This document shows positions 1 to 64,000 of a stretch of 64,000 bases of DNA, piece by piece; positions within the stretch are counted from its first letter, which is position 1, and each line of letters opens with the position of its first letter. Origin of the DNA: an archaeon (GTDB lineage Archaea > Nanobdellota > Nanobdellia > Pacearchaeales > GW2011-AR1); NCBI GenBank assembly GCA_021107855.1, contig JAIORZ010000011.1, positions 199,686 to 263,685 on the forward strand, given 5' to 3'. Below the pieces are notes generated by a model, which was given only the letters and a program-made list of their open reading frames with translations, had not been told where the DNA came from and searched no databases. A program made the translations under genes and the position numbers.

Positions 1-663
1 CATTAGATAGAAACTTCTTTCTTTAGTGGGGTAGTCTTTTTCTTTTTCTGTCATTCCGGCGTCTTCCATAATCTTTACGCATTTATTCTGGCTTCGGATT
101 TCCCAGAATTTTGATTTTATTTTTGAGAATTTCTCTTGTAGTGCGATGTATTCGGTGTCATCTCTTGTTTTGATGAGGTCTTTTATTTCTGTCGCTAGTT
201 CTGATATTTGGTCTTTCAGCTCGTCTTCTTCGCTGATGCCAAGTGCTACGAGGTTGTAGTCTAGGGTGTATAATTTTTCGGTATCTTCCTCTCGTTCTTC
301 GTAGTATTCTCTGTCTCGTCGGAAAAAGGAATGTGCTTCAAAGACTATGTAGAAGTCCTCGGTTTTGAATTTTTTTTCGTATTCTGGTTTGTAATAGTCT
401 CGCTTGTCTTCTTTATCGGTTTTTGTTAGGATGGATTTTATTTCGGTTTCTGTGAATGCTCGTTTGTGGTCTCGGTCGAGGTCTTCGTACATTTTGTTTC
501 TGGTATAGTCTATGTAGACAATTAGTTGTGGTGCGTTTAGTTCTCCTGAGTTGTATTCTGTGATGTATTCATCTATTTCGTTGAAATTTGATTGAAGGGA
601 TGCGGAAGTTAGAGGGAAGATTATTGTTAATGCTAAAAGTAGGGTCACCAATTCTTTTTTCAT
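1..663 (-). CDS. hypothetical secreted protein; C-terminal part runs off the window
   Basis: My translation of the minus strand from ATG (663..661) gives MKKELVTLLLALTIIFPLTSASLQSNFNEIDEY..., a signal-peptide-like N-terminus. The frame stays open for all 221 codons to position 1. It is absent from the ORF track because it is truncated. Confidence 0.55.
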   Translation of the reverse strand, partial: MKKELVTLLLALTIIFPLTSASLQSNFNEIDEYITEYNSGELNAPQLIVYIDYTRNKMYEDLDRDHKRAFTETEIKSILTKTDKEDKRDYYKPEYEKKFKTEDFYIVFEAHSFFRRDREYYEEREEDTEKLYTLDYNLVALGISEEDELKDQISELATEIKDLIKTRDDTEYIALQEKFSKIKSKFWEIRSQNKCVKIMEDAGMTEKEKDYPTKERSFYLM

Positions 664-707
664 TGGTTATTGTTGGGACTTGGGGTTTATATAGTTTTTT
701 CGTCGGG

Positions 708-3572
708 CTATATCTTCAAAGATATTATTTTTGAAATATTTTCTTGCATAGATACGCCGTAGATATTTGAGGCTTCGGAGATTAGGGTGTCGTTGTGGGT
801 GATGATGATGTATTGTCCTGTTGTCATGTATTTTTTGATTAGGGCAGATAGGAGTTCGGAGTTGTGTTTGTCTAGGGCGGCGTCTATTTCGTCGAATACG
901 TAGAAGCAGTAGGGTCGGTATTCTTGGATTGCGAAGATTAGGGAGAGTGCTACGAGGGTTTTTTCTCCGCCGGAGAGGGACGTGATGTCGAAATATCGTC
1001 CTCGGGATACTTTTACTAGGATGCTTAGTCCGCCGCTGAATGGGTCGGATTTGTTTTCTAGTTCTAAAGTGACCTCGCCTTTTCTTGAGAGTTGTGTGAA
1101 GTTTCGTGTGAAATATTGGTTTATTGCGTTTAGAGTTATTAGGAAAGATTTCTTTTTCTTTTTGTCTATTTCGGATATTATTTTTTCTATCTTTTCTTTT
1201 TCTTTAGAGATTATTATGACTTTTTCTTCTATTAATTCTACTTGTTTGCTTACTTCTTCGAAGACTTCTAGGGCTCGGAGGTTTACGTTTCCTAGGCGAG
1301 AGAGTCTGAATTGGGATTTTTGGAGACGTTCTTTGATTTGTTCGACTGGTAGGGCTAGGGTTTCGACTTGGTGGAATTCTGTTAGTTCGGATTTTAGAGA
1401 ATCTATTTGAGCTGAGGTTTGGGCTCGTTGTATTTTGAAGTAGTTGATTTTATCTTCGAGGTTTTTAATTGTGTGTTGGAGTCCGATGATGTCGGTTTCT
1501 AAAACTTTTTGTTGGTCTTGCAAATGGTTTCTTTCGTCGAAGAATTTTTGAGCTTTTTCGTAGAGTTTTTGTTCTTCAATTTCTTTTTTGATGGCTTCTT
1601 TATCTTTTTCGGTTATTCGTACTTCTATTTTTTTCAGTTCGATTTGGGAGTCTTCCATGTCTCTTGTGATTGATTTTATTTCTACTGAGAGACGGTTTAT
1701 TTCTCGTTGTTTGACTGTTATCTCGGTGTCTATGTCCATGTCTGCGAATGATATTTCTTGGAGGGAGAGTCTTGTTTCGTCGTATTTCTCTTCGATGTGG
1801 GCGAGTTTTTGGTATTCAGATTTTATTTTATGAAGTTGTTCGTTTGTTGAGGATAGTTCTTTTTTGGTTTCATCTTGATTGTTGGATATTTTTTTGATTT
1901 GTTCTTTTTTCTCATCTGAATTTTTTAGTTTGATTAGGTCGATACTGAGTTCGTTTGATTTTAGCTGGAGTTGTCCGAGTCTTTCTTTGAGGTGGTTTAT
2001 TTCTGTGGTGTTTTTGGTTTTTTCTATGAGGTTTTTTTGTATTTCTGAAGAGGCAGAGTTTATTTTGCCGTTTGCTGTTGTTGAAATTTTGTGTTTGTGT
2101 TTTTCGCCGACGTCTTGTTTGCATATTGGACAGGATTTTAGTTGTACTATGTCGGATTTTAACTTGTCTTCTCGTTTTACATCCATTTCCAATATAGCGT
2201 TTCTCTTTTCTTTCTCTAGGATTTCTTTCTCTAGAGAGGAGATTTTTTCTATTATATTTTTTAGTTTTTCTTCGGTTTCTAATTTTAGTTGTTCGTTTTC
2301 TGGGATTGATTTTGTGTATTTGATTTCTTGAAAAAGAGAGGTTATTGTTTGTTCGATTAATTGGACTTCTTTTTGAGATTCGATTAGGAATTTTTCTTTT
2401 GAGGTTTTTTGGTTTTCGAGTGTTGAAAGGTCGGATTTTAGCATGTAGAATTTTCTTCGTTGTTTTTCTAGGATATCGAATTTTTCTTGGAGGATTTTTT
2501 GCTGTTCTTGTTGTTTTTTTATCTCGGGGGATGCGGTTTGTATTTTTGATATTTCGAGTTCTAGTTTTTCTGTTTTTTCTTTTAGATGTGATGTTTTTTC
2601 TTGTCCTTGGGTGAGTCTGTTGTCGAAGTTTTCACGTCGCACGTCTAATCCTGCCAGCTCGGCTTTTAGGTCAGATATTTCTCTGTGTAAAGTTTCTTGT
2701 TCGTTGGAGGTTGAGGATTGGATTTGTTTGTTCGTTATTAGAATTTTGTTTTGGAATTCTTCGACTTTGAAGTTTTTTTCGGTTATTCGTTTTTTCAGTT
2801 TTTCTATTTGTTCGTTGTGTTCTGATATTGTTTTTTCAGTTTTTTCGATTTCTGTTTCTTTGAGGTTTTTTGTTTTAGATAGGAGGGTTTTTTTGCATCG
2901 CTTTATTGTGGTTTCTAATTTTTGATAAGAGACCGCCTCTTCTCGTTCTCTGTTTAAATTTTTTAAGTAAGAGGTTCTTTCTTTTAGGACGGAGGATACT
3001 TCTTTCAGTTTCTCTTCGGTTTTTGTGAGTTCTTTCAGGGATTTTTGTTTTCTTGTTTCGTAGACTGAGATTCCTGCGACTTCTTCGATTATTTTTCGTC
3101 GTTCTTCTGGGGTTGCTTTTACTAAGGATTGAATTTCTCCTTGGAGTACTATATTGAATCCGTTTGGGTCGACGCCGGCTTGGGCTAAAAGTTCTAGAAT
3201 TTCTTGACGGGTTTTTGTTTTGTTGTTGATTTTGTAAATGGATTGACCGGTTTTTCTTACGATTCTTTTAACTGTGACTTCTTTGTCGTCGATTGCGAAG
3301 GTTTTGTCTGCGTTGCAGAAGGTTAGGGTGACGGATGCTTCTTGGGAGCCTTTGTATATTTTGTTTCCGGAGAAGATGAGGTTCGCGGCTTTTGCGGCTC
3401 TTATGCTTTTGATGCTTAATCTTCCTAGTACGAAGCAGAGTGCGTCGGTGATGTTTGATTTTCCGGAGCCGTTTGGTCCGACGATGATGTTCATTGAGTT
3501 GTCTAGGGGGATTTCGGTTTTTTGGGCGAAGGACTTGAATCCTTTGAATATCATCCTCTTTATATGTGTCAT
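708..3572 (-). CDS. smc: SMC-family chromosome segregation ATPase, hinge-less, with central CxxC hook-like motif
   Basis: 954 aa. Heads are SMC-type: FKGFKSF, Walker A GPNGSGKSN, NIVLQGEI..PEERR, signature LSGGEKT, Walker B FYVFDEIDAALD. A long K/E/Q coiled coil lies between them. No globular hinge is visible; CPIC sits at residues 481-484 (nt 2121..2132), the midpoint. Confidence 0.85.
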   Translation of the reverse strand: MTHIKRMIFKGFKSFAQKTEIPLDNSMNIIVGPNGSGKSNITDALCFVLGRLSIKSIRAAKAANLIFSGNKIYKGSQEASVTLTFCNADKTFAIDDKEVTVKRIVRKTGQSIYKINNKTKTRQEILELLAQAGVDPNGFNIVLQGEIQSLVKATPEERRKIIEEVAGISVYETRKQKSLKELTKTEEKLKEVSSVLKERTSYLKNLNREREEAVSYQKLETTIKRCKKTLLSKTKNLKETEIEKTEKTISEHNEQIEKLKKRITEKNFKVEEFQNKILITNKQIQSSTSNEQETLHREISDLKAELAGLDVRRENFDNRLTQGQEKTSHLKEKTEKLELEISKIQTASPEIKKQQEQQKILQEKFDILEKQRRKFYMLKSDLSTLENQKTSKEKFLIESQKEVQLIEQTITSLFQEIKYTKSIPENEQLKLETEEKLKNIIEKISSLEKEILEKEKRNAILEMDVKREDKLKSDIVQLKSCPICKQDVGEKHKHKISTTANGKINSASSEIQKNLIEKTKNTTEINHLKERLGQLQLKSNELSIDLIKLKNSDEKKEQIKKISNNQDETKKELSSTNEQLHKIKSEYQKLAHIEEKYDETRLSLQEISFADMDIDTEITVKQREINRLSVEIKSITRDMEDSQIELKKIEVRITEKDKEAIKKEIEEQKLYEKAQKFFDERNHLQDQQKVLETDIIGLQHTIKNLEDKINYFKIQRAQTSAQIDSLKSELTEFHQVETLALPVEQIKERLQKSQFRLSRLGNVNLRALEVFEEVSKQVELIEEKVIIISKEKEKIEKIISEIDKKKKKSFLITLNAINQYFTRNFTQLSRKGEVTLELENKSDPFSGGLSILVKVSRGRYFDITSLSGGEKTLVALSLIFAIQEYRPYCFYVFDEIDAALDKHNSELLSALIKKYMTTGQYIIITHNDTLISEASNIYGVSMQENISKIISLKI

Positions 3573-3612
3573 GGGATGAAAGAGGGATGTGTTGTATATA
3601 AAGATTATTGGT

Positions 3613-4272
3613 TCAAAAGAGCTTTTTTTGGATGGGGTCTTTTGCTTTGATTAGTTTTTTGACTGTGTTCCAGGAGAAGCGGATTATGGGAGCGTATTTT
3701 TTGTCGTCGAAGTTTTCTTGAATGAATTCTTTTGTTTTTGGGTCAGCGGGGTAGCCTGAACCGAAGTCTATTTTGAGTTGGAGTTTTAGTTTGTAAATTT
3801 CCTCTTCTCTTTTTTCTTTTGCTAGAATTGAGGCGGCGGATACGATTGGGTGGTTTGCGTCTGCTTTGTGTTCGCATTGGAGGATTATGTTTTTGGGTTT
3901 GTTTAGGAGTTTTTGAACGTCGTTTGACCAGGCTTGGATGTTTACGGAGGGGCAGTCTACGATTGCCGTTGTTTTTCCCTTTAAGTTTTTTGTTAGGTGG
4001 TTGATGATGTTGGCGGTTTTTATTGCTTCGAGGTAGTTTAGGTTTGAGGAGCTGTCTATTTCTTTTGGGGAGGAGGTTTCGATGTGGTGTGTGAATTGTG
4101 GTCTTATTTTTTCGGCGATTGTTCTTCTTTGGAGTGGGGTTAGTAATTTTGAGTCTTTTGCGTTCCAGGATTTTAGGATTTTTTCGTTTTTTGGATCTGT
4201 GATTATACCCGCTAGTATCATTGGTCCGAGGACTGGGCCTCTTCCTGCGTCGTCGATTCCTATGAGTTTCAT
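3613..4272 (-). CDS. rnhB: ribonuclease HII
   Basis: 219 aa with N-terminal GIDDAGRGPVLGPM catalytic motif and overall RNase HII layout. Confidence 0.85.
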   Translation of the reverse strand: MKLIGIDDAGRGPVLGPMILAGIITDPKNEKILKSWNAKDSKLLTPLQRRTIAEKIRPQFTHHIETSSPKEIDSSSNLNYLEAIKTANIINHLTKNLKGKTTAIVDCPSVNIQAWSNDVQKLLNKPKNIILQCEHKADANHPIVSAASILAKEKREEEIYKLKLQLKIDFGSGYPADPKTKEFIQENFDDKKYAPIIRFSWNTVKKLIKAKDPIQKKLF

Positions 4273-4324
4273 AGGATTATAATATTAGTTAGATTTAAAA
4301 GTCTTGAGTTTAGTTTATTTATAT

Positions 4325-4400
4325 AGCGGGGTGGAGCAGTCTGGTCAGCTCGTGAGGCCCATAACCTCAAGGTCACGTGGTTCAAATCCCGTCTCCGCTA
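4325..4400 (+). tRNA. tRNA-Met (CAU), probably initiator
   Basis: Cloverleaf folded by hand: acceptor AGCGGGG/CTCCGCT with A1:U72 (archaeal initiator hallmark), D arm GAGC..GCTC, anticodon stem TGAGG/CCTCA, loop CCCATAA. The T arm has one extra nucleotide (ACGTGG vs CCCGT). No encoded CCA. Confidence 0.8.
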
Positions 4401-4457
4401 TTTTGTTTTTGGACGTGATTTGAACAAGTTCAAAACCCTGCTCGCAATTCACACTAA

Positions 4458-4492
4458 AATTTTGTCTTATAATTGAATAATCAGACAAAATT
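4458..4492. other. 10-bp A/T-rich hairpin downstream of tRNA-Met
   Basis: AATTTTGTCT (4458..4467) pairs perfectly with AGACAAAATT (4483..4492) around a 15-nt loop. Confidence 0.5.
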
Positions 4493-4571
4493 CGCGCAAA
4501 TTGTTCGTCCGCTATGTTGTTTTCTGTTTATATGCATAATTTTATAATCCCATTTGGTTGCTTATTTTTAT

Positions 4572-4656
4572 GTGGGGATGCCGGAGTGGCCAAACGGGCT
4601 GGACTTAAGATCCAGTGGCATCTTTGCCTACGGGGGTTCGAATCCTCCTCCCCACA
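4572..4656 (+). tRNA. tRNA-Leu (UAA)
   Basis: Acceptor GTGGGGA/TCCCCAC, anticodon stem CTGGA/TCCAG with loop CTTAAGA, long variable arm, T loop TTCGAAT. TATA-like TTTTATAAT lies about 25-30 nt upstream. Confidence 0.9.
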
Positions 4657-4708
4657 TTGTTAAGGGCGTTAGGGGTAGCTTTTTATAGGGAGAATTGCCT
4701 GATGTTTT

Positions 4709-5341
4709 ATGAAGAAAAGTATTAAATTGAAATTGTGGAGTTTTTTTTGGGTATTTGTAATTGTGTTTTTGTTTGTGCTGTTTTCGTATTTTATTCAGAC
4801 GAAGATGGGGTTTTTTGAGGGCTTGATTGTGGGGAGTTGGGTTGGAATGGTGGTTTATGTTTTGTTGAAAATTGTTGCTACGGTTTTTGCTCCGATTACG
4901 GTTTTGCCTTTGATTGTTTTGGCTACTGGTTTGTGGGGGGTTTGGGTGGCTGCGCTTTTGACTATAATAGGGTGGACGCTTGGGAGTGCTATTGCTTTTG
5001 GGTTGGCTAGAAAGTTTGGGGTTCCGATTGTTAAGCGGTTTATTTCTTTGGATGAGATTTATGAGTTTCAGGAGAGGGTTAATATCGGGAATGGTTTTTG
5101 GAGTGTTATTTTTTTGAGGATGATTGTTCCTGTCGATGTTTTGAGTTATGCCTTGGGCTTGTTTAGTAAGATTGGTTTTTGGACGTATGTTTTGGCGACT
5201 GTTATCGGTGTCATCCCGTTTGCTTTTGCTTTTGCTTATTTGGGTGAGGTGCATTATGTTTATCAAATTGTTTTAGGGCTTGTTTTTTTGATTGGGTTTT
5301 CAGGGTATTTGATTTTTAAGGAAGTTTTTCAGAAGAAGTGA
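4709..5341 (+). CDS. TVP38/TMEM64 (DedA-related) family membrane protein
   Basis: 210 aa, polytopic. The GWTLGSAIAFGLARKFG ... RMIVPVDVLSYALGL pattern resembles the VTT/SNARE-associated domain. Confidence 0.65.
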   Translation: MKKSIKLKLWSFFWVFVIVFLFVLFSYFIQTKMGFFEGLIVGSWVGMVVYVLLKIVATVFAPITVLPLIVLATGLWGVWVAALLTIIGWTLGSAIAFGLARKFGVPIVKRFISLDEIYEFQERVNIGNGFWSVIFLRMIVPVDVLSYALGLFSKIGFWTYVLATVIGVIPFAFAFAYLGEVHYVYQIVLGLVFLIGFSGYLIFKEVFQKK

Positions 5342-5383
5342 TTCCTAAGATTTATTAATGGATTAAATCATTCTTTTTTGTGT

Positions 5384-5538
5384 GCCTTCGTAGCTCAGGT
5401 GATAGAGCGCTTCACTCGTAATAGGCTCCCTCTTTTAGAAAAAGAGGTTCCCTGGAATCAGAAAACTTAGTTTCCAAAACTACGTTTTGATTTTAACGAG
5501 ACATGAAGAGGTCGCGGGTTTGACTCCCGTCGGAGGCT
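5384..5538 (+). tRNA. tRNA-Thr (CGU) with 82-nt intron at 37/38 (intron 5421..5502)
   Basis: Exons fold into a cloverleaf: acceptor GCCTTCG/CGGAGGC, anticodon stem CTTCA/TGAAG, loop CTCGTA|A, T arm GCGGG-TTTGACT-CCCGT. Intron 3' end ACGAG pairs with anticodon-loop CTCGT, giving a BHB-like helix. Confidence 0.85.
5422..5493 (+). repeat. 72-nt repeat element, copy 1 (inside the tRNA-Thr intron)
   Basis: TAGGCTCCCTCTTTTAGAAAAAGAGGTTCCCTGGAATCAGAAAACTTAGTTTCCAAAACTACGTTTTGATTT differs at one position from 21071..21142. Contains hairpins CTCTTTT-AGA-AAAAGAG and AAAAC-TAC-GTTTT. Confidence 0.85.
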
Positions 5539-5548
5539 TTAGGTGAAA

Positions 5549-5719
5549 TTATTTAGAAATTTTTTCCTTCAAATCTTCTCTGTGTTCTTTCTGGCAGGAT
5601 GAGCAAATATAAATCTTTTTTGAAGTTTCACCTTCTCCCGTTTTTATGACCGTGCCTACGATTTTGTCTAGGAATGTGGTTGTGATTTCTTTTTTGCAGA
5701 GTTGGCATTTGTGTGTCAT
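5549..5719 (-). CDS. small zinc-ribbon protein (56 aa)
   Basis: My translation: MTHKCQLCKKEITTTFLDKIVGTVIKTGEGETSKKIYICSSCQKEHREDLKEKISK, with two CxxC pairs. Below the ORF-track size cut-off. Codon style matches other minus-strand genes. Confidence 0.5.
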   Translation of the reverse strand: MTHKCQLCKKEITTTFLDKIVGTVIKTGEGETSKKIYICSSCQKEHREDLKEKISK

Positions 5720-5724
5720 GATAT

Positions 5725-5985
5725 ATGGAATTTAGTAAGATTTATAAGATATGTGGTTGTCTTATTAATATGAAGAAGGGATATGGGAGTTTTGTTTTGG
5801 TCGTTCTGGTTGGGTTAATTATGGCGTTGATTGTTTTGATGAAGCTTTTTTTCAAGCTTGATATTGATAGTGATTGGTTTTGGTTTTTGGCTGGGGTTGG
5901 GCTGATGTTTGAGGGTGTGATTTCCTATAGGCGTCAAAAAAGGATTAATAATAAGTATAAGGTTGTGGAGAGAGGAGCCAGGTGA
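5725..5985 (+). CDS. small membrane protein
   Basis: 86 aa with two hydrophobic helices. The start could also be the internal ATG (MKKGYGSF...). Confidence 0.5.
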   Translation: MEFSKIYKICGCLINMKKGYGSFVLVVLVGLIMALIVLMKLFFKLDIDSDWFWFLAGVGLMFEGVISYRRQKRINNKYKVVERGAR

Positions 5986-6071
5986 TTTTGGGCAAAGCTT
6001 AAAAGTAGAAATTTCTAAGATGTAAAATGGAAGTAGGTCGGTTTAACCTTCATACATTCCCGTAAACGAAA

Positions 6072-6275
6072 ATGGAGGGATTTGATTTAACGCGGTATCA
6101 GGAGGATGATGGTGAGCAGGCGAAGATTGCTAAGATTATGGGGAAGATGTTGTCGGGGCGGAGTGATTATGAGGCTGTTATTGAGAAGCGGGATGAGAAG
6201 GTGAAGAAGTGTGGGTGTGGTTGGCCGATTGATGCTGGGGCGAAGTTTTGTTGTGAGTGTGGGGCGAAGTGTTGA
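6072..6275 (+). CDS. small zinc-ribbon domain protein
   Basis: 67 aa; C-terminal CGCGWPIDAGAKFCCECGAKC; G/T-rich codon style typical of plus-strand genes. Confidence 0.55.
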   Translation: MEGFDLTRYQEDDGEQAKIAKIMGKMLSGRSDYEAVIEKRDEKVKKCGCGWPIDAGAKFCCECGAKC

Positions 6276-6317
6276 TTTTTAAGTTAGATTTAAAACTTGA
6301 GATTTGTTTTGATTTTT

Positions 6318-8039
6318 ATGAAGTTAGCGATTATTGATAGGGAAAAGTGTAAGCCGTCCGTTTGTGGTCGGGAGTGTAAGAAATATTGTCCGGTTGAGAA
6401 GCAGGAGGTGGATAGTTGTGTTATGATTGGGGAGAAATGTTTGATTGATGAGCATGCTTGTGTAGGGTGTAGTATTTGTGTGAAGCGGTGTCCGTTTGGG
6501 GCGATTAATGTTGTGAATTTGCCGTCGGTGTCGGAGAAAGATATTGTGCATCGGTATGGTGAGAATGGGTTTGCGCTTTATGGGTTACCGATTCCGAAAG
6601 AGGGGAGCGTTCTTGGTTTGCTTGGGAGAAATGGGATTGGGAAGAGCACGGCGGTTAGTATTTTAGCTGGGAATGAGAAAATGAATTTGGGGCGGAATGT
6701 GGCGAGTGAAGAAGATGTTAAGGAATTTTTTAAGGGGAATGAAATTTTGAGATATTTTGAGGGGCTTGGGGGCAAAAAGGTTTCTTATAAACCGCAGAAT
6801 TTGTCTAGTCTGGCGATTGATGTTGGAGTGATGGAGTTGTTGTTGAAGCGAGGTTCGGAAGATAAGATTAAAGAGTTGGCTGAAGTTTTGGGGGTTGGTC
6901 AGGTTTTGGGGAATAAGATGGATAAGTTGAGTGGCGGTGAGTTACAGAGGATTGCGATTTTGGCGGCTAGTTTGGGTGAGAGTGATATCTATTTTTTTGA
7001 TGAGCCTTTGGCGTTTTTGGATATTGGGGAGAGGTTGAGGGTTTCGGATTTTTTAAGGGAGTTGTCTAAGAACAAGACGTTGATTGTTGTTGAGCATGAT
7101 TTGTTGATTTTGGATTATTTGACTGATTATGTGAATGTGTTTTTTGGTGGGCAGGGGGCGTTTGGTTTGGTGAGTGGGGTTAAGAGTTCGAAGGTCGGGG
7201 TTAATGCTTATTTGGATGGGTTTTTGAAAGAGGAGAATATGAGGATTCGGGATAAAGCGTTGCGGTTTGATTTTACGCGGAATGCTTTGATGAGTGGTTT
7301 GAAAATTGCGGAGTGGCCGAATTTTAGTTTGGAGTTTGACAGTGGGTTTAAATTAGATGTTAAAGGTGGAAAAATTCATGAGAATCATGTTATTGGGGTT
7401 TTGGGGAAGAATGGGACGGGGAAGACGAGTTTTGTTAAAGCTTTGGCGGGGGAGTTGGAGACGGATAAGGGTAAGTTAGATTTGAAACTAGACATTTCGT
7501 ATAAGGAGCAGTATTTGTTTTCGGAGAGCGAAGGGTTGGTTAGGGATGTTTGTTTTAAGGAGAAGATTAGTAAGAGGTTGAAGAGTACTTTTAATTTGGG
7601 AGTTTTGGAAGGGAAGCAGATTAAGAATTTGTCTGGTGGGGAGTTGCAGAGGTTTTCGGTTGCTCGGTGTTTGGCGAAGGATGCGGATGTTTATTTGATT
7701 GATGAGCCTAGTGCTTATTTGGATGTTGAGGAGAGGATTTCGGTCGCGAAGGCGATTAAGGATATCATGGTTGAGAGGGGGAAGACGGCGTTTGTTGTTG
7801 ACCATGATTTGTTGGTTGTTTCGTATTTGGCGGATTCGATTATTAATTTTGATGGCGAGGGTGGGGTTAAGGGAGAGGCTGGTGAGGTTGTGGAGTTTGA
7901 GGAGGGCGTTTCTAATCTTTTGAAGAGTTTGGATGTTACGTTGAGGAAGGATAAGGAGAGTGGGAGGCCGAGGATTAATAAGAGAGGGAGCGTTTTAGAT
8001 AGGGAGCAGAAGGCGAAAGGGAAGTGGGCTGTTTTTTAG
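6318..8039 (+). CDS. abce1: ABCE1 / RNase L inhibitor-type ribosome recycling ATPase
   Basis: N-terminal 2x[4Fe-4S] ferredoxin Cys clusters (CKKYCP, CVGCSICVKRCP) and two ABC cassettes (GRNGIGKST, GKNGTGKTS; two LSGGELQR). The ORF track starts at a TTG; the ATG at 6318 (MKLAIIDREKC) is the likely start. Confidence 0.92.
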   Translation: MKLAIIDREKCKPSVCGRECKKYCPVEKQEVDSCVMIGEKCLIDEHACVGCSICVKRCPFGAINVVNLPSVSEKDIVHRYGENGFALYGLPIPKEGSVLGLLGRNGIGKSTAVSILAGNEKMNLGRNVASEEDVKEFFKGNEILRYFEGLGGKKVSYKPQNLSSLAIDVGVMELLLKRGSEDKIKELAEVLGVGQVLGNKMDKLSGGELQRIAILAASLGESDIYFFDEPLAFLDIGERLRVSDFLRELSKNKTLIVVEHDLLILDYLTDYVNVFFGGQGAFGLVSGVKSSKVGVNAYLDGFLKEENMRIRDKALRFDFTRNALMSGLKIAEWPNFSLEFDSGFKLDVKGGKIHENHVIGVLGKNGTGKTSFVKALAGELETDKGKLDLKLDISYKEQYLFSESEGLVRDVCFKEKISKRLKSTFNLGVLEGKQIKNLSGGELQRFSVARCLAKDADVYLIDEPSAYLDVEERISVAKAIKDIMVERGKTAFVVDHDLLVVSYLADSIINFDGEGGVKGEAGEVVEFEEGVSNLLKSLDVTLRKDKESGRPRINKRGSVLDREQKAKGKWAVF

Positions 8040-8078
8040 TATATAAATTTTTATAAGGATTATTTGTTGTTGTTGCTG

Positions 8079-8417
8079 ATGGGCTTGGTTGAGAAATTGA
8101 TTTGTAATAGTAGTGTTGTTTTCAGCAGAGAGCGTTATGATGATGGGACGCCGGAAGAGCCGGATGTTATTATTGATAATGTTTGGGCTGAGGTTATTGG
8201 TTGTTATGGTTTTACTGGACAGTTTGCTTTAGATATCGTTGTTTATTTGAATAAGGGAAATGATAAGGAGATTTGGGCTGATAGTTGTGAAGAGTTGTAT
8301 AGAATGCCTTTTGTTGAGGATTTAGATATTTTGGAAACTTTGCTTAAGGAAGCTCAGAAGCAATCTCATGTTGTTGCTAGGGAGAGAGGCAAGCCTTATT
8401 CTGATTATGATTTCTAA
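8079..8417 (+). CDS. hypothetical protein
   Basis: ATG about 25 nt after TATA-like TTTTTATAAGG; acidic 112-aa product; no recognisable motif. Confidence 0.5.
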   Translation: MGLVEKLICNSSVVFSRERYDDGTPEEPDVIIDNVWAEVIGCYGFTGQFALDIVVYLNKGNDKEIWADSCEELYRMPFVEDLDILETLLKEAQKQSHVVARERGKPYSDYDF

Positions 8418-8470
8418 AATTTAATAAACGATGAGGAAGGTTTTTTATAATAGGTTTGTCTTGTTATTTA

Positions 8471-8671
8471 ATGGAGATAAGTAAATGGAATCATTTAATT
8501 GATATTTTGCTTTTAATTAGTTTCGTTATTGTTGCTGTTACGGGGGTCCTATTGTTACTGGACATAAAGGGGGTTTTTATTTTTAGGTCTCATGGTCTTT
8601 CTGGAATTGTAAGTATTGGGCTTGTTCTCGTCCATGTTGTTTTACACAAGAGAGAGCTGTTGGCGAAGTAG
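8471..8671 (+). CDS. small membrane protein
   Basis: Two predicted TM helices (ILLLISFVIVAVTGVLLLL; GIVSIGLVLVHVVL). First ATG in the ORF is at 8471. Confidence 0.5.
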   Translation: MEISKWNHLIDILLLISFVIVAVTGVLLLLDIKGVFIFRSHGLSGIVSIGLVLVHVVLHKRELLAK

Positions 8672-8710
8672 AACATAAAGTTTAATAAATTACGATTTTT
8701 ATTTTATATT

Positions 8711-10438
8711 ATGAAAGAAGTTGTTGTTAAGTTGATTGCAAAGGAAGTTAGTCTGGATGTTTCTGAGGTTGAAAATTCGATTGAGGTTCCGCCTAAGTCG
8801 GAGATGGGGGATTTTGCGTTCCCTTGTTTTGGGTTGGCTAAGTCAGAGAAGAAACCTCCGGTTATGATTGCTCGGGATTTGGTTGGGAAGTTTATGGTAA
8901 ATTTGCCGAAAGAAATTGAGAGGGTTGATGTTGATGGGGCTTATGTGAATTTTTTTGTTGATAAAAAGATTCTGGCTGGTGAGGTTTTGAAAAAGGTTGA
9001 GGAGAAGGGTTTTGGGAAGTTGGATTTGGGGAAGGGGAAGAAAAGACTTGTTGAGTATTCGCAGCCGAACACGCATAAGGCGTTTCATGTTGGTCATATA
9101 AGGGGGACTTCTTTGGGCGAGAGTTTGGCTCGGATTTTTAGAGCTTGTGGGGAGAAAGTCGTTCAGATGAATTATAGTGGGGATAGTGGGATGCATATTG
9201 CGAAGTGGATTTGGTGTTATCGGAAATATCATAAGAAGGAAAAATTGAGCGATGATGAATCTTGGATTGCCGGAATTTATGTTGATGCGGTTAAGGGGAT
9301 TAGTGAAAATGAAGAGTTTCAAGAGGAGGTTGATAAGATTAATAGGAAGATAGAGAGTGGAGGAGATAAGGCGATTAATGCTTTGTGGAAGAAGACTCGG
9401 GCGATGTCGATTAAGTCTTGGAAGAGAATTTATGATGAGTTGGGTGCGCATTTTGATGTTAGTTTTTTTGAGAGTGAGTTTGAGGAGGCTGGGAAAGATG
9501 AGTCGCTTAAGTTGTTAGAAAAGGGAATTGCGAAGAAGGATGATGCGATTTTTATGGATTTGAAGGATTTTGGACTTGGGGCTTGGGTTTTGTTGAGGAA
9601 GGACGGGACGGTTTTGTATTCAGCGAAGGATATTGCTTTGGCTTTGAGGAAGTTTAAGGATTATAAGAGTGATAATTATTTGATTTGTATTGGAAATGAG
9701 CAGAAGTTGCATTTTGAGCAGTTGGTTAAGACGTTAGAGTTAATGGGGTTGAAGGACGAGGCTTCGAGGTATGGGGTTTTGCCGTTTGGGATGGTTCGGT
9801 TTCCTGAGGGGAAGATGAGTTCTAGGAGTGGTGCGAATGTTTTGTATTCGGATTTTTTTAAAGAGGTTGTTAAAGTTGCTAAGGATGGGCTTAAGAAGAG
9901 GGGACATGAGGGTAATGATATTGATAAAAGAGCTTTGAAGATTGCGGTTGCTTCGGTTAAGTATTCGATGTTGAAGCAGGGGCCAAAGAAGACGATGATT
10001 TTTGACCCTAGGGCGGATGTTGCGTTTGAAGGGGATACCGGTCCTTATTTGTTGTATTCGTATGCTCGGGCTTCTAGTATTATTAGAAAGGTTAAGAGTG
10101 CACGTAATAGTGTACCCTCTAAGGTGGGCACTGGTGTGCCGTCTTTATCGGGCAAAGCCAAAGTTAAGATTAGTAAGTTGGAGGATTCTGAGGTTAAGTT
10201 GGTTAAGAAAATTGATGGATTTGAGGATGTTGTTGGTCGGGCTTATGAGGGGTTGGCGCCGAATTTGATTGCGAATTATTGTTTCGAACTGGCGAAGGAT
10301 TTTAATGAGTTTTATCATGCGTGTCCGGTTTTGGGGAGTGAGAGTGAGGGATTTCGATTGGCGCTTGTTGGGGCGTTTCGGTTAACATTAGGAAAAGGAT
10401 TGGAATTATTAGGAATAGAGAAATTAGAAAAAATGTAA
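8711..10438 (+). CDS. argS: arginyl-tRNA synthetase
   Basis: 575 aa with class I HIGH-like motif HVGHIRG, KMSKS-like MSSRSG, and a C-terminal DALR-type anticodon-binding region. Confidence 0.9.
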   Translation: MKEVVVKLIAKEVSLDVSEVENSIEVPPKSEMGDFAFPCFGLAKSEKKPPVMIARDLVGKFMVNLPKEIERVDVDGAYVNFFVDKKILAGEVLKKVEEKGFGKLDLGKGKKRLVEYSQPNTHKAFHVGHIRGTSLGESLARIFRACGEKVVQMNYSGDSGMHIAKWIWCYRKYHKKEKLSDDESWIAGIYVDAVKGISENEEFQEEVDKINRKIESGGDKAINALWKKTRAMSIKSWKRIYDELGAHFDVSFFESEFEEAGKDESLKLLEKGIAKKDDAIFMDLKDFGLGAWVLLRKDGTVLYSAKDIALALRKFKDYKSDNYLICIGNEQKLHFEQLVKTLELMGLKDEASRYGVLPFGMVRFPEGKMSSRSGANVLYSDFFKEVVKVAKDGLKKRGHEGNDIDKRALKIAVASVKYSMLKQGPKKTMIFDPRADVAFEGDTGPYLLYSYARASSIIRKVKSARNSVPSKVGTGVPSLSGKAKVKISKLEDSEVKLVKKIDGFEDVVGRAYEGLAPNLIANYCFELAKDFNEFYHACPVLGSESEGFRLALVGAFRLTLGKGLELLGIEKLEKM

Positions 10439-10484
10439 GGCTCCCTTTTAGAAAAAGGTTCCCTGGAATCAAAACTTGGTTAGC
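10438..10484 (+). repeat. repeat element, copy 2 (degenerate/partial), abutting the argS stop codon
   Basis: AGGCTCCCTTTTAGAAAAAGGTTCCCTGGAATCAAAACTTGGTTAGC aligns to the 5' two-thirds of the 72-nt element with small deletions. Confidence 0.65.
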
Positions 10485-10531
10485 TATAATTAAAAATCAA
10501 TTTTTTATGAAAAATCAATTTTTAATTATAG
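10484..10531. terminator. long A/T hairpin between convergent argS and trmB-like genes
   Basis: CTATAATTAAAAAT (10484..10497) pairs perfectly with ATTTTTAATTATAG (10518..10531). The loop can extend the pairing. Confidence 0.45.
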
Positions 10532-10539
10532 TATTTAAT

Positions 10540-10601
10540 GCAAATTAAAATTTCTTGACGGTTCCGTCCAAAGGACACCTGAACCTAAAATTTTAATTTG
10601 C
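10540..10601. other. 14-bp perfect stem enclosing a 34-nt structured loop (terminator or small RNA)
   Basis: GCAAATTAAAATTT (10540..10553) pairs with AAATTTTAATTTGC (10588..10601). The loop holds a nested GGTTC..GTCC-AAA-GGAC..GAACC pairing. Confidence 0.45.
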
Positions 10602-10668
10602 GGACTTGTCCAGATAAAGAATTAATATTGTATTGTTGAAATTTATTTACTAGAAGAAGGAAATCGTT

Positions 10669-11475
10669 TTATTTAACAACCTTAAAATTTTTCCAGGCAA
10701 TTTCAAATAAACTTTCCATTGCTTGTGCGAAGTATTCGGTGTTTAGCCAAATCCCAACGTCGTAAGTTGGGTGGACATCTTCATCGTTTAGGAGCATAAA
10801 CATTAGTTGTTCGCTATCCACTAGCATGAATCTTGCGTTGAGACCTTGAACATTTTTTACTTCTGCCACTTTCGCAAAATCTTTTGCCACTTTCGCATTG
10901 TCTGCATTTATTGGAGCCGCTATTCTAATTTTTACTCCTCGTTTTTTTGCTTTTTCTAAGGATGGCAGAAGAACTTCTAGTTTTCGGCTTAAGCCGTCTG
11001 CGGTTGTTACGAGTGTGATTGTGCGTTGGGATTCTCGGACTAGCATATCTAGGTGGTTGTAGATGTTTTGTCGTGATTTTAATGCGCCGGAGAGTTCTGT
11101 TGGTTCGATGTATTTGATTCCATCGGAAAATAGTGTTGTTAATTCTTCTAAAACTTCATCACCTTTTAGTTTTTCCAGCCTTTTTGATTTATCTTTTGCG
11201 TTGATTATTAGGTTTCTTTTTACTCGTTCGATTACTTCTTCGGGTTTCAGTGCGATGAAATTGATTGGTTTTCCTAGTTTCATTACGATGAAACCTTTTT
11301 TCTCGAGGGATTCTAGGATGTCATAGGTTCGGGATCGTGGGACGTCAGAAATGCTTGAGAGTTCGCCTGCGGTTGATGTGCCTCGGGAGAGTAATGCTGT
11401 CCAGACTTTTACTTCGTATAGATTTAAGTCGAATATCTTTCTGAGTCTGCTTAAGAACTCCTCTTTGACTATCAT
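10669..11475 (-). CDS. TrmB-family transcriptional regulator
   Basis: 268 aa with N-terminal wHTH LYEVKVWTALLSRGTSTAGELSSISDVPRSRTYDILESLEKKGFI, typical of TrmB. Confidence 0.75.
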   Translation of the reverse strand: MIVKEEFLSRLRKIFDLNLYEVKVWTALLSRGTSTAGELSSISDVPRSRTYDILESLEKKGFIVMKLGKPINFIALKPEEVIERVKRNLIINAKDKSKRLEKLKGDEVLEELTTLFSDGIKYIEPTELSGALKSRQNIYNHLDMLVRESQRTITLVTTADGLSRKLEVLLPSLEKAKKRGVKIRIAAPINADNAKVAKDFAKVAEVKNVQGLNARFMLVDSEQLMFMLLNDEDVHPTYDVGIWLNTEYFAQAMESLFEIAWKNFKVVK

Positions 11476-11559
11476 AGTTGTTAGAGTTTGAAGTAGTATT
11501 TAAATGTTTCTTCGAATTGTCCGATTATCAAGGGGTAAAATAGAGTTTTATCGTCGGTG

Positions 11560-14442
11560 TTATAATTTATTGAATCTTATTTTGAACTTTTTGTCCTTTA
11601 TTTTTCCTTCTTTGGAGTGACTAAATTTTTTATTGGATTTATCTAAATTGATTGATGTGGCGCCGACTTTCTTTTTTATGGTGTCGATTTGGGATTCTAG
11701 GAGGCTGTTAAGGTCTGAGGTGATTTCTAGTTCTATTGTGTCTGATTTTACGAGGTTGGCTTCTTTCCTTGTTGCTTGTATTTTTCGTGAGATTTCTCTG
11801 ACGTAGCCTTCGGTTTCGAGTTCTGGGGTGATTTTTGTGTTTAGTTTGACTTCTAATTTTTCGGATTTTTGGTATTCTATTTCTTTGATGTTGAGTTCTT
11901 CTTTGATTATTTGGGAAAGTTCTTCGTCTGGTTGGGTCGGGGTTGAGACGGTTGCTTTTGATAGGGGCCATTTTATTCCGATTTGTTCTTTGTCTCTTTG
12001 TTGCAAAGCTGTTGAAACTATTTTTCTTGTGGTTTCCATTTCTGTTTCGAGTTCTTTGTTGATTAGGGATTCGTCTGCTTTGGGGTAGTCTTGGAGGTGG
12101 ACTGAGTTTTCTTGTCCATTAATGTCCTGATATATTTTTTCTGTTACGAATGGGATTAGTGGGGCTAGGATTTTGGAGAGCTTATTTAGGATGTAGTAAG
12201 TCGTTTTTCTTGCGAATTTGTCTTCTCTGTTGAATCGGTTTCGGGAGTTTCGGATGTACCAAGTTGAGAGGTCGTCGATGTATTTTTTCGTGAAGGCGCA
12301 GACTTTTATTGTTTCGTATTTTTCTAGGTCTTCTTGGACGACTTTATTTAGTTCTTCGGTTCTTGAGATTATCCAATTGTCCATGATGTTTTGGGAGCTT
12401 TCGAATTTTTTGTCGTCTTCTTGTTGGTATTCGGAATAGAATCGTGCGACGTTGTAAAGTAGAACTGTGATTTTTTTGTAGGTTTCCTGGAGGCCTTTTT
12501 CTGAAAAACTCGCGTCTTCGGCTGCGATTACTGGGGATGCTAGCAGGTAAAATCGGAGAGTGTCTGCTCCGTATTCGTTTATCATTTTTAATGGGTCTGG
12601 GTAGTTATTTAGGGATTTTGACATTTTTCTTCCGTCTTCGCCTAGTAGGTTCCCGGTTGTTAGGACGTTTTCGAATGGCATTTTGTCGAAGAGAATTGTG
12701 GATAATGCCATCATGTAATAGAACCATGCTCGTGTTTGTCCGATGTATTCTACAACGAATTGGGCTGGGAAGTTTTTGTCGAAGAATTCTTTGTTTTCAA
12801 ATGGGTAGTGGAATTGTGCGAATGTCATTGCGCCCGATTCGAACCAGCAGTCTAGAACTTCGGGAATTCTTGTGTATTCTTCTCCGTCTATTTCGAGTTT
12901 GATTGAGTCTAGAAAATCTTTGTGGAGGTCTATTTCTTTTTTGGGTAAGCTGGTTGCGTGTTCTTTTAGTTCTTCGATTGAGCCGATTACCTTGATTTTT
13001 CCGGACTTTGATTTCCAGATTGGGATTGCGCTTGCCCAGTATCTGTTTCTTGTGACGTTCCAGTCTGGTGCGGTCGAGATGTTATGTTGGACTTGTCCTT
13101 CTTTCAGGTGGGATGGAATCCAGTTGATGCCGAGGTTGAGTTCGAGGAATCTTTCTTTGATTTTTTGAATGTTGACGAACCACGCAGGCAGGGCTCTGTA
13201 GATTAGTTTTGTGTCGCAGCGGTAGCAGAATGGATATTCGTGTTCGATTTTTCGTGATGAGATTGCTTTGTGTGCAGTTTTTAGGTCGATTACGATTTGT
13301 TTGTTTGTGTCGTGGACTAGCTGACCTTTGTAGTCTTTGACTTCCGAGGTGAAGAGCCCTGTTTCATCGACTGGTTGAACTGAGGGTATTCCGTATTTTT
13401 TACAGATTGTGTTGTCTTCTTCCCCGAATGCTGGGGCGGTGTGGACGATTCCGGTTCCTTCTTCAGCTGTTACGAAGTCTGCTACTAGGAATTTGAAGGA
13501 GTTTGGGTTGTCTTTGAAGTAGGGGAAGAGTGGTTCGTATTGTTTTCCTTCGAGTTCTTTTCCTTTTAACTCTTTTATAATTTCGTATTCTTTTTTGGAT
13601 TTGTAGAATTTTTCGAGTAGGTCTTTTGCGAGGACATATGTGTTGTTGTCGGATTTGTCTTTTGCGTAAACGTAGGTTAGTTCTGGGTGGACTGTTAGTG
13701 CGAGGTTGCTTGGGAGGGTCCATGGCGTTGTTGTCCAGGCGAGTGCGTAGGTGTTTTCTTCGTCTTTTAGTTTGAGTTTTACTGTGATGCTTATGTCTTT
13801 TATGATTTTGTAGGAATTGTCCATTGCGATTTCGAATTTTGCTAGGGGAGTTGAGCATCGTGGGCAGTAGAGTAGGACTTTTTCGCCTTCGTAGAGGTAG
13901 TCTTTGTTGTAGAGTTGCTTGAATGCCCACCAGACGGATTCGATGTATTTTGTGTCCATTGTTTTGTAGCCTTTTTCCCAGTCTACCCATCGTCCGACTT
14001 TTTCGATGTAGTGTCGCCATTCTTTGTCGTAGGTTAGAACTTTGCTTCTGCAGTAGTTGTTGAATTTTTTGACGCCCATTTTTTCGATTTCGTCTTTGGA
14101 GTTGATTTTGAGGTCTTTTTCTGCGATTGATTCGATTGGTAGTCCGTGGCAGTCCCATCCCCATGTTCGTTCTACGTATCGACCTTGCATTGTGAAGAAT
14201 CTTGGGAAGACGTCTTTTAGGATGGATGGGAGTAGGCTTCCGTAGTGTGGGAGGCCGGTTGCGAAAGGGGGTCCGTCGTAGAAGATGTAGGGTTTGCCGT
14301 TTTTGGTTTTTTCTAGGGAGGCTTCGAATATTTTGTTGTCTTTCCAGTATTTGGAGATTGCTTCTTCGGTTTTTTGGATGTTGGATTTAGTGTCCGATTT
14401 TTTTACATCTTTAGTTCGTGTTTTTGATTTTTTGTTTGTCAT
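11560..14442 (-). CDS. ileS: isoleucyl-tRNA synthetase
   Basis: 960 aa. PPFATGLPHYGS (HIGH region), KMSKS, a CP1 editing-domain-sized insertion, and WFESG motifs. Confidence 0.92.
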   Translation of the reverse strand: MTNKKSKTRTKDVKKSDTKSNIQKTEEAISKYWKDNKIFEASLEKTKNGKPYIFYDGPPFATGLPHYGSLLPSILKDVFPRFFTMQGRYVERTWGWDCHGLPIESIAEKDLKINSKDEIEKMGVKKFNNYCRSKVLTYDKEWRHYIEKVGRWVDWEKGYKTMDTKYIESVWWAFKQLYNKDYLYEGEKVLLYCPRCSTPLAKFEIAMDNSYKIIKDISITVKLKLKDEENTYALAWTTTPWTLPSNLALTVHPELTYVYAKDKSDNNTYVLAKDLLEKFYKSKKEYEIIKELKGKELEGKQYEPLFPYFKDNPNSFKFLVADFVTAEEGTGIVHTAPAFGEEDNTICKKYGIPSVQPVDETGLFTSEVKDYKGQLVHDTNKQIVIDLKTAHKAISSRKIEHEYPFCYRCDTKLIYRALPAWFVNIQKIKERFLELNLGINWIPSHLKEGQVQHNISTAPDWNVTRNRYWASAIPIWKSKSGKIKVIGSIEELKEHATSLPKKEIDLHKDFLDSIKLEIDGEEYTRIPEVLDCWFESGAMTFAQFHYPFENKEFFDKNFPAQFVVEYIGQTRAWFYYMMALSTILFDKMPFENVLTTGNLLGEDGRKMSKSLNNYPDPLKMINEYGADTLRFYLLASPVIAAEDASFSEKGLQETYKKITVLLYNVARFYSEYQQEDDKKFESSQNIMDNWIISRTEELNKVVQEDLEKYETIKVCAFTKKYIDDLSTWYIRNSRNRFNREDKFARKTTYYILNKLSKILAPLIPFVTEKIYQDINGQENSVHLQDYPKADESLINKELETEMETTRKIVSTALQQRDKEQIGIKWPLSKATVSTPTQPDEELSQIIKEELNIKEIEYQKSEKLEVKLNTKITPELETEGYVREISRKIQATRKEANLVKSDTIELEITSDLNSLLESQIDTIKKKVGATSINLDKSNKKFSHSKEGKIKDKKFKIRFNKL

Positions 14443-14619
14443 AGTTATATTTTGTTAAGTGGTTATTTAAATTTGTGGTAGCGCTGGCTACGAGTTAGAT
14501 GATGATGGCGGTTGAGATGTCGTTTGCCATGGATTGTTTGGGGGTATTGCTTATTTAAGGGTTTTGTCTATTGGGGCGTTATTAATAATATTTAAATAGT
14601 TGTTTTGTGTAATATTTTT

Positions 14620-14979
14620 ATGAAGCAAGTGGTGATTAATTTATCGGACAAATTGTATTTTACGTTGTTAGCGGCTGTTTTTGTGTGTTTGTTGGGGATT
14701 GGGGTTTATGCTTATGGGACGTCTGACCCCGTTATGTTTGGGCATAGTTCCGAGGAGATTGAGAGCATAAATTGGAGTCAGATTTCTGGAATTCCTATAG
14801 ATATTGCGGATGGGGATAATGATTCGGCGTTGGGAACAGATTGTTATTGGACTGGTATAGCGAAATGTTATGGTTATCCGACTTGTCCTAGCGGGTATTA
14901 TGTTGCGGGTGTAGGGACGAGTTATGATCGTGCGAATTGTGCGGGGATGTTTGGTGTTGCGTTGTATTGTTGTAGGTAG
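14620..14979 (+). CDS. secreted Cys-rich protein, conserved-leader family member A
   Basis: Leader LSDKLYFTLL..TM..VYAYGTSDPVMFGHSSEEI is shared with 15791, 44932 and 53874. The C-terminus has 6 Cys. The ORF track starts at a TTG; the first ATG is at 14620. Confidence 0.7.
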   Translation: MKQVVINLSDKLYFTLLAAVFVCLLGIGVYAYGTSDPVMFGHSSEEIESINWSQISGIPIDIADGDNDSALGTDCYWTGIAKCYGYPTCPSGYYVAGVGTSYDRANCAGMFGVALYCCR

Positions 14980-14986
14980 GGTATAA

Positions 14987-15703
14987 TTAGTTTTCTAGCA
15001 TTTCTTTTTCGATATGATTTAAGTTGTTTGGGATAATTAAGCAGAATGGCATTGGGATATTTTTGTTTTGTAGATTTTGAGGTGCATCGTAGAAGATTTT
15101 TTGCTGGCTAGTTCCGGCGTGGGAAATTGCGATTATTTTTTTTGGAAGTTTCAAATTTTCTTTTTTTGTAGATTCTATAAGTTGCTCAATTGCGTTTTTA
15201 ATTTCTAATCCGATGTCGGTTAGGATTAGGGAGTGAGCGTCGATTGAGAGATTTTGTTTTATGTAGTTGATGAACGAGGTCGGCTTGTTTGTGTGTTCTG
15301 CCCAGTTTGGCATTGAGGTTGTTTTCCCGAATTTGTAGAGTGATAGTCCGGTTTCTGCTATTGTTGTTAGGATTGAGGCGTTGTGGTAGATTTTGTATGG
15401 GATGTTTTGTTTTTTGGCTTCGAGGATTAGTTGCATGTGGGTTGTTGCGGAGAGTGAGTCGCCATAAACTAAGAGTGCGATGTTTTGGGATTTTGCTTCT
15501 TGGAGGATTGATTCGTTTTCAACTTGCTGGCGTGAGAGTTCTTGGATTTTAATGTTGTAATTTTTTTCTAGTTCTTCTTTTGGATATGGGAAGTTTACGG
15601 TGTAGTTTTCTAAGTAGATTTTGTCGGCGGTTTTTAGGGTTTCGAGGGCGTCTGCTGAGATTGAGTTTTGGGTCATGCCGGTTCCGATGAGGTGGAGTGT
15701 CAT
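14987..15703 (-). CDS. dph5: diphthine synthase
   Basis: 238 aa tetrapyrrole-methylase fold. N-terminal LHLIGTG and VYGDSLSATTH motifs are typical of archaeal DphB/Dph5. Confidence 0.85.
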   Translation of the reverse strand: MTLHLIGTGMTQNSISADALETLKTADKIYLENYTVNFPYPKEELEKNYNIKIQELSRQQVENESILQEAKSQNIALLVYGDSLSATTHMQLILEAKKQNIPYKIYHNASILTTIAETGLSLYKFGKTTSMPNWAEHTNKPTSFINYIKQNLSIDAHSLILTDIGLEIKNAIEQLIESTKKENLKLPKKIIAISHAGTSQQKIFYDAPQNLQNKNIPMPFCLIIPNNLNHIEKEMLEN

Positions 15704-15790
15704 GGATATGGGGGTGAGAAGGGGGTTTTAAGGTTTTTGATGGGAATGCAGAGTATTTATAAGGAATAGTCCATTGATTAGTTTGTTAAG

Positions 15791-16639
15791 ATGGTGAAGG
15801 GAATTAAGATTGGTATGTCGAATAAGTCGTTTTATTCGTTGATTGTGATAGGTGTTTTGATTTTGGTGGGGTCGGTTTATGCTTATGGGACTTCTAGTCC
15901 TTCGGTGATGGGGCATAGTGTTGGTGAGTTGAATATGGGCCCAATTAGGGTTTCTGGAAATAGTGTTGGAATTGGGACGAGTAGTCCGATGCATGATTTG
16001 GATATTGTTAATCCTTCTGGTCCTGCGAATATAAATATTTATGCGAATCCTTCACATTCTAGTAGTGTTACTTTTCTTACAAGTAGGGCTGGTTCGGGTG
16101 TTTTGGGACAGTCAAGTGCTGCGGGGTGGATTATGTATGGAAGGGGGGTTAGTTATGCAGCAGAACCGCATACTTTTGGGATGAATTTTTGGAATGGTGC
16201 TAATTGGCTTCCTCACACACCTCTTAGAATTGATCCGGCTAGTGGATATGTTGGCATAGGCCAACTCCCAAGAATGGGGGTGGGCGCGGGTCCAGTTTAT
16301 TGGGTTGGAGCCCCGGGTTGGCTTACTGCTATAAATCCTTCATCGCGGGAGTATAAGGAGAATATCGAGCCTATGCCGAATTTAAAAGAGGAGAGAATTT
16401 TTGATTTGGAGCTAAAGAGTTTTACTTGGAAAGAGGATCAACAAAATGATTTTGGGTATATAGCTGAGGAAGTTCAAAATGTTTTGCCTGAATTATATGA
16501 AGAGGACGAACATGTCACAGGCTACCAAAAGGATAAACTTATTTTTTATGTTATTGAATTAGTTAAATCTCAACAAGAACAGATTGATAAACTTGAAAAA
16601 GATAATGAAGAGTTGAGAGATTTTTTGTATAGGGAGTAG
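15791..16639 (+). CDS. secreted tail-fibre-like protein with C-terminal peptidase S74 intramolecular chaperone domain; leader family member B
   Basis: Leader MSNKSFYSLIVIGVLILVGSVYAYGTSSPSVMGHSVGEL. It has an NSVGIGTSSP..LD repeat typical of fibre proteins. The C-terminus SSREYKENIEPM..FTWKED..GYIAEEVQNVLPELY plus coiled coil matches the endosialidase-chaperone pattern. Confidence 0.7.
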   Translation: MVKGIKIGMSNKSFYSLIVIGVLILVGSVYAYGTSSPSVMGHSVGELNMGPIRVSGNSVGIGTSSPMHDLDIVNPSGPANINIYANPSHSSSVTFLTSRAGSGVLGQSSAAGWIMYGRGVSYAAEPHTFGMNFWNGANWLPHTPLRIDPASGYVGIGQLPRMGVGAGPVYWVGAPGWLTAINPSSREYKENIEPMPNLKEERIFDLELKSFTWKEDQQNDFGYIAEEVQNVLPELYEEDEHVTGYQKDKLIFYVIELVKSQQEQIDKLEKDNEELRDFLYRE

Positions 16640-16858
16640 TTATATTTTATACCAGATGTAGGTTGTGATTAAGAGGAAGGTTAGGGTGAGTGTTATTTGT
16701 TTGTTTTGGGAGGCGAAGATTGCGATTAGGATTGCGAGGATTTTTATAAAGAGCGGGAAGTATTGGGGTTTTGTGTAGATGTTTTTTTCGTCTGATGTGG
16801 TTTTGGCGAGGGCGATGCCGAGTGGGATTGCTAGGATTAGAAGAAAGTATTCTATCAT
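16640..16858 (-). CDS. small membrane protein
   Basis: 72 aa with two TM helices and minus-strand codon style. Confidence 0.5.
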   Translation of the reverse strand: MIEYFLLILAIPLGIALAKTTSDEKNIYTKPQYFPLFIKILAILIAIFASQNKQITLTLTFLLITTYIWYKI

Positions 16859-16945
16859 TAGTTTTTTAAGGAAGGCGAGTTTATAGGTTTTGTTAAAGTT
16901 TGTAAAACTTTACAAGACGGAATCTTCTCAGTCATATTTAAAAAT

Positions 16946-17773
16946 ATGGTTTCCGAAATTCATCTTATGAAATTAGTTGATGTGCATTGTCATTTGAATC
17001 ATGGCAGGTTTGGGAAGGATTTGGACGAGGTTGTTGAGAGATTTAGGAAAGCGGGCGGGGAGATTCTTGTGACTTCGGGTGTGAATAAGGGTTCGAATCG
17101 GGAGGCTTTGGAGCTTGCTGAGAGGTATGATGTTGTCCGGGCTTCGTTTGGGATTTATCCTGTGGATGCTTTGGCGAAGGAGTGCGAGGTTGGTGAAGCG
17201 GATGGTTTTAGGGATTTGGTGGAGTTTGATGTTGATGAGGAGTTGGCTTGGATTGAGGCGCATGCGGATGATTGTGTTGCGGTTGGGGAGATTGGGTTGG
17301 ATTATAATTGGAAAGAGTTTCAGAGCGAGGAGATGAGGGAGGCGCAGAAGAAGGTTTTTAGGAAATGTTTGAAGTTAGCGAAGAAGATTGGGAAGGTGGT
17401 TGTGATTCATTCGAGGAAGGCTGAGGCGGATGCGATTGAGATTTTGGAGGAGATGAAGATGGAGCGCGTTATCATGCATTGTTTTAATGGGAAAAAAGCT
17501 TTGATTCGTCGGTGTGTTGAGAATGGTTGGTCGTTTAGTGTGCCGGCTGTGATTACGAGGTTGGAGCATTTTAAGATGTTGGTTGAGATGGTTCCGTTGG
17601 GGCAGTTGTTGACGGAGACTGATGCGCCGTATTTGAGTCCGGTTGCTGGGGAGAGGAATGAGTCGGCGAATGTTGCTGTTACGCTGAAGGAGATTGCGAG
17701 GATTAAGGGGTTGGATGTTGAGGAAGTTGGAGAGAAGGTTTTTGAGAATATGAAAAATATGTTTCAGTTGTAG
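16946..17773 (+). CDS. tatD: TatD-family metal-dependent hydrolase/DNase
   Basis: VDVHCHL, EIGLDY, VIHSR, HCF and TETDAPYL motifs. An alternative start is the ATG at 16967 (MKLVDVHCH). Confidence 0.85.
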   Translation: MVSEIHLMKLVDVHCHLNHGRFGKDLDEVVERFRKAGGEILVTSGVNKGSNREALELAERYDVVRASFGIYPVDALAKECEVGEADGFRDLVEFDVDEELAWIEAHADDCVAVGEIGLDYNWKEFQSEEMREAQKKVFRKCLKLAKKIGKVVVIHSRKAEADAIEILEEMKMERVIMHCFNGKKALIRRCVENGWSFSVPAVITRLEHFKMLVEMVPLGQLLTETDAPYLSPVAGERNESANVAVTLKEIARIKGLDVEEVGEKVFENMKNMFQL

Positions 17774-17834
17774 TGGGCTGTAGAGTGTAGCGACTAAGAT
17801 GTTTATAATTTAAAAAATTAGGAATTTTGGGTAA

Positions 17835-18053
17835 TTACTTTTTACACCAACAGTTGCTTCCAGATAATAGGGTGATTGCAGCTGCGATTGTTATTACGAT
17901 TTGTGCCCACATCTCAGCAGGTTTCCACCATACTAATGCTATTATTATCAGTGCTAAAAATCCTTTGCAGTGATGAGATTCTTCTGTTGCGCAAGATGTT
18001 ATTGGTTCAGGTATTACTTTTTTTACTGCTTTTTTCTTTGCTTTTTTTGCCAT
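17835..18053 (-). CDS. small membrane protein with basic N-terminus
   Basis: 72 aa: MAKKAKKKAVKK..., then two hydrophobic segments and several Cys. Overlaps the K-rich tail of the korB ORF. Confidence 0.45.
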   Translation of the reverse strand: MAKKAKKKAVKKVIPEPITSCATEESHHCKGFLALIIIALVWWKPAEMWAQIVITIAAAITLLSGSNCWCKK

Positions 18054-18984
18054 ATTTATGCTCCTTTTGTTTAGTTGGGGTTGACTTTTTAGGTGGAATT
18101 GGTTTTTTGGTCAAAATTGGTTTTTTAATTGGAATTAACTTGCTTTGTATTTTTGGTCTTCTTGTTGTGTTGATTCTTTTCTTGTATTGTTTTTTGAGTT
18201 GTGGCCATTTTTCTTCTAGTGACTTTTCTTCTGATTGGTAAATTACGCCTATTGGTATTTTTCCGGATTTTGAGTTATAGTCGAATTCGTCTGCTAGTCT
18301 TTCTGCTTTTTTTAGGTCCTCGTTATCTTGAATTTTGTGCATTAGGTTGTCTTTGCTGTTTGTTTCTATGTTGAAGACGAGGCAGTCTTGGATTATTTCG
18401 ACGAATGAGAAGCCGTTGTGGTTTATTGCTTTTGTGAGTGTTTCGACCATGTGAGGGGTGTCTTTGGCTGAGGTTCTCGCTACGAATGTCGCGTTTGAGG
18501 CTAGGGCGAGTTTTATCGGGTTGAATGGTCGGTCGAATGTTCCGAGGGGTGAGGCTTTTGAGATATAGCCTTGTTGTGAAGTTGGGGTTGGTTGTCCGGT
18601 TGTTAGGGAGAAGGATTGGTTGTCGTGGAGGACGAGGGTCATGTTGGCGTTATATTTGAATGCGTGGATGAAATGTGCCATTCCTTCTGAATACATTGCT
18701 CCGTCTCCTACGAAGGCCAGGACTTTTAGGTTTGGGTTTCCGAGTTTCATTCCGATTGCTGTTGGAAGGGCTCGTCCGTGGAGGCAATAGATTCCGGAGA
18801 GGTTTAGGTAGTCGAAGATTTTTGCGTGGCATCCGATGTCGGTTGTTATTGCGAAATCTTTTTGTGTATATTTTTTGTGTTTGATGAAATTTGTGATGGT
18901 TTCTTTTGTCGCGGCTAGAATCATGTGGTTTGGACAGCCAGGGCACCAGGTGATTTCGGATTTTGTGTCTAGGTTTATTTTCAT
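18007..18984 (-). CDS. korB: 2-oxoacid:ferredoxin oxidoreductase, beta subunit
   Basis: Start MKINLDTKSEITWCPGCPNH (ATG 18984..18982). TPP-binding FVGDGAMYSEG. A K/P-rich C-terminal tail runs to the first stop. The ORF track's longer N-terminus lies inside the upstream gene. Confidence 0.8.
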   Translation of the reverse strand: MKINLDTKSEITWCPGCPNHMILAATKETITNFIKHKKYTQKDFAITTDIGCHAKIFDYLNLSGIYCLHGRALPTAIGMKLGNPNLKVLAFVGDGAMYSEGMAHFIHAFKYNANMTLVLHDNQSFSLTTGQPTPTSQQGYISKASPLGTFDRPFNPIKLALASNATFVARTSAKDTPHMVETLTKAINHNGFSFVEIIQDCLVFNIETNSKDNLMHKIQDNEDLKKAERLADEFDYNSKSGKIPIGVIYQSEEKSLEEKWPQLKKQYKKRINTTRRPKIQSKLIPIKKPILTKKPIPPKKSTPTKQKEHKYGKKSKEKSSKKSNT

Positions 18985-19550
18985 TTTGATATTATATTGT
19001 AAAGGTATATAGGGAAGCCAATTAAAATTGACCAGCCTAGTATTACTACTATATTTATGTTTAATATGTTTAGTGATGTGAAGGGGATTGTGTATACCCA
19101 ATCTGTTGAGAAGAGATTTGGTATTTCCCAGATAATTATTCCTAATATCATTGATAGAACGAATGCGTATGTTTTATTTATACGAAGTTTGATTGATTCG
19201 AACATTTCTCTGAAGGAAAAGAGGATAAATGGATAAAATAATAGTATTGCTAGTTCCATTGGAATGCTGTTTATATTTGGGTAGTCCCATAAATTTAATA
19301 TGAATCTCCCCACTATTTCTATTGTAGCACCTAGTAGAAACATTAATAGATATAGATTGAAGAACTTTATCTTGTCTTTTTTTAGTATTTGTAGAGTTGT
19401 GTTTTTATTTTTTTGGCTAGAAAGAGTATCAAATATTAGCCATATACCGATTGTTGCTGTGAAATACCAGTTGTTTATTTTATAGAATGCTGCCGCTATT
19501 GATGGAATTGCTATCAGTAGTCCTATGATGAATGTTGTTTTGTTTTTCAT
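18981..19550 (-). CDS. polytopic membrane protein inserted between korA and korB
   Basis: Start MKNKTTFIIGLL (ATG 19550..19548); 189 aa; about 5 TM helices. ATGA overlaps with both the korA stop and the korB start. Confidence 0.65.
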   Translation of the reverse strand: MKNKTTFIIGLLIAIPSIAAAFYKINNWYFTATIGIWLIFDTLSSQKNKNTTLQILKKDKIKFFNLYLLMFLLGATIEIVGRFILNLWDYPNINSIPMELAILLFYPFILFSFREMFESIKLRINKTYAFVLSMILGIIIWEIPNLFSTDWVYTIPFTSLNILNINIVVILGWSILIGFPIYLYNIISK

Positions 19551-21070
19551 ATTAAACTTTTGATTAGTCTGTTTAGTTCGTCGGTGTGGAATGGTCGTCC
19601 GTTGTATTTTAGGAGTCGGTTTCGGATTTCGATTCCGGTTTGCTCTCTGATTAATCTTCCAAGTTGCCCGGTGACGTTGCATTCTACTAGGATTACGTTA
19701 TCGGCGTTTTGTATTTCTTTTTTGATTTGTTGTGAAAGTGGTTTGCAGTATATAACTTGGAGGAATTTTGCGTCAAGGTTGTGAATCGCGTCTTTGATTG
19801 CTCCTGAGGTTGAACCCCAGCCGACAATTAGGTTTCTTGATTTTTTCTTTCCGTGGATTTTTATCATCTCGAAATTTTCTCTCACGTATTTTTGTATGTC
19901 ATTATATTTTTTTAGTCGATTGTCTGTATTTCGTTCTGTTAGTGTGTATGATTCTGTCGAGTTGCCGAATTTATCGGTTTCGTAGGAGGATTTTTTTACT
20001 ATGTTTTTTCCTGGGATTAGTCTTTTTATTTTGAAGTCTGGTGTTTTGTTGGGTTTGTTTATCGAGGAGAATTCCGATTCTGCTAAGTGTTTGTCGGAGA
20101 GGATTATTGAAAGTGTTTTGAATTTTTCTGCTAGGAATAATGCTTCGGAGGTTTTTTCGATTGCTTCTGTTGGGTTTCCTGGCGCTATTACTACTCTAGG
20201 TGCTTCTCCGTGGCCGGCTCTTAATGCTATGTCTAAATCTGATTGTGCGGTGTAAGTTGGGACGCCTGTCCCTGGTCCGGGACGTGAAGCTAGATATACC
20301 GTTAAGGGAATTTCGGATATTCCTTGGAGAGATAGAGTTTCTCCCATCAGGTCAAAGCCGCCACCGGAAGTTCCTGTCATTACTTTGGTTCCTGCGAATG
20401 AAGCTCCGAGCGCCATCGACGCTGCCGAGATTTCGTTTTCGGCTTGGAATACCATGAGGTTATTTTTGAGTTGGTCTTTCGCTAGTTCGTGCATTGCGTT
20501 TGTCGCTGGGGTCATTGGGTATGCGATGTAGAGTTGAAGTCTGGAGTTTATTGCGCCGATTGCGATTGCTTGGGAGCCTGCGAGTATCGTTGGGTGATTT
20601 TTTAGTTTTGGTAGCTCGTGAGATGTTCTGTAAGTTTTATATCCTTTTTCCGCTGCCTCTAATGCTTCGGTGGGTTTTTTGAATTGGGATTTGATTTCGC
20701 TTTCTAATGCTGAAAGTGGTATACCTAATATTTTTGTTAGTGCTCCTGCGAGTGCTACATTTATGTTTCGTCCTAGGTCTTTGAATTGGTCTCCAGTGAT
20801 TAGTATACCGTTTTTCTTTAGTGCTTGTTTGTGGGTTTTTATGCTTCGTTTATCCATAGCTACGAGAATGTCTGCGTGTGCGTCGTGTGATTCTATTAGT
20901 ATGTTGGAAACTGCTAGTGTGTTGAAATTGTGGCCACCTCGGATTAGGGACGCGTAGTCTCGGTAGTTGAATGTAAAGTATCCATGTTCACTTAGGACGT
21001 TTGAGAAAATTTGGGAGACCTTGTTTATTCCTTGTCCCGCCGCTCCGCCTATAATTATATTCAATTTCAT
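19547..21070 (-). CDS. korA: 2-oxoacid:ferredoxin oxidoreductase, alpha subunit (gamma-alpha fusion)
   Basis: 507 aa with an N-terminal gamma-like IIIGGAAGQG domain followed by an alpha domain (AYPMTPAT, GTSGGGF). Confidence 0.82.
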   Translation of the reverse strand: MKLNIIIGGAAGQGINKVSQIFSNVLSEHGYFTFNYRDYASLIRGGHNFNTLAVSNILIESHDAHADILVAMDKRSIKTHKQALKKNGILITGDQFKDLGRNINVALAGALTKILGIPLSALESEIKSQFKKPTEALEAAEKGYKTYRTSHELPKLKNHPTILAGSQAIAIGAINSRLQLYIAYPMTPATNAMHELAKDQLKNNLMVFQAENEISAASMALGASFAGTKVMTGTSGGGFDLMGETLSLQGISEIPLTVYLASRPGPGTGVPTYTAQSDLDIALRAGHGEAPRVVIAPGNPTEAIEKTSEALFLAEKFKTLSIILSDKHLAESEFSSINKPNKTPDFKIKRLIPGKNIVKKSSYETDKFGNSTESYTLTERNTDNRLKKYNDIQKYVRENFEMIKIHGKKKSRNLIVGWGSTSGAIKDAIHNLDAKFLQVIYCKPLSQQIKKEIQNADNVILVECNVTGQLGRLIREQTGIEIRNRLLKYNGRPFHTDELNRLIKSLI

Positions 21071-21142
21071 TAGGCTCCCTCTTTTAGAAAAAGAGGTTCC
21101 CTGGAATCAGAAAACTTATTTTCCAAAACTACGTTTTGATTT
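21071..21142 (+). repeat. 72-nt repeat element, copy 3 (between acs stop and korA start)
   Basis: Identical to 5422..5493 except one position (CTTATTTTCC vs CTTAGTTTCC). Confidence 0.85.
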
Positions 21143-21151
21143 GTCGCCATA

Positions 21152-23086
21152 TTAAGAATTTTCGTTGATTATTGTTTTTATTTTGTCGACGGATGTTGGG
21201 TTTACAAGGGTCATCAATCCTTCTGGTTTTTCTTTAATTAAGAGAGCTTTTAGGATTCGTCGCATGATTTTTCCGGATCTTGTTTTTGGTAGGTCTGGTA
21301 CGAAGAAGATTCTTGCAGGTCTTGCTGTTGGTCCAATTTTTATGTCTACATGTTTTCTTAGTTTTTGTTCTAGTTTTTTGGATGGCTCCCCTCTTTTTAA
21401 TACGACGAATGCGATTGGGACTTGTCCTCTTATTTTATCTGGCATTGGTACGACTGCCACGTCGCTGACCTTTCTATTGTCGTGGATTGCGTTTTCTACT
21501 TCTGCTGTTGCAAGTCTGTGTCCTGCTACTTTCATTACATCGTCGGTTCTTCCCGTGATTCGTACTAGTCCGTCTTGAAGGTAGGCTCCGTCGGATGTGT
21601 CGTACATGGTTTTAAATTTTTTCCAATATGTATCTACATATTTTTTGTGATTATTGAATACGCCGTGAAGCATTCCTGGCGCGAATGGACTTTTTTGTGC
21701 GAGGAATCCCTGTCTTCCTTTCGGCATCGGCTTTCCTTTGTTGTCGACTATTACGTGCTTGATTCCTGGGAAACTTTTTCCTGATACTGTTGGAACGAAT
21801 GGTCCGATTCCTGGGATTGTATTAATGAGAGTTCCGCCTGTTTCGGTTTGCCACCATGTGTCGATTATTGGGCAACGTGAGCCTCCGATGGTTTTGAAAT
21901 ACCACATCCATGTTTCTTTATCTATCGGTTCGCCCACGGTTCCTAGGATTTTTAGTGAGGAGAGGTCGTGTTTTGTAATCCATTTTTGTTGGATTTTCAT
22001 GAACATTCTGATGGCTGTCGGTGCGGTGTAGAAGACGTTTACTTTGTGGTCTTGGATTATTTTCCACCATCGTCCTGGATTTGGGAAATCCGGTCCGCCT
22101 TCGTAGATTAGTGTCGTTGCGCCTGTTAGTAGCGGTCCGTACATTGCGTAGGTGTGTCCTGTTATCCAGCCTATGTCTGCTGTGCACCACATTACGTCTT
22201 CGGGGTGTAGGTCGAAATTCCATTTGCATGTCCAGTAGGCTTGTGTCGCGTATCCTCCAGTGTCGTGGATTACGCCTTTTGGTTTTCCTGTTGTTCCGGA
22301 TGTGTAGAGCAGAAACATTGTGTCTTCGGAGTTCATCATTTCGGGTTCGCAATGAGATGGCGCTTTTTCTAATTCCTCGTCGAAGTTTAGGAACTTTCCT
22401 CCTTTGACTTTTTTACCAATTCTATTTACCACAATTATTTTTTTTATGGTTGTTCTCCTGGTTGCTTTTTTTGCTTTTTTCAAGAGGTCTTCTGGTTTTC
22501 CTCTTCGATAATATCCATCGGATGTGATTAGGATTTTCGCTTTACCGTCTTGGATTCTTGCTTTTAATGCATCTGCGGAGAATGCGGAGAATACGACGGA
22601 ATGGATTGCGCCTATCCTTGTGCATGCTAGCATTGCGATTAGGGCTTGCGGTATCATTGGTAGGTAGATTGAGACTACGTCGCCTTTTTTTACTCCGTTT
22701 GCTTTTAGGACGTTGGCGAATTTGTTGATTTTGTCGTAGAGTTCCGCGTATGAGAATTTGATTGGTTTTTCGTTGTTTGGTTCGGGCACCCAGATTAGTG
22801 CGGTTTTGTTTGGGTCGTGTAAATGTCTATCGACGCAGTTTACGGAAAAGTTTAGCTTGCCGCCTTTGAACCATTGGAAGTATGGAAGTTTTTCGGTATA
22901 AGGCTTGTCCCATTCTTTGTCCCATGTTAGACCTTCCCTCGCGAGATTCTCCCAGAATTTGATTGGGTCTTTCGCGGCTTTGTCATAGATTTTTGTATCG
23001 GTTATGTTGGCGATTTTTTTTAGTTCTTCACTAGGGTAGAATTTGTTGTTTTTTCTGACTACGTATTTTATGCCTCTTTTTTTCAT
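21152..23086 (-). CDS. acs: acetyl-CoA synthetase (AMP-forming)
   Basis: 644 aa with AMP-binding motif YTSGTTGKPKG, WWQTETGG, and C-terminal PKTRSGKIMRR. Confidence 0.92.
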   Translation of the reverse strand: MKKRGIKYVVRKNNKFYPSEELKKIANITDTKIYDKAAKDPIKFWENLAREGLTWDKEWDKPYTEKLPYFQWFKGGKLNFSVNCVDRHLHDPNKTALIWVPEPNNEKPIKFSYAELYDKINKFANVLKANGVKKGDVVSIYLPMIPQALIAMLACTRIGAIHSVVFSAFSADALKARIQDGKAKILITSDGYYRRGKPEDLLKKAKKATRRTTIKKIIVVNRIGKKVKGGKFLNFDEELEKAPSHCEPEMMNSEDTMFLLYTSGTTGKPKGVIHDTGGYATQAYWTCKWNFDLHPEDVMWCTADIGWITGHTYAMYGPLLTGATTLIYEGGPDFPNPGRWWKIIQDHKVNVFYTAPTAIRMFMKIQQKWITKHDLSSLKILGTVGEPIDKETWMWYFKTIGGSRCPIIDTWWQTETGGTLINTIPGIGPFVPTVSGKSFPGIKHVIVDNKGKPMPKGRQGFLAQKSPFAPGMLHGVFNNHKKYVDTYWKKFKTMYDTSDGAYLQDGLVRITGRTDDVMKVAGHRLATAEVENAIHDNRKVSDVAVVPMPDKIRGQVPIAFVVLKRGEPSKKLEQKLRKHVDIKIGPTARPARIFFVPDLPKTRSGKIMRRILKALLIKEKPEGLMTLVNPTSVDKIKTIINENS

Positions 23087-23182
23087 TTATGTAGTTCAGC
23101 TAATGCTGTATCACCTGATAGTTATTGTTGGTTTGTCTTTATAAGTTTTTGTGAGAATAAAATTTTTTAAAATAGAAAAATA

Positions 23183-23488
23183 TTACATTAATCCTTGTTC
23201 GTCGATTCCTGATTCGTCATTGTCGATTCGTTCTTCGATGTTCTGAGTATCTTGTTGTTTTTCTGATTTTTGTGTTGAAAGGTCGTTTGGGTCAATTGAG
23301 TTGATTATTTTTTTGAAGTCTTCGAATTTTTCTGCTTTGATTCTGACGCCAGCTTTTGTGAATCCTGTGTATCGTTCGGATTTTACGAATTCTCGAATTG
23401 TTAATCCGGGTTGTCCGCCGAAGTCGTCGATTCGTATTATTATTTTTGTTTCTTCGTTTTTTTGTATTTCCCCAATATCTTTTTCCAT
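23183..23488 (-). CDS. PC4/YdbC-like ssDNA-binding protein
   Basis: 101 aa. IRIDDFGGQPGLTIREFVKSERYTGFTKAGVRI..EKFEDFKKII matches the PC4 C-terminal domain pattern. Acidic tail. Confidence 0.5.
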   Translation of the reverse strand: MEKDIGEIQKNEETKIIIRIDDFGGQPGLTIREFVKSERYTGFTKAGVRIKAEKFEDFKKIINSIDPNDLSTQKSEKQQDTQNIEERIDNDESGIDEQGLM

Positions 23489-23592
23489 GAATATGTTTTG
23501 CGTTGTCTGTTTATAATATTTTGTATGGTGTAAACAAAAAGGAGGTTAATTAGTAGAAGCCAAACGTTTAATTCCGGAGGAAAGAGTATAAA

Positions 23593-23624
23593 GGAGAGTA
23601 ATGATTTTTACTTCATTACTCTCC
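23593..23624. other. perfect 12-bp hairpin in an unassigned non-coding region
   Basis: GGAGAGTAATGA (23593..23604) pairs with TCATTACTCTCC (23613..23624) around an 8-nt loop. Flanked by direct repeats GAAGCCAAA at 23556..23564 and 23634..23642. Confidence 0.6.
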
Positions 23625-23782
23625 AATTTGACCGAAGCCAAATATTCAATTTAAATAAAATCAACCGAAGTTGACAGGATGTAAATTGAACAAATATGGA
23701 TGGTTATCGAGGGTTATAAAGTTTTCTTACTATTGTTTAGGTGTTGCAAAGGGTCCCATATTTTTTATTGTTAGATAGAGTT

Positions 23783-24040
23783 GTAGGCCGGCAAGAGCTC
23801 AAATTCATAACAACAGAGGTCATCAATTTTTCTCAGTTTCGCAACCCTCTAAGCACCTAAACCTTAACTTAGGGCTGCTTCATTCCTGACCTGACCCAAT
23901 TCATCAAGGCAAGATCAAAAAGGACGAAACCTCAACGTCAAACCGATAACGTGTGAAACTTCATATCACTTGCTTGCCTTGCAGTTCGCCATAAAGCCCA
24001 TTTGCGTTACAGCGTGGGGCTAGCACGCCAACCTGCCTAC
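23783..24040 (-). ncRNA. SRP (7S) RNA
   Basis: The minus strand reads GGGTCAGGTCAGGAATGAAGCAGCCC, the universally conserved helix-8 (domain IV) motif. 5' GTAGGC pairs with 3' GCCTAC. Alu-domain-like GCGTGCTAGCCCCACGC/GTAAC hairpins are present. Base composition is balanced, unlike the coding DNA. TATA-like CTTTTAAAG lies about 25 nt upstream. Confidence 0.8.
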
Positions 24041-24146
24041 AGAGAAAAACAGAGAAAAACCTTTAAAAGAGTTGGCATTCTCCAAATTACATGCTCACAT
24101 CGCATAAAGTAACATTCAAAATGTTTCATGAATGCAGTGTTCAGAA

Positions 24147-24227
24147 GCTCACATCGCATAATGGTATTGCACCGCCCTGCTAAGGCGGACCCTTCGGGGT
24201 ACCCAGGTTCGATTCCTGGTGTGAGCG
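24147..24227 (+). tRNA. tRNA-Ser (GCU)
   Basis: Acceptor GCTCACA/TGTGAGC, anticodon stem CCGCC/GGCGG, loop CTGCTAA, long variable arm ACCCTTCGGGGTAC, T arm CCAGG-TTCGATT-CCTGG. Confidence 0.88.
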
Positions 24228-24235
24228 TTACAGAA

Positions 24236-24262
24236 TTTCGCTAGTTTTATAAAGTTGTTGGG
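24236..24262 (+). promoter_or_regulatory. pilin promoter/5' region, copy 1 (TATA TTTTATAAA)
   Basis: The 27 nt TTTCGCTAGTTTTATAAAGTTGTTGGG are identical to 24918..24944. The ATG follows about 29 nt after the TATA. Confidence 0.6.
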
Positions 24263-24274
24263 TTTTTGTTTGGA

Positions 24275-24916
24275 ATGAGAAAGAGTGATATCGTAGATGT
24301 TTCATTTGTCAATCCTAATAATAGAATTAACAAGAGGGCGCAGTTTTTTTTGTTGGCGGCTGTGATAATTTCGTCGGTTGTGATTAGTTTGGGGATGACT
24401 GGGAATCGGGCGATTGTGAATGAGGAACCGGAGGATATTTACAGTTTTGGTTATGAGGTGAAGAAGGAGGCGGGGGCGATTTTGAATTATGGGGTCTATA
24501 CGAATTTTAGCGAGGGTGTGAATTTGTCGGAGTTCGTGGATTCGTTGGCTGAGGAGATTGAGGAGAGGAGTCCGGGGTCGGATTTTATTTTTATTTATGG
24601 GACTCGTGGGAATATGACATTGAAGAATTATGGGTCGGAGAGTATCTATATGGATAGGATAGAGATTAAGGGAAGAAAGGGTGTTACTAGTAGGATTTGT
24701 CTTAATCATTTGTGTCAGTATGTCGACGAGAATATTACGAATTTTGCGGATATAAACACGACTACTGCTCCTATAGATCCTACTAGGACCACAAGTGATG
24801 ATGTTTTAGTTGAGATTGAGGGGAATGAGTATACGTTTCCTTTGACGGATTATAGGCAGGTGATTTTTGTGTTGCAGAAAGAGGTCGGGGGAGATAGATA
24901 TATTATAGTTGAGTAG
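24275..24916 (+). CDS. pilin-like protein with class III-type signal
   Basis: N-terminal ..NKRAQFFLLAAVIISSVVISLG (basic residues, then a hydrophobic helix). First ATG at 24275. Confidence 0.6.
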   Translation: MRKSDIVDVSFVNPNNRINKRAQFFLLAAVIISSVVISLGMTGNRAIVNEEPEDIYSFGYEVKKEAGAILNYGVYTNFSEGVNLSEFVDSLAEEIEERSPGSDFIFIYGTRGNMTLKNYGSESIYMDRIEIKGRKGVTSRICLNHLCQYVDENITNFADINTTTAPIDPTRTTSDDVLVEIEGNEYTFPLTDYRQVIFVLQKEVGGDRYIIVE

Positions 24917-24917
24917 G

Positions 24918-24944
24918 TTTCGCTAGTTTTATAAAGTTGTTGGG
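24918..24944 (+). promoter_or_regulatory. pilin promoter/5' region, copy 2
   Basis: Identical 27-mer to 24236..24262. Similarity continues to the ATG at 24957. Confidence 0.6.
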
Positions 24945-24956
24945 GTTTTGTTGGGG

Positions 24957-25427
24957 ATGAGTGGGATTAAGAAGAGGGGGCTTAGTAATTTGGTCGCGTA
25001 TGTTTTGTTGATTACGATTACGATTTCTCTTTCAGTGTTTGTTTATGGATGGTTGAAAACTTATGTCAGTGGAGAGGAGGTTGAGACGTGTCCCAGTAAT
25101 GTGAATATAATTATTAGTGGTTATGAGTGTGTTTCGGGTGTTAGTGGGAATTTGAGTGTGAAGTTGAAGAATAAGGGGTTGTTTAATGTGGATGGGTATG
25201 TGCTTCGGGTTCATGACCGTTTGGATGCTGAGTTTGGATTTTTTGTCTTGGATAATACTGGGGCGGCTATTGCGCCGGGGGATGAGATTAATATTACCTA
25301 TAATTTTACGGATTATCCCGGAGAGCCCTTGACTGACGTAACGTTTATTGAGGTTCAGCTGTTTATTTTGGAAGATGGCAGGGTTGCTTGTGAGACTCAT
25401 GCTTCTCAGAAGGCTGTTTGTAGTTGA
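24957..25427 (+). CDS. archaeal type IV pilin (class III signal peptide)
   Basis: MSGIKKRG|LSNLVAYVLLITITISLSVFVY matches the archaeal Pilin_N pattern. Confidence 0.7.
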   Translation: MSGIKKRGLSNLVAYVLLITITISLSVFVYGWLKTYVSGEEVETCPSNVNIIISGYECVSGVSGNLSVKLKNKGLFNVDGYVLRVHDRLDAEFGFFVLDNTGAAIAPGDEINITYNFTDYPGEPLTDVTFIEVQLFILEDGRVACETHASQKAVCS

Positions 25428-25430
25428 GGA

Positions 25431-26954
25431 TTATGCTAGTCCGTATTTTTTTAAAACTACTTGTGGAGTTTTCGCGTAATCATTAATTACTCTTTGGACA
25501 TCTTCGTAGCTTAGGACTTTGTTTTGAAACAGTGCGTAGATTAGTCGCGTTCTGGTTTCGAATTCTTTTTGTAATGCTTCTTTGCTTAGTCCGTATTTTT
25601 CTCCAATTTTATCGAAAAGTTTGCTTCCGGTTGCATAGTAAAATTTATCATCGGCTGGGTTCCATTTGAGCGGTGTGTTTGTGACTGCGGTTCCTTTTTC
25701 GTCGATGCTTACGACTTCGACGACCTCTCGTAATCGTCGGGTTTCTTTTCCTTCTACAACTGCATGTGTCATAATCGCCATGATATCTAATCCGTTAACG
25801 AGCATTGGGCTGAGGTTGATAGGTGGGGTCATTAGTCTACGGGTAATTGAATCAACCGAGTCACCGTGCATTGTGGAAATTGAAGCATGTCCCGAGGCCA
25901 TTCCTTGGAATAAAACGCTTGCCTCTTCGCCTCGCACTTCACCTACAATTACGTAGTCTGGATTCTGTCTGAAAGAGGCTTTTAGTAGACTAAACATGTC
26001 GACGTTTCCGACGCCTGCGCTTGAGACCCCAGACCGGACTACAGATGGTAGCCAGTTTTCTCTTGGTAGGTTTAGCTCTCGTGTGTCTTCGATTGAGACG
26101 ACTCTGTTTTCTTGTGGGATGAAAAATGCTAGGGCGTTTAGCAGGGTTGTTTTTCCTGACGCTGTTCCTCCGACGATCATTAGGTTGGATTGGTATTGTA
26201 GGGCTACCCAGAAGTAGGCTAACATTTCGGGGCTAAGTGTGTGGAAGCCGACTAGTTGTGTTGGGGTCCATGGTGTTTTTGTGAATTTACGGATAGTGAA
26301 GGTTGGACCTTTTGAGGAGATGTCTTGGGTGTATGTTGCGTTGACTCTTGACCCGTCTGGCAGGCTTCCGTCTAGAATTGGACTTGCGTAGGAGATGTAA
26401 CGTCCTGTTTTTTGTGCTAGTTTCTCGACGAAGCTTGATAGTTTTTCCATGTCGTTGAATTTTGTTGTTGTTTTGATGTTTCGGAATACTCGATGTACGA
26501 TATACATGTTCTCGCCCATGCCGTTACATTCTACATCTTCAATAAAATAATCTTTCATCATTGGTTCGATTTCATTTAATCCGACAAAATTTCTATATAA
26601 ATAATAAAACATTTTGTCATATGCTTCTTCGCTAGTTTTCATTCCTAATTCTGAAATAATCAGTTTTGCTGTTTTGTCTACATAATCCAGTAATGCTTCG
26701 ACGCTGTTGTCATCTCCAGTCATATTTACGTTTACAACTTCTCTCATCGCGGCTTCAATTCTGTCCAAATTTTTCTTATCTTCCTCGTTGAGCATCGGTT
26801 CTTCTAGGTCGTAAATTACTTCGCCGAGATTGGCATCGTAATAAATATGAACTGAAACGTATGGTGCAATAACCATATATCTCACGTCGATTTTTGTTTT
26901 ATCGTCAAATTTCGGAAGTGCCGGAACCTGTGGATTCAAATTTATTTTGGCCAT
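25431..26954 (-). CDS. type II/IV secretion-family (PilB/FlaI/VirB11-like) pilus assembly ATPase
   Basis: 507 aa with Walker A GGTASGKTT, Asp box SIEDTRELNLP, Walker B DYVIVGEVRGEEA and His box GHASISTMHG. Confidence 0.85.
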   Translation of the reverse strand: MAKINLNPQVPALPKFDDKTKIDVRYMVIAPYVSVHIYYDANLGEVIYDLEEPMLNEEDKKNLDRIEAAMREVVNVNMTGDDNSVEALLDYVDKTAKLIISELGMKTSEEAYDKMFYYLYRNFVGLNEIEPMMKDYFIEDVECNGMGENMYIVHRVFRNIKTTTKFNDMEKLSSFVEKLAQKTGRYISYASPILDGSLPDGSRVNATYTQDISSKGPTFTIRKFTKTPWTPTQLVGFHTLSPEMLAYFWVALQYQSNLMIVGGTASGKTTLLNALAFFIPQENRVVSIEDTRELNLPRENWLPSVVRSGVSSAGVGNVDMFSLLKASFRQNPDYVIVGEVRGEEASVLFQGMASGHASISTMHGDSVDSITRRLMTPPINLSPMLVNGLDIMAIMTHAVVEGKETRRLREVVEVVSIDEKGTAVTNTPLKWNPADDKFYYATGSKLFDKIGEKYGLSKEALQKEFETRTRLIYALFQNKVLSYEDVQRVINDYAKTPQVVLKKYGLA

Positions 26955-27032
26955 TATGAATTTATATCACCCATAACACATCCAAACAATTACATTATAT
27001 AAAACTATTTCTCAGAAAGTTGTTGGCTTGAT

Positions 27033-27560
27033 TTATGCTTCTCTAAAATCTACGATGATATTCCCGTCTTCGTTTTTTCCTGCGTTCTCAATTACTAATC
27101 TGTATGGGGTTGGTGCTACGTCGAATTGTTTTTCCCCGAGGGTGCTGTTGTCAAATCTTATGTCCATCCGATATCCTACTTTTAATTCGACTTTGTATTC
27201 TCCGTCTTCTGTTGTTGTTACGTTCATGTTCCCGAATGGCACCGTCATCCCAATTTCACTGTAGGCAAAAGTTGATTTTAAAACCCAAGAGACTGTGTCG
27301 TCTGCAGAATTAATGACTAGAGTTCCTTTTTTTATGTCTAAATTTACGACTCTTCGGTTCCCTGGTGCTCGTGATACTTCGTAAACTTTACTGTCGATGC
27401 TTCCTAATGCTTCGATAGATTGCCCAATCATGACTTCGTCTTTTTTTGCGTTTATCTTCGGTAAAGCTCCTGCCAAAACCAAACCAATAATTGCCAGTCC
27501 GATTAATGTATAGATTACTGTTTCAATCCAGACTTGTCCGCGTTCGTTCAACCTCCTCAT
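27033..27560 (-). CDS. type IV pilin-like protein
   Basis: MRRLNERG|QVWIETVIYTLIGLAIIGLVL: prepilin-type cleavage motif with Glu at +5. Confidence 0.7.
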   Translation of the reverse strand: MRRLNERGQVWIETVIYTLIGLAIIGLVLAGALPKINAKKDEVMIGQSIEALGSIDSKVYEVSRAPGNRRVVNLDIKKGTLVINSADDTVSWVLKSTFAYSEIGMTVPFGNMNVTTTEDGEYKVELKVGYRMDIRFDNSTLGEKQFDVAPTPYRLVIENAGKNEDGNIIVDFREA

Positions 27561-27609
27561 GTTTTTAAAACATAAGAGTTCTTTATAATCTTTTCCAAAA
27601 AATTCAAAA

Positions 27610-27622
27610 GGCCAAAAAGGCC
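27610..27622 (-). terminator. GGCC-loop-GGCC hairpin followed by a T-run (on the minus strand)
   Basis: The minus strand reads TTTTTTTGGCCTTTTTGGCCTTTTGAATTTTTT immediately after the stop of the 27633 pilin gene. Confidence 0.4.
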
Positions 27623-27632
27623 AAAAAAATAA

Positions 27633-28118
27633 TTAACAAGCTTTTACTATTATAGGGCTTAAAGCTTCACAGGCTTCAGTAGTGTCTCCAACGACTACTA
27701 TAGGGGCTATATTAACTGTATCGATATCTGCGGCGTTAGTTGTCATATTGACATCCGGAATTAGAAAAGTTTTTTCTTCATTGGTTCCTGGAAGATCTGC
27801 GAGTGAGATACCGGTAATATCTGCTACGAGATTAATAGATTCTGTGGTTCCGTTAGAGGAGATTAAAACTTGAATATCCGCTAAATCAAAATCTGTAGCT
27901 CCGTGTCCGATTTGAATTTTTAAATCGCTTCCTTCTACGCATGTATATCCTTTATTTTCAATGCTTAATTGGGAAATTGCATCCAAACAGATGGTGCCTT
28001 TGCTTAATTGATTATTAATCATAGGAATAATAGCGGCCCAGATAATTGTGACGGCAGCGACGGTAATTAATATTATTAGAACAGTAGCTACGACGGCACT
28101 TATACCTTTTTTTTCCAT
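27633..28118 (-). CDS. archaeal type IV pilin (class III signal peptide)
   Basis: MEKKG|ISAVVATVLIILITVAAVTIIW. ATG at 28118, preceded by GGAGGT. Confidence 0.72.
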   Translation of the reverse strand: MEKKGISAVVATVLIILITVAAVTIIWAAIIPMINNQLSKGTICLDAISQLSIENKGYTCVEGSDLKIQIGHGATDFDLADIQVLISSNGTTESINLVADITGISLADLPGTNEEKTFLIPDVNMTTNAADIDTVNIAPIVVVGDTTEACEALSPIIVKAC

Positions 28119-28143
28119 TATTAAACCTCCTTTCATTAACATT

Positions 28144-28593
28144 TTAAATGACTACTCCTGAATCTAGGCAAGTGAATACGCTGTTGGAACTTGCCTCTTT
28201 TACGTTTCCGATTAGTGCAGGGTAAGCTATAATTTTGTCTGGGGTTTGTCCGTCTATCTCTAATGTCATGTGACTTTCGACTGATTTTCCTGCATCAATG
28301 GCTAAATCGAATTTACTTATTTTCGAGTCTCCGTCTTTGAACATTTTGATGTCTAGGTGTCTGATGTCGACGTTGCCCCTATTGACGACCTCTACTCTGC
28401 TTCCGTCTCTGTAGACTTCGAAATTTATTTTTTCGCAAACGTCTTCAATCGGTCCTCCGAATTTTTCTATCTGTTCCGCGATGAAGCCTCGGCTCCATAA
28501 AAATATCATACTTGCTAAAACTAGAACTAATAGAATCATTAACATGCTTGCAATTACTGGGGACAGCCCGTGCTTCCCAACGCCTCTTTTCAT
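28144..28593 (-). CDS. archaeal type IV pilin (class III signal peptide)
   Basis: MKRGVGKHG|LSPVIASMLMILLVLVLAS; the GLSPVIA motif is typical of archaeal Pilin_N. Confidence 0.72.
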   Translation of the reverse strand: MKRGVGKHGLSPVIASMLMILLVLVLASMIFLWSRGFIAEQIEKFGGPIEDVCEKINFEVYRDGSRVEVVNRGNVDIRHLDIKMFKDGDSKISKFDLAIDAGKSVESHMTLEIDGQTPDKIIAYPALIGNVKEASSNSVFTCLDSGVVI

Positions 28594-28652
28594 ATAGTTA
28601 TTTATTTCTATATTTTATAAATGTAGGTATTTTGGAGTAAGGAGATTCGGTA

Positions 28653-28976
28653 TTAAAGTTTCTGGTCTAGCCATTGTTTGATTGTGGATTCTGGTTGTGC
28701 GCCCACGAATTCGTCTACGATTTTACCGTTTTTGAAAAGTTTTACTGAAGGAATTGACATGACTCCGAATTTGGATGCCGCTTCGTGGTTGTCGTCTGTC
28801 GCTGCTTTTGCTAAAATGAATTTTCCTTGATATTCTTCTGTGATTTTTTCTAGGGTTGGTCCCAGCATCATGCAAGGTCCACACCAGCTCGCCCAGAAAT
28901 CTACTAGGACTGGCGTTTCTTGGGATTTTTCTATTACTTCTTTTTGGAAGTTTGCATCGGTTACTTCGATTTCCAT
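28653..28976 (-). CDS. trxA: thioredoxin
   Basis: 107 aa with WCGPC active site and the thioredoxin-fold length and pattern. Confidence 0.88.
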   Translation of the reverse strand: MEIEVTDANFQKEVIEKSQETPVLVDFWASWCGPCMMLGPTLEKITEEYQGKFILAKAATDDNHEAASKFGVMSIPSVKLFKNGKIVDEFVGAQPESTIKQWLDQKL

Positions 28977-29169
28977 GATTTCTTCAAATAATTATTTTTT
29001 ATAAAGGTTTGGAAAGAGTGTTTACAATTTTTGAAAGTGGTATGTTTTATTAATATTCGGGTGGGCAAAGATTTATATAGGTGTTTTTTGATTTTTAATT
29101 ATAAGTTAGAGTCCTTAGGCTTTGGTCATGGGGATTCAGGTCTGAGATTAGTTCTTGGGAATTTATGAA

Positions 29170-30594
29170 ATGGAAAAATTCGAGAGTCGCTTTAAAAAAG
29201 CTCACTTCCAATTTATTCCGAAAAGACAAATGGAAAAATTCGAAAAGTTAGGTCTTTGCGAACATGTTTTGAAAGTTGTTTCAAACAAAAAGTTTGTGAA
29301 ACCGTCGGAGATTCAGGAGAAAACGATTCCGTTGATTCTGGATGGTAAGGATGTCGTCGCTGGCTCTGCTACCGGTTCTGGGAAGACGTTGGCGTTTGGT
29401 GCGGGGATGATTAAGAATGTTTTGAAGGGTAAGGGTATTCAGGGTTTGGTTTTGACACCGACTCGTGAGTTGGCTGAGCAGGTTGCGGAGGCCTTGGGTG
29501 AGTTTGGTTATTATAAAGGGCTGGAAGTTGTTCCGGTATACGGTGGTGTTTCGATTGGGCATCAGAAGAAGAAGTTGGTATACGCGGATATTGTTGTTGC
29601 GACTCCTGGTAGACTGTTGGATCACTTGAAGCAGAGGTCGGTTGATTTGTCTAAAGTTGGTTTTTTAGTTTTGGATGAGGCGGATAGAATGTGGGATATG
29701 GGTTTTAAGTATGATGTTGGTAAAATTGTTGCTGCTTGCCCGAGGAAAAGACAGACCTTGCTTTTTTCGGCTACGATTAGTGGGGATTTAGCGGATTTTA
29801 GTGATAAGTACATGAAGGCGCCGGTCGAGGTTTTGGTTGATAATCATGTTGATACGAGTAAGTTGAGGCAGATTTATTATGATGTTCGCGACGGGGAGAA
29901 GTTTTCGTTGATGGTGCATTTGTTGAAGAGTGATAATGGTAGGTTGTCGATGGTGTTTTGTAATACTCGGAGGAACGCGGATTTTGTTGAGAAGAATTTG
30001 AGGGGAAATGGTGTTGATGCTAGGGTGATTCATGGGGGGATGGACCAGAGGAAGCGGATTAGGGTTTTGAAGGAATTTAGCGAGGGGCGGGTTTCTGTGA
30101 TTGTTTGTACTGACGTCGCTGCGAGGGGGCTTGATATTCAGGGAGTTAGTCATATTTATAATTATGATTTGCCGAGTGACCCGAAGGATTATATTCATAG
30201 GATTGGGAGGACGGCTCGGGCGGGAGAGAGTGGTTTGGCTGTTAATATTGTTGCAAGTCGGGATTATGATAATTTCTCGAATGTTTTGAGGAGGAATGAT
30301 GGGCTTAAGGTTGCTCGGGTTGAGACGCCTAGGTTTGATAGGGTGCGGATTGAGATGATAGAGAGGAAGCCGATGAGGAAAGGAAATTTTCGTGGTAATT
30401 CTAGGGGCGGTCCAAAAAGTAAGGGTTCATATAATAATAGAGGACGAGCGTCTTCGAGGACTGACGTGGGGCAGAGGACGATGCGTAAGAGCAGAGGGAG
30501 TCGTGATGGTCGAAGTAGAAGTCCAGTTAGGAAATCTAAGAGTGGATTTAGGGGCAGTGGTAGAAATACTAAGAATAGGGTTTCTCGGAGATAG
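29170..30594 (+). CDS. DEAD-box ATP-dependent RNA helicase with R/G/S-rich tail
   Basis: Q-motif region FVKPSEIQ, motif I AGSATGSGKT, VLDEADRM, SAT, HRIGRTARAG. The alternative start 29233 (MEKFEKLGL) lies in a 16-nt direct repeat of the first start region. Confidence 0.88.
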   Translation: MEKFESRFKKAHFQFIPKRQMEKFEKLGLCEHVLKVVSNKKFVKPSEIQEKTIPLILDGKDVVAGSATGSGKTLAFGAGMIKNVLKGKGIQGLVLTPTRELAEQVAEALGEFGYYKGLEVVPVYGGVSIGHQKKKLVYADIVVATPGRLLDHLKQRSVDLSKVGFLVLDEADRMWDMGFKYDVGKIVAACPRKRQTLLFSATISGDLADFSDKYMKAPVEVLVDNHVDTSKLRQIYYDVRDGEKFSLMVHLLKSDNGRLSMVFCNTRRNADFVEKNLRGNGVDARVIHGGMDQRKRIRVLKEFSEGRVSVIVCTDVAARGLDIQGVSHIYNYDLPSDPKDYIHRIGRTARAGESGLAVNIVASRDYDNFSNVLRRNDGLKVARVETPRFDRVRIEMIERKPMRKGNFRGNSRGGPKSKGSYNNRGRASSRTDVGQRTMRKSRGSRDGRSRSPVRKSKSGFRGSGRNTKNRVSRR

Positions 30595-30655
30595 GGTTGG
30601 ATATTAGAGATTGAAGTGCAATAATTCTTATAAAGATTTTTGGGTCTTGTCTTGG

Positions 30656-32377
30656 ATGCGAAAGGAGTTAGTTGATTTTGTTTTGAAGAATGAGTTGTCG
30701 CCGTTTAGTTTGAGTAAGACGTTGATTAAGAAGAGTGGGAGTATTTATAGGACGAAGGATGCGCGGAGTATTCATTCGAAGGTTTTAGCGAAGCTGTCGA
30801 GTGGGTTTGTTTTTGGAGAGAGTTCTAATTTGTGGAGTTGTTTTGGGCTTGATGGCGATTTGGATGAGGTGAAAAAGCGGCAGGAGTTTTTTTCTGGGTT
30901 GAAAAGTGAGAGTGGGGATTTTTTGAAGGAATTGAATAAACCGAGGGCTAGTTGGAAGCCGCGGTATGATGTTGTGATTGTGACCGAAGACGAGGGGACT
31001 TTTGTGAGTTTGAATAAACTGGGTTGTGGGGTTGTTTTGTTAACGAGCCAGAATGATGTTGCGGAGTTGGAGCGGTATGATGTTGTGCAGGTTGTTGATT
31101 GTGGGGATTTTAAGGGTGTTTTGGAGAGGTTGCCGCAGAGTGTTTTTTTGGAGAGTGCCGACGATGCTTATTTGGAAAGGTTCTTGGAGGAGCTGAGTGG
31201 TTGGCGGGAGAATTTTGCGGTTCTGAATGGGGCAAAAGTTTCTTCTGGTGTTCGTGAATGTTTAGATTCTTTGATGGAGAGTTTCGCTTTGTTAGAGAAT
31301 AAAGAGGGGAAGATTATTAGTGAGAGTGAGGTCGAGAGGGTTTTGGAGGAGGTGAATGAAGAGGTTGGGGAGAAAATTAAAGAGATGACGATTTCTGGTG
31401 AGGGGTTGATGAAGATGTTGGGGGAGGGGAAAATGCCGTCGGGGATTTTGGAGATTGTTCGGAGTGCGATTGAGAGGAGCGGGATTAGTGAACACGTTTT
31501 TAATTTTGGGGTGCCGGTGACGATTGATTATAAGGAGTTGGAGCATCAGGTTAAGGTGCAGAGTGCGAATGAGTTTACTGATGTTGCCGAGAGGATTAAG
31601 AGAAGTGCTTCGAAATTGAAAGGTATACCAGGGATTTTGAGGAGGCTTGAGGCGGAGATTGTTGTAGAGGATTTTTGCAATGGTGTTTGTGAATATATGT
31701 CGGAGCGAATGGAGTTTCCGAATTTTGGGAATGATTTATTTTTAGGCGATTGTTTGAATATGTTTTTGAGGGATGCTAAGCCGATTAGTTTTATTTTGGA
31801 TAGCGAGGTGAAGTGTTCGATTTTGACTGGGGCGAATTCTGGGGGGAAGACGACTTTGCTTGAGCATGTGTTGCAGAATATTAGTTTGTTTAGAATGGGT
31901 TTGCCTGTTATGGGGGAGTTTCGGAGTTTGATGTTTGACGAGGTTTATTATTTTGCGAAAACGAAGGGCTCGACGAGTAAGGGGGCTTTTGAGATGTTGT
32001 TGACGCAGATGGCTGGGATTAAGTCTGGAAAAAACACGCTTATTTTGGCGGATGAGATTGAGGCGGTGACGGAGCCTGGTGTTGCTGGGCGGATTATTGG
32101 GGCAACTGCTGAGTATTTTGTTGGAAAGGGTTGTTTTGTTATTTTGGCGACGCATTTGGGTGCGGAGATTGCTAAGGCTTTGCCCGAGGGTGCGAGGGTT
32201 GATGGGATTGAGGCGAGTGGTTTGGATGAGGATTTTAATTTGATTGTGAATCATAATCCGGTTTTAGGGAGGCTGGCTAGTTCGACGCCGGAGTTGATTG
32301 TGGAGAGGATGGCTGGTTCTATTGGCGGAGAGTATTTTGAGCATTTACTTGAGAAGATTAAGAAAAAGAATTTATAG
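30656..32377 (+). CDS. MutS-like ATPase (MutS domain V only; archaeal MutS2-like)
   Basis: Walker A GANSGGKTT, Walker B ILADEIEAVTEP, ATH. The ORF-track TTG start includes a TATA box (TTCTTATAAAG), so the ATG at 30656 is preferred. Confidence 0.65.
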   Translation: MRKELVDFVLKNELSPFSLSKTLIKKSGSIYRTKDARSIHSKVLAKLSSGFVFGESSNLWSCFGLDGDLDEVKKRQEFFSGLKSESGDFLKELNKPRASWKPRYDVVIVTEDEGTFVSLNKLGCGVVLLTSQNDVAELERYDVVQVVDCGDFKGVLERLPQSVFLESADDAYLERFLEELSGWRENFAVLNGAKVSSGVRECLDSLMESFALLENKEGKIISESEVERVLEEVNEEVGEKIKEMTISGEGLMKMLGEGKMPSGILEIVRSAIERSGISEHVFNFGVPVTIDYKELEHQVKVQSANEFTDVAERIKRSASKLKGIPGILRRLEAEIVVEDFCNGVCEYMSERMEFPNFGNDLFLGDCLNMFLRDAKPISFILDSEVKCSILTGANSGGKTTLLEHVLQNISLFRMGLPVMGEFRSLMFDEVYYFAKTKGSTSKGAFEMLLTQMAGIKSGKNTLILADEIEAVTEPGVAGRIIGATAEYFVGKGCFVILATHLGAEIAKALPEGARVDGIEASGLDEDFNLIVNHNPVLGRLASSTPELIVERMAGSIGGEYFEHLLEKIKKKNL

Positions 32378-32638
32378 AAGTCTGTTGTAGAGTTTGGCGA
32401 AGAGCCATGTTAGGATGAATGTGTCGATGCCGACGTAGAGTGCGCCAAGGAGTGAACCGCTGAGAGAGAGACTGTAGCCGAGTGGTCCGTAGAGAGTTTG
32501 GAGGAATGGGGTTATTGTGAGAATGTCCGGACTGATTAAAGCTAGGGTTGTTGCGAAGAGTGCTGTTGCTGAAGTGATTGCTGTTGCTGCGAAGGCGAGT
32601 TTTGTTGGTTCGAATTTTTTAGAGTTTTCTTTTTTCAT
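32372..32638 (-). CDS. small membrane protein
   Basis: 88 aa with two to three hydrophobic segments. Confidence 0.5.
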   Translation of the reverse strand: MKKENSKKFEPTKLAFAATAITSATALFATTLALISPDILTITPFLQTLYGPLGYSLSLSGSLLGALYVGIDTFILTWLFAKLYNRLL

Positions 32639-32674
32639 GGTTGTTTAAGGGTGTGCGGGTTTTTATAATTTTGT

Positions 32675-33244
32675 TTATTGATTTTGAAGGTCGTCTAATT
32701 TTAATAAAGCTTGGTGTCCCAGTAATGTCTTTTTAATTTTGAAATTCCAGTTTTGTAAAAAGTTGGTCGGGTCATCTTCGGGTTCTCTTCTTCCCCATCC
32801 TGTGTGTATGTGGGTGTATCCTTTTGTGCTTGATTTTATGAATTCTTCAAAAAGAGGATATGCGAGAACCCTGTTTTTTCTTTGTATTTTTATGTGGATA
32901 GATGCGATTTTGTTTTTTTCTTTGGGGTTTATGCTTATGCCGTTTATCCATATGCCTCCAGTTATGTATTGTTCCTCTGGAGAATTTATTTCCAGTGTTA
33001 TTATTGGATACCTTAGAAATCTTCTTCTTTCGTCTTGTTCTTCTCCGGTTGATAGAGTGTATTCATCTGTTTTTGAGAAGGGGACGCAATATAGGTTCCA
33101 GAATTCGAGGATTTTTTTGTCAAAACATGGCTTTTCTTTTTGAATCCATTTTTGTTTTTGGGCAGATGTTGTTAGATTATATAGTGCTTCATGTATGTTT
33201 ACATGTGCGTTTTCTCCAATCTGTATTTTTTGTAATATTGTCAT
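32675..33244 (-). CDS. hypothetical protein
   Basis: 189 aa; non-repetitive, ordinary-looking sequence; no motif recognised. Confidence 0.55.
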   Translation of the reverse strand: MTILQKIQIGENAHVNIHEALYNLTTSAQKQKWIQKEKPCFDKKILEFWNLYCVPFSKTDEYTLSTGEEQDERRRFLRYPIITLEINSPEEQYITGGIWINGISINPKEKNKIASIHIKIQRKNRVLAYPLFEEFIKSSTKGYTHIHTGWGRREPEDDPTNFLQNWNFKIKKTLLGHQALLKLDDLQNQ

Positions 33245-33319
33245 AATTTTTTAGTGGTATTTGTTTTTTAAAGGTTGTTGATTCGGCAGGTATTTAATGT
33301 GTTTTTGGGTTTATTCTGG

Positions 33320-34339
33320 ATGGTAAGAGTTAGGTATTCGTTTGGAAGTCGGCATACTGGTAGGATTGAGAATATTAAGAAGCAGCGGGCGAAGTATCCG
33401 GATGTGATGAAGAATGTGATAGAGATTTCGGATATTGTTTTGGAGATTTTGGACGCGAGGTTTGTTGAGGAGACGCGGAATTTGGCTGTTGAGGAGGATG
33501 TTTTGAAGTCGGGGAAGAAGTTGATTTATGTTTTTAATAAGTGCGATTTGGTTAGTCTTCGGAAGTTGGAGAAGAATTTGCCGAGGTGGATGAGGCCGTA
33601 TGTTTTTGTTTCGGCGACGAAGGGAATTGGGCTTGGGGATTTGAAGTCTCGGATTAAGATGGAGGCGAAGCGGATTTTGACTGCGCGGAAATCTAGTGGT
33701 GAGATGAGGGCTGTTGGGGATGGTGAGAAGAAGAAGCATGGGGTTGCTAGGAAGAGAGTGACGCAGGTGGAGAAGATGGCGATGGGAAAGAGGGATGAGA
33801 ATTGGGAGAGGGTTCATGTTGGGGTGATTGGGGTTCCGAATGCGGGGAAGAGTTCTGTGATTAATTTTGTTACGAGGAAAGGGGTTGCGAAGGTTGGGGG
33901 GAAGGCTGGGTTTACTAAGGGGATGCAGAAGATTAGGATGTCGGAGAATATTTTGATTTTGGATACGCCTGGGGTGATTCCGGAGAGTCGGTATACCACG
34001 GAGAAAAAGGGTTTTGCTGCTGATGTTAAGATTGGGGCGAGGAGTTATGGTGATGTTCGGGACCCTGAGGGTGCGGTTGCTTATTTGATTATGGCGCCAC
34101 CGCCGGTTGATGAAGAAAATTTGACTGAGGATGAGATTGCGACGATTAATGAGTGTGAGAGAAATGCTAAGGTAATTGATAAGTTTTATGGGATTGATGC
34201 TCGGGGGGATAGTGAGGTTTTGATTGAGGAGCTTGGGAGGAAGAAGGGGTTTTTGGGGAAGGGGGGGGTTGTTGATGAGGATAGGGCAGCAAGGTTGGTT
34301 TTGAGGGATTGGCAGGAAGGGAATATTAAAGTTAAATGA
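33320..34339 (+). CDS. circularly permuted GTPase (YlqF/YawG family)
   Basis: G4 NKCDL precedes G1 GVPNAGKSS and G3 DTPG, the permuted order. ATG at 33320. Confidence 0.75.
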   Translation: MVRVRYSFGSRHTGRIENIKKQRAKYPDVMKNVIEISDIVLEILDARFVEETRNLAVEEDVLKSGKKLIYVFNKCDLVSLRKLEKNLPRWMRPYVFVSATKGIGLGDLKSRIKMEAKRILTARKSSGEMRAVGDGEKKKHGVARKRVTQVEKMAMGKRDENWERVHVGVIGVPNAGKSSVINFVTRKGVAKVGGKAGFTKGMQKIRMSENILILDTPGVIPESRYTTEKKGFAADVKIGARSYGDVRDPEGAVAYLIMAPPPVDEENLTEDEIATINECERNAKVIDKFYGIDARGDSEVLIEELGRKKGFLGKGGVVDEDRAARLVLRDWQEGNIKVK

Positions 34340-34399
34340 AGTATAATAATTTTTAAATAGGATATATTCTTAAGAGTGATACTTTGGAGTTTTAAAAAA

Positions 34400-34996
34400 A
34401 TGTATAAATTTAGTAAAGGAGAGTGGGACAAAGTAACGGAAGGTTCTTCTAAGGCAGGTGTTTGCTGGAATTGTAATAATAAGGTGGCTTCAGAAAAATA
34501 TTATTGTTCTTATTTTGCAGGAAGCCCCATCAGTTATATTTATATTTGTCCTCATTGTAATGCTCCAATTATAATCGATGGAGAGAGTAAGAAAATATTA
34601 CTACCGTTGCCAGGAACAGAAATAAAGAATCTTCCGAAGGATATCGAGATGATTTATTTTGAAATTAGGAGATGTGTGCAATCTGGATGTTCTAATGGGG
34701 CTATAATGCTAATGAGAAAATTGATTATGCATGTTGCCGTTGAAGAGGGTGCCGATGAGGGGAAAAGTTTTGTTAAATATGTAGATTATTTATATGATAA
34801 TGGAATTGTCCCAAAAAAAAGCAAGAAGAAAGTAGATTCTGTAAGGACAATCGGAAATTCTGCTAATCATGAGATAGAAGGTCGTACCTTAGAGGAGGCT
34901 CAAAATTCTTTTGAATTTATAGAGTTATTATTGAAAGTGAATTATGAGTTTGCAGATAAAGAGCTGGAAGAAGAAGTTGTGGGCAATCAAAGTTAA
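34400..34996 (+). CDS. DUF4145-like protein with N-terminal zinc ribbon
   Basis: CWNCNN..CPHCNAP, then the C-terminal pattern AIMLMRKLIMHV..VDYL..GIVP..VDSVRTIGNSANHE. The coding strand is A-rich, atypical for plus-strand genes here. Confidence 0.55.
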   Translation: MYKFSKGEWDKVTEGSSKAGVCWNCNNKVASEKYYCSYFAGSPISYIYICPHCNAPIIIDGESKKILLPLPGTEIKNLPKDIEMIYFEIRRCVQSGCSNGAIMLMRKLIMHVAVEEGADEGKSFVKYVDYLYDNGIVPKKSKKKVDSVRTIGNSANHEIEGRTLEEAQNSFEFIELLLKVNYEFADKELEEEVVGNQS

Positions 34997-35030
34997 ATAG
35001 TTTTATATAGGGAGAAATTTATTTTATAAG

Positions 35031-35387
35031 ATGGCATTTGGAAAATTTAAGGACAAGTCGAAGCCGAATAAGGCGAAGGTTTTTGTTAATGGCGAGGAGA
35101 AGGTCGTTCGTGTGAAGTTGCCGAAGGGTCGTGAGGTTATTGGGATTATTGCGCAGAGGTGTGGGGCTTCTAGGATGTTGGTTTCGTGTATGGACGGGAA
35201 GACGAGGAATTGTAGGGTGCCGGGGAGGAAGAGGCGGGGGCTTTGGTTGAGAGAGGGGAATGCGATTATTATTGAGCCGTGGGAGTTTGATGATGAGAAG
35301 GGAGATGTTTTGTTTAAGTATACGGATAATCAGGTTGTTAAACTCAAAGAAATGGGAAAATTGACTACAGATGAGAGTGAGTTCTAG
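35031..35387 (+). CDS. eif1a: translation initiation factor aIF-1A
   Basis: 118 aa S1-like OB fold: GREVIGIIAQRCGASRMLVSCMDGKTRNCRVPGRKRRGLWLREGNAIIIEPW. Confidence 0.88.
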   Translation: MAFGKFKDKSKPNKAKVFVNGEEKVVRVKLPKGREVIGIIAQRCGASRMLVSCMDGKTRNCRVPGRKRRGLWLREGNAIIIEPWEFDDEKGDVLFKYTDNQVVKLKEMGKLTTDESEF

Positions 35388-35472
35388 TTAAAATTATAAA
35401 GTTGAAAGTTGTTAATTTTTTCGGCGTTAAGAAATTTAAAGTTTTTAAATTGAATTTAGGATGGTATGTGCA

Positions 35473-36114
35473 TTATTTCTTAGATTTCACCTTATCAATA
35501 ATAAATCCTATAGCTGAAAGAATAAAAGTGATAAGTGACCCCCAGAATAATATAATAATTGGGAGTAATAAAATTAGACCATCCCCATCTGAGATAGGGG
35601 CTATAATTAGAAAAAGAACCATTGATAAAATTATTGTTAAGATTATTCCCCAGGTTAAAAAGCCAAAAGTTAATTTTTGTTTTTTATAAAATAGTGAGTC
35701 TCCCCACAATTTGTAAGAGAGATAAGACATGAATATTGTAGGGATTAAAAACCAAAGATTGACCAATGAATCTGTATCTGCAATATAACCTATAGATAAT
35801 ATTTGAGAAACAGTTAAATAAATCATAGAAGCTAAAATTATTATTCCTGTCAAAGATGCTAAACTTACTATTGTTAAAGCTACCTTTTCTTTCTTGATGA
35901 GAAAAACAAAACTAAGCAATAAACCAATAATTACTAAAGCTACAATCCAGAAAAATATATAAGTAGAATTAGTAAAAATGGATGCATTCTCTTTCTCATA
36001 AGCATCTATTGTATCAACTTGTGGCTCTTGTAATTGTGGTGGTGCTTCAGGGATGGCTATTACAAAATTGGTTAAAATGATTAAAAATAAGAACATTGAG
36101 AATAATTGTTTCAT
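35473..36114 (-). CDS. polytopic membrane protein with signal peptide
   Basis: 213 aa, about 6 TM helices. Coding strand is T-rich, so the + strand is locally A-rich and breaks the window-wide skew. Confidence 0.6.
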   Translation of the reverse strand: MKQLFSMFLFLIILTNFVIAIPEAPPQLQEPQVDTIDAYEKENASIFTNSTYIFFWIVALVIIGLLLSFVFLIKKEKVALTIVSLASLTGIIILASMIYLTVSQILSIGYIADTDSLVNLWFLIPTIFMSYLSYKLWGDSLFYKKQKLTFGFLTWGIILTIILSMVLFLIIAPISDGDGLILLLPIIILFWGSLITFILSAIGFIIDKVKSKK

Positions 36115-36337
36115 ATAATCTTGATAACTATTTTATTTAAATAATTTTCTTTTTCGGGTATCGTTTAAGTGGGGATTAGATATAAGAGATTCAAATTTTA
36201 GCCGAAGAAAAAAATTTATTGAACATTGAGGTATACTAAATTTTCCACTTGTTTCATAGGTTTTCAGTAGAAATGACATTGTTTCTTGTGGAGGATGAAA
36301 GAGCAATCTTATAAAGTTGAGAGGTGTCTGGTTTTTT

Positions 36338-36886
36338 ATGAGAAGCGTTGCTGTTGCGAACATGAAAAAGATTAAGCGGGCTGTGCCTAGCATTGAGAAT
36401 AAAGTTAAGGTTAAAATTGGGGTTGGTGATAGGAGGAAAAAGATTGCTGGTGGGTCGGTGAGTATTAAGGGAAGTGAGTTGAATGAGTTTTTGGTCGAGC
36501 AGATTATTCGGGCGATTGATTTTGGATTTGATATTGAGGATGCGATGTTGTTGTTAGATGAGGAGTTTGTTTTGGAGTTTGTTGGCGTGAAGGGGAATAC
36601 GAGGAGGAAGAATTTGAAGGATGTTCGGAGTCGGATTATTGGGACGGAGGGGCGGGCGAAGCGAACGATTGAGAAATTGACTGGAGCTGAGATTGTGATT
36701 AGTGGGAATATGATTGGGGTTATTGTTGATGCGGACCATTTGAGTGCGACGATTCAGGGGATTGAGGGGTTGATTGGTGGGTCGAAGCATGGGAATGTGT
36801 TTGGGTTTTTGGAGAGGCAGGGGTCTAAAATTGGTAGGATGGATAGTGATTTGGGGTTGAAGGATGGGGTCGGGTCGGAGAAGTGA
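36338..36886 (+). CDS. KH-domain RNA-binding protein
   Basis: IIGTEGRAKRTIEKLTGAEIVI (KH GxxG-type loop) and a second KH-like segment. ATG lies 28 nt after TATA CTTATAAAG. Confidence 0.65.
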   Translation: MRSVAVANMKKIKRAVPSIENKVKVKIGVGDRRKKIAGGSVSIKGSELNEFLVEQIIRAIDFGFDIEDAMLLLDEEFVLEFVGVKGNTRRKNLKDVRSRIIGTEGRAKRTIEKLTGAEIVISGNMIGVIVDADHLSATIQGIEGLIGGSKHGNVFGFLERQGSKIGRMDSDLGLKDGVGSEK

Positions 36887-36934
36887 TTGTTAGTAGTTAG
36901 TTTTAAAAATGGAGTGTAATTTTAATTGTTATGT

Positions 36935-37007
36935 GTCTCGGTAGCTCAGCAGGTAGAGCGCACGGCTGTTAACCGTGATGTCGAAGGTTCGAGTCCTTCC
37001 CGAGACG
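36935..37007 (+). tRNA. tRNA-Asn (GUU)
   Basis: Acceptor GTCTCGG/CCGAGAC, anticodon stem CACGG/CCGTG, loop CTGTTAA, T arm GAAGG-TTCGAGT-CCTTC. Confidence 0.9.
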
Positions 37008-37209
37008 TGTTTTGTTTTTAGAGGACTGAACCTTGAAGGTTTTCTCTGGGAACGACCGCGTTTTATTTGGCTGTCGAGTTTTTTCTGAGACGTTGATTTT
37101 GAAAGAGCCGGTTTCCTGATTTTTGACTTGTTTTTGTCAGAAAATGTGTTATTATTGTATAATTTAACATAAAGCTTATAAAGAAACCTCGTTATTTAGG
37201 TGTATTCTG

Positions 37210-37290
37210 ATGTTAAGATTAGAAAGGTTTAAGAACGAGAATTTGAGGGGCTTGGTTCTTGGGAGTTTGAAATGGAGAAAGACGAAATGA
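37210..37290 (+). CDS. 26-codon leaderless ORF preceding the racemase (candidate leader or precursor peptide)
   Basis: The ATG at 37210 sits at the usual about 30-nt spacing from TATA CTTATAAAG (37175..37183). It encodes MLRLERFKNENLRGLVLGSLKWRKTK. Its TGA overlaps ATG 37287 as ATGA, the coupling pattern used elsewhere in the window. Confidence 0.4.
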   Translation: MLRLERFKNENLRGLVLGSLKWRKTK

Positions 37291-38093
37291 AAATTGTAGG
37301 CATTGTTGGCGGAGTTGGTCCTGAAGCTTCCAATAAATTTTGTGAACTTTTAATTAAGAATACTCCTGCTAGAAAAGATCAAGATAATATTCCGTTTTTG
37401 CATTTTTGTAATCCTCAAATTCCGGATAGGACAGATTATATCGTTGGAGTCGGAGAAGATCCTGTTGGTGAGTTGATTGAGACTTCCAGGGCTCTTGAGA
37501 ATGCGGGAGCAGATTTTTTGGTTATTCCCTGCAATACAGCGCATTATTTTTTGTCACAGGTTCAAGAGGAGGTTTCTGTTCCTATTGTTGATATGACTAA
37601 AGTTTTGGTCAAGAGTGTCTTATCTAAGTGCCCTCCAATTCGGAAGATTGGTCTTTTGGCTACGACTGGGAGTATTCGTGGCGAGATTTATCAAGATTAT
37701 TTTAGTAGTGTTGGGGTAGAGGTTGTTTTGCTTGATGACGAGGATCAAGAGAAGTTGGTGATGGATGCAATTTATGGGGAAAATGGTGTTAAGGCGGGTA
37801 AAAAAAATTTTCCTAGGAAAAAACTGAAGGAGGCTGTTGATAAGTTGGTTGATATGGGAGCTGAAGCTATTGTTTTGGGATGTACTGAGATTCCGCTTGT
37901 TCTGAATCAGAAAGATTTTGATGTTAAGTTGTATGACCCTATGGATTTGACGGCGAAAGAGATTGTTAATTATGTTTGTGGGGATGTTAATAATGATTTT
38001 GTTAGCGTTGAGTTTGTTTTGGAGGATTTTGCTCGTAGCGTTGGGCGAGTTCTGTCTGAAGGTGCTGTGGGAGTGGAGGTTGTCTCGGGATGA
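37287..38093 (+). CDS. aspartate/glutamate racemase family protein
   Basis: MKIVGIVGGVGPEAS, catalytic Cys motifs IPCNTAH and LGCTE. An in-frame upstream ATG at 37272 is the ORF-track start. Confidence 0.82.
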   Translation: MKIVGIVGGVGPEASNKFCELLIKNTPARKDQDNIPFLHFCNPQIPDRTDYIVGVGEDPVGELIETSRALENAGADFLVIPCNTAHYFLSQVQEEVSVPIVDMTKVLVKSVLSKCPPIRKIGLLATTGSIRGEIYQDYFSSVGVEVVLLDDEDQEKLVMDAIYGENGVKAGKKNFPRKKLKEAVDKLVDMGAEAIVLGCTEIPLVLNQKDFDVKLYDPMDLTAKEIVNYVCGDVNNDFVSVEFVLEDFARSVGRVLSEGAVGVEVVSG

Positions 38094-39016
38094 AAGTTGG
38101 GATTTTGCATCATGATTTAGAGGAACAAGAAAAAGTTCTTAGGGACGAATTGATTAGCCATGGTTTTGAAGTGACTCTTTATGATGTTAGGGCGGTTTCT
38201 GTTTCTGATTTGAAGAGTAACAATGTTGTTTTGAATAGGGTTTTTGCGAGTGTTGCTAATAGAAATTATAAGGATAATTTGTTGGCCCTAAGTGTTTTGA
38301 AAAAATTAAAAGAGGATGGAGTTTGTTGTATTAATTCTTATTTTACTACTAGGTGCGACTATTCTAAATATTTTTCTTTTTTGGCTATGAAAAAAGCTAG
38401 AGTTTTAACGCCAGAAACTTTTTTTATTGGAGGGCTAAAGGGCTTAGATGATGTCATTGATTTTTCACGGAAAGTTGGATTTGATTTTGGGTCTCCGGTA
38501 GTTTTGAAAAGAGATATTGGGGGCAGAGGTAAGGAGATACATCTTGTCAAATCCGAAGAGGATATGGTTGGTTTGTTGAAAAATCTTATAGAGGAAGATC
38601 AAGATGATGGTTATGCGGGGGGTTATGTTGTTCAAGAGTTTATTAAGAGTGTCTTGGATTATGATTATAGAGTTTCTATGGTTAATGGGAAAATTGTATA
38701 TTCAATGACTCGTTCTTTTATTAAGGATGATTCAGGGGAAAAGTGGATTGCTAGTATGACTTTAGGATCTAAAGAAAGGCGAATTGAATTGCCGAAGAGT
38801 ATTAGCAGTATTTCTTTAGCTGCTACTAAATCAATTGGCGGATTTTTTAATGACGTGGATATTATGGTGGGAAATAGGGGGGCGTATGTGATTGAGAATA
38901 ATCCTACGCCTAATTTTGCTAAGAGACAAAAGGGAAGTGAAAGCGAAAAGATGAATATTGTTATTAATGAGTTGGTTAAGGAGATTGTGGAGATTGGAGA
39001 TGAGAAACAATTTTAG
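38090..39016 (+). CDS. ATP-grasp (RimK-like) ligase 1
   Basis: VVLKRDIGGRGKEIHLV, YVVQEFI, DYRVSMVNGKIV, DVDIMV..YVIENNPTPNF. ATGA overlap with the racemase stop. Confidence 0.75.
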   Translation: MKVGILHHDLEEQEKVLRDELISHGFEVTLYDVRAVSVSDLKSNNVVLNRVFASVANRNYKDNLLALSVLKKLKEDGVCCINSYFTTRCDYSKYFSFLAMKKARVLTPETFFIGGLKGLDDVIDFSRKVGFDFGSPVVLKRDIGGRGKEIHLVKSEEDMVGLLKNLIEEDQDDGYAGGYVVQEFIKSVLDYDYRVSMVNGKIVYSMTRSFIKDDSGEKWIASMTLGSKERRIELPKSISSISLAATKSIGGFFNDVDIMVGNRGAYVIENNPTPNFAKRQKGSESEKMNIVINELVKEIVEIGDEKQF

Positions 39017-39980
39017 GTTAGGCTTAGTGGCAGAAATGGAAAACGGGAAAACGGGGAATTCAAGGGCTATTAAGTCCGAGGATTGGAAGTATCTATTTAA
39101 TTTTTTTAGATCTAAAGGAGAGGTCGTGTTGTTCGATTGGAAAAACATGGGAAGTGATTTTAGAGTCTCTGAATATATGGAAGGAACAGAGGGTTTTTTT
39201 GGTGTTTCCAGAAAAACATCTGATATTCGAAATTTATGCGATGTTGTTTATATTGGACAATTGGGCAAGATTTATGAAAGGAAAGAGGAATTCTTGAAAT
39301 TTTTAGATATTATGGAAGAATTTCCTGGGCAGGTCGTCAACCCAATTAAAACTATTAGAAGTAATTTGTCTAAAGATTATTTGTTAAAATTGCAAAGCAG
39401 GGGAGTTCGAGTTGTTCCAACTTTAGAAGTTGAAGAGGGGTGTTCTCTTGCAGAGTTAAGGCGGTTGAATTTTTCTAATTATGAGAGACCTATAGATGAT
39501 TTGGTTTTGAAGCCGAAAGTTTTTGGAGAACAAGGGGATGGTGTTCTTAGGGTTAGTGAGATTAGAAGAGATGAAGATTTGCAGAGTTATTTGAAAACTC
39601 ATGGGAAGATGATTGTTCAACCATTGATAAGCGATATTTATACTCGAGGGGAAAATTCATTCATTTTTACTGGTAGGAATTTTAGTCATGGGTTAAATAA
39701 GACTACGGGGAAGTTTAAAATTAATCTTTGTGATTCGGTTAAATATTCTCCGATAGACCCTACGGAGTCTGAGGTGGAGTTGTGTCAGTTGGTTTTTGAT
39801 CTTTGGCCAACTGATTTCGGGTATTGTAGAGTAGATATTATTCCTTCGGATAAGCCGTTGGTTGCAGAGGTAGAGATGGTTAATCCTGCTGGATATTTAG
39901 CGGAAGTCAATGCATTTGAAAAATATTCATTGAGGTTAGAAGATAGATTAAAAGATATTTGTGATGGAAAATGGAACTAA
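39000..39980 (+). CDS. ATP-grasp ligase 2
   Basis: LVLKPKVFGEQGDGVLRV, MIVQPLI, CRVDII..VAEVEMVNP. The start is either 39000 (17-nt overlap) or 39036 (MENGK). Confidence 0.7.
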   Translation: MRNNFRLGLVAEMENGKTGNSRAIKSEDWKYLFNFFRSKGEVVLFDWKNMGSDFRVSEYMEGTEGFFGVSRKTSDIRNLCDVVYIGQLGKIYERKEEFLKFLDIMEEFPGQVVNPIKTIRSNLSKDYLLKLQSRGVRVVPTLEVEEGCSLAELRRLNFSNYERPIDDLVLKPKVFGEQGDGVLRVSEIRRDEDLQSYLKTHGKMIVQPLISDIYTRGENSFIFTGRNFSHGLNKTTGKFKINLCDSVKYSPIDPTESEVELCQLVFDLWPTDFGYCRVDIIPSDKPLVAEVEMVNPAGYLAEVNAFEKYSLRLEDRLKDICDGKWN

Positions 39981-40918
39981 AGTGGATGGTTAGTGCTGGC
40001 AGGATTGAGTCTATTCAGACTAGGGCTGAACATGTGAATCCAGCTAGATATGATGCCTTTGTTGATGCCTTTGGGATTAATAACGTAGGTTTGGTTTCTA
40101 TGGATAATGTTGTTAAGGAGATTAAAACTGGTGAACCTGCGTTTGTTTATTTATTGGGTAGAGATTTAGAGGTTAAGTTGTCGGATGAACGAGGGGTGCA
40201 GGGAAAATTATTTTTGGCTAGTGGATTTGATTTGGGCAGGGGAAAAATGTCTGGGCGCAAGGATTTAGAGAGGGTTATGGGTTATTTAGATTCTCAAATA
40301 GAGAAGGGGAATATTGGCAGGGTTGTTAACTCTAGATATTCTACTTTGTTTGAAGATAAGAAATCTTTTGTTGGCTTAAAAGGAGATGGGTTTTCAGTTC
40401 CAAAAACTTATCATTTTGAAAAGAATAAAGATTTTGTTAATTTTTTTGTGCAAAATGGAAAACATGTTGTGAAGCATCGATTTGGATATGACGGAGTTAA
40501 TAATTTTTTGATTGATTTGTCTAATATTAATTCTTTTGTGGAAAACGAGAAAATATCTGATTATGTCGTTCAAGAGGTTCTTCCCATTATTAGTGAAACT
40601 CGCTTGATTTTTTATAAAGATGAGTTTTTGGGTGCCAGAAAGATTATGGATAGAACTAGGCCCTGGGAGAAAGAATCCAGTACAAAAAGAAAGCATTTAG
40701 TCGAAGCATGTTCCCCGTCTATTAAAGATATTGATAGTGCTAGGCAAATGTTTCGACATTCTAGAGCTGTGATTGGGGGAGTGGATACTGTTCAATTGGA
40801 AAGCGGGGAAGATAAAGTGCTTGAATTTAATGGGGTCTCTACGGGTTTGGGGTATCCTGGGGGAGTTTATGATTTGAATTCTGTGGTTGCTCAAAGATTG
40901 AAAGAATTGGATTCTTAG
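39971..40918 (+). CDS. ATP-grasp ligase 3
   Basis: HVVKHRFGYDGVNNFLI, YVVQEVLP, ETRLIFYKDEFLGAR, GGVDTVQLESGEDKVLEFNG. Overlaps the previous gene's end. Confidence 0.7.
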   Translation: MELKWMVSAGRIESIQTRAEHVNPARYDAFVDAFGINNVGLVSMDNVVKEIKTGEPAFVYLLGRDLEVKLSDERGVQGKLFLASGFDLGRGKMSGRKDLERVMGYLDSQIEKGNIGRVVNSRYSTLFEDKKSFVGLKGDGFSVPKTYHFEKNKDFVNFFVQNGKHVVKHRFGYDGVNNFLIDLSNINSFVENEKISDYVVQEVLPIISETRLIFYKDEFLGARKIMDRTRPWEKESSTKRKHLVEACSPSIKDIDSARQMFRHSRAVIGGVDTVQLESGEDKVLEFNGVSTGLGYPGGVYDLNSVVAQRLKELDS

Positions 40919-40963
40919 TGTTTTAATGGCTAATTTTATAAACTTCTTAATCTGTTCTGTATT

Positions 40964-41533
40964 ATGAAACTCAGAGATGCGATTGAGAAGAGAAAAGATG
41001 TTAAGGTTTATGATTTGAAGGCGCCGGATTGGAGAGCGGTTGTCCGAGCGATTGACGCAGCGCGGTTTGCAACGAGTGCTGGGAGTCATTTTTCTGCTCG
41101 GTTTATTTTGGTTAGTGATAAAAAGGTTATTAAGAAATTGACGGATGTTTGTCAGCAGAGTTTTGTCGGGAAGGCGAGTTATCTTGTGGTTGCTGTGAGT
41201 GACCCTTCGGGTTTAATTAGGAGTTATGGGGATAGGGGCGAGGGTTATTGTGCTAAGCAGATTGGTTCGGCTGTTCAGAATTTTTTGTTGGCGTTGGAGG
41301 AGGAGAAGTTGGTGACGAGTTGGGTTTGGTATTTTGATGATGAGCAGGTTAAGAACCTTTTGGATATTCCTGAGAGTGCTAGAGTTGAGGGGATTTTCCC
41401 GATTGGTAGAGAGATTAGGATTAAGAAGAGACCTCATAGGGGGGCTGTTAAGTTGGATAATATTTTGTTTTTTGAGAAGTATGGGGAGAAGAAGATGAAG
41501 GGTGAGATTAAGCATAGCAGGGATGCCGTTTAG
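40964..41533 (+). CDS. nitroreductase-family protein
   Basis: 189 aa. N-terminal AIEKRKDVKVYD..P....V..I.DAARFATSAG pattern and length fit the nitroreductase fold. Confidence 0.6.
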   Translation: MKLRDAIEKRKDVKVYDLKAPDWRAVVRAIDAARFATSAGSHFSARFILVSDKKVIKKLTDVCQQSFVGKASYLVVAVSDPSGLIRSYGDRGEGYCAKQIGSAVQNFLLALEEEKLVTSWVWYFDDEQVKNLLDIPESARVEGIFPIGREIRIKKRPHRGAVKLDNILFFEKYGEKKMKGEIKHSRDAV

Positions 41534-41548
41534 GTTTAAGAATTTTAG

Positions 41549-41568
41549 TCCTCGTCTTCCGACGAGGA
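41549..41568. terminator. GC-rich 8-bp hairpin between convergent genes
   Basis: TCCTCGTC-TTCC-GACGAGGA, followed by an A/T run. Confidence 0.5.
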
Positions 41569-41599
41569 ATATAAAAATAAAATAAAAATTTGTTTTTGT

Positions 41600-42679
41600 T
41601 TAGCTTAGGTCGTCGAGTCCGAGTTCGTTTACACTTATCGTATCTTCTTGGTCGAATTGGCTTGAGCTTTTTCCTAGGATGTAAGGGGATTTTACTCCGG
41701 TCATAATTGTTATGACTCTTACTCTTCCTTGGAATTCTTTGTTAACTCGTGCGCCGATGATGACCTGTGCTTCTGGAGATAGATTTTCCGTGACTAGTCG
41801 TCCGATGCTGTCGAATTCTTCTAGTTTCATGTCGGGTCCGCATGTGATGTGGATTAGTGCGCCCGTCGCGCCCCTGTAATCTACGTCGAGAAGTGGGTGC
41901 GTTAGTGCTTGTTGTACTGCTGCGTCCACTCGTGCGTTTGAGTTGTCTTCACCGATTCCGATTACTGCGACGTCCCCATTTTTCATGATGGCTGATACGT
42001 CGGCGTAGTCTAGGTTGATTAGGGAAGGTATTGTGATACACTCTACGATTCCTTTAATCATGGTTGAGACTAACTCGTTTGCTACCGCGAAAGCTTGTTC
42101 CATAGGTAGCGAACCTGCGATGTCTACTAGTCGGTTGTTGTCTAAGACGATGACCGTGTCGACTGTTTCTCGAAGTTCTTGTAGTCCGAATTCTGCTTTG
42201 TCGATTCTTGCTTTTTCTGCCTCGAAAGGCATTGTCACGACTGCGATAACTACTGCGCCTGCTTCTTTTGCTAGTTGAGCTACTACCGGGATAGATCCAG
42301 TACCGGATCCGCCTCCCATTCCAGCCAGAACGAAAACCATATCCGAATTCGCTACGGATTTCTTCAGGTCGGTTAAGGATTCTTTGGCAGCTTCTCTTCC
42401 TCTTTTAGGGTATCCTCCGCATCCTAGTCCACGAGTTAATTCTTTTCCTATTAGGATTTTCTCGTCGGCTTTTGTGATGGATAGGTGTAGTGCGTCAGTA
42501 TTTATTCCGTAAATTGTCGCACCGTTGATACCTTTATTAAATAGCCAGGTCGCCATGTTACATCCGCATCCTCCGCATCCGAAAACTTTGATTGAGGCTT
42601 TCCCCGCTCTTAGTTCGTCGAAGTTGATTGAGTTTGCTTCCGCAGTTTCTATTGCTTCTTTTGCAAAATCTAATGGCAT
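41600..42679 (-). CDS. ftsZ: cell division protein FtsZ
   Basis: 359 aa with tubulin signature GMGGGSGTGS, NTD, and VFGCGGCGCN N-terminal Rossmann start. Confidence 0.92.
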   Translation of the reverse strand: MPLDFAKEAIETAEANSINFDELRAGKASIKVFGCGGCGCNMATWLFNKGINGATIYGINTDALHLSITKADEKILIGKELTRGLGCGGYPKRGREAAKESLTDLKKSVANSDMVFVLAGMGGGSGTGSIPVVAQLAKEAGAVVIAVVTMPFEAEKARIDKAEFGLQELRETVDTVIVLDNNRLVDIAGSLPMEQAFAVANELVSTMIKGIVECITIPSLINLDYADVSAIMKNGDVAVIGIGEDNSNARVDAAVQQALTHPLLDVDYRGATGALIHITCGPDMKLEEFDSIGRLVTENLSPEAQVIIGARVNKEFQGRVRVITIMTGVKSPYILGKSSSQFDQEDTISVNELGLDDLS

Positions 42680-42805
42680 TTTCTTTTTTTGTTAAACCTC
42701 CTTTCAAGTTTCATGGTAATTCGAGAGTATTTTTATTTAAAAGAATATGTGTGGTTTGTAAGATATTAGAGTTAGTTTTTTATATCATGAAGTTGTTGAT
42801 ATTTT

Positions 42806-43420
42806 ATGAAAAGTGTTGATTTTGAGAGGTTTTTACGGTGGTTTATTGTTGGGTTGTTTGTTGTTTCCGGAGCTATTTCTTTTTGGTATGGGGAATGGGT
42901 TTATGTTTTTATTTCTTTGATTGCGCTTATCCCGGTGATTTATCCTAGAGGGCGTATGACGATGCGTGGCGTTTCTTTTTCTAATGGATTGAACTTGTTT
43001 ATTTTGTTGTTTGTTTATGCGGCCATTTTTTTGGGGGAGTTGCATCAATTTTATGTTAGATTTTGGTGGTGGGATATTTTGTTGCATTCTTTTTCTGCAA
43101 TAGTTTTGGGTCTTCTTGGTTTTTCGATTGTTTATTTTTTGAATAGTGAGGATAGGTGTCCGAATCTTAGTCCGTTGTTTGTTGCTATTTTTGGATTTTC
43201 TTTTTCTATTATGATTGGTGTGCTTTGGGAAATTTTTGAGTTTTCGGTGGATTATTTTTTGGGATTTAATATGCAGAAATCTGGTGTTGTGGATACTATG
43301 ACTGATTTGATTGTTAATGGGCTGGGGGCGCTTGTTGTTTCGTGTTGGGGTTATCTTTCATTGAAGGGGAATTTTAAAGAGACGTTTGATTTTTTTAGAA
43401 GTATTATTATTAAAAGTTAG
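42806..43420 (+). CDS. polytopic membrane protein (possibly YjdF/DUF2238-like)
   Basis: 204 aa, 6 TM helices. The family guess rests on the WEIFEFSVDY...VDTMTDLIVNG motif only. Confidence 0.55.
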   Translation: MKSVDFERFLRWFIVGLFVVSGAISFWYGEWVYVFISLIALIPVIYPRGRMTMRGVSFSNGLNLFILLFVYAAIFLGELHQFYVRFWWWDILLHSFSAIVLGLLGFSIVYFLNSEDRCPNLSPLFVAIFGFSFSIMIGVLWEIFEFSVDYFLGFNMQKSGVVDTMTDLIVNGLGALVVSCWGYLSLKGNFKETFDFFRSIIIKS

Positions 43421-44421
43421 TTTTTTTCTATGTAGTCTTTGATATTCTGTTTGAATTTTTCTAGGTCTTTTGCTAGAATTTGTCCGCCTGATGCTCTTGG
43501 GTGTCCGCCACATTTTACGTCTTTTAGATTTTTTGTTGTAGCTTCTAATAATATGTTGACTCCAATTTTTTCTGTCTGGTCTCTGGCGGAGATATTGACG
43601 TATTTTCCTTTTGGGGATAAGAAGAGGTGGATTTTTCCTGGGTATTTTCTTGTGATGATGTTGATTAGTGGTTTGTTAATTGGGAATTTGGGTTTGTAGT
43701 AGAAAAAAGAGATGCCATCAAATTCTTCTTTTTCTTTCTCGTATCTTTTCTCGTATCTTGCAATTTCTTTTTCTATTTTGTCCGAGTATTTTTTTAGTTT
43801 TTTTAGTTTTTTTAGTGATGATATTTTTGAGAGGAGGGGAAATATTTTTTCTGGGGTTTTTTTGAGGCAGATGATTGTGTCTGAGAGGGGGTATACGTAT
43901 TTTGTTTGGAATTCTTCTAGGGTTAGGTTGTTTTCTTTTAGGAAGTCGTTGATGAATTGGTCGTTTTCTTTGTAGAGGTCGGCTGAGTCTGAGATTGTTC
44001 CGATTAGGGCGAGCCATTTTTTTTGCCCGAGGAGTTCGTATGTGGTTCTGCTTGATGGAATGTAGCCTTCGTCTGTGGTTATGAGTTGGAGTATTTCTTC
44101 TGGTAGTGGGAATTTTGGGTGGTGGTCTGTGTAGAGGATTTGTTTGTCTTTTATTGTTTTGATGCTGCCGTTTATTCTTTTTGTTGCTATGTCGGTTATT
44201 ATTATTTTGTTGAAAGGTTTTAGGGGGAGATTTTCTATTTTGGTTTTGGAGTGGTTGTAATGGAATGTTTTGGTTTTTGCTCCGTTTGAAATGCAGTGGT
44301 CGTAGAAAAGAATTGCGGAACAGAAGCCGTCTCCGTCGTCATGATGGATTATTGCGACCTTGTCTTTTTTTGAAATTTCATTTAAAAATTCCTTTGCTTG
44401 TTCCTGATTTATTTGTGGCAT
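43417..44421 (-). CDS. DHH/DHHA1 phosphoesterase (NrnA/RecJ-like)
   Basis: IIHHDDGDGFCSA, YTDHHP (DHH motif) and CGGHPRASGG (DHHA1). Confidence 0.78.
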   Translation of the reverse strand: MPQINQEQAKEFLNEISKKDKVAIIHHDDGDGFCSAILFYDHCISNGAKTKTFHYNHSKTKIENLPLKPFNKIIITDIATKRINGSIKTIKDKQILYTDHHPKFPLPEEILQLITTDEGYIPSSRTTYELLGQKKWLALIGTISDSADLYKENDQFINDFLKENNLTLEEFQTKYVYPLSDTIICLKKTPEKIFPLLSKISSLKKLKKLKKYSDKIEKEIARYEKRYEKEKEEFDGISFFYYKPKFPINKPLINIITRKYPGKIHLFLSPKGKYVNISARDQTEKIGVNILLEATTKNLKDVKCGGHPRASGGQILAKDLEKFKQNIKDYIEKN

Positions 44422-44454
44422 TTCTTAAGAATGGCGGGGGGTTAATAAGTGTTG

Positions 44455-44844
44455 TTACTTTACGACCCATGTTTGGATAACTATGAATATTATTGCGATT
44501 AGACTTATAATTCCTTTGACTGCGAGGAAGGCGGGGTTTTGAATGTTGATTTGCGGGAGGGATAGGGTTCCGGCTACGACTGCGAGGGCTCCGATTATGA
44601 AGGTTGTTGTTGCTGTGAAATTTCTTTCTTCTAGGCGGTTTCTGATTCTGTGGAAGAGTTGGACTGGGTTTGCTTCTATGATGAATCCTAGTCCGAGGAT
44701 TATTAGCCAGAGAGTTTCGACGTATGCCTGTGTGTCTATAGTGAAAAAAGTGTAGGTGATTATACTTATGAAGCCGAGAATTGAGATAATTGCTAGAATG
44801 CTGACGAAGGCTTTTGAAATGTTGGTTTCTCGTGGATTGCTCAT
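44455..44844 (-). CDS. membrane protein
   Basis: 129 aa with 4 TM helices. Confidence 0.55.
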   Translation of the reverse strand: MSNPRETNISKAFVSILAIISILGFISIITYTFFTIDTQAYVETLWLIILGLGFIIEANPVQLFHRIRNRLEERNFTATTTFIIGALAVVAGTLSLPQINIQNPAFLAVKGIISLIAIIFIVIQTWVVK

Positions 44845-44931
44845 CTAAGATATAAGATTAGGAGGTTTATAAAATTGTGGAAATTTGAGAATAAGACAAA
44901 CAATTATAAAGATTGGTTTGTTTAATAAAAA

Positions 44932-45561
44932 ATGGTGAAGAGGATTCGGGTTGATATGTCTGATAGGTTATTTTATACGCTTGTCGTGGTTGGGTTGACG
45001 ATTTTGTCGGTGGCTGTGGTTTATGGTTATGGGACCTTTGAGCCTGCTGTATTTGGACATAGTTTAGGGGAACTGAATCTTGGTGTTTATGATTGTAATG
45101 GGAATGCTATTACAAAGATTAATTTTAGTGATGGGAGTGTTACTTGCGTGGGAGCTGGGGCTGGATTTGATTTGCTTTATGGGGCACATAGCAGTGAGCA
45201 GTGTACTAATTTAGCTGGAACGGTGGTTGATGCTGGAGCGGGAGATATTTGTAAGTTCCCGAGTAGTTCTTGTCCTGCAGGCTGGGCACAATATGGGAGT
45301 TGGAGCACGACCACTAGTAATTCAGCTGATTGTGATGCTCATCGTCTTTATGTTGGTGATGATACGACTTGCTCAAGGCGTCCTTATGAAGGACCAATCT
45401 GTTATACTGGTGGGCACGCATTTAGTGATACGGCAAGGGAATCATGTACATCTACTTATAATTTAGTAGGATGGGATGTTAGTGCTCATTGTGCTCCAGG
45501 ATGTACAGGTCCTAATTTTGTTACAGCTTATGCCCACATAACTGAGATGGGTTGTTATTGA
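44932..45561 (+). CDS. secreted Cys-rich protein, conserved-leader family member C
   Basis: MVKRIRVDMSDRLFYTLVVVGLTILSVAVVYGYGTFEPAVFGHSLGEL, followed by a 150-aa domain with many Cys. Confidence 0.7.
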   Translation: MVKRIRVDMSDRLFYTLVVVGLTILSVAVVYGYGTFEPAVFGHSLGELNLGVYDCNGNAITKINFSDGSVTCVGAGAGFDLLYGAHSSEQCTNLAGTVVDAGAGDICKFPSSSCPAGWAQYGSWSTTTSNSADCDAHRLYVGDDTTCSRRPYEGPICYTGGHAFSDTARESCTSTYNLVGWDVSAHCAPGCTGPNFVTAYAHITEMGCY

Positions 45562-46890
45562 TTATTTGAAATCTTTTGCTAGCTTGAAAAGTAGTTCTTC
45601 TTGGAATTGTGGGGCGATGATTTGGAGTCCGACGTGTTTTTTGTCGATTTGTCCTGCTGGGATTGAGATTGCTGGGAGTCCGGCGATTGAGGCGAGGACG
45701 GTTGTGACGTCGTAATTGTACATTTCTTGAACGGATATTGTTCCTCCTATTTTGTGTGGGAGTTTTGGGGATGTTGGGAGGATTATTGCGTCTATGTCTT
45801 CGAATATTTTTTTGAATTGGAGTTTAATGTAGTTTCTTGCTTTTAGGGCTTCTCTATAATATTTTCCGTCGTGTTCGGCTTTTGTTATTTCGGAACCGCC
45901 AATGATTCTTCTAAGGACTTCTGGTCCGGCTGAGTCTTCGATTTTTTTGCCGAATCTTCTTCCGTCGTATTTTCGTGTGTTGGAGAAGAATTCGGTATAG
46001 ACGATTATGTAGTAGGTTTCTAAGGCGATGTCTAGGGGGAGGTTTATTTTTTTGATTTTCCAGTTATGTTGTTTTGCGATTTTTTTGGTTTGTTCTTCGA
46101 TTAGGTTTGCGATTTTTTTGTCAGCGAAGTCTTTGATGTTGACTAGTCCTATTGTATTTTTGTGAGTTGGGGATTTTTCTGGTGCATCTTTTGATGCTTG
46201 GTCGAAGTTATCTTGTCCTTTGACTACGTTGAAAATTAATTTGCAGTCTTCTGGGGTTTTTGCCATTGGCCCGATTACGTCGAAGGACATTGCTAGGTCG
46301 AGAAGGCCGTATCTTGAGACTGTGCCGTATGTTGGTTTTAGTCCTGTGACTCCGCAGTGTGATGCTGGGTTTCGGATTGAGCCTCCTGTGTCGGAGCCTA
46401 GTGTGAAGTCGGCGAGGTCTGCGGCTATTGCGGCTGCTGGTCCTGAGGATGAGCCTCCTGTGATTAGTTCTGGGTTTGTTGGGTTTTTTGTTGGTCCGAA
46501 TGCTGAGGTTTCGCCGGATGCTCCGCATGCGAATTCGTCCATGTTTAGAATTCCTAATAGGATTGCGTCTTCGGCTAGGAGTTTATTTATGACTGTTGCG
46601 TTGAATGGTGCGGTGTAGTTTTCTAGGGTTTTTGATGCGCAGGAAATTGTCATGTGTTTTGCTGAGATGTTGGCTTTTATTGCGAAGCAGAGTCCGGCGA
46701 GTTTTCCTGCTTTTTTTTGTTTGATTTTTTTGTCAATTGCTTTGGCTTGGTCGATTGCGTTTTCGTTTAAAGAGAGGAAGATGTTTAGGTCTTTGGATTT
46801 TGGTGTTGCGATTTTTTTTGAGAATTGGAGGAGGTTTTCTAGGGCTGTGAATTTTCCTTGTTGGATTTGTTTTAGTTTGGATTTTAACAT
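45562..46890 (-). CDS. gatA: Asp/Glu-tRNA amidotransferase subunit A
   Basis: 442 aa with amidase signature GGSSSGPAAAIAA..GSDTGGSIR. Confidence 0.88.
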   Translation of the reverse strand: MLKSKLKQIQQGKFTALENLLQFSKKIATPKSKDLNIFLSLNENAIDQAKAIDKKIKQKKAGKLAGLCFAIKANISAKHMTISCASKTLENYTAPFNATVINKLLAEDAILLGILNMDEFACGASGETSAFGPTKNPTNPELITGGSSSGPAAAIAADLADFTLGSDTGGSIRNPASHCGVTGLKPTYGTVSRYGLLDLAMSFDVIGPMAKTPEDCKLIFNVVKGQDNFDQASKDAPEKSPTHKNTIGLVNIKDFADKKIANLIEEQTKKIAKQHNWKIKKINLPLDIALETYYIIVYTEFFSNTRKYDGRRFGKKIEDSAGPEVLRRIIGGSEITKAEHDGKYYREALKARNYIKLQFKKIFEDIDAIILPTSPKLPHKIGGTISVQEMYNYDVTTVLASIAGLPAISIPAGQIDKKHVGLQIIAPQFQEELLFKLAKDFK

Positions 46891-47306
46891 TTTATGTCTC
46901 CTTTTTCTATTAAGAATTGTGTGTAGGGTGAGACTTTATGTTTCCATTCGTCGATTTCTTTTAGGTCGAGCCATTTGATTTCTATTGTCGAGCCCATTGG
47001 TTTTATTTCGTCTTTGTTTTTTAGTTTTGCTAGGTAACTTGTTAGGATGATTGTCATTTTTTCTTTTGTTTGTGGGTTCTCCCAGAGAATTTTTGGGTGA
47101 AGGGGTTTGATTATTTCTATTTCTCCGTTAATTTCTTCTTTGACTTTTTCGTGGCATGCTTTTTCTAAGTCTCTTACTTCTTTACTGATTGAACCTCCTG
47201 GAATTTTGTAGAAATCGTCTTTATCGTCTTTATTTACAAGGAGTTTTCCATCTTCTATTATTACTGGTCCCGAGGCTATTAGATATTTTCCTTCAAGGAT
47301 TCCCAT
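46884..47306 (-). CDS. NUDIX-like hydrolase embedded between gatC and gatA
   Basis: Degenerate Nudix box PGGSISKEVRDLEKACHEKVKEEING. TAATG overlap with the gatC stop and 7-nt overlap with the gatA start. Confidence 0.55.
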   Translation of the reverse strand: MGILEGKYLIASGPVIIEDGKLLVNKDDKDDFYKIPGGSISKEVRDLEKACHEKVKEEINGEIEIIKPLHPKILWENPQTKEKMTIILTSYLAKLKNKDEIKPMGSTIEIKWLDLKEIDEWKHKVSPYTQFLIEKGDIKC

Positions 47307-47569
47307 TATTTTTTCCAAGCTCCTTTTTCTGCTACGATTGTGTTGTCTTCTATGAAGGGTGCGTTTGCGAATGTTGTGTTTCGGAATTCTTCGTCGGTTT
47401 GCCAGCCGTCGCCTTCTTCTCGTGTTCCTGTTTCGTTTTCGTGATGACCTTCAGGGGCTTTGATTTTGGAGAGTTTTGCGGCGAATTCGTTTAGGAGTTT
47501 TTTGGAGTCTTGTTTGATTTGTTGTTTTTCTTCTTCGGTGACTTCGTGCCAGAGGGAGTTGGGTTTCAT
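47306..47569 (-). CDS. gatC: Asp/Glu-tRNA amidotransferase subunit C (probable)
   Basis: 87 aa. Position upstream of gatA plus a C-terminal ...FIEDNTIVAEKGAWKK-type tail. Weak sequence evidence. Confidence 0.5.
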   Translation of the reverse strand: MKPNSLWHEVTEEEKQQIKQDSKKLLNEFAAKLSKIKAPEGHHENETGTREEGDGWQTDEEFRNTTFANAPFIEDNTIVAEKGAWKK

Positions 47570-47619
47570 GTATTTTGATGTGTGGAAGAGTTTATAAAAT
47601 TAGGGATATTTATTGTTTT

Positions 47620-47958
47620 ATGGTAGAAGATTGTATTTTTTGTGAGGTCGTTGCAGGAAGGTCGCCGAGTACGAAGTTTTATGAGGATGAGGATTTTGTT
47701 GTGATTAAGAATATTTATCCTGTTATTGAGGGGCATTTGTTGGTTGTGTCGAAGAAACATTATGATAGTTTTTTGGATATGCCGAGTGAGCTTTATGGGA
47801 AGGCGTTGATTGTTGCGAAGAAAGTGTCTGAGAAGGAAGAGATTAAGGATTTTAATTTGGTTGTTAATCAGGGGAGGATTGCGGGGCAGATAATTTCGCA
47901 TTTTCATTTGCATATTTTGCCGAGGAAGGATGGGGATGGGTTTAGGTTTATGGCATGA
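47620..47958 (+). CDS. HIT-family hydrolase
   Basis: CIFCEVV N-terminus and histidine triad HFHLHILP. The ATG lies about 25 nt after TATA GTTTATAAAA. Confidence 0.85.
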   Translation: MVEDCIFCEVVAGRSPSTKFYEDEDFVVIKNIYPVIEGHLLVVSKKHYDSFLDMPSELYGKALIVAKKVSEKEEIKDFNLVVNQGRIAGQIISHFHLHILPRKDGDGFRFMA

Positions 47959-49234
47959 TTCTGTCTCGGTCTCGTGGGAACATGCAAACTTCTCTTATGT
48001 TTGACATTTCGAGTAGGACTTGCGTGAATCTTTCTATTCCAATTGACCAGCCTGCGTGTGGTGGTGCGCCGAAACGGAAGGAATCGATATAGGGAGTGAA
48101 GTCTTTTGGATTTAAATCGTTCGCCTCCAATCTTTTTTCTAAGAGTTCTGGGATGTGGATTCGTTGTCCGCCGGAGCTGATTTCCATTCCTTTGTAGATT
48201 GCGTCGAAGCCTTCGCTTAGTTCGGCATTTGGGTCTTCGTTTTTTGGCATGATGTAGAATGGTTTTCCTTTCATTGGCCAGTCGGTTACGAAGGTGATTG
48301 TGTTTGGGAATAATTCGTTGAGTTTTTTCTCGGCTTCTCCTGTTAGGTCGTTTTCTAGGATTTTGACTCCGTTTTCTTCTAGTAGTTTTTTTGTTTCGGT
48401 GAAGGTTAGGTATTTTGTTTTTGGGATTTTTAGTTTTAGTTTTAGAACCTCTAGTTCTTCGGCGTTTTTTTCTATTACTTGTTTTACGATGTGTTGGATT
48501 GCTTTGCCCATTTCTTCTAGGACTGTTTTTGAATCTGTGAAGGCCATTTCGATATCCATTTGTCGGCATTCGTTTAGGTGTCTTGTTGTGTTGTGTTTTT
48601 CGGCTCGCCAGACTGGGGTTATTGTTACCATGTTTTCCATTGAGCATGCTATCATTTGCTTATAGAGTTGTGGGGATTGTGCGAGGAAAACTTCTTTTTC
48701 AAAATATTTTGCTTTGAATAATTCTGTCCCGCCTTCTGAGGATGCTGATATGATTGATGGTGGGTGGGCGTAGGTGAAGCCTTTTTTTATGAAGTAGTTT
48801 AGGAATTCTGCTCCTATAGTTGATTGGATTTTGAAGATGGCTTGGGTTCTCACGGAATGGAGGTCCAAGAATCTGTTGTCGAGTCGGAGTGGGAGTTCGG
48901 TTTTTGAGTAGTCAGATGCGTCGATTGGGAGAGGGTTTTTTGCTTCTGCGATTATTTCGATTGAGTCCGGGATTAATTCTTCCCCGCTTGGGGCTTGTTC
49001 ACATTTTTTTAGAGCTCCTGTTACTTGGACTACGGATTCGCGATTTAGGTTGTCTAGGAGTTCGAAAGTTTCAGGATTAGTTTTCCCGTCGATTCCTGTT
49101 ACTTGGATTCTTCCGGATTTGTCTTTTAGGATTAGGAATCGGACTTTTTTGAGGTCTCGTGTTTCGTGGACCCAGCCTTTTAGGAAGACTGTGTTTGTTT
49201 TTTTGAACGCGTCTTTGATTAGGGTTCGTTGCAT
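47948..49234 (-). CDS. aspS: aspartyl-tRNA synthetase (archaeal type)
   Basis: 428 aa with N-terminal OB fold, class II motif 2 WRAEKHNTTRHLNE and motif 3 GAPPHAGWSIGIER. Confidence 0.92.
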   Translation of the reverse strand: MQRTLIKDAFKKTNTVFLKGWVHETRDLKKVRFLILKDKSGRIQVTGIDGKTNPETFELLDNLNRESVVQVTGALKKCEQAPSGEELIPDSIEIIAEAKNPLPIDASDYSKTELPLRLDNRFLDLHSVRTQAIFKIQSTIGAEFLNYFIKKGFTYAHPPSIISASSEGGTELFKAKYFEKEVFLAQSPQLYKQMIACSMENMVTITPVWRAEKHNTTRHLNECRQMDIEMAFTDSKTVLEEMGKAIQHIVKQVIEKNAEELEVLKLKLKIPKTKYLTFTETKKLLEENGVKILENDLTGEAEKKLNELFPNTITFVTDWPMKGKPFYIMPKNEDPNAELSEGFDAIYKGMEISSGGQRIHIPELLEKRLEANDLNPKDFTPYIDSFRFGAPPHAGWSIGIERFTQVLLEMSNIREVCMFPRDRDRIMP

Positions 49235-49316
49235 TTTATTGTATATTGATTGGGGTTTTTAAAATTGTGGGGTGGAGTACAATAATTTTTATAAAGTCTA
49301 GTTGGGTTTTGGGATT

Positions 49317-49550
49317 ATGGTAGAAGATAGAATAGAAGACAAAAGGATTTTGCGGAAAGTGGGGAGTGATTTTTTGACTAATCGTCCGATGTATGGAGAC
49401 TATAGGACTAGGTCTTTTGATGGTGATGGACCGTGTTCCCTGAGGAGAATGCATAGGCGAGTTGATAAAGGGAAGTCTGTTGCGGCTTTTACTAAGGTTT
49501 TTCCTAGATATGTAAATCATTATTGTAATGCACTTTGTTCTGCTAGATAG
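49317..49550 (+). CDS. hypothetical small protein
   Basis: 77 aa from the first ATG; TATA TTTTTATAAAG about 28 nt upstream. Confidence 0.45.
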   Translation: MVEDRIEDKRILRKVGSDFLTNRPMYGDYRTRSFDGDGPCSLRRMHRRVDKGKSVAAFTKVFPRYVNHYCNALCSAR

Positions 49551-49580
49551 GTTTTTATAGTGAAAGGATTTTTGGTGGTT

Positions 49581-49736
49581 ATGAAGAGGCGAGAATTTTG
49601 GACTGGGGCTTTGGGTGGTACTGTTGGTGGTTGTCTTGGTGCTGTTTGTGGTTCTAATAGTTTGTTTGTCGTCGGTGCCGTCGGTGCATCTATGGGATTC
49701 TTGACCGTTTGGTTGGTCAGTGGATTTTTTAAATAG
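49581..49736 (+). CDS. small glycine-zipper membrane protein (51 aa)
   Basis: My translation: MKRREFWTGALGGTVGGCLGAVCGSNSLFVVGAVGASMGFLTVWLVSGFFK. TATA GTTTTTATAG about 25 nt upstream. Below the ORF-track cut-off. Confidence 0.45.
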   Translation: MKRREFWTGALGGTVGGCLGAVCGSNSLFVVGAVGASMGFLTVWLVSGFFK

Positions 49737-50261
49737 TTATTCTGATTCTATTCCGTGTCCTGGACAGAGTATTTCGAATTTCAGTTTGGAGAGTTTTTCT
49801 AGGGATTTTCTCATTTCGTTTTCGTCGCTTCCTGGGAGGTCGGTTCGTCCTATTGTGCCGCGGTGGAAAAGGGTGTCGCCAGAGAAGAGGATGTCTTTGT
49901 ATAGGATGCAGATTCCGCCTTTGGAATGGCCAGGGGTGTTTATGATTTTGAGTTCTGGGATTTTGAGGGTGTGGATGTCGTGAAGGTTTTCTCCGAAGTC
50001 TTTTTTGGATGCGTAGAATTTTGCGTTTGGGAAAAGGTCCATTCCGCCGGTGTGGTCCCAGTGGTTGTGGGTGAGGATAACGATATCGATTACTGTTGGC
50101 GAGAGTTTTAGTTCGTGAAGGTGGGAGATTAGTTCTTCGGCGTTTTCTGGCGATGAGGTGTCGATTATGATGTTTTTGTTTTCGAGTTGGAGGAGGTATA
50201 CGTAGGAGCCGAAGCTTTGGAATGAGATTTTATAGACGTTGGGTTTGATTTTTCTTATCAT
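49737..50261 (-). CDS. metallo-beta-lactamase fold hydrolase (glyoxalase II-like)
   Basis: THNHWDHTGG (HxHxDH), TPGHSKG, SGDTLF. Start MIRKIKPN at 50261. Confidence 0.8.
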   Translation of the reverse strand: MIRKIKPNVYKISFQSFGSYVYLLQLENKNIIIDTSSPENAEELISHLHELKLSPTVIDIVILTHNHWDHTGGMDLFPNAKFYASKKDFGENLHDIHTLKIPELKIINTPGHSKGGICILYKDILFSGDTLFHRGTIGRTDLPGSDENEMRKSLEKLSKLKFEILCPGHGIESE

Positions 50262-50329
50262 TTTGATTAGAGGTGTGGTGTATTGAAAAAGGTTTTGTAT
50301 TTTATATAAGTTGTGCGGGCATCTTGCTG

Positions 50330-50698
50330 TCATTCATTTTTTTGGAGAAGAAGTGTTTCGTCTATTCCAGATATAGACCAAAGTCGGCCTTTCAAAATTT
50401 GATTTGGGCTGTAGATACCTTTTTTTGCTCCCATTTGGCTCATATTATAATCTCCTGTTCCATTGCTTTCCAGCATGAATGTTTCGTTTACAAATACTGT
50501 GATGTCTGGTACGGGACTAAGGTTTATTCTTAAAAAAGTTTGAAATGGGACTAGGAGATTTTCCTCTTTCATAATAAAAAAGTATTTTGGTCCTTCAAAT
50601 ATATTGTCAGCCTGGGGTCCATCGTGTTTTCTCAAATAAACTTTTAAGTCTCCTCTAATTTCTGGAGAATATGGCTTAAATAAGTCGTAGTAGTTCAT
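50330..50698 (-). CDS. hypothetical protein translationally coupled to gatE
   Basis: 122 aa with ATGA overlap to the gatE stop. No motif recognised. Confidence 0.55.
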   Translation of the reverse strand: MNYYDLFKPYSPEIRGDLKVYLRKHDGPQADNIFEGPKYFFIMKEENLLVPFQTFLRINLSPVPDITVFVNETFMLESNGTGDYNMSQMGAKKGIYSPNQILKGRLWSISGIDETLLLQKNE

Positions 50699-52116
50699 AA
50701 TAATTCCTTTAGTGTGTCGCTCACATCTTTCCCCGAGACTTGTCCTTTGAATTTTTGCATTAGTAGCCCCATGTAGGCTCCTTGAGAAAGATTAGGTTTT
50801 TGTTTTATGATTTTTTGTGCTTCGGATTTTAGGTCGATGTCGGATTTTTCCATGGCTTTTTCTAAGGGGATTCCTTGTGTGATTTTTTGTAAGATTAATT
50901 TCACATCATTGGCGGATATTTTTTTGTCGACTTGTTCGAGGATGGCTTCGAGAGTGTGAGGATTTAAGATTGTTATTATTTCTTCTAGTGGTTTGTTCTC
51001 TTTTTTGGCGATTTCTTTTGGGAAGATTGTTAGGGATTTTGCGATTAGTTCGTGGTTGGGAATTGTTTTTGCGAGTATTTTGAATTCTTCTATTTTGTTT
51101 CGTTTTAGTATTAATCTTATTAGTTCGTCGTTTAATCGGAATTCTTTTAGGTAGGATGAATTTTGGGATGCTAGTTTCGGTAGGTTCTTTTTGGTTTCGT
51201 CGATTAGGTTTCGGGGGATTTTTAAGAGAGGGTGGTCGGTTTCGGGATACATTCGTGCAGCGCCTGGCATTGGTCTTAGGAATTCTGTTGTTCCGTCGGG
51301 TAGGGCGTTTCTGACTTCATTTTTGCAGATTTTTTCTTTGACGCATTTTTCTTGTCTTGCGATTTCTATGTCTATTGTTTTTATCATCATCTTTGGATTT
51401 TGGAATCCTTTTATTTCTACTCGTTTGCTTCCGGTGATTGAGATGTTAACGTCTTGGCGGATTGTTCCGAGTCCTCGTTTGACTTTGCAGGCTCGTAGTA
51501 TTTCTCCGATTTTTAGGGCGACTTCTTTTATTTCTTCGGGTGTGTGCATGTGTGGTCCGGTTGCGATTTCGACTAGGGGGATTCCTAATCTATCTAGTTT
51601 GTAGGTTGTTTTGGAATCTGGGGTTTTTCTGGCGGAGTCTTCTTCTAGCATTAGGTAGTCGATTGCGATTTTTTTGCCGGATGATATTTCGATGTAACCG
51701 TCGTGGGCGATTAGTGCTGTTCGTTGGAAGCCGGAAGTGTTGGATCCGTCGGTTACGGTTTTTCTCATGATTTGTGTGACTGGGAAAATTTTGCAGTTTA
51801 GGAGATGGGCGATTTGGAGTGAGATTTTTATGGCTTCTTGATTTATTGTGTGGGGCGGTTCTTCGTCGAGTTCTACTAGGCAGTTTGTGTCGTAGACTTG
51901 GTAGGTGAAGTCTTTGTTTTGGGTTGCTTCGTGTGCTACGGCTCGGTCTATTTTTCCGGTTTCTCCGATGACTGGATTGAGGGTTCGGTGGATTTCGTAT
52001 TGGGGTTCGTCTTGTCGGAGGAGAGAGGGGCAGTCGCAAAATAATTTGTGGGTGTCTAACTGTTGGTGAATTTCCAATCCGGATTTTAGGCCTAATTTTT
52101 TGTAGTCGTGTTCCAT
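50695..52116 (-). CDS. gatE: Glu-tRNA(Gln) amidotransferase subunit E, short form
   Basis: GLKSGLEIHQQLDTHKLFCDCP, DGSNTSGFQR, RGLGTIRQDVNISI, LPDGTTEFLRPMPGAARMYPETD. Only 473 aa. Confidence 0.75.
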   Translation of the reverse strand: MEHDYKKLGLKSGLEIHQQLDTHKLFCDCPSLLRQDEPQYEIHRTLNPVIGETGKIDRAVAHEATQNKDFTYQVYDTNCLVELDEEPPHTINQEAIKISLQIAHLLNCKIFPVTQIMRKTVTDGSNTSGFQRTALIAHDGYIEISSGKKIAIDYLMLEEDSARKTPDSKTTYKLDRLGIPLVEIATGPHMHTPEEIKEVALKIGEILRACKVKRGLGTIRQDVNISITGSKRVEIKGFQNPKMMIKTIDIEIARQEKCVKEKICKNEVRNALPDGTTEFLRPMPGAARMYPETDHPLLKIPRNLIDETKKNLPKLASQNSSYLKEFRLNDELIRLILKRNKIEEFKILAKTIPNHELIAKSLTIFPKEIAKKENKPLEEIITILNPHTLEAILEQVDKKISANDVKLILQKITQGIPLEKAMEKSDIDLKSEAQKIIKQKPNLSQGAYMGLLMQKFKGQVSGKDVSDTLKELL

Positions 52117-52178
52117 GGGTATGAAGATATGTTAAGGTTTAAATAAGTTGTTTTCTTGAGTGAGGGAAGGAGGTAAAG

Positions 52179-52439
52179 ATGAAGTTAACTAAAATTAATT
52201 ATGGGTCGGCTGTGTTTTTCGGGCTTATTGCTTTTGCTATGTATCTGGCTGTAGGAATTTTGCAATGGAGTTTGCGAGAGGTTTTGCTTGGTCAAGGAAT
52301 GATGGTTACTGCGGTTTCGTCCTTTGTTTACGGCCCAATTATTGGTGGTATCGTTGGATATTTGAGCGCGCTTGCTGTGATTGCGATTTATAATCTTGTA
52401 GCGAAAAAATACCCGATTGCTTGGACAATCAAAAAGTAA
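52179..52439 (+). CDS. small membrane protein
   Basis: 86 aa with 3 hydrophobic helices. Confidence 0.55.
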   Translation: MKLTKINYGSAVFFGLIAFAMYLAVGILQWSLREVLLGQGMMVTAVSSFVYGPIIGGIVGYLSALAVIAIYNLVAKKYPIAWTIKK

Positions 52440-52457
52440 TTTTTAATCTCGATTTTT

Positions 52458-52520
52458 AGCGTAAATTTCTTGGTAAAAAATTTCTTATGTGTGTTTGCAC
52501 ACGGCGAAATTTTTTACGCT
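52458..52520. terminator. A/T-rich hairpin with two alternative left arms and an inner GTGTG/CACAC hairpin
   Basis: GTAAAAAATTTC (52473..52484) pairs with GAAATTTTTTAC (52506..52517). AGCGTAAA (52458..) can alternatively pair with TTTACGCT (..52520). Lies between convergent genes. Confidence 0.45.
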
Positions 52521-52578
52521 TTGAAATTTTCTGCTATAAATCAAAATTGTTGTTTTTATTTATCTCATTAGAGATTTT

Positions 52579-53793
52579 TTAGAGTTTTTCTTTTGGGTTC
52601 CAGGTTTTGTGTCCTAGAATCCATCCGAGTTTTACGTATGCGGTTTCGGTTGTTTCGTTTAGGAAGATGATGCCGGTTTTTTGGAGGTCTCGACCTGGGG
52701 TGTATACGTTTGGGTTGAGGAGTCCGTATGTTGTCTGTGCTGTTGCGACCATGGTTACTCCGTTTTGAATAGATTTTTTTATTTTTGGAATCCAGTTTGC
52801 TCGAGATTCTTTAGTTGGGACGTGTCCTAATCCTGTTGCTTCTAAAATTATTCCCTTGTAGCCTTCTTTTTGGTAGTAGTCTAATATTGAGGGGTTTTGT
52901 CCAGGGTGGATTTTTATTATGGCGATTTTGTCTGAGAATTTTGTGTCGATTTTTGGCTTTGAGTTTGAGCGGGCGTTGAATGTTTTTAGGATTTCAATTT
53001 TGTTTGGTGTGATTCTTGCTATCGGTGTTGCGTTGATTGGTTTGAATGTGTCTCTGCGGGAGGTGTGCATTTTTTTTGCTTTGGATGCTGGGATTGCTAG
53101 GCAGGATGAGTCGTCTTGGTTTTCGTGTCCGATTAATGCGATTTCTGCAATGTCGGATGTTGCGTATTTTGCTGCGCAGATTAGGTTGAAGGCGGCGTCT
53201 GTTGAGGCTCGGTCGATGGAACGTTGGGAGTAGGTTAGGGCTATTGGTTTGTTTAGGTTTTGGATGAAAAAGTGTAGTGCGGCTCCGGTATAGTGGAGGG
53301 TGTCGGTTCCGTGGGTTAGGATGATTCCTGAGATTGAGTCGTCGTTTAGGTATTTTTCGCAGGTTTCGGCGATTGTTTTCCAGTCTTGTGGGTCCATGTC
53401 TTCGGAGGATTTCATGAAGGGGCTTTCGATTATTGGATTGCAGATTTCTTTTAGTTCGGGTGCGATTGTGAGGATTGTTTCTTTGTCTGTTGAGATAACG
53501 CCGCCTGATTTTGGGTCGAGTCGGGAGGATATTGTCCCTCCTGTTATTATTATTGCGACGTTGGGTAAATTAGAATTTGGAGCTTGTGTTTGTGTTTCGC
53601 TTGTTGGCTTTTCGGATTTTTTTATGATAGTTGCGTTTAGGATTTCTGATTCGCGGATTCCGATGTTGTAGCCGGATTTTATTTTTAGGAGGATTATTTC
53701 TGGGTCGTGGGATTCTAGGGCGTGGCCTTCCCATGTTTTTGTTTTTGTTTGGAGTTTGATTTTGTCTCCGGGGTGGAAGGTTTTTGTTTTCAT
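52579..53793 (-). CDS. gatD: Glu-tRNA(Gln) amidotransferase subunit D
   Basis: 404 aa with asparaginase-type motifs ITGGTISS and THGTDTL. Confidence 0.88.
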   Translation of the reverse strand: MKTKTFHPGDKIKLQTKTKTWEGHALESHDPEIILLKIKSGYNIGIRESEILNATIIKKSEKPTSETQTQAPNSNLPNVAIIITGGTISSRLDPKSGGVISTDKETILTIAPELKEICNPIIESPFMKSSEDMDPQDWKTIAETCEKYLNDDSISGIILTHGTDTLHYTGAALHFFIQNLNKPIALTYSQRSIDRASTDAAFNLICAAKYATSDIAEIALIGHENQDDSSCLAIPASKAKKMHTSRRDTFKPINATPIARITPNKIEILKTFNARSNSKPKIDTKFSDKIAIIKIHPGQNPSILDYYQKEGYKGIILEATGLGHVPTKESRANWIPKIKKSIQNGVTMVATAQTTYGLLNPNVYTPGRDLQKTGIIFLNETTETAYVKLGWILGHKTWNPKEKL

Positions 53794-53873
53794 GGTTGGT
53801 TAAGTTTGATAAGATATAAAAAGGTTTGGAGGTTTTTCATTACATTTATATAATAGTTTTTGTTGTATTGGAG

Positions 53874-54398
53874 ATGGTGAAAGTTAATTTTAATGTATAT
53901 AGGCGGGATTTTGTTTGGATTGGTTTGTTGGTTGTTGTTGTTGGTTTTGGTCTTGTTTATGCCGATAATCCTATTGTTGATCCCAATATTCATGGTCATC
54001 CGAGTGATATTTTGACGTATGTTGATGGTCAGTTGTGTAATTCTGCTAGTTGTGTGGAGATTGGAACTGGTGAGAGTGGCGCAAGTACGTATGAAGGAGA
54101 TGGTGGATGTTATTCCGGTGATGTTGCGATTGCGTATAGGAGAGAGGCTCGTACTTGTGTGGGGACGGAAGATGGCTATACTCGTATAGTTGGTGACGAT
54201 AATACTTTTGATGTTTCTTGCACAGGTGCTACTTCTTGTACTACTGCTGAGGATGTGGAATGGTTAGATGTATTGCCTTCACCGCATACATGTAATTATG
54301 TGTCTGAGCGTGCTGTGGTTAGTACGTGGATTCAAAGATGTGAGACGGATACATTGGTTTGTAGTTCAGAGTTGAAAGTTCTTTGTGAAAGACAGTAG
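53874..54398 (+). CDS. secreted Cys-rich protein, divergent conserved-leader family member D
   Basis: MVKVNFNVYRRDFVWIGLLVVVVGFGLVYADNPIVDPNIHGHPSDIL, then a Cys-rich domain. The ATG lies about 28 nt after TATA TTTATATAA. Confidence 0.65.
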   Translation: MVKVNFNVYRRDFVWIGLLVVVVGFGLVYADNPIVDPNIHGHPSDILTYVDGQLCNSASCVEIGTGESGASTYEGDGGCYSGDVAIAYRREARTCVGTEDGYTRIVGDDNTFDVSCTGATSCTTAEDVEWLDVLPSPHTCNYVSERAVVSTWIQRCETDTLVCSSELKVLCERQ

Positions 54399-54452
54399 TC
54401 TGGAAAGTTTATTTTTCAATAACTTTTTATATGAACTTCTCTAATTTTGCTC

Positions 54453-55889
54453 ATGATGGGGAAGCGTAAAAACATGTCTTTTAAAAAGGAAGTTGGGGAT
54501 TCATCCTCGTCGGATAAAGCGTTTCCGGTCAAGATTGGGTTGGAGGTTCATGGGTATTTGGATAGTCGGGAGAAGTTGTTTTGTATGTGTCGGACGGATT
54601 TTTTGGAGTCGGAGGCGAATAGCAGGATTTGTCCGATTTGTACGGGGACGCCGGGGTCGAAGCCGATGGCTGTGAATTTGGAGGCGGTGCGGAAGATGGT
54701 GCAGATTGCGATTGTTTTTGGGTCGAAGATTAATCTTGAGACGACTTGGCAGAGGAAGCATTATGATTGGGCGGATTTGCCGAAGGGGTATCAGACGACG
54801 ATGTCGGGGGCGCACGCGAAGGTGAACGCGGTTGGGGGGAAGTTTCGGGGGATTAATATTACGGAGTTGCATTTGGAGGAGGACCCGGCGCAATGGAATC
54901 CGGATTCGGGGAGGATTAATTATAATCGGAGCGGGTTGCCGTTGATTGAGATTGTGACGGAGCCGGAGTTTAGTGATAGTGAGCAGGTTGTTGAGTGGTT
55001 GAAGGGTTTGCTTTTGTCTCTTAGTTATATTAAGGCGGTGCGGAAGAATGCGGGGATTAAGGTTGATGTGAATGTTTCGACTTATGGGGAGCGGGTTGAG
55101 ATGAAGAATTTGAATTCGTTGGAGAAGATTAGGAAGGCGATTGATTATGAGGTTGTTCGGCAGGTTGAGGCTTACGATGCTGGTAAAACCCAGCCCAGAG
55201 AGACGATGGCTTATGATGAGTCGAAGGGGATTACGGTTAAGATGAGGTCGAAAGAGGGGGCTGCTGATTATAGGTTTGTTCCTGACCCGGATTTGCCAGT
55301 GATGAAGATAGATGAGAAGATGGTGAAGGAGATAAGGGCTGGGATGCCGGAGATGCCGGAGGTTAAGCTGGAGAGGTTGTTGAAAAAGTATGAGGTTGGG
55401 GAGAAAGATGCGAAGATTTTGACGAGGAATTTGGAGCTTGTTGATTTTTTTGAGAGGTTGGCTGGGAATGGGATTAACGCTAAGAAAAATATAAGTTGGA
55501 TTACAATTGAGTTGATTAGGGTTTTGAATTATAATAAGAAGAGTTTGGAGGATGCGGATGTTGAGATTTTGCCGGAGCATTTGGCGGAGTTGATTGAGGC
55601 GGTTGAGGCTGGGGATATTACGGTTTTGAAGGGGAAGCAGATTATGAATGATTTTGTGCCGAGGAGTTTTTCGTTGAGGGAGCATAAGGGGGAGATTGGG
55701 AATATTGATGAGGCGGCGGTTGAGAATTTGTGTAGGCAGGTGATTAGTGAGAATGCGCATGTTGTTGAGGAGTATAGGGCGGGGAAGGTGGCTTCTCTTA
55801 ATTTTTTGATTGGGGGAGTTATGCGGTTGAGTGAGAGAAGGGCGGATTTTAAGGTGGCGGGGGATTGTTTGAAGAGGTTGATTGGATGA
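54453..55889 (+). CDS. gatB: Asp/Glu-tRNA amidotransferase subunit B
   Basis: KIGLEVHGYL..KLFCMC, LHLEEDPAQ, GIKVDVNVS, and a C-terminal YqeY-like LIGGVMRLSERRADFK. Confidence 0.88.
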   Translation: MMGKRKNMSFKKEVGDSSSSDKAFPVKIGLEVHGYLDSREKLFCMCRTDFLESEANSRICPICTGTPGSKPMAVNLEAVRKMVQIAIVFGSKINLETTWQRKHYDWADLPKGYQTTMSGAHAKVNAVGGKFRGINITELHLEEDPAQWNPDSGRINYNRSGLPLIEIVTEPEFSDSEQVVEWLKGLLLSLSYIKAVRKNAGIKVDVNVSTYGERVEMKNLNSLEKIRKAIDYEVVRQVEAYDAGKTQPRETMAYDESKGITVKMRSKEGAADYRFVPDPDLPVMKIDEKMVKEIRAGMPEMPEVKLERLLKKYEVGEKDAKILTRNLELVDFFERLAGNGINAKKNISWITIELIRVLNYNKKSLEDADVEILPEHLAELIEAVEAGDITVLKGKQIMNDFVPRSFSLREHKGEIGNIDEAAVENLCRQVISENAHVVEEYRAGKVASLNFLIGGVMRLSERRADFKVAGDCLKRLIG

Positions 55890-55913
55890 GTGAGTGAGTT
55901 GTAGGCAGTAGAA

Positions 55914-56228
55914 TTAATATTTAAATTTCTTTTCATATGTTTTATGGTTTACCCAATCTAAGATAATTACTACAACCACAGCTTTCCCTCCTTGTATGGA
56001 GTAAAGGAGTCTCCATGCTCCAGGAAGGTTATATTTCCATAAATTATTATTATTTTTATATTCTTTTGGAATTTGTTTCTTGGGAATTTGTATTCCACAG
56101 AAAGGATTTTTTTCAATTTCACACAGGGCACTATCTATTTGTTTTCTTAGGGACTCTTTGGTGTCTATTTGTTGATAACTTTTTTGTATTTTTTTATCTA
56201 CAAATTGTATTTTACAGGGCTTATCCAC
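55914..56228 (-). CDS. RelE/ParE-superfamily toxin-like protein
   Basis: 104 aa. The C-terminal half NLWKYNLPGAWRLLYSI..VVVIILDWVNHKTYEKKF fits the RelE-like pattern. Confidence 0.6.
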   Translation of the reverse strand: MDKPCKIQFVDKKIQKSYQQIDTKESLRKQIDSALCEIEKNPFCGIQIPKKQIPKEYKNNNNLWKYNLPGAWRLLYSIQGGKAVVVVIILDWVNHKTYEKKFKY

Positions 56229-56508
56229 TTTCTTTTTGTCCCCTCCATGCCAAATGCGCTTTTTTAAGTCTTTTTTCTGATTCTTCTGGATAAAATATCC
56301 AACCTATTTTCCCTTCACTATCTACAGAAATCTTTCCAGAAACCAGAAGGTAATCTATGATTGTGCTATATGTTTGGTACATCATTTTCTTAGGCAAATT
56401 TTCCCACATTTTCTTTTTTTTATATTCTCCATCATTTTCTTTTATGAATTTTTCCACCATTAAGACAGTATCTAGTCTAGGTGACCGCGAAAGAGTTTTG
56501 CTTCCCAT
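56221..56508 (-). CDS. putative antitoxin / wHTH protein
   Basis: 95 aa from ATG 56508. 8-nt overlap with the downstream toxin-like gene. Confidence 0.5.
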   Translation of the reverse strand: MGSKTLSRSPRLDTVLMVEKFIKENDGEYKKKKMWENLPKKMMYQTYSTIIDYLLVSGKISVDSEGKIGWIFYPEESEKRLKKAHLAWRGQKESG

Positions 56509-56581
56509 TATTTTTAACTCCACTCTTTTTCCTAAAAACTCCTAGGGCACCTCCCTCTCTTCATCATCACCATCTCCATAG

Positions 56582-56601
56582 GGTATATCATATGATATAC
56601 C
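56582..56601. promoter_or_regulatory. perfect 20-nt palindrome upstream of the toxin-antitoxin pair (candidate operator)
   Basis: GGTATATCATATGATATACC, about 75 nt upstream of the antitoxin start. Confidence 0.5.
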
Positions 56602-56656
56602 TTATAAACCTTTCTGTTTATATAAAATATTATAAAGTTGTAATATCTGTAATAAT

Positions 56657-56980
56657 ATGGGTATATTTTTCAAAAAGAAAAAGAAGCCTGGCATGGTTTA
56701 TCTCGGGGAGGTTACTTGTAAGAATGATTCTAAAAAAATATATACTGGTATGACTCGCAGGGCTGTTAAAGTAAGAACTAGTGAGCATGCGAGGTCGCAG
56801 AATGCTAAAAAGAAAAAGACTTGGGTGAGTAAACAGAAAGATTACAAGTTGAAGGGGGCTTTCTGCAGTAGGAATCCGGAGAAAGCGGAAAGGACTGTTA
56901 AAAAATTAAAGCCGCATCAGAAAAGATATTTGGCGCGAGGAGCGGCGATGAAATATAGGCGAAGGATGAAGAAGATATAG
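56657..56980 (+). CDS. small GIY-YIG domain protein
   Basis: MVYLGEV....KIYTGMTRRAVKVRTSEH fits GIY..YIG..R..EH spacing. Very basic C-terminus. Confidence 0.55.
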   Translation: MGIFFKKKKKPGMVYLGEVTCKNDSKKIYTGMTRRAVKVRTSEHARSQNAKKKKTWVSKQKDYKLKGAFCSRNPEKAERTVKKLKPHQKRYLARGAAMKYRRRMKKI

Positions 56981-57015
56981 ATTAATTATTTAAACCTCAA
57001 TCTCCTACACAACCC

Positions 57016-57183
57016 ATGGCAAAAAAGAAAAAAGAGGACAAATCTGGCTTGTTCATTCCGGCTGGTCTTTTCTTGGGTCTTGGTTGGGGCGCTTTGTATG
57101 ACAACTATTCGGCTGGCGTTTTGCTTGGGCTTGGCGTCGGGTTTTTAGGGATGGCGATTGCTAGTTTTTGGGGACGGAAGTGA
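57016..57183 (+). CDS. small membrane protein (55 aa)
   Basis: My translation: MAKKKKEDKSGLFIPAGLFLGLGWGALYDNYSAGVLLGLGVGFLGMAIASFWGRK. TGATG overlap with the next ORF. Confidence 0.45.
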   Translation: MAKKKKEDKSGLFIPAGLFLGLGWGALYDNYSAGVLLGLGVGFLGMAIASFWGRK

Positions 57184-57365
57184 TGGACTTGAGAGAATTG
57201 ATATTTAAGGAACAAAAGGGAGACGGTGTTTTGGCGATTGTGTTTTTGGTTATTGCTTTGGGTCTTGCGGTTGTTGGTTATGTGAGAGGTGAGGGTGTTT
57301 GGTATATTAGGACGGGGATATTTTGTGTTGCTGTTTTGTTTTTGTTGTGGAGGCGGGGGCGATAA
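57183..57365 (+). CDS. small membrane protein
   Basis: MDLRELIFKEQKGDGVLAIVFLVIALGLAVVGY... with two TM helices. Confidence 0.45.
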   Translation: MDLRELIFKEQKGDGVLAIVFLVIALGLAVVGYVRGEGVWYIRTGIFCVAVLFLLWRRGR

Positions 57366-57382
57366 TTTAGAATCAGTCCAGA

Positions 57383-57700
57383 TTAAACTTCTTTTGAAAT
57401 TCTTTTGATTAAATCTTCTTTGTGTTCGGGCTTACAATATAAAACGATGCCTTCTTTGTATCTTGCTAGTTTTTCTTTAGTGTGACAGTGGGCGTCTCCG
57501 CCGATTACCCAGATTCTTGAATTTGTTTTTGGGTCGGAATAGATGTCGTAGGGGTGGGTGTAGAGACCATTCTTTTCTACGAGGTTGAAAGGGAAGCCAA
57601 TAGTGGCTTGTGCCTTTAACATATTTCTGAGATGGTTTCTTGGGAACATTAGTCCTGTTCCGCCTTCGGTTTCGTAGTCGAAAAATTGTTTTTCTGTCAT
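57383..57700 (-). CDS. hypothetical protein, tandem paralog 2
   Basis: Shares FDYET..GTGLMF.RN...FPF.L.EKN.L..HPYDIY.DPKTNS.IWV.G.DAHCH..EK...YKEGI..YC.P.HK.DLIK with 57715..58038. Confidence 0.65.
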   Translation of the reverse strand: MTEKQFFDYETEGGTGLMFPRNHLRNMLKAQATIGFPFNLVEKNGLYTHPYDIYSDPKTNSRIWVIGGDAHCHTKEKLARYKEGIVLYCKPEHKEDLIKRISKEV

Positions 57701-57714
57701 GGCTTTTGGTTGTT

Positions 57715-58038
57715 TTAAAAACAACTCACCCTCAAAATTTTTTTAATCAAATCTTTTTTATGTTTGGGCTCACAGTAGATGCCGATTCCTTCTTTGTATT
57801 CCCATTGTTTTTCCCCAACATGGCAGTGGGCGTCGTTTCCCATTACCCAGATTTCTGAGTTTGTTTTTGGGTCGGTGTAGATATCATAAGGGTGACTAAG
57901 GAGGTCGTTTTTTTCTGTTAGGTCGAAAGGGAATTTCGTGGCCCATTTTAGATTCGACTTGTTCCTGAACTGGTTTCTTATGAACATTAGTCCGGTTTTG
58001 CATTTGGTTTCGTAGTCAAAGGAGATTTTGTCTGTCAT
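57715..58038 (-). CDS. hypothetical protein, tandem paralog 1
   Basis: See 57383..57700. The paralogy supports both as real genes. Confidence 0.65.
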   Translation of the reverse strand: MTDKISFDYETKCKTGLMFIRNQFRNKSNLKWATKFPFDLTEKNDLLSHPYDIYTDPKTNSEIWVMGNDAHCHVGEKQWEYKEGIGIYCEPKHKKDLIKKILRVSCF

Positions 58039-58170
58039 GATGTTTGGGGGGCTTTGGGGTTTTTAAAAATTATTGTGGTTTAAAATCAATTCGAGACTCC
58101 GTGTAAAATCGTCCGAGAGATGTTAGCCCAATATAGCAATCCTTAAATTGTCGGAGTTTGTTTATTTTTT

Positions 58171-58956
58171 ATGGGGGATTGGAATAAGCGTGAGGCGTTG
58201 TATCATTTGGCGTTGTTGGAGGAGGGGAATGGCAATGGAGATTTGAGGAGTGCTCTTATTCATAGGACTAGCGGTGGCTTTGAGGAGGTTTGGACGGGGT
58301 CGCTTAATAGGCGGGAGATTAAAATGTTGCCTCTTATGTTGAGGAATGAGGGTTTTCGTCCTGCGGTGAGGGCTATTTCTGGTGTTGATTTTAGGGCTCT
58401 TGGAATTAATGGTCGGAGGTTTCCTGATGCTTTGAGAGATGTGGAGTGTTCTTCGCCTGTGGTTTATTTTCAGGGGGATGAGGATTTGTTTTATCGTGAT
58501 GTGGTTTGTGTGAAGGGGGCTTATAGGGCGGAGGAGAAAATTCGTGCGGAGGATTTTCGTGATGTTGATTTGGTGTGGGAGGGGTATGTTAAGGAGGTGT
58601 TTGATTCTACTCTTGGGATGGTGAAGAATGGGTATACTATTGCTGCGGAGGTTTTTGGGGATACTCATAATATTGCGCTTAATACTGCTATGAAGTATGG
58701 GGGTGGGAAGATGATTGGGATTGTGAAGGATGGGTTGGATGGGTGGATTGATTCGAGATTGAAGGCTAGGATTTTGGAGAAGGGGTTGCTTGTTTCTGAT
58801 GTTCCCGTCGGGGTGAGGGAATTGTTTGGGAAAGATAAGAGGTTTAGTTCTATGTCAAAGTTTTCTGATATTGAAATGTATTTGGGGAATTATGGGGTTA
58901 AGTGGCATTCTGTTCCGAAGTTGGATAAGAAAAATAGACCTAACACATATCTTTGA
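58171..58956 (+). CDS. dprA: DprA/Smf-like (SLOG Rossmann) protein, divergent
   Basis: FPDALRDVECSSPVVYFQGDEDLF matches the DprA YP..L..i..pP.vLy.kG pattern. The Rossmann part is GYTIAAEVFGDTHNIALNTAMKYGGGKMIGIVKDGLDG..GLLVSDVPVG. The canonical GID..AH is altered. Confidence 0.5.
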   Translation: MGDWNKREALYHLALLEEGNGNGDLRSALIHRTSGGFEEVWTGSLNRREIKMLPLMLRNEGFRPAVRAISGVDFRALGINGRRFPDALRDVECSSPVVYFQGDEDLFYRDVVCVKGAYRAEEKIRAEDFRDVDLVWEGYVKEVFDSTLGMVKNGYTIAAEVFGDTHNIALNTAMKYGGGKMIGIVKDGLDGWIDSRLKARILEKGLLVSDVPVGVRELFGKDKRFSSMSKFSDIEMYLGNYGVKWHSVPKLDKKNRPNTYL

Positions 58957-59212
58957 ATTTTGTTTTGGGAAATCTTTTTTCAAATTTTTTGCTTACTTTG
59001 GCTCTGACTTCTGGCCATTTCTTTTTTTCTTTTGCTCCTACGATTGAGGCTAGGGCGCACCTGCATAAGGACGGGTCTTTCTTTTTTAGTTTGTTAAATA
59101 TTTCGTATGGGTCTTGTTTTAGGAAGTCAGATTTCCCTTTGATGCCTATACCCTTTAGTTTTTTAGCTATTATTTTCCCAACGTTTTGTAAGTCTTCTAA
59201 ATCGTCTTTCAT
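58940..59212 (-). CDS. TfoX C-terminal (HhH) domain-like protein
   Basis: LEDLQNVGKIIAKKLKGIGIKGKSDFLKQDPYEIFNKL....LCRCALASIVGAKEKKKW fits the TfoX_C pattern. Confidence 0.5.
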   Translation of the reverse strand: MKDDLEDLQNVGKIIAKKLKGIGIKGKSDFLKQDPYEIFNKLKKKDPSLCRCALASIVGAKEKKKWPEVRAKVSKKFEKRFPKTKFKDMC

Positions 59213-59222
59213 TTTTCTGTTT

Positions 59223-59510
59223 CTAAAACCAACCCCAGCCTTGCATCGCCCTAAAAAGAATATAAAACCAACTCAAAACTCCGTGTAAAATTGCCCATAA
59301 AACCGAGGCGCTTCTTTCATAAGATAAAATCATTGCTAGGGCGGAGCCGAAGACCCAGAAGCCTGAGCAGTGGTTGCAGGATGTTTTCTTTTTTGGTTCG
59401 CACATGTCTCCTAGTTTGTCTAGGTTTCTTACTTTGATGTCGATGTCTGGGTGGGAGGATTTGAATTTCTTTTTTGTTGCTTTCTTTTTTATCACTTTCT
59501 TTTTTGGCAT
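59223..59510 (-). CDS. small membrane protein with basic N-terminus
   Basis: 95 aa: MPKKKVIKKKATKKK..., then two TM helices. Confidence 0.5.
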   Translation of the reverse strand: MPKKKVIKKKATKKKFKSSHPDIDIKVRNLDKLGDMCEPKKKTSCNHCSGFWVFGSALAMILSYERSASVLWAILHGVLSWFYILFRAMQGWGWF

Positions 59511-59580
59511 GGTTTTGGAAGGGGAGGGATGTATTTAAGGTTTTGGAAAGTTCTAAAAATGGTGAGGTTTAGGGAATTGG

Positions 59581-60084
59581 ATGGTGTCGGATAAAATTAT
59601 TTGGAAGGGTGACGAGGTGAGCAACACTTGGGTGAGGGTTTCTTCTTATGGTTCTTTGAGTCCTGTTTGTCAGGTTTCTGGATTTTGTTTTGACAGCGAG
59701 GGGAAGGTTTTGTTAGTTAGGGAGCCGGGGGAGGATTTTTGGATGTTGCCTGGGGGGACTCCTGAGGACGGTGAGAGTTTTGAGGAGACGTTGGTTAGGG
59801 AATTGGATGAGGAGGCGTCTTGTGATATTGGCGAGCCTTCTTTGCTTGGTGCTATTAAGGTACATTATCCTAATAATCCGAAGAAGGAACAGGGGGAGAA
59901 TTTTTTTCAGTTGAGATTTGTGGCTCGGATAAGTAAGGTTAAGGAATTGACGAATGACCCGGATAGGGGAGTGAAGCATGAAAGGATTTTTGTTGCGCCG
60001 GAGGATTTTTGTGATTATGCGACTTGGAAGAAGATGGGGAAGGTGATGATGAGGGATGCGGTTGAGTTGGTTGGGGAGATTTAG
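59581..60084 (+). CDS. NUDIX hydrolase
   Basis: Canonical Nudix box GGTPEDGESFEETLVRELDEEASC. Confidence 0.82.
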   Translation: MVSDKIIWKGDEVSNTWVRVSSYGSLSPVCQVSGFCFDSEGKVLLVREPGEDFWMLPGGTPEDGESFEETLVRELDEEASCDIGEPSLLGAIKVHYPNNPKKEQGENFFQLRFVARISKVKELTNDPDRGVKHERIFVAPEDFCDYATWKKMGKVMMRDAVELVGEI

Positions 60085-60153
60085 GGTCGGATTGTTGAGT
60101 AAGTAGTAATTTTAAAGTAGAAACATTTTTAAGTTATAACTCTATAGAACATT

Positions 60154-61287
60154 ATGAAACAAGATGTTGTTATTTTTGGGGCTACTGGGAAGGTAGGGAA
60201 GATTTTGGTTGACCAAATTTTGGATAAAGATGCTGATAAGCGGAGAATAACTGGAGTTGTTTCAAGTCAGAATTGGCTGTATGATCCGAATGGGTTAGGT
60301 TATAAATTAGCTTTGGATTTTTCGGGAGGAGTTGTTGATGGATATTCATATGGTGGAGATCATAGTATGTTGCTTGATGAGATAAGGAAGTTACAGAAAG
60401 TACCTACGAGTTTTGTTGATGTTACTGCTTCGACAGATATGATTCCTACTCATCTTAGGGTGGTCGGAGATTCTTTTTATGATGGCATGGTTACTGCAAA
60501 TAAAAATCCTTTAGTCAAGGATATTGAGACATTCGAAAAATTAACTGCCAATAATGGGAAGTATCAATTTCAGTGTTCTGTTATGGCTGGTGCAGGGGCG
60601 ATAGAGAAAGTTGATGAGGCTTATGAGTTGGGGGATGAGGTTAAGGAGATAAGTGGTTGTTTCTCGGGGACATTGGCTTATTTGTGTGACCAGATGCGTA
60701 AGGGCAAGAAGTTTTCGGAGGCATTGTTTGATGCGCGGTCTCCTGAAAGAGGGTATACGGAGCCGGATGAAAGAGATGATTTGTGGGGTTTTGATGTTGG
60801 GAGAAAGTTACTTATTCTAGCTAGGAGAGCAGGAAAAAAAGTTAATTTAGAAGATGTGAACATTTCCCCCTTTTTGCCTAATATGGCATTTGGTAAGGAA
60901 GAGTCTCTAGAGAAATTTAGGGGGAAACTCCAAACATATGATGTTTATTTTGAGGAGAGGATAAAGCTTGCCGAGTCAGAAGGAAAGACGATACAATATA
61001 TTGCAAAAATGAGTACTCCTTCTGTGGATGATTTGTTAGAAAAAGGAGTTTCCGAAATTCCGATTCCAATCCCGATGAGTCTCGAGGTAGGTTTGAAGAA
61101 AATTCCTAAGTCTCATCTGCTGGGGGGATTGGAGGGGACTTTAAATGGATTTGAAATAATTACTAAAGAAAGGTACCCGAAAGGGTCTTCTTTGGTTATA
61201 ACTGCTTCGGGAGCTGGTTTGAAAGTTACTGCGGGGAATGTGAGAGTTGGTTTGAATAATTTGATGAGATATGACAGGAGGACATAA
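60154..61287 (+). CDS. hom: homoserine dehydrogenase-like oxidoreductase
   Basis: N-terminal VVIFGATGKVG dinucleotide fold. C-terminal TEPDERDDLWGFDVGRKLLILAR matches the homoserine dehydrogenase catalytic domain pattern. Confidence 0.7.
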   Translation: MKQDVVIFGATGKVGKILVDQILDKDADKRRITGVVSSQNWLYDPNGLGYKLALDFSGGVVDGYSYGGDHSMLLDEIRKLQKVPTSFVDVTASTDMIPTHLRVVGDSFYDGMVTANKNPLVKDIETFEKLTANNGKYQFQCSVMAGAGAIEKVDEAYELGDEVKEISGCFSGTLAYLCDQMRKGKKFSEALFDARSPERGYTEPDERDDLWGFDVGRKLLILARRAGKKVNLEDVNISPFLPNMAFGKEESLEKFRGKLQTYDVYFEERIKLAESEGKTIQYIAKMSTPSVDDLLEKGVSEIPIPIPMSLEVGLKKIPKSHLLGGLEGTLNGFEIITKERYPKGSSLVITASGAGLKVTAGNVRVGLNNLMRYDRRT

Positions 61288-61372
61288 ATTCTTATAAATT
61301 GGGAGGAGGAGAAAGAATTAGGAAAATTTAGATAAACGTGCATTTTATAAAGATTAAATTCTTACGTATTAC

Positions 61373-61948
61373 GTGGCAAAGGGTAAAAAGAGTGATGTCG
61401 GGTTGAATTTTAAGGATGCTTTTGGGTATTCGTTTAAGCGGGCTAAGGGGTTGTTGAATATTTTGTGGGTGTTTTTACCGATTTTCGGTTGGTTTGCTTT
61501 GGGTGGATATAGTATTAGGATTATTAAGGAATTTTGCGATGGGAAATTTAAGAAATTGCCTGTTATGAAGTTTAGCAGTGATATGAAGTTTGGATTCTTT
61601 ATGTTTTTGAAGGCGATTCCGTTTATTTTGGCGTATATTATTGTGACTTCGATTTTGGGCGCGATAAGTGATTCGCTCGGAGGTTTTGTTGAATTTTTGT
61701 TGGCGATATTTGTAGTTCCGATGTTGGCTATAAATTTTATGAAGAAGGAAACTATTGAGTCGTTCTTTGAGTTTGAGGTTTTGAGGGCTGTTGTTGATAA
61801 TTTTAAAGATTATATTATAGTTGTTTTGAAGAGTATCGGTTTAGCGATTATATTTATTCTTATGATGATTGTTTTGGTTGGGATTCCGGCTGCTGCTTTT
61901 ACGAGGAATATATTTTTAGCAGACTTTTATAGAAGAAGAGTTAAATAA
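61373..61948 (+). CDS. DUF4013-like membrane protein
   Basis: GTG start 25 nt after TATA TTTTATAAAG. The LNILWVFLPIFGWFALGGYSIRII pattern and 4 TM helices fit the family. Confidence 0.55.
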   Translation: MAKGKKSDVGLNFKDAFGYSFKRAKGLLNILWVFLPIFGWFALGGYSIRIIKEFCDGKFKKLPVMKFSSDMKFGFFMFLKAIPFILAYIIVTSILGAISDSLGGFVEFLLAIFVVPMLAINFMKKETIESFFEFEVLRAVVDNFKDYIIVVLKSIGLAIIFILMMIVLVGIPAAAFTRNIFLADFYRRRVK

Positions 61949-61960
61949 AAAGAGGTGGAA

Positions 61961-62167
61961 ATGAATTTAATAAAATGGATTGAGAAGTCAATAAAGAAAA
62001 TGAAGTGGCATGATATATCGCTTATTAAGCTTTCGACGTTTTTTGCGACTTTGTTTTTGATTACGGCTTGGCCGGCGTTTCGAGAACTTGTGATGCGATT
62101 TGATTGGTATGTGTATTTGATTCTGATGATTGTGTTTGCGATTCCGGTTATGAAGAAAACGTTTTGA
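61961..62167 (+). CDS. small membrane protein
   Basis: 68 aa from the ATG, with two TM helices. Confidence 0.5.
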   Translation: MNLIKWIEKSIKKMKWHDISLIKLSTFFATLFLITAWPAFRELVMRFDWYVYLILMIVFAIPVMKKTF

Positions 62168-62203
62168 GGTAAGGTTTTTATAGCTTGAAAGTTTGATTTG
62201 GTT

Positions 62204-62362
62204 ATGAAAAGGTTATCGGTATTTTGGAGTGTTGTTTTGATATTTGGGATGATTTGGTTTGGGAAGGAGATTGGGTGGATTTCTTATAATTTTGATTTTC
62301 CTTGGATTCCGTCGATTTTGATTCTTTTTGCTTTGGGTGCTTTGATTAAGAGGGCGAGGTAG
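62204..62362 (+). CDS. small membrane protein (52 aa)
   Basis: My translation: MKRLSVFWSVVLIFGMIWFGKEIGWISYNFDFPWIPSILILFALGALIKRAR. TATA GTTTTTATAG about 25 nt upstream. Confidence 0.45.
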   Translation: MKRLSVFWSVVLIFGMIWFGKEIGWISYNFDFPWIPSILILFALGALIKRAR

Positions 62363-62429
62363 ATTTTTGTTTTGGATTTGTAGGGTGTATGATATAAATT
62401 GTTAAAAGGGTTTATTTGTTTGGGGTTGG

Positions 62430-62888
62430 ATGTATAAGATTGTTAGTATTAAGGGGGAGACTTCTCTTCGTGGGGAAGATTGGGAAGCTGGGAAGCTGGA
62501 GAGGGTTATGGGTTTTCTTGAGAGGTGGTATTCTGGTGGATTGAAGAGGGATAATGGGGTTAGGGTTGGGACTGGGAAACTTAAGCTTGCTGGCTTGATT
62601 CTTTCTGGTTCTGGGATTCCGTTGACTCCTGTTCTCACTTATGGGATAACTCTTCAAGATGTTATGTATGATAATGAAAGTGCTTTAGTATCGGGGGCTG
62701 TTGTTACCTATTCTAAAAGAAGGGAGTTTCTTCCTAAGCCTAAGAAAATTTTGGAAGTGGTTCCCGAGTTGCCACCTCTTCGGGTTTCTAAAGGTATGCC
62801 TAAGCATATATTGACTATTGTTGCGGGGAAACCTGATATGATTTTGGATGTCGCGAAGCAATTGAGGGTTTTTAGGAAAATATTATAA
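62430..62888 (+). CDS. hypothetical protein
   Basis: 152 aa, plus-strand codon style, no motif recognised. Confidence 0.55.
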   Translation: MYKIVSIKGETSLRGEDWEAGKLERVMGFLERWYSGGLKRDNGVRVGTGKLKLAGLILSGSGIPLTPVLTYGITLQDVMYDNESALVSGAVVTYSKRREFLPKPKKILEVVPELPPLRVSKGMPKHILTIVAGKPDMILDVAKQLRVFRKIL

Positions 62889-62910
62889 ATTTGGAGTTCT
62901 TTGGATAGTT

Positions 62911-63831
62911 ATGGTTTTTAAGAATGAGTTTTCGTGGTCGAAGTCGCGGGATGGGACGTTTGGGGAATGTAAGAGGAAGTATTTTTTTAATCATTATGGA
63001 TTTTGGGATGGATGGATTGCGAGTGAGGACGATAGGATTAAGCGAATTTATTATTTGAAGAAGTTGGCGACGAAGGAACTTTGGATGGGGAGTGTTGTGC
63101 ATGGGGTGATTGAGTTTATTTTGAGGAGGTTTCGTGTTGGGGAGGAGGTGAGTTTGGGGCATGCTTTGGCGGTTTTAAGGAAGAGGATGGAGAGTGATTT
63201 TGCGATTTCGAAATTGAAGGAGTATACTGGGTTTATGAGTAAGGCGCATCGGTTTTTTGAGGATGAGTATGGGATTGAGATTAGTGATGAGGAGAGGAAG
63301 GGCTTGGGGCAGAAGGCGGAGAAGTGTTTGAGGAATTTTTATAATTCGGATATTTTTATGGAGATTCGGCGGACTCCTGTTGAGGATTGGATTACTTTGG
63401 AGGATTTTTTGTCGTTTGATTTTGAAGGGACACAGGTTTATCTTAGTATTGATTTTGCGATGAAGGTTGGGGATGAGGTGATTCTTTATGATTGGAAGAC
63501 TGGTGGCGAGAGGAAGGCTGATTATAAGTTGCAGTTAAGTTTGTATGCGCTTTATGTTTCTGAGAAGCTTGGTATACCGGCTGATAGGATTAAGGCGAGG
63601 ATGTTTTATTTGGCTTTGGGGGAGTCGGGGAAGGTGGACTCTTTTGAGGTGGACTCTGAGGGGCTTGAGGAGGTGAGGGAGTATTTGCGGGCGTCGGTTT
63701 TGGAGATGAAGAAATTATTAGTGGACGTGACGGAGAACGAGGCTGTGGAGGAGGACTTTGAGAAGTCGGAGGGGTTTTGGTGTTCGCGGTGTAATTTCCG
63801 GAAGGTTTGCTTGGAGGGGTGGGGGACTTAG
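62911..63831 (+). CDS. PD-(D/E)XK (Cas4/RecB-like) nuclease with Cys cluster
   Basis: IDFAM..ILYDWKTG (D..D/ExK), QLSLYALY (QxxxY), one N-terminal Cys (ECKRKY) plus C-terminal CSRCNFRKVC. Confidence 0.7.
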   Translation: MVFKNEFSWSKSRDGTFGECKRKYFFNHYGFWDGWIASEDDRIKRIYYLKKLATKELWMGSVVHGVIEFILRRFRVGEEVSLGHALAVLRKRMESDFAISKLKEYTGFMSKAHRFFEDEYGIEISDEERKGLGQKAEKCLRNFYNSDIFMEIRRTPVEDWITLEDFLSFDFEGTQVYLSIDFAMKVGDEVILYDWKTGGERKADYKLQLSLYALYVSEKLGIPADRIKARMFYLALGESGKVDSFEVDSEGLEEVREYLRASVLEMKKLLVDVTENEAVEEDFEKSEGFWCSRCNFRKVCLEGWGT

Positions 63832-64000
63832 GGACAGGGGGTGCTTGTTTTTGATTTATTTCTGTCACATATTTTTTTACTTTATCTCCTGAGGTGACTG
63901 GTGTGACGCCGTTCTTTTTTCTTGTGAAGAAGAAGATAACTAAGGCTATAATTATTATAAGAAGAGTTGCGGGGATTGTTATCCAAAGTAGAGAGGATGT
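63590..64000 (-). CDS. possible membrane protein; N-terminus off window, P/T/S-rich tail antisense to the nuclease gene
   Basis: The minus frame is open from the window edge: ..LLWITIPATLLIIIIALVIFFFTRKKNG.. (clear TM helix). No stop occurs until 63590, so the last about 80 codons overlap the convergent gene and may be a stop-poor artefact. Confidence 0.3.
   Translation of the reverse strand, partial: TSSLLWITIPATLLIIIIALVIFFFTRKKNGVTPVTSGDKVKKYVTEINQKQAPPVPKSPTPPSKPSGNYTANTKTPPTSQSPPPQPRSPSRPLIISSSPKPTPANTPSPPQAPQSPPQKSPPSPTPPKPNKTSSP

Follow-up and report, generated by a model that had tools for sequence, protein, structure and literature searches.

The window, i.e. the whole stretch of 64,000 nucleotides analyzed here, displays a very strong G+T bias of one strand, and the analysis confirms that this bias is real. 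It is tied to the physical strand rather than to transcription, is mutational in character, and is both clade-specific and quantitative. The source organism is a DPANN archaeon (Nanoarchaeota/Nanobdellota) whose relatives are labelled Pacearchaeota or Woesearchaeota. The bias is best explained by C→T and A→G transitions that occur in strand-asymmetric excess and are linked to replication, an explanation to which we give a probability of about 0.7; the link to replication is reached by elimination.

The plus strand of the window contains A 14488, C 8181, G 17429 and T 23902, i.e. 64.6% G+T, with a GC skew of +0.361 and an AT skew of −0.245 (TA skew +0.245). Parity rule 2 is broken, with G>C and T>A on the plus strand; purines are balanced at 49.9%. 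In 2-kb bins, the GC skew is positive in 31 of 32 and the AT skew negative in 31 of 32, and the cumulative skew shows no lasting reversal, a single bin being marginally negative. The absence of a switch point in 64 kb, which had been proposed in the preliminary description, is borne out. No sign switch was found in the flanks either, which were reached through exact-protein look-ups (+10 kb and −6.4 kb past the window ends, about 80 kb in total). Plotted along the sequence, G/(G+A), T/(T+C) and keto4 have slopes of about zero over 64 kb (p 0.6–0.95), although these 64 kb make up little of the genome and the bias may be saturated in them. Runs of 36 codons with G or T at every third base give 443 matches, all on the plus strand (28 maximal runs on the plus strand, 0 on the minus strand); 0.01 matches are found in shuffled sequence. 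Two segments previously counted by hand were exact: positions 6901–6960 with A16 C3 G23 T18, and positions 1141–1200 with A10 C7 G6 T37.

Genes on the two strands use two codon dialects, in which codons end predominantly in G or T (NNK) or in A or C (NNM). The main loci are listed below with GT3, the G+T content of third codon positions on the coding strand. Genes were identified by Pfam, which agrees with the names given to them earlier.

1..64000, plus strand: keto-rich physical strand, G+T 64.6%, GC skew +0.36, TA skew +0.245, sign constant
708..3572, minus strand: SMC, NNM dialect, coding GT3 0.12
6318..8039, plus strand: ABCE1, NNK dialect, GT3 0.89
8711..10438, plus strand: argS, NNK dialect, GT3 0.85
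11560..14442, minus strand: ileS, NNM dialect, GT3 0.12; the marker used for comparison of relatives
45562..46890, minus strand: gatA (amidase), NNM dialect, GT3 0.07, the most extreme gene
50695..53793, minus strand: gatE and gatD, NNM dialect, GT3 0.11 and 0.09
54447..55889, plus strand: gatB, NNK dialect, GT3 0.93

Third positions were compared in 16 Pfam-validated genes per strand. GT3 is 0.62–0.93 in plus strand genes (mean 0.83, n = 16) and 0.07–0.29 in minus strand genes (mean 0.15, n = 16), without overlap between the two sets (Mann-Whitney p ~1.5e-6); the third-position G+T contents of the two gene sets are thus far from equal. The GC3 skew is +0.78 in plus strand genes vs. −0.68 in minus strand genes, and the TA3 skew is +0.59 vs. 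−0.70. Earlier counts of single genes are reproduced exactly: 26 of the first 30 codons of ABCE1 (ATG at 6318) end in G or T and 23 of the first 30 codons of SMC end in A or C, with ATG accounting for 3 of the 7 exceptions. When third positions are read on the physical plus strand, the keto content (physical keto3) is at least 0.51 in all 76 open reading frames of at least 60 aa, and mostly 0.7–0.93. The amplitude of the skew is highest at fourfold degenerate and third positions and lower at first and second positions. Fourfold sites of the plus strand are 85%–87% G+T under genes of either orientation, and therefore the skew is not transcription-coupled. This supports the initial view that the plus strand is keto-rich whatever the gene orientation and that the sign of the skew belongs to the physical strand.

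The dialects are pronounced at the level of single codons. TTG makes up 68% of Leu codons in plus strand genes vs. 2% in minus strand genes, and CTA+CTC 3% vs. 74%; the corresponding values are 68% vs. 6% for AAG among Lys codons and 95% vs. 13% for TTT among Phe codons. Amino acid composition is affected as well. Proteins of plus strand genes are enriched in V (9.5% vs. 4.1%), G (8.4% vs. 5.4%) and R (5.2% vs. 3.3%), and those of minus strand genes in T (6.6% vs. 2.8%) and Q (3.4% vs. 1.8%), as well as in H, N, I, P and K. The abundance of K, N, I, T, Q and P in minus strand proteins had been noticed before; of the residues named for plus strand proteins, G, V and R hold, whereas L and E contents show no significant difference between the two sets. 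Within one cell, and with one tRNA pool, proteins vary in how much Val, Gly, Arg, Thr, Gln, His, Asn and Ile they contain according to their coding strand. Such strand-dependent protein composition in a single cell is a natural experiment on mutation pressure.

The skew is absent from the tRNA and SRP RNA genes, and several islands of weaker skew are present in the window:

4324..4657, plus strand: tRNA-Met and tRNA-Leu(TAA), G about equal to C, exempt from the skew
23489..24265, unstranded: unskewed non-coding stretch, keto content 0.49
23833-23931, minus strand: SRP RNA match within the unskewed stretch
24147-24227, plus strand: tRNA-Ser within the unskewed stretch
25431..28976, minus strand: weaker-skew island, physical keto3 0.59–0.77, with a T2SSE ATPase and small pilin-like genes
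34376..36114, unstranded: weaker-skew island with a DUF4145 gene (0.62) and an uncharacterized minus strand open reading frame (0.51)
36934..37008, plus strand: tRNA-Asn, exempt from the skew
55914..58038, unstranded: weaker-skew island of small open reading frames, 0.53–0.82

All four tRNA genes in the window are on the plus strand; relatives also have tRNA genes on the A+C-rich strand. The number of G.U pairs per tRNA is 0–2, with the exception of one tRNA of the moderately skewed clade with 4, and G is about equal to C throughout. The idea that RNA genes prefer the keto-rich strand or gain G.U pairs is therefore rejected. Short intergenic spacers have A.34, C.07, G.20 and T.38; here C stays depleted and the GC skew is kept, whereas the AT skew is lost.

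The same DNA, at 99.9%–100% identity, is found in ENA assemblies ERZ26872897 and ERZ26872904 and in Logan contigs of SRR15668619 and SRR15668623. Between the assemblies there is one real SNP, the rest being contig-end noise. Five other species (L009, L010, L021, L070 and L008) display GT3 values of 0.1–0.2 for one strand and 0.8–0.9 for the other, and altogether at least 12 other species, sampled in different studies, display the phenomenon. In a neighbour-joining tree of IleRS, all 13 loci with an ileS GT3 of 0.38 or less fall in one clade, and the strength of the skew is graded; the sister lineages of this clade have ileS GT3 values of 0.41–0.52. The skew is a heritable, graded, clade-specific trait. 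The GC3 and TA3 skews of ileS are correlated across 63 relatives (r = 0.93), with a slope of 0.97 among the 18 skewed relatives; this joint rise makes a single factor likelier than loss of one base-specific glycosylase. The amino acid composition of IleRS follows the skew across species (r = 0.74). As a side observation, the one SMC homologue that was followed up comes from an unskewed organism.

In a comparison with L091, a 90% identical relative, 77% of fourfold sites agree. The mismatched sites comprise A↔G 50, C↔T 36, G↔T 49, A↔T 8, C↔G 6 and A↔C 1, and transitions are about 6 times more exchangeable per base-frequency product. If stationarity and reversibility are presupposed, these exchangeabilities imply that the rate of C→T on the plus strand would be about 6 times, and that of A→G about 9 times, the rate on the minus strand. 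Polarized counts from the window, L091 and outgroups contain few sites with ancestral C or A. A second estimate comes from the quantity (T/C)×(G/A) at fourfold sites, which is 36 for plus strand genes and 41 for minus strand genes. Under a stationary, transition-dominated model it is the product of the two strand-asymmetry ratios, and the combined transition asymmetry would then be about 40-fold. The G/A ratio of plus strand fourfold sites is about 4 and the T/C ratio about 9–10, and A is as strongly depleted as C. Therefore A→G is strand-asymmetric too, and loss of C by C→T, which had been suggested as a fitting cause, is insufficient alone. Neither CpG nor TpC depletion, which would point to methylation or to an APOBEC/DddA-like deaminase, was found in the window (CpG ratio 1.06).

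The two strands would thus be under very different transition pressures, with C→T and A→G on the plus strand outrunning the complementary changes. Unconstrained sites of the plus strand may have drifted in this way to about 86% G+T, a drift that would pull synonymous codons toward NNK in plus strand genes and toward NNM in minus strand genes. First and second codon positions would be shifted as well, and hence the amino acids. To our knowledge, replication is the only established process that distinguishes the strands over tens of kb irrespective of transcription, and a link to replication is therefore inferred. The plus strand would then be the leading-strand sequence, i.e. the lagging-strand template, which is single-stranded for a time, with forks moving rightward through the window. 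The underlying chemistry may be that C is deaminated to U and A to hypoxanthine on the exposed single-stranded DNA, as on the mitochondrial H strand, provided that deaminated bases are poorly repaired or exposure is unusually long. A review of this deamination model covers the G+T-rich H strand of mitochondria and the leading strand of bacteria (PMC3269012).

Several results count against the replication reading. There is no switch in about 80 kb of the window organism, nor did a physical keto3 scan reveal one in the loci of strongly skewed relatives, weak candidates for a sign change being limited to weakly skewed relatives such as L063. In addition, a motif search of the loci of the window organism and its relatives found no Orc1/Cdc6 gene, and genes are not co-oriented with the presumed leading strand. 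The latter test came out negative for the validated genes (16 plus vs. 16 minus); gene orientation is balanced, with 15.8 kb of coding sequence on the plus strand and 21.8 kb on the minus strand. A preference of genes for the leading strand is weak or absent in many archaea, so that this result does not decide the matter. The lack of a gradient over 64 kb argues against a simple mitochondrial gradient of time spent single-stranded, unless the bias is saturated, and the loss of AT skew in spacers needs an extra assumption, i.e. A-rich signals in spacers.

The absence of a switch could have a more far-reaching cause. These archaea may expose the same strand genome-wide, by unidirectional or strand-displacement replication without an opposite replichore and without effective removal of deaminated bases, so that the entire chromosome of about 0.5 Mb has one keto-rich strand. 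This proposal is a tentative one, and we consider it unlikely on balance. The uninterrupted 80 kb agrees with it, as does the observation that 0 of 120 close IleRS homologues display the amino acid signature of a strongly keto-rich strand. The related abundant species has contigs of 465–502 kb (read for ±10 kb around ileS), and therefore the genome is small. A precedent is found in the CPR Microgenomates UBA1400, where the cumulative GC skew is monotonic along the entire chromosome and unidirectional replication has been proposed (PMC7143001). However, 80 kb is about 16% of a 0.5-Mb genome, and ileS is always on the same strand in relatives because synteny around it is conserved. Strand displacement is not favored by the absence of a skew gradient, and in Forterrea, the one DPANN member whose skew has been published, the pattern is bidirectional as usual. 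If the proposal is true, this would be a cellular genome with real "heavy" and "light" strands and two codon dialects throughout.

Polymerase error, which has somewhat lower odds again, would replace deamination as the source of the changes. The enzymes that copy the two strands (PolB vs. PolD, or one enzyme in two modes) would differ in the frequency of G.T and T.G mispairs and, without effective mismatch repair, the nascent plus strand would gain C→T and A→G. MutS and MutL are commonly missing from DPANN genomes, which is in keeping with this; in the window, however, a weak ATPase-domain match is the single MutS-like gene. Under polymerase error one expects both transitions on the strand where they are seen, joint scaling of GC and TA skew, no positional gradient and no dinucleotide context signature, all in line with the present data, which do not separate it from deamination.

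The skew might only seem strand-wide and in fact track gene orientation, whether by transcription-coupled mutation or repair or by selection on the coding strand. The base composition of plus strand fourfold sites gives this some substance: it is A.098, C.051, G.406 and T.445 under plus strand genes and A.082, C.052, G.324 and T.542 under minus strand genes, so that a small coding-strand (purine) component lies atop the physical-strand one. Archaeal skews have also been ascribed mainly to gene orientation (PMC12999951). The coding GT3 nevertheless flips from 0.83 to 0.15 with orientation, without overlap, which refutes this reading, and E. coli analyzed with the same script shows what a true coding-strand pattern looks like (0.563 vs. 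0.565). It is therefore very improbable. Selection on codon usage through the tRNA pool or translation could be thought of in view of the extreme codon preferences, but it has the same slight chance, since a single tRNA pool cannot favor opposite codons by strand, the physical-strand bias is the same for both orientations, and spacers are C-depleted too. A sequencing or assembly artefact, e.g. strand-specific damage or a chimeric contig, is the least credible reading of all. Nothing was found in its favor, and it is refuted by the identical DNA in independent ENA and Logan assemblies, the recurrence of the skew in at least 12 other species sampled in separate studies, intact open reading frames with strong Pfam matches on both strands, and unaffected RNA genes.

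Replication-linked asymmetry has well-studied counterparts. The asymmetry described by Lobry in bacteria resembles that of the window in its G+T-rich strand, in a sign that is independent of gene orientation, and in being strongest at synonymous sites; in Borrelia burgdorferi, its extreme form, codon and amino acid usage are also split by strand. It differs in that the window has no switch in about 80 kb, an archaeal host and no leading-strand gene bias. In B. burgdorferi lp54, the same script gives a physical keto3 of 0.35–0.45 in one arm and 0.55–0.68 in the other, with the switch found, compared with about 0.85 in the window; the bias was thus rightly described at first as much stronger than the Borrelia type. 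The excess of G per kb is 144 in the window vs. means of 23–25 for bacteria and 7–8 for archaea in the SkewDB values quoted in PMC12999951, i.e. about 20 times the archaeal average given there.

The asymmetry is as strong as that of animal mitochondria. Third positions of minus strand genes, read on the A+C-rich strand, have about A.49, C.36, T.08 and G.07, and those of mitochondrial L-strand genes are similar. The vertebrate mitochondrial H and L strands are likewise G+T- and A+C-rich, C→T and A→G are both implicated, and codon usage is strand-dependent (PMC3269012). Unlike the mitochondrial genome, the window is from a cellular chromosome of about 0.5 Mb with archaeal replication machinery, and no positional gradient of skew is seen over its 64 kb, a small part of the molecule in which the bias may be saturated. 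UBA1400 (Microgenomates Ch65, Collierbacteria and Beckwithbacteria) shares with these archaea an ultra-small, uncultivated nature and a clade-specific trait; one of its strands has a GC skew of about 0.33 whatever the gene orientation, without a switch (PMC7143001). These are however bacteria without an A/T disparity (A 27.9%, T 27.3%), whereas the AT skew of the window is −0.245 and AT skew rises one-for-one with GC skew in the archaeal clade. The UBA1400 pattern is from closed genomes (PMC7143001), compared with about 80 kb visible in the window organism.

A recent study concluded that archaea are largely without strand-specific mutational skew (PMC12999951, Front Microbiol 2026); DPANN and Nanoarchaeota are not mentioned in it. 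The skews reported there are from the same domain, and the window also has a small coding-strand component, but the clade is a strong counter-example to the generalization. A literature search found no description of the phenomenon for Pacearchaeota, Woesearchaeota, Nanoarchaeota or DPANN. The word "skew" does not occur in the paper that presents the more than 200 complete Nanobdellota genomes now available (10.64898/2026.05.13.725050). With a signal of this strength, complete genomes of uncultivated archaea should directly reveal their origins, termini and mode of replication. The graded relatives also permit a comparative search for the causal gene loss or change, e.g. in uracil/hypoxanthine repair, polymerase read-ahead or single-stranded DNA-binding protein. 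The phylogenetic placement of DPANN is disputed, and strand-dependent amino acid bias could distort DPANN trees built from concatenated markers.

Directional replacement counts show 17 I→V vs. 3 V→I changes and a net gain of V, G, A and D in ABCE1 (plus strand), whereas in IleRS (minus strand) T, S, H and Q are gained on balance. As the reference sets are of unequal GC content and a single unskewed reference was available for ABCE1, these counts are no more than supportive.

The two codon-usage classes, together with false antisense open reading frames of up to 419 aa, are a hazard for annotation, and gene callers, codon-based detection of gene transfer and expression predictors can be confused by the skew. 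The longest such open reading frame lies inside gatB:

54501..55760, minus strand: spurious antisense open reading frame, 419 aa, with its first codon base opposite the sense third base

The many antisense open reading frames had been attributed to a T-poor minus strand with few stop codons. This is correct in part; the minus strand has just 26% fewer stop triplets, and the main cause is codon phase. Long antisense open reading frames arise because stops are scarce, at a density of 0.016 in plus strand genes, in the antisense frame that has its first base opposite the sense third base. Antisense open reading frames of 100–150 aa are also found on the plus strand, in another phase.

The plus strand of the window displays a G+T content of 64.6% (A 14488, C 8181, G 17429, T 23902), a GC skew of +0.361 and an AT skew of -0.245. 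Purines make up 49.9% of the window, thus the asymmetry is purely one of keto against amino bases. In 2-kb bins across the window the GC skew is positive in 31 of 32 and the AT skew negative in 31 of 32. Cumulative skew shows no lasting reversal within the 64 kb, and the same skew goes on through both flanks, for 6.4 kb on the left side and 10 kb on the right; no origin, terminus or sign switch was encountered over this stretch. A keto-rich plus strand was reported in the preliminary description, whose two hand base counts and two counts over first 30 codons are exact on recount and whose gene names (ABCE1, ArgRS, GatB, SMC, IleRS, GatE and GatD) agree with Pfam; the observation is confirmed, far beyond chance.

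The skew is tied to the physical strand and not to the gene. With 16 Pfam-validated genes per strand, G+T at third codon positions of the coding strand (GT3) is 62–93% in plus-strand genes (mean 0.83) and 7–29% in minus-strand genes (mean 0.15), the GC3 skew is +0.78 vs. -0.68 and the TA3 skew +0.59 vs. -0.70. The two gene sets are completely separated (Mann-Whitney p ~1.5e-6). Fourfold sites read on the plus strand are 85–87% keto in both gene orientations (A.098, C.051, G.406, T.445 under plus-strand genes; A.082, C.052, G.324, T.542 under minus-strand genes), with a small coding-strand (purine) component added. These values bear out the earlier statement that the skew is not transcription-coupled. 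The G+T fraction of third positions expressed on the plus strand (physical keto3) is at least 0.51 in all 76 open reading frames of at least 60 aa, and runs of 36 codons with G or T at each third base give 443 matches, on the plus strand only, against 0.01 in shuffles. The same script applied to E. coli gives GT3 of 0.563 and 0.565 on the two strands, a coding-strand pattern, and on Borrelia lp54 physical keto3 passes from 0.35–0.45 to 0.55–0.68 near the replication genes; both controls match textbook expectation. The window value of about 0.85 deviates from 0.5 two to three times as far as that of Borrelia; the preliminary description had already judged the bias stronger than the Borrelia type.

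Codon choice is almost inverted between genes of the two strands.

Codon choice in plus-strand and minus-strand genes
Leu TTG: 68% in plus-strand genes, 2% in minus-strand genes
Leu CTA+CTC: 3% in plus-strand genes, 74% in minus-strand genes
Lys AAG: 68% in plus-strand genes, 6% in minus-strand genes
Phe TTT: 95% in plus-strand genes, 13% in minus-strand genes
Asn AAT: 94% in plus-strand genes, 22% in minus-strand genes

Amino acid content shifts in the direction that a pressure towards C->T and A->G on the plus strand predicts. V (9.5 vs. 4.1%), G and R are commoner in plus-strand genes, and T (6.6 vs. 2.8% in plus-strand genes), Q, H, N, I, P and K in minus-strand genes. The amino acid lists first proposed hold for V, G, R and for T, Q, N, I, P, K, but not for Leu and Glu, whose content does not differ between the two sets. 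Among 75 IleRS orthologues an amino acid index follows the GT3 of the gene (r = 0.74). Long antisense open reading frames had been ascribed to scarcity of stop codons on a T-poor minus strand. Stop triplets are indeed 26% fewer there overall, but the main source is one codon phase, the antisense frame of plus-strand genes in which codon position one lies opposite sense position three (stop density 0.016). A 419-aa antisense frame within gatB is a product of this phase; shorter ones occur on the plus strand also, in another phase.

Skew is absent from tRNA genes and from the region of the SRP RNA; tRNAs on either strand contain G and C in near-equal amounts, with few G.U pairs. A 777-nt non-coding unskewed stretch (23489–24265) contains a tRNA-Ser and, at 23833–23931 on the minus strand, a match to the model for bacterial small SRP RNA, probably one segment of a longer SRP RNA of archaeal type. 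Short intergenic spacers (1895 nt in total) remain depleted in C (.07 vs. G.20) and have, unlike fourfold sites, A (.34) close to T (.38), which is attributed to putative A-rich promoter or ribosome-binding signals. No dinucleotide context signature was found in the window. Three islands of weaker skew (physical keto3 0.51–0.77) may be recently acquired DNA, not yet ameliorated:

25431–28976, T2SSE/pilin-like cluster
34376–36114, DUF4145 gene and an unknown open reading frame
55914–58038, small open reading frames including a weak GIY-YIG match

The same DNA is present in several ENA and Logan samples as independent assemblies at 99.9–100% identity. By IleRS the organism falls among Nanoarchaeota/Nanobdellota MAGs that carry the label Pacearchaeota or Woesearchaeota; its best match among GTDB representatives is 82% identical. 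An abundant species at 82% identity has assembled contigs of 465–502 kb, which points to clade genomes of about 0.5 Mb. Orientation-independent skew is found in five other species and further relatives are intermediate; most are ordinary (ileS GT3 0.45–0.63). All 13 loci whose ileS GT3 does not exceed 0.38 group in a single clade of an IleRS neighbour-joining tree, throughout which clade gene order around ileS is conserved, and three further lineages are moderately skewed. Loci L034, L037 and L066 (DAIQOR010000001.1, CAYOTW010000019.1 and CAYPFA010000001.1; GTDB) have ileS GT3 of 0.26–0.36 and a moderately strong physical-strand skew, and fall outside the main skewed clade. On tree position, the trait may have more than one origin, or may be ancestral with variable loss. 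The GC3 and TA3 skews rise jointly (r = 0.93 over 63 loci; slope 0.97 over 18 skewed loci).

Under a stationary, transition-dominated model, (T/C)x(G/A) on one strand is the product of two plus-to-minus strand rate ratios, those of C->T and of A->G; at fourfold sites it is 36–41. Compared with L091, a relative at 90% identity, the window keeps the same base at 77% of fourfold sites, where saturation would leave 40%. Exchangeability is about six-fold higher for transitions than for transversions and similar in the two transition classes, which gives strand asymmetries of roughly 6-fold (C->T) and 9-fold (A->G). The C->T loss suggested at first is therefore part of the pattern, but alone it cannot give a G/A of about 4. 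To our knowledge, no established process other than replication treats the two strands differently over such distances without regard to transcription. We therefore infer a probable link to replication, in which the plus strand would be leading-strand sequence and forks would run left to right. Deamination on exposed single-stranded DNA would yield the C->T and A->G excess on the plus strand; models for the H strand of mitochondria and the leading strand of bacteria call on the same products (PMC3269012). If the enzymes that copy the two strands differ in G.T mispairing, the same pattern could arise. Skew shows no positional gradient along the 64 kb, which speaks a little more for a fixed difference between leading and lagging strand than for a gradient of exposure time as in mitochondria. 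That the two skews scale jointly speaks against a single base-specific glycosylase loss being the only cause. Codon selection, transcription-coupled effects and artefacts are ruled out by the physical-strand results, the unskewed RNA genes, and the independent assemblies and relatives.

Replication-type strand asymmetry is a known kind, with Borrelia and mitochondria as its extremes. CPR UBA1400 genomes keep a single skew polarity over the whole chromosome (PMC7143001); the version in some CPR bacteria is G/C-only, whereas the window has GC and TA components, seen over the window and its 6.4- and 10-kb flanks. The chromosome here may likewise keep one polarity, or may consist of two replichores with opposite signs. 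New here are the domain, Archaea; the amplitude, 144 excess G per kb against averages of 7–8 in archaea and 23–25 in bacteria (quoted in PMC12999951); and equally strong, coupled GC and TA components in a defined DPANN clade. A literature search found no account of such skew in Pacearchaeota, Woesearchaeota, Nanoarchaeota or DPANN, and the word "skew" is absent from a 2026 preprint with 208 complete Nanobdellota genomes (10.64898/2026.05.13.725050).

Both indirect aminoacylation systems lie together at 45562–55889, with GatD/GatE and GatA on the minus strand, GatB on the plus strand, and the following gene:

47948–49234, minus strand, class II Asp/Lys/Asn-family tRNA synthetase, called aspS

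The GatB/GatE paralogues are thus written in opposite codon dialects. The argS gene (8711–10438, plus strand) is 88% identical to that of L091, its closest relative, and 71% to that of L054, but only 44–48% to those of L089, L070, L009, L010 and L021, loci whose neighbouring genes are 70–90% identical. This looks like xenologous replacement inside a conserved gene block. At the place of argS, next to TrmB and ileS, L007 has a TFB gene (13762–14700); TFB is at least 81% identical among the 120 best homologues listed. After ABCE1 the window has VTT, two tRNAs, RNase HII and SMC, where L089 (19421–22832) and L010 (11930–14774), 82% and 70% relatives, have a heavy-metal P-type ATPase cluster (Cupin, DsbA/DsbD and HMA genes). 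SMC (708–3572, minus strand) is short, 954 aa as in L009 vs. ~1160 aa in canonical relatives, and in many relatives (P0241–P0263) an intein or LAGLIDADG insertion brings it to 1476–1491 aa. An ADP-forming acetyl-CoA synthetase (Succ_CoA_lig domains) adjoins pyruvate/2-oxoacid oxidoreductase genes in L021 (1015–2313), L005 (807–2108) and L037 (204–1508); the window has an AMP-forming ACS there. The 588-aa protein at 30611–32377 (plus strand) has no Pfam match at 1e-4. Its NCBIfam matches, to the ATPase domain of MutS2/KamC, are weak; they make it a possible MutS-family-like ATPase, in a lineage whose mutation bias is extreme.

What the first reader, a model, noticed from the sequence alone, without database searches (positions are those of the whole stretch)
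5421..5502. A 72-nt element forms almost the whole tRNA-Thr intron and recurs at two other loci
The 82-nt intron of tRNA-Thr(CGU) consists of a 72-nt sequence (5422..5493) plus only the short anticodon-complementary tail TAACGAGAC needed for the splice helix.
- The same 72 nt occur at 21071..21142, between the acs stop and the korA start, with a single difference.
- A decayed partial copy abuts the argS stop codon (10438..10484).
- All three copies are in the same orientation on the + strand.
- The element contains three short hairpins: CTCTTTT/AAAAGAG, GAAAAC/GTTTCC and AAAAC/GTTTT.
- It has no ORF, no terminal inverted repeats and no convincing C/D boxes.

Near-identity at dispersed sites implies recent mobility or strong selection. 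It could be a mobile intron-derived element, an intron created by element insertion, or a small-RNA gene family of which one member is released by tRNA splicing.
Basis: seen in the sequence. Interest (0 to 1): 0.68.

Follow-up and report, generated by a model that had tools for sequence, protein, structure and literature searches.

The report
Strand-locked repeat element filling tRNA intron
The 72-base sequence inside the tRNA-Thr intron is one copy of an apparently undescribed family of small hairpin-forming insertion elements in tiny DPANN archaea, found in tRNA introns, in frame inside genes and between genes, and always on the same DNA strand relative to the genome's base-composition skew.

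Summary
The 72 nt at 5422-5493 recur at 21071-21142 with one mismatch. The tRNA-Thr(CGU) gene (5384-5538) is intact, with an 82-nt intron at position 37/38.

- **Corrections.** The third copy (10438-~10613) is not decayed; it is a full member of a longer subfamily. The acs/kor genes lie on the minus strand, so copy 2 is antisense to them.
- **Family.** The element ("E") starts AGGCTCCC. It has a ~46-nt core with one hairpin and a second, covarying hairpin. It occurs in 13 Pacearchaeota/Woesearchaeota/Nanoarchaeota MAGs and in metagenomes.
- **Contexts.** E lies in introns of tRNA-Thr, Lys, His and Ser, in frame in IscU, and at operon junctions as a start/stop mini-ORF.
- **Polymorphism.** Orthologous sites in relatives are empty, including intron-less tRNA-Thr and tRNA-Lys.
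- **Flanks.** E is often flanked by duplicated host-gene ends that differ mostly synonymously.
- **Strand.** E sits on the G-rich strand at all but two of ~24 sites, whatever the gene direction.

Best reading: a non-autonomous, replication-strand-oriented mobile element, tolerated in tRNA because splicing removes it. The mobilising enzyme is unknown. No Rfam family or paper found matches it.

The parts
5384..5538 (+). tRNA-Thr(CGU) gene. 5' exon 5384-5420, intron 5421-5502, 3' exon 5503-5538.
   Evidence: Rfam tRNA model scores 44.5 bits with an 84-nt insert. The cloverleaf is kept in the minimum-free-energy fold. An intron-less allele in L040 has near-identical exons to the L033 allele.
5421..5502 (+). 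82-nt intron at canonical position 37/38. It consists of A5421, T5422, element E, and the tail TAACGAGAC. The BHB core is helix CUCG 5415-5418 / CGAG 5497-5500, 5' bulge U5419 A5420|A5421 and 3' bulge A5501 C5502|A5503.
   Evidence: perfect 4-bp helix plus 5/5 outer helix. The same geometry is found in L038, L033, L003, L019 and L027.
5423..5494 (+). Element E, short subfamily B, copy 1. Core 5423-5468, hairpin 1 5429-5447, hairpin 2 5475-5489.
21072..21150 (+). Element E, subfamily B, copy 2 (72-nt match at 21071-21142), plus 8 further inserted bases GTCGCCAT. It lies between the acs stop (21152-21154) and the kor start (21068-21070).
   Evidence: The same junction is empty in L041, L042 and L043.
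21070..21150 (-). Mini-ORF read through the antisense of copy 2: MATNQNVVLENKFSDSREPLFLKEGA*. Its ATG lies 1 nt after the acs stop. Its stop TAA overlaps the kor ATG (TAATG).
   Evidence: By hand translation of the sequences printed, the antisense copies in L006, L016, L017 and L024 are open in the same frame, each with an ATG at the start and a stop overlapping the downstream start codon.
10438..10613 (+). Element E, long subfamily A, complete copy. Core 10438-10477, long variable hairpin about 10483-10533, 14-bp helix 10540-10553/10588-10601 enclosing GGUUC/GAACC and a GC hairpin. Its first base is the last base of the argS stop codon TAA.
   Evidence: 16 of 32 predicted pairs show compensatory changes. 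The argS downstream region in L038 lacks it.

Best explanation
The 72-nt sequence is a copy of a non-autonomous, structured insertion element ("E") that spreads within and between Pacearchaeota/Woesearchaeota-like DPANN archaea.

**Anatomy.** E has a sharply defined 5' end (AGGCUCCC). It has a ~46-nt core containing a hairpin whose loop tolerates large insertions. A second hairpin keeps its pairing while its sequence changes. One subfamily adds a ~100-nt 3' domain.

**Orientation.** E's sense strand lies on the G/T-rich strand of the chromosome. I infer this is the leading-strand sequence, that is, the lagging-strand template. That points to a mechanism acting on single-stranded DNA at replication forks, or on the hairpins that strand forms.

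**Survival.** Copies persist only where they do no harm:
- in a tRNA anticodon loop, as part of a canonical bulge-helix-bulge intron removed by the splicing endonuclease (the tRNA-Thr case here);
- in a surface loop of a protein, in an open reading frame (IscU);
- between coupled genes, as an antisense mini-ORF with its own ATG and a stop that overlaps the next start codon (copy 2);
- right at stop codons (copy 3).

**Spread.** Part of the spread is horizontal, together with an adjacent piece of host gene. This leaves a displaced, synonymously diverged copy of the gene end next to E.

**Shown:** the family, its anatomy, its contexts, filled and empty sites, the strand lock and the flank duplications.

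**Inferred:** that E is selfish and mobile, that single-stranded DNA or the replication fork is involved, that the intron is actually spliced, and that the IscU insert is translated.

**Unknown:** the enzyme that moves E.
For: **Distribution.** 18 loci in 13 species-level MAGs and 14 metagenome loci.

**tRNA introns.** E lies at the 5' end of 37/38 introns in tRNA-Thr (window, L038, L033), Lys (L003), His (L019) and Ser (L027). Each has a perfect 4-bp helix and a 5/5 outer helix.

**Filled versus empty sites.**
- tRNA-Thr is intron-less in L040, with exons differing at 1 of 73 positions from L033.
- tRNA-Lys is intron-less in L002, versus an E intron in L003.
- The acs|kor junction is empty in three relatives.
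- Nine IscU protein clusters are 153-165 aa (eight carry the full insert in the alignment); the insert-free forms are about 125 aa.
- The argS downstream region lacks E in L038.

**Recent activity.** Copies 1 and 2 differ at 1 of 72 bases, while the orthologous site of copy 2 is empty in relatives.

**Strand lock.** GC skew in E's orientation is +0.08 to +0.54 at all loci except two near zero. This holds even where flanking genes are on the opposite strand.

**Structure.**
- Hairpin 1 shows a double compensatory change in L040. It is 2 bp shorter in subfamily A through a symmetric deletion. Loop insertions occur in L027, L033 and L038.
- Hairpin 2 occurs as at least 9 differently sequenced paired stems.
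- G·T pairs appear only on the sense strand.
- The 3' domain of subfamily A covaries.

**Flank duplications.** Lengths are 15-144 nt. Across 6 sites, 33 codon differences are synonymous and 17 are not, with no frameshift or internal stop. One pair is 71% identical at nucleotide level but 12 of 13 at amino-acid level.

**No nearby enzyme.** No coding capacity of its own, no recurrent neighbouring gene, and no transposase, reverse transcriptase or integrase domain matched among the ~49 window ORFs I scanned.
Against: - No mobilising enzyme was found.
- E has no terminal inverted repeats. Only a weak bias (T or A) precedes its 5' end.
- The variable flank duplications do not fit any classical transposition mechanism.
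- The core is more conserved than neutral decay of dead copies predicts. In IscU, third-codon positions inside E are almost invariant across 8 species, while the flanking codons vary.
- The tRNA-Thr copy keeps its core in three lineages.
- Such conservation could reflect a host function, a DNA-level role or gene conversion instead of mobility.
- My sampling used exact core patterns, so the apparent invariance is partly ascertainment.
- Splicing, transcription and translation of any copy are untested.
Confidence: 0.55

Rival explanations
1. E is a host-beneficial structured RNA module. It could be a protein-binding or regulatory RNA, or a stable (possibly circular) small RNA. It would be produced from tRNA introns, from the 3' ends of mRNAs, and from its own transcripts. 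The intron would be one of several delivery vehicles.
For: - The core is conserved at nucleotide level inside a coding sequence and across orthologous introns.
- Compensatory changes preserve the hairpins, and G·T pairs occur only on the sense strand.
- Loop expansions are of the kind seen in functional RNAs.
- Subfamily A usually follows a same-strand gene.
Against: - Five independent copies are antisense to the only evident transcripts.
- Orientation follows the DNA strand skew rather than transcription.
- Orthologous sites are often empty.
- Some IscU copies carry uncompensated hairpin-breaking changes.
- There are no C/D or H/ACA boxes and no Rfam match.
Confidence: 0.2
2. E is a chromosomal cis-acting DNA element whose orientation is tied to replication. 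Candidates are a recombination hotspot, or a loading or recognition site for a replication, repair or segregation protein. It would act as a hairpin on the lagging-strand template.
For: - The strand lock is independent of gene direction.
- Nucleotide-level conservation holds in every context, including coding sequence.
- Flanking gene-end duplications and co-converted flanks suggest locally raised recombination.
Against: - Known polar chromosomal motifs (from my own knowledge) are short oligomers, not 70-200-nt structured units.
- Such a role gives no reason for enrichment in tRNA anticodon loops.
- Sites differ between close relatives.
- No binding protein is known.
Confidence: 0.13
3. The mobile unit is the BHB intron itself. 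Excised intron RNA, possibly circular, would be reverse-spliced or reverse-transcribed into new sites, and the non-tRNA copies would be its descendants.
For: - In three tRNAs the 5' end of E coincides with the first intron base.
- tRNA anticodon loops are strongly over-represented among E sites: 4 isoacceptors out of about 24 sites.
- Whole-intron presence or absence occurs between near-identical tRNA alleles.
Against: - Non-tRNA copies never include an anticodon-complementary tail, and their 3' ends differ.
- They have no BHB motif beyond shuffled expectation.
- Each tRNA has its own tail.
- No reverse transcriptase domain matched among the window ORFs I scanned.
Confidence: 0.1

Closest known systems
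Rickettsia palindromic elements (RPE; from my own knowledge, Ogata et al. 2000)
   Same: Both are short hairpin-forming repeats. Both are found in frame inside protein-coding genes, in RNA genes and between genes. Both are tolerated because the reading frame stays open.
   Different: - There is no sequence relationship and the host is archaeal.
- E has a sharp, asymmetric 5' end and is not an overall palindrome.
- E is locked to one DNA strand.
- E sits in spliced tRNA introns.
- E is often flanked by duplicated host-gene ends.
REP/REPIN elements with RAYT, and hairpin-ended derivatives of IS200/IS605 (single-strand DNA transposition; from my own knowledge)
   Same: - No terminal inverted repeats.
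- Subterminal hairpins.
- Non-autonomous.
- Orientation bias relative to replication.
- Long persistence within lineages.
   Different: - No conserved 4-5-nt target or tag precedes E; only T or A is favoured.
- Flank duplications occur, which that mechanism does not make.
- No Y1 transposase domain matched among the window ORFs I scanned.
- E is much longer than a REP.
Similar introns shared by different tRNAs in Thermoproteales ('intron transposition', Fujishima et al. 2010, as summarised in PMC4090602)
   Same: Near-identical intron sequence occurs in tRNAs of different identity, implying intron gain at the DNA level after speciation.
   Different: - There, the shared unit is the intron, often at non-canonical positions, and is not reported outside tRNA genes.
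- Here, the shared unit is only the 5' part of the intron, always at 37/38.
- Most copies of E lie outside tRNA genes.
Integrative elements that restore the target gene end (tRNA- or gene-3'-end-targeting islands and proviruses; from my own knowledge)
   Same: The layout is an intact gene end, then the element, then a displaced and synonymously diverged copy of the same gene end. An exact short repeat sits at the junctions.
   Different: - The 'island' is only 75-230 nt and encodes nothing.
- Targets differ from site to site.
- No integrase was found.
C/D box small RNA in the archaeal tRNA-Trp intron (from my own knowledge)
   Same: A functional-looking, conserved sequence makes up most of a canonical tRNA intron.
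   Different: E has no C or D boxes and no guide complementarity. It is not restricted to one tRNA.

Membership tests
Archaeal BHB tRNA intron | Intron at position 37/38, with a normal cloverleaf after its removal | tested here: met
   The Rfam tRNA model aligns 5384-5538 with an 84-nt insert after the anticodon, at 44.5 bits. The exons match the intron-less L040 allele in form.
Archaeal BHB tRNA intron | Two 3-nt bulges separated by a 4-bp helix, flanked by helices (strict hBHBh') | tested here: inconclusive
   The 4-bp helix CUCG/CGAG, the 3' bulge AC|A and the outer 5-bp helix are present. The inner helix h' is at most 1-2 bp, and the minimum-free-energy fold pairs U36. The motif is therefore a relaxed BHB.
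Archaeal BHB tRNA intron | Splicing endonuclease and ligase present, and splicing observed | not testable with these tools
   No endonuclease or RtcB ligase domain matched among the ~49 window ORFs I scanned. No RNA data are available.
C/D box small RNA | C box RUGAUGA and D box CUGA near the ends | tested here: not met
   Neither motif is in the sense sequence by inspection of 5423-5494. The only snoRNA-family Rfam matches have E-values of 0.9 or worse.
MITE (miniature inverted-repeat transposable element) | Terminal inverted repeats and a fixed-length target-site duplication | tested here: not met
   The ends AGGCTCCC... and ...TTGATTT are unrelated by inspection. Flank duplications range from about 3 to 144 nt.
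IS200/IS605-type or REP/RAYT-type single-strand DNA elements | Orientation bias relative to replication, and subterminal hairpins without inverted repeats | tested here: met
   E lies on the G-rich strand at all loci except two with skew near zero. Hairpin 1 starts 6 nt from the 5' end.
IS200/IS605-type or REP/RAYT-type single-strand DNA elements | A conserved 4-5-nt target or tag next to one end, and no target duplication | tested here: not met
   The bases before AGGC are only T/A-biased. Duplicated flanks occur at 8 or more sites.
IS200/IS605-type or REP/RAYT-type single-strand DNA elements | A cognate Y1 (HUH) transposase in the genome | not testable with these tools
   None matched among the window ORFs I scanned. 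Whole genomes could not be searched.
RPE-like in-frame selfish repeats | Inserted in frame in conserved proteins, with insert-free orthologues | tested here: met
   IscU carries a 34-aa insert with no stop codon in 8 species. Orthologues of about 125 aa lack it. Whether the insert is translated is untested.
Known RNA families (Rfam 15) | A score at or above the gathering threshold | tested here: not met
   No family apart from tRNA matches over any copy.

The most novel reading that the evidence does not exclude
E is a miniature 'flank-guided' integrative element. A unit would begin exactly at E's 5' end and run a variable distance into the neighbouring host gene. It would be copied out from the lagging-strand template or from a transcript, and perhaps circularised. 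It would then integrate by homology into the orthologous gene of another cell. This rebuilds an intact gene and leaves the displaced gene end beside it. When such an element lands at position 37/38 of a tRNA it becomes, or creates, a BHB intron. E would then be a live source of archaeal tRNA introns.
Probability: 0.2. Interest if true: 0.88.

Novelty: new variant of a known kind. Interest (0 to 1): 0.72.

Why it matters
- **Origin of tRNA introns.** Where archaeal tRNA introns come from is an old open question. Here one recognisable element makes up most of the intron in at least four different tRNAs. It also exists outside tRNAs, and intron-less alleles of the same tRNAs are available for comparison. 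That makes intron gain and loss directly testable.
- **A new kind of genome parasite or organiser in DPANN archaea.** These small genomes host a type of element not reported for archaea in the papers I searched. It is hairpin-forming and strand-locked. It can sit in frame in an essential Fe-S scaffold protein and can preserve translational coupling in an operon.
- **Annotation.**
  - Standard tRNA finders miss these genes.
  - Gene callers will read E as protein sequence or as spurious small ORFs.
  - The partial gene duplications can be mistaken for assembly errors.

Tried and rejected
- **Known RNA family.** Rfam at gathering threshold on the window and 18 loci, and at relaxed E-value on all three copies, gave only tRNA. 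The rest were noise-level hits to CRISPR repeats and snoRNAs.
- **C/D or H/ACA guide RNA.** The boxes are absent.
- **BHB introns at non-tRNA copies.** My scan recovers a perfect motif at all six tRNA copies. Elsewhere it finds nothing beyond what shuffled sequence gives. In IscU no motif would restore the reading frame.
- **BHB or K-turn in the 3' domain of subfamily A.** The bulges lie 5' of the helix strands, which is the wrong handedness. There are no tandem G·A pairs (by inspection).
- **Promoter reading of the core.** The large insertions in L027, L033 and L038 fall in the middle of the only TATA-like stretch, which argues against it.
- **HDV-like or hatchet 5'-cleaving ribozyme, and tRNA-derived SINE.** No complementary P1 partner is conserved and Rfam gives no support. 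Both remain untested speculation.
- **Attachment site of a virus or plasmid.** There were no hits in 2.9 million viral contigs, and no exon sequence is repeated.
- **Associated enzyme.** No recurrent neighbouring gene. No transposase, reverse transcriptase, integrase or endonuclease domain matched among the ~49 window ORFs I scanned.
- **Simple target-site duplication with neutral decay.** The duplicated flanks differ mainly at synonymous sites, so this is rejected.
- **Assembly artefact.** Duplications of 71-97% identity recur in MAGs from different studies, so this is rejected.
- **'Bacterial SRP RNA'.** This first suggested a bacterium. It resolves to an archaeal SRP RNA just below threshold.

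Full report
**1. Checking the observation**

The 72-mer occurs at 5422-5493 exactly and at 21071-21142 with one mismatch. None of 100 shuffles gave a match.

The window is archaeal. It encodes ABCE1/RLI, TrmB, GatD/E and an archaeal SRP RNA. Related sequences come from Pacearchaeota, Woesearchaeota and Nanoarchaeota MAGs.

ARAGORN misses the tRNA. The Rfam tRNA model aligns 5384-5538 at 44.5 bits with an 84-nt insert in the anticodon loop. Reading the sequence:
- 5' exon 5384-5420, ending in anticodon CGU and A37;
- intron 5421-5502;
- 3' exon 5503-5538.

The fold keeps the cloverleaf. It extends the anticodon stem CUUCA/UGAAG by CUCG(U)/(A)CGAG, with a 3-nt bulge A-C-A at the 3' splice site. 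My motif scan finds the same perfect helix and outer stem. The inner helix is weak, so this is a relaxed bulge-helix-bulge (BHB) motif.

**2. The third copy is not decayed**

From 10438 the sequence aligns over about 175 nt with 12 copies from other genomes. After the shared core come:
- a hairpin of variable length;
- a 14-bp A/U helix (10540-10553 / 10588-10601);
- inside that helix, GGUUC/GAACC and a GC-rich hairpin.

Sixteen of 32 predicted pairs show compensatory changes. I call this long form subfamily A and the 72-nt form subfamily B. A differs from B in the core by a symmetric 2-bp shortening of hairpin 1 and one missing G.

**3. The family**

An exact-pattern scan of one genome per species gave 18 loci in 13 MAGs. 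A metagenome scan gave 14 further true loci and one chance hit. No viral contig matched.

All copies begin at AGGCTCCC. A profile search finds only the three copies in this window.

Hairpin 1 and hairpin 2 behave as real structures:
- Hairpin 1 is CCUCUUUU-AGA-AAAAGAGG. L040 carries a double compensatory variant, CCUUUCUU/AAGAAAGG.
- Hairpin 1 tolerates loop insertions of 28-44 nt in L033, L027 and L038. The inserts in L027 and L038 are related to each other.
- Hairpin 2 occurs as at least nine differently sequenced but paired stems.
- G·T pairs occur only on the sense strand.

No Rfam family matches. Two further literature searches, after an initial search on tRNA introns in DPANN, found no description of the family.

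One caveat applies. Because I fished with exact core patterns, the apparent invariance of the core is partly ascertainment. IscU copies found through protein similarity do carry 1-6 core substitutions.

**4. Contexts**

(a) tRNA introns. E lies at the 5' end of a 37/38 intron in:
- tRNA-Thr(CGU): window, L038, L033;
- tRNA-Lys(CUU): L003;
- tRNA-His(GUG): L019;
- tRNA-Ser(GGA): L027.

Each intron ends in its own short tail complementary to its own anticodon loop. Each has a perfect 4-bp helix and a 5/5 outer helix. E's first base is intron base 1 in Lys, His and Ser, and base 3 in Thr.

(b) Inside a coding sequence. Nine IscU protein clusters are 153-165 aa, against about 125 aa for ordinary relatives; eight of them show the full in-frame 34-aa insert, in a β-turn. 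No BHB motif there would restore the frame, so the insert is probably translated.

(c) Antisense at gene starts. Copy 2, L006/L024, L016 and L017 are all of this type.
- In relatives, the acs stop abuts or overlaps the kor ATG (L041-L043).
- In the window, 81 nt are inserted at that junction.
- Read on the gene strand, the insert is ATG, then 25 codons through E, then TAA overlapping the kor ATG.
- By hand translation of the sequences, all five antisense copies are open in the same frame (…KFSDSREPLFLKEGA(L)*), with an ATG at the start and a stop overlapping the next start codon. Translational coupling is therefore preserved.

(d) Subfamily A usually begins at, or overlaps, the stop codon of an upstream same-strand gene. 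Copy 3 supplies the last A of the argS TAA.

**5. Filled and empty sites**

- L040 has an intron-less tRNA-Thr(CGU). Its exons differ at 1 of 73 positions from the intron-bearing L033 allele.
- The syntenic relative L038 carries the E intron.
- Judged by exon similarity, the intron is present in both tRNA-Thr clades, so loss in L040 is the more parsimonious reading. This is inference.
- tRNA-Lys(CUU) is intron-less in L002 and E-bearing in L003. Both lie downstream of the same zinc-ribbon gene.
- The argS downstream region in L038 lacks E.
- Copies 1 and 2 differ at one base while the site of copy 2 is empty in relatives with 82-85% identical kor. Copy 2 is therefore recent.

**6. Strand lock**

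The window has an extreme skew. GC skew is +0.12 to +0.52 and AT skew is negative throughout, including under minus-strand genes.

In E's orientation, every locus has positive GC skew (+0.08 to +0.54). The exceptions are L002 and L009, both at -0.04. Flanking genes lie on either strand.

After collapsing duplicate contigs and orthologous sites, about 24 independent sites remain, and none has a clearly negative skew. E orientation therefore follows the DNA strand and not transcription.

That the G-rich strand is the leading strand rests on general knowledge, not on a test here.

**7. Duplicated flanks**

At eight or more sites, the host sequence ending at E's 5' end is repeated just after E. 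These are L004, L008, L009 (two copies), L013, L014, L032, L040 and IscU. Lengths are 15-144 nt and identity is 71-100%.

The copy downstream of E belongs to the intact gene: histone-like, cysS, tRNA-Ser, SMC and others. The upstream copy is an orphan.

- Across six coding cases, 33 differing codons are synonymous and 17 are not. Without L009b the counts are 22 and 3. There are no frameshifts or internal stops.
- The SMC C-terminal pair in L040 is 71% identical in DNA but 12 of 13 in protein. It carries a 15-nt exact repeat at the junctions.

An orphan fragment cannot be under protein-level selection. The two copies must therefore have diverged as working genes in different lineages. I infer that E arrived together with a piece of a relative's gene. 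The layout resembles gene-end-restoring integrative elements.

In IscU, E and the downstream repeat are nearly invariant at synonymous sites across six species, while the upstream host codons vary. This fits recent horizontal spread with co-conversion. It also fits structural constraint. I cannot separate the two.

**8. What moves it**

This is unknown.
- No recurrent neighbouring gene was found.
- No transposase, reverse transcriptase, integrase, splicing endonuclease or RtcB domain matched among the ~49 window ORFs I scanned.
- There are no terminal inverted repeats and no conserved target. Only a T/A bias precedes AGGC.

The strand lock and the hairpins resemble single-strand DNA transposition (IS200/IS605, REP/RAYT). 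The target rule and the absence of duplications that define those families are not met.

**9. Interpretation**

My best reading, at 0.55, is a non-autonomous, replication-strand-oriented mobile element. It is tolerated only in harmless settings. The tRNA-Thr intron is one such setting, and an old one.

The rivals are:
- a host-useful structured RNA (0.20);
- a replication-oriented chromosomal DNA site (0.13);
- the intron itself as the mobile unit (0.10). This is disfavoured because non-tRNA copies carry neither tails nor BHB motifs.

tRNA anticodon loops account for 4 isoacceptors out of about 24 sites. That enrichment, together with the coincidence of E's 5' end with the splice site, is unexplained. 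All ten other tRNA genes in the window and the fetched loci that scored with Rfam's tRNA model at its gathering score lack introns. This hints that E may create these introns rather than land in old ones. The tRNA-specific tails remain unaccounted for.

**10. Comparison with known systems and novelty**

E works most like Rickettsia palindromic elements and REP-type repeats. Its closest tRNA-intron parallel is the 'intron transposition' described in Thermoproteales (PMC4090602). It is not a member of any of these families (see the membership table).

I rate it a new variant of a known kind, namely small non-autonomous repeat elements. Four features are unusual:
- the strand lock;
- residence in spliced tRNA introns;
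- the start/stop mini-ORF design;
- flank duplications derived from another lineage's gene.

Noticed in passing
window 1-64000: The strand asymmetry is extreme. GC skew is +0.12 to +0.52 and AT skew is -0.08 to -0.46 in every 4-kb bin, including under long minus-strand genes. Related loci show the same. This is far stronger than the skews I know from bacteria.
   Followed up: partly
window 23781-24042 (-): The archaeal SRP RNA scores 89.2 bits, just under Rfam's threshold of 96.5. At gathering threshold only the bacterial small-SRP model (23833-23931) is reported, so an automatic annotation would mislabel it.
   Followed up: yes
window 4287-4324, 5734-5771, 6282-6319 (also 7472-7497): A repeated AT-rich motif, AGTTAGATTTAAAA..., lies just upstream of tRNA-Met, of an unannotated stretch after tRNA-Thr, and of the ABCE1/RLI gene. 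It is probably a shared promoter.
   Followed up: no
window 24236-24279 and 24918-24961: A 44-nt repeat (93% identical) precedes two adjacent ORFs with no Pfam match (24266-24916 and 24948-25427).
   Followed up: no
window 57383-58047 (-): A local tandem duplication (57397-57709 versus 57735-58047, about 75% identical) gives two adjacent paralogous small ORFs with no Pfam match.
   Followed up: no
window 15788-15829, 44929-44970, 55317-55358; also 14703, 15874, 45018: Several ORFs share conserved 5' ends (AAGATGGTGAAGGG... and GGTTTATGCTTATGGGAC...). One of them (15791-16639) has a Peptidase_S74 chaperone domain. They may be a paralogous surface-protein family with a common N-terminus.
   Followed up: no
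L002 1346-1455: A duplicated 5' fragment of tRNA-Lys (GGCTTCGTAGCT) is interrupted by a different hairpin-rich insert, just upstream of the intact intron-less tRNA-Lys. These genomes therefore hold other small insert-plus-duplication events.
   Followed up: no
proteins P0310, P0316, P0355, P0265, P0319, P0342, P0277 (kor homologues): Other in-frame inserts of 6-30 aa sit at one loop of the kor protein, with palindrome-like peptide repeats. One homologue has a tandemly duplicated 34-aa N-terminal extension at the same acs|kor junction where copy 2 sits.
   Followed up: no
L027 3112-3155 and L038 11070-11110: The inserts in the hairpin 1 loop of the tRNA-Ser and tRNA-Thr intron copies share a motif, GGCGGATTGRAAATCC. 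This suggests a third, extended subfamily of the element.
   Followed up: partly
L004 5729-6353: The element and its flank appear as a 100% identical tandem (partial element - flank - element - flank) across a run of N. This is either a true tandem array or a scaffolding artefact.
   Followed up: no

Follow-up and report, generated by a model that had tools for sequence, protein, structure and literature searches.

A conserved N-terminal module preceding unrelated cysteine-rich and fibre-like domains in DPANN archaea: a predicted leader for surface display

It is known that signal peptides of many surface proteins can carry a conserved motif inside the n-h-c structure, examples being YSIRK-G/S of Gram-positive cocci, ESPR of autotransporters, and the SipW-cognate signal TIGR04088 of TasA/camelysin. 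The module considered here is similar in that a motif inside an n-h-c signal is shared by unrelated mature parts, and its end, G.G(V/T)(Y/F/W)A/(Y/F), the slash after A marking the putative cleavage site, resembles the TasA-type cleavage region. Unlike these signals, it has no match in Pfam or NCBIfam, occurs only in DPANN archaea, and remains conserved for approximately 18 residues past the site, through P...GH[ST]..E[IL].

Several other systems are comparable in part. Archaeal class III signals also combine a basic N-terminus and a conserved helix with variable extracellular domains, and are also common in DPANN genomes. Phage tail fibres have a constant N-terminal attachment region and exchangeable heads, and one of our proteins has a genuine S74 domain; however, the constant part is here a membrane-targeting leader in a cellular genome rather than a baseplate-binding domain, and it yields no matches in IMG/VR. 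In the PGF-CTERM/archaeosortase and PEP-CTERM/exosortase systems, surface proteins of one lineage are likewise marked by a three-part signal (motif, transmembrane helix, basic cluster), whereas the module is a mirror image situated at the N-terminus, with no sortase-like partner identified, and transpeptidation is not applicable. Finally, conotoxins and other animal cysteine-rich families are multigene and join a conserved signal to a hypervariable mature part with an even number of cysteines, but this is an analogy only, as they belong to another domain of life and the cargo here is larger and modular.

The module in genes A, B and C and the status of gene D

The preliminary description of the window (the whole stretch of 64,000 nucleotides analysed) listed four open reading frames as sharing one leader. 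All four are present in the ORF calls, on the + strand, and are located among housekeeping genes. The segments of each module are given in succession, the putative cleavage site lying between the last two.

14620-14979, + strand: gene A, ORF of 119 aa with the ATG start MKQVVINLSDK; the N-terminal module (residues 1-49), then a W..ISGIP.D.ADGDND module, then a 6-Cys C-terminal knob
14620-14769, + strand: N-terminal module of A, MKQVVINLSDK, LYFTLLAAVFVCLLGIGVYA, YGTSDPVMFGHSSEEI
15791-16639, + strand: gene B, ORF of 282 aa; the N-terminal module, an NSVGIGTSSP fibre-like stalk, and a C-terminal Peptidase_S74 intramolecular chaperone
15791-15940, + strand: N-terminal module of B, MVKGIKIGMSNKS, FYSLIVIGVLILVGSVYA, YGTSSPSVMGHSVGEL
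16340-16495, + strand: Peptidase_S74 of B, residues 184-235 of 282, starting with SSREYKENI
44932-45561, + strand: gene C, ORF of 209 aa; the N-terminal module, a beta-hairpin (59-73), and a 12-Cys head domain (80-209)
44932-45081, + strand: N-terminal module of C, MVKRIRVDMSDR, LFYTLVVVGLTILSVAVVYG, YGTFEPAVFGHSLGEL
53874-54398, + strand: gene D, ORF of 174 aa with 10 Cys, a possible divergent member; module-like N-terminus MVKVNFNVYRRD, FVWIGLLVVVVGFGLVYA, DNPIVDPNIHGHPSDIL

The C protein is a 100% match to the NCBI entry 'hypothetical protein K8R30_04235 [archaeon]'. Protein A matches the family profile at E 1e-22, and its C-terminal part is 67% identical to a part of family member P0002.

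In BLASTP comparisons, B and C align with E=8e-19 (46 of 125 positions identical, all within the first ~55 residues), and A and C with E=2e-10. The identity between A, B and C is 38-56% over the first 50 residues and drops to 10-16% beyond, in agreement with the earlier statement that the sequences after the module are unrelated. If the similarity were caused by generic signal-peptide hydrophobicity, it should be confined to the helix. This is not the case, because a profile built of the post-helix part alone (VYAYGT..P..FGHS.GE[IL]) retrieves A, B and C from 638 six-frame ORFs of the window with E 5e-14, 2e-12 and 2.5e-11, respectively. The only other match of this profile in the window is a translation artefact of a tRNA-Leu. 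A weak profile match at 4548-4685 was rejected as a family member, being a translated tRNA-Leu with GGSNP coming from the T-arm, and the family profiles found no further members in the whole window. By these alignments, the N-terminal module common to A, B and C is real and spans approximately 50 residues.

The fourth gene fits less well, and the claim of one leader in four genes holds fully for the first three only. The N-terminus of D has no BLASTP match to those of A, B and C, and its scores against the family profiles (E=9 and E=4.5) are not significant. At the same time, a phmmer search with the first 60 residues of D against 2,913 local sequences produced a weak colinear alignment over the full module to the L042/L018 sub-type ('MVSLKIE.KKK..TW....VGVVYAYGTSNP.VMGHS') with E ~2-4e-4. 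D is therefore regarded as a probable divergent relative rather than an established member.

Conservation of the module and comparison with export signals

The module consensus opens with a basic region that ends in I.INLSN[KR], continues with ~14 hydrophobic residues and G.GVYA/YGT, and closes with P...GH[ST]..E[IL]. The h-region follows the pattern ..YT[LF]I..G.L..., and the part after the helix, below called the handle, reads YGTS.PS.FGHS.GE[IL]. Among 150 family representatives, G-H and E of the handle are present in 150/150 and P in 149/150. The h-region is preceded by K or R in 149/150 (K84/R65), with N before that in 129/150. Position -1 is A147/G2/S1, position -3 is V140/I6/A2/T1, position +1 is Y or F in 150/150, and Gly occurs at -4 in 116/150 and at -6 in 95/150. 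The mean column identity is 46% in the N-terminal module, compared to 7% over the full length.

The basic residue before the h-region, the MKK/MVK starts and the length of the h-region agree with a generic Sec/signal peptidase I signal, as do the -3/-1 positions and the helix breakers in the 150 representatives. The basic n-region and the hydrophobic helix would direct the protein through the Sec translocon, leaving the C-terminus outside, and an archaeal Sec11-type signal peptidase would cut off the leader; judging by the -3/-1 pattern, the cleavage would most likely take place after V-Y-A. Otherwise, the helix would remain as an N-terminal membrane anchor.

Some observations speak against cleavage. 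The hydrophobic span up to VYA comprises 18-20 residues, which suffices for an uncleaved anchor, and the h-region conservation (Y 143/150, T/S 129/150, G 87/150) is unusual for a discarded peptide.

If the module is an uncleaved type II (N-in, C-out) signal-anchor, the heads would be membrane-tethered, and the helix together with the juxtamembrane GHS..E would mediate oligomerisation, for example trimerisation. Such an arrangement agrees with the long span and the strongly conserved helix, which occupies residues 11-34 in the AF2 model of C (mean pLDDT 85, above 90 in the head and 50-63 in the handle, modelled as a monomer), and also with the trimeric-fibre type of some cargo domains; it would explain surface retention without any additional partner. 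Vice versa, signal peptidase I requires just such a sequence as G.GVYA/Y, with Gly breakers at -4 and -6, and heads only 70-130 residues long, held by a tether of 15 residues, would be expected to lie beneath any S-layer and not at the surface. Hence we consider a retained anchor possible, if rather doubtful, and prefer a cleaved Sec-type leader.

One more arrangement is suggested by the window itself, where positions 24275-28593 encode pilins together with a type IV pilus ATPase, and by the build of type IV pilins, which characteristically join a conserved hydrophobic N-terminal helix to globular C-termini that vary. The module could then be a non-canonical class III-like one, in which a dedicated peptidase cleaves at SN[KR] and so takes off the basic start, the helix packs in the filament, and the heads decorate it much as minor pilins do. 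However, the [KR]-[GA] class III site directly before the helix is absent: the window's own pilins have [KRH]-G at the prepilin site, whereas the module has K or R preceded by N, with no G or A before the helix. A FlaFind-like motif was found in 2/212 members, in neither case at the helix. There is no Class_IIIsignal or Pilin_N match in the module, the latter being found, weakly, only in the window's own pilin, and hhalign comparison of the module with the class III pilins of the window gave a probability of 2%. Besides, G-T-S-x-P follows directly after the helix, and the family genes are unlinked to pilus loci both in the window and in 48 other loci. A pilin role is thus highly improbable.

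Other signal types also failed to match. The Tat pattern RR.[FGAVML][LITMVF] and the lipobox were each found in 0/212 members, and the first 50 residues contain on average 0.11 Cys. Searches of the module in Pfam (YSIRK and ESPR being among the classes tested), NCBIfam and PDB sequences produced no match; for NCBIfam this was also true of 10 members at E<=10, TIGR04088 included. A literature search that included the motif strings yielded no description of the module. The preliminary remark that the leader was not recognised as a described sorting signal agrees with all these comparisons, and the module was previously unannotated and undescribed.

Two accidental resemblances were discarded. The likeness of the handle to the nucleophile elbow of alpha/beta-hydrolases (G-H-S-x-G; weak match to monoacylglycerol lipase, E 0.057) is due to chance, as 50 residues cannot hold the hydrolase fold. 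A RiPP or bacteriocin leader was rejected, since a transmembrane-type helix is part of the leader and the cargo is made up of folded domains.

The cargo and its predicted display

In the four genes, the C-terminal parts are cysteine-rich or fibre-like, as the preliminary description had stated. Past residue 50 there are 6 Cys in A, 12 in C, 10 in D and none in B. Family proteins have a median of 6 Cys in this region, and the number is even in 89% of them, which is consistent with extracytoplasmic cargo.

The S74 domain of B (PF13884) scores 39.8 bits against the gathering cut-off of 22 (E 5.7e-10), and residues 180-277 align with the very C-terminal end of numerous phage tail-fibre families (PHROGs, E down to 7e-12), so that the earlier view of B as a fibre with a chaperone is confirmed at the level of domain assignment. 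Read by eye against the S74 autocleavage consensus S-D-x-R-x-K-x-N-I, its SSREYKENI offers a candidate pair, a Ser with a Lys five positions further along. The AF2 model of B, obtained without an alignment, has pLDDT 39.

In other members, Pfam matches are few and the cargo is mostly unannotated; the recognisable domains are S74, phage tail Collar, collagen IV NC1 and BclA_C, that is, trimeric fibre heads, and NVGIGT stalks and 'ATK.YVD'-type motifs are also found. The same head domains recur behind differing stalks and leaders, and the constant module precedes unrelated cargo throughout 1,122 clusters, as expected of the modular architecture suggested initially. Proteins encoded on a bacterial contig start with another leader and share both the head of C and the [AVT]-x-A / [YT]...P..GH.W.EM motif, with unchanged spacing. 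In these bacterial relatives, A-x-A sits 12-15 residues past the helix, and hence the conservation may reflect the handle rather than a peptidase site.

Small disulfide-rich mature parts with extreme sequence turnover, encoded in tandem gene arrays, would also be expected if the proteins were not adhesins but secreted toxins or effectors, released into the medium against hosts or competitors; the conserved leader and the hypervariable Cys-rich mature part are reminiscent of conotoxin or bacteriocin precursors, and nothing obvious would retain a protein whose leader had been removed. On the other side, the known cargo comprises fibre heads and stalks (S74, tail Collar, NC1, BclA_C, NVGIGT) rather than toxin folds, and no immunity-like neighbour gene recurs. 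We therefore regard secreted toxins as very unlikely.

The reading that we favour, with moderate confidence, is a lineage-specific Sec-type leader followed by a conserved handle, predicted to display variable heads on the surface. The exported heads probably sit on the cell surface. The handle would form the base of the exported protein, either as an oligomerisation or metal-binding fibre cap or as a peptide that docks to a shared envelope partner, and the disulfide-rich or tail-fibre-like C-terminal modules would be displayed as interchangeable binding heads. In B, the S74 chaperone would be needed for the folding of the trimer and would then remove itself. The shared part may act as an attachment adaptor, as the preliminary description had suggested, and the cargo may act in host binding; a Foldseek comparison of the head of C with PDB and BFVD gave no match, and so its binding role is putative.

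Tentatively, the leader with a docking or trimerisation handle could constitute a lineage-specific surface display system of Woese-/Pacearchaeal DPANN archaea that mounts rapidly exchanging, tail-fibre-like receptor-binding heads, the handle being shared with fibre-like proteins of CPR-like bacteria. It might then play in cells the part that host-range cassettes play in phages, and set the hosts to which these episymbionts attach, a possibility that we rate as rather low.

Family size, distribution and gene arrangement

The size of the family was estimated with a profile, as the preliminary description had suggested, by exhaustively searching 1.84 billion representatives. This search produced 1,122 clusters (50% identity) at E<=1e-3, 174 of them at E<=1e-10; the match is N-terminal in every cluster, within the first ~60 residues of proteins of 60-370 aa. 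In a word-index protein search, three N-termini gave no matches, and 71 N-termini gave 17 short fragments only.

A degenerate DNA pattern for the module, applied to species-representative genomes, matched 48 loci, all in Woese-/Pace-/Nanoarchaeota-type DPANN MAGs, with 0 bacterial genomes; the family is confined to these archaea. The same pattern gave 0 matches in IMG/VR. Viral origin was rejected given this result, the lack of PHROGs matches for A, C and D, and the housekeeping surroundings.

Family genes often form tandem arrays of 3-6. No dedicated peptidase, sortase or other conserved partner is found beside them; only housekeeping genes recur.

Partner recognition and attachment are poorly characterised in Woese-/Pacearchaeota, which are abundant and uncultivated, and the greater part of their surface proteins carry the label "hypothetical". 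A signature of 50 residues, present in more than 1,000 clusters, makes it simple to retrieve candidate surface or host-interaction proteins from any DPANN genome, permits study of repertoire turnover via the tandem arrays and module shuffling, and suggests a new Pfam/NCBIfam model. The head domains can be compared with those of CPR/Patescibacteria-type bacteria (the GH..E motif and at least one head occur in both groups), and the peptides defined by the handle (YGTS.PS.FGHS...) can be sought in metaproteomes.

Each of the four genes in the window is preceded by a TATA-like box.

14591-14598, + strand: TATA-like box of A, TTTAAATA, 29 nt 5' of the ATG
15756-15763, + strand: equivalent box of B
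44904-44911, + strand: equivalent box of C
53845-53852, + strand: equivalent box of D

The distance from the box to the ATG is 28-35 nt in all four genes, a spacing consistent with putative short-leader or leaderless archaeal transcripts and with the MVK/MK starts.

The N-terminal module in the window

The preliminary description held that four genes begin with the same N-terminal module, comprising a basic start, a hydrophobic helix, VYA, and a conserved stretch with GH..E, here called the handle. The positions of all four open reading frames were confirmed, all on the plus strand:

14620-14979, +, A
15791-16639, +, B
44932-45561, +, C
53874-54398, +, D

A TATA-like box precedes each ATG by 28-35 nt, which supports the MVK/MK start codons. 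The shared module was borne out for A, B and C by both BLASTP and profiles (B against C, E = 8e-19; A against C, E = 2e-10; identities mostly within the first ~55 residues), whereas for D it was not, as only a weak alignment was obtained. Beyond the module the sequences are unrelated, as had been described: the identity among A, B and C is 38-56% over the first 50 residues and 10-16% further on. Generic hydrophobicity does not account for the similarity, since a profile of the post-helix part only (VYAYGT..P..FGHS.GE[IL]) picks out A, B and C from the 638 six-frame ORFs of the window, with E between 5e-14 and 2.5e-11. The only other match, a translated tRNA-Leu (4571-4657), was rejected; read in frame it gives '..GIFAYGGSNPP..', a weak look-alike of the family motif (E 0.003) and a trap for profile searches with short motifs.

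The N-terminus of D has no BLASTP match and scores E = 9 and E = 4.5 against the family profiles. Its residues 1-60 are colinear with a family sub-type of other archaeal MAGs (E about 2-4e-4, in a small local database), the alignment spanning the MV start, basic cluster, W, helix, VYA, P and GH. Judged from this alignment, D is probably a decayed relative. D and GatD (52579-53793, -) are flanked by two GatB/GatE-like paralogues, identified by Pfam and ORF:

50695-52116, -, 473 aa, GatB_N only
54453-55889, +, 478 aa, GatB_N and GatB_Yqey

Family distribution, cargo and bacterial relatives

The leader family is real, large and DPANN-specific, carries modular, fibre-like, Cys-rich cargo, and is apparently so far undescribed. 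Sizing by N-terminal profile, as suggested at the outset, was carried out exhaustively: a profile from A, B and C was run over 1.84 billion cluster representatives and matched 1,122 clusters at E<=1e-3, 174 of them at E<=1e-10. Matches are always confined to residues 1 to ~60 of proteins 60-370 aa long, and the consensus is M(K/V)K.. I.INLSN[KR] ..YT[LF]I..G.L...G.GVYA YGTS.PS.FGHS.GE[IL]. The G-H and E are invariant, and P is present in 149/150 representatives, as is [KR] ahead of the hydrophobic stretch; the putative -1 position is A in 147/150 (otherwise G or S) and the putative -3 position V in 140/150 (otherwise I, A or T). Mean column identity is 46% in the module, compared to 7% in the full-length proteins.

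A degenerate DNA pattern for VYA[YF]G..P..[FM]GH...E, scanned over one genome per GTDB species, matched 48 loci (chance expectation estimated at about 0.2), every one in a DPANN archaeal MAG (labelled Woesearchaeota, Pacearchaeota, Nanoarchaeota/Nanoarchaeia, "archaeon" and, once, Aenigmatarchaeota); no bacterial genome in this set and no viral contig in IMG/VR matched. Tandem arrays are frequent (six copies in loci L010 and L043, four in L013, three in L014, L030, L035 and L037). No recurrent partner gene was seen beside the family genes at the matched loci, the neighbours being housekeeping genes.

Only 7 of 150 representatives have a Pfam domain of any kind, and all of these are trimeric-fibre heads or chaperones: Peptidase_S74 (three members), phage tail Collar (two), BclA_C (one), and a tandem collagen-IV NC1 (Pfam C4; protein P0134; E 3.5e-60, 201 bits). 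Collagen type IV NC1 is an animal basement-membrane domain; in P0134, a presumed archaeal surface protein, the tandem directly follows the DPANN leader. B had been described as a fibre with a chaperone domain, in agreement with its S74 match and with its last 100 residues, which match the very C-terminal end of numerous phage tail-fibre families. The modular design was likewise upheld: behind the constant module, short motifs are reused in varying order (a Cys-loop, P..C..GQ.L.W.G..W.C; DPTV..VKDG..W..I.GIPAGFADGVDN; the stalk start NVGIGT; GVCK.DGT.C), and the head of A is found again in further members, as are those of B and C, some behind longer stalks. Past residue 50 the median is 6 Cys, with an even count in 89% of proteins, a pattern usual in domains that lie outside the cytoplasm and form disulfide bonds.

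C is identical to an NCBI "hypothetical protein [archaeon]", and its named relatives are all "hypothetical" and without a Pfam domain. An AF2 model of C (55 homologues) has a helix at 11-34, the handle at 35-58 with low confidence, and a beta-rich head (80-209, pLDDT above 90) for which Foldseek found no match in PDB or BFVD. The head (window 45169-45558; 12 Cys) occurs in both DPANN archaea and CPR bacteria; a protein of Candidatus Yonathbacteria is one example.

The C head is also present behind other N-termini, and one set has another leader (MNKK, helix, YQYAK...). A member of this set, P0183, is encoded on a contig that is clearly bacterial, likely of the CPR/Patescibacteria type, and that also carries MurJ, LepA and DivIC. 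There (L054; 6001-8123 for P0183 and its neighbour) it is directly upstream of a 329-aa N_methyl (type IV pilin-like) gene, and L055 has this gene pair too. The motif of the MNKK set, [AVT]-x-A / [YT]...(K)P.N-GH-.-W-.-E-M, keeps the spacing of the archaeal VYA / YGTS.PS.F-GH-S-..-E-[IL]. Given this shared motif and spacing, the module is two-layered, a DPANN-specific leader joined to an older handle with the invariant GH..E, and the handle, with fibre stalks and heads, is common to archaea and bacteria.

Probable export and comparison with known signals

The n-h-c layout, positive-inside charge, -3/-1 pattern, Gly helix breakers and Cys-rich cargo suggest Sec-dependent export that leaves the C-terminus outside. 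We favour, at about even odds, a cut by archaeal signal peptidase after V-Y-A, which is predicted to leave YGTS.PS.FGHS.GE[IL] as the mature N-terminus. An only somewhat less probable alternative is an uncleaved signal-anchor: the hydrophobic span is 18-20 residues, residues within the helix are unusually conserved, and A-x-A lies well beyond the helix in the bacterial relatives, so that its conservation may belong to the handle and not to a peptidase site. The handle itself may serve as an N-terminal trimer cap, perhaps with a His/Glu metal site, or as a peptide that docks on a common envelope component. The strongly conserved n-region motif I.INLSN[KR] exceeds the needs of ordinary Sec targeting.

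The suggestion that the leader is an undescribed sorting signal stands, as the module had no match among the curated HMMs of Pfam and NCBIfam, among PDB sequences, or in the literature search. Three known signals were rejected: class III pilin (no [KRH]-G site right before the helix in the family; profile-profile probability of 2% against the window pilins), Tat (twin arginine in 0/212 members) and lipoprotein (lipobox in 0/212). The leader is a specialised N-terminal sorting signal, a known kind, whose mechanism we infer; it is closest in kind to the motif-bearing YSIRK, ESPR and SipW-cognate signal peptides, and in logic to phage tail fibres with a constant adaptor and variable head. The family would give access to an unexplored surface and host-interaction repertoire of Woese- and Pacearchaeota.

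The window also holds a type IV pilus locus (24275-28593) with four or five small proteins bearing canonical class III signals ([KRH]-G, then a hydrophobic helix):

24957-25427, +, small protein with class III signal
25431-26954, -, T2SSE/FlaI-type ATPase (E 1.4e-27)
27033-27560, -, small protein with class III signal
27633-28142, -, small protein with class III signal
28144-28593, -, small protein with class III signal

Strand asymmetry

The window (1-64000) is extremely asymmetric over its whole 64 kb (GC skew +0.36, AT skew -0.25), with positive GC skew in all 2-kb bins but one. Both strands carry genes (26 plus and 20 minus, counted from 150 aa upwards), and protein composition differs between plus and minus (V, 9.3 vs 4.5%; G, 8.9 vs 5.4%; T, 3.4 vs 6.7%; I, 6.2 vs 9.7%). 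A literature search on GC skew in these lineages gave nothing relevant among its top matches. The asymmetry is also present in L018 and, more weakly, in L030, L036 and L042. Gene callers seem to be misled by the G+T-rich strand: on Logan contigs L001 and L002 (10971-12047) several short plus-strand ORFs (32-132 aa) are called over the minus-strand GatA, a gene called correctly on ENA contig L004 (2038-3366, equal to window 45562-46890; -, 442-aa Amidase).
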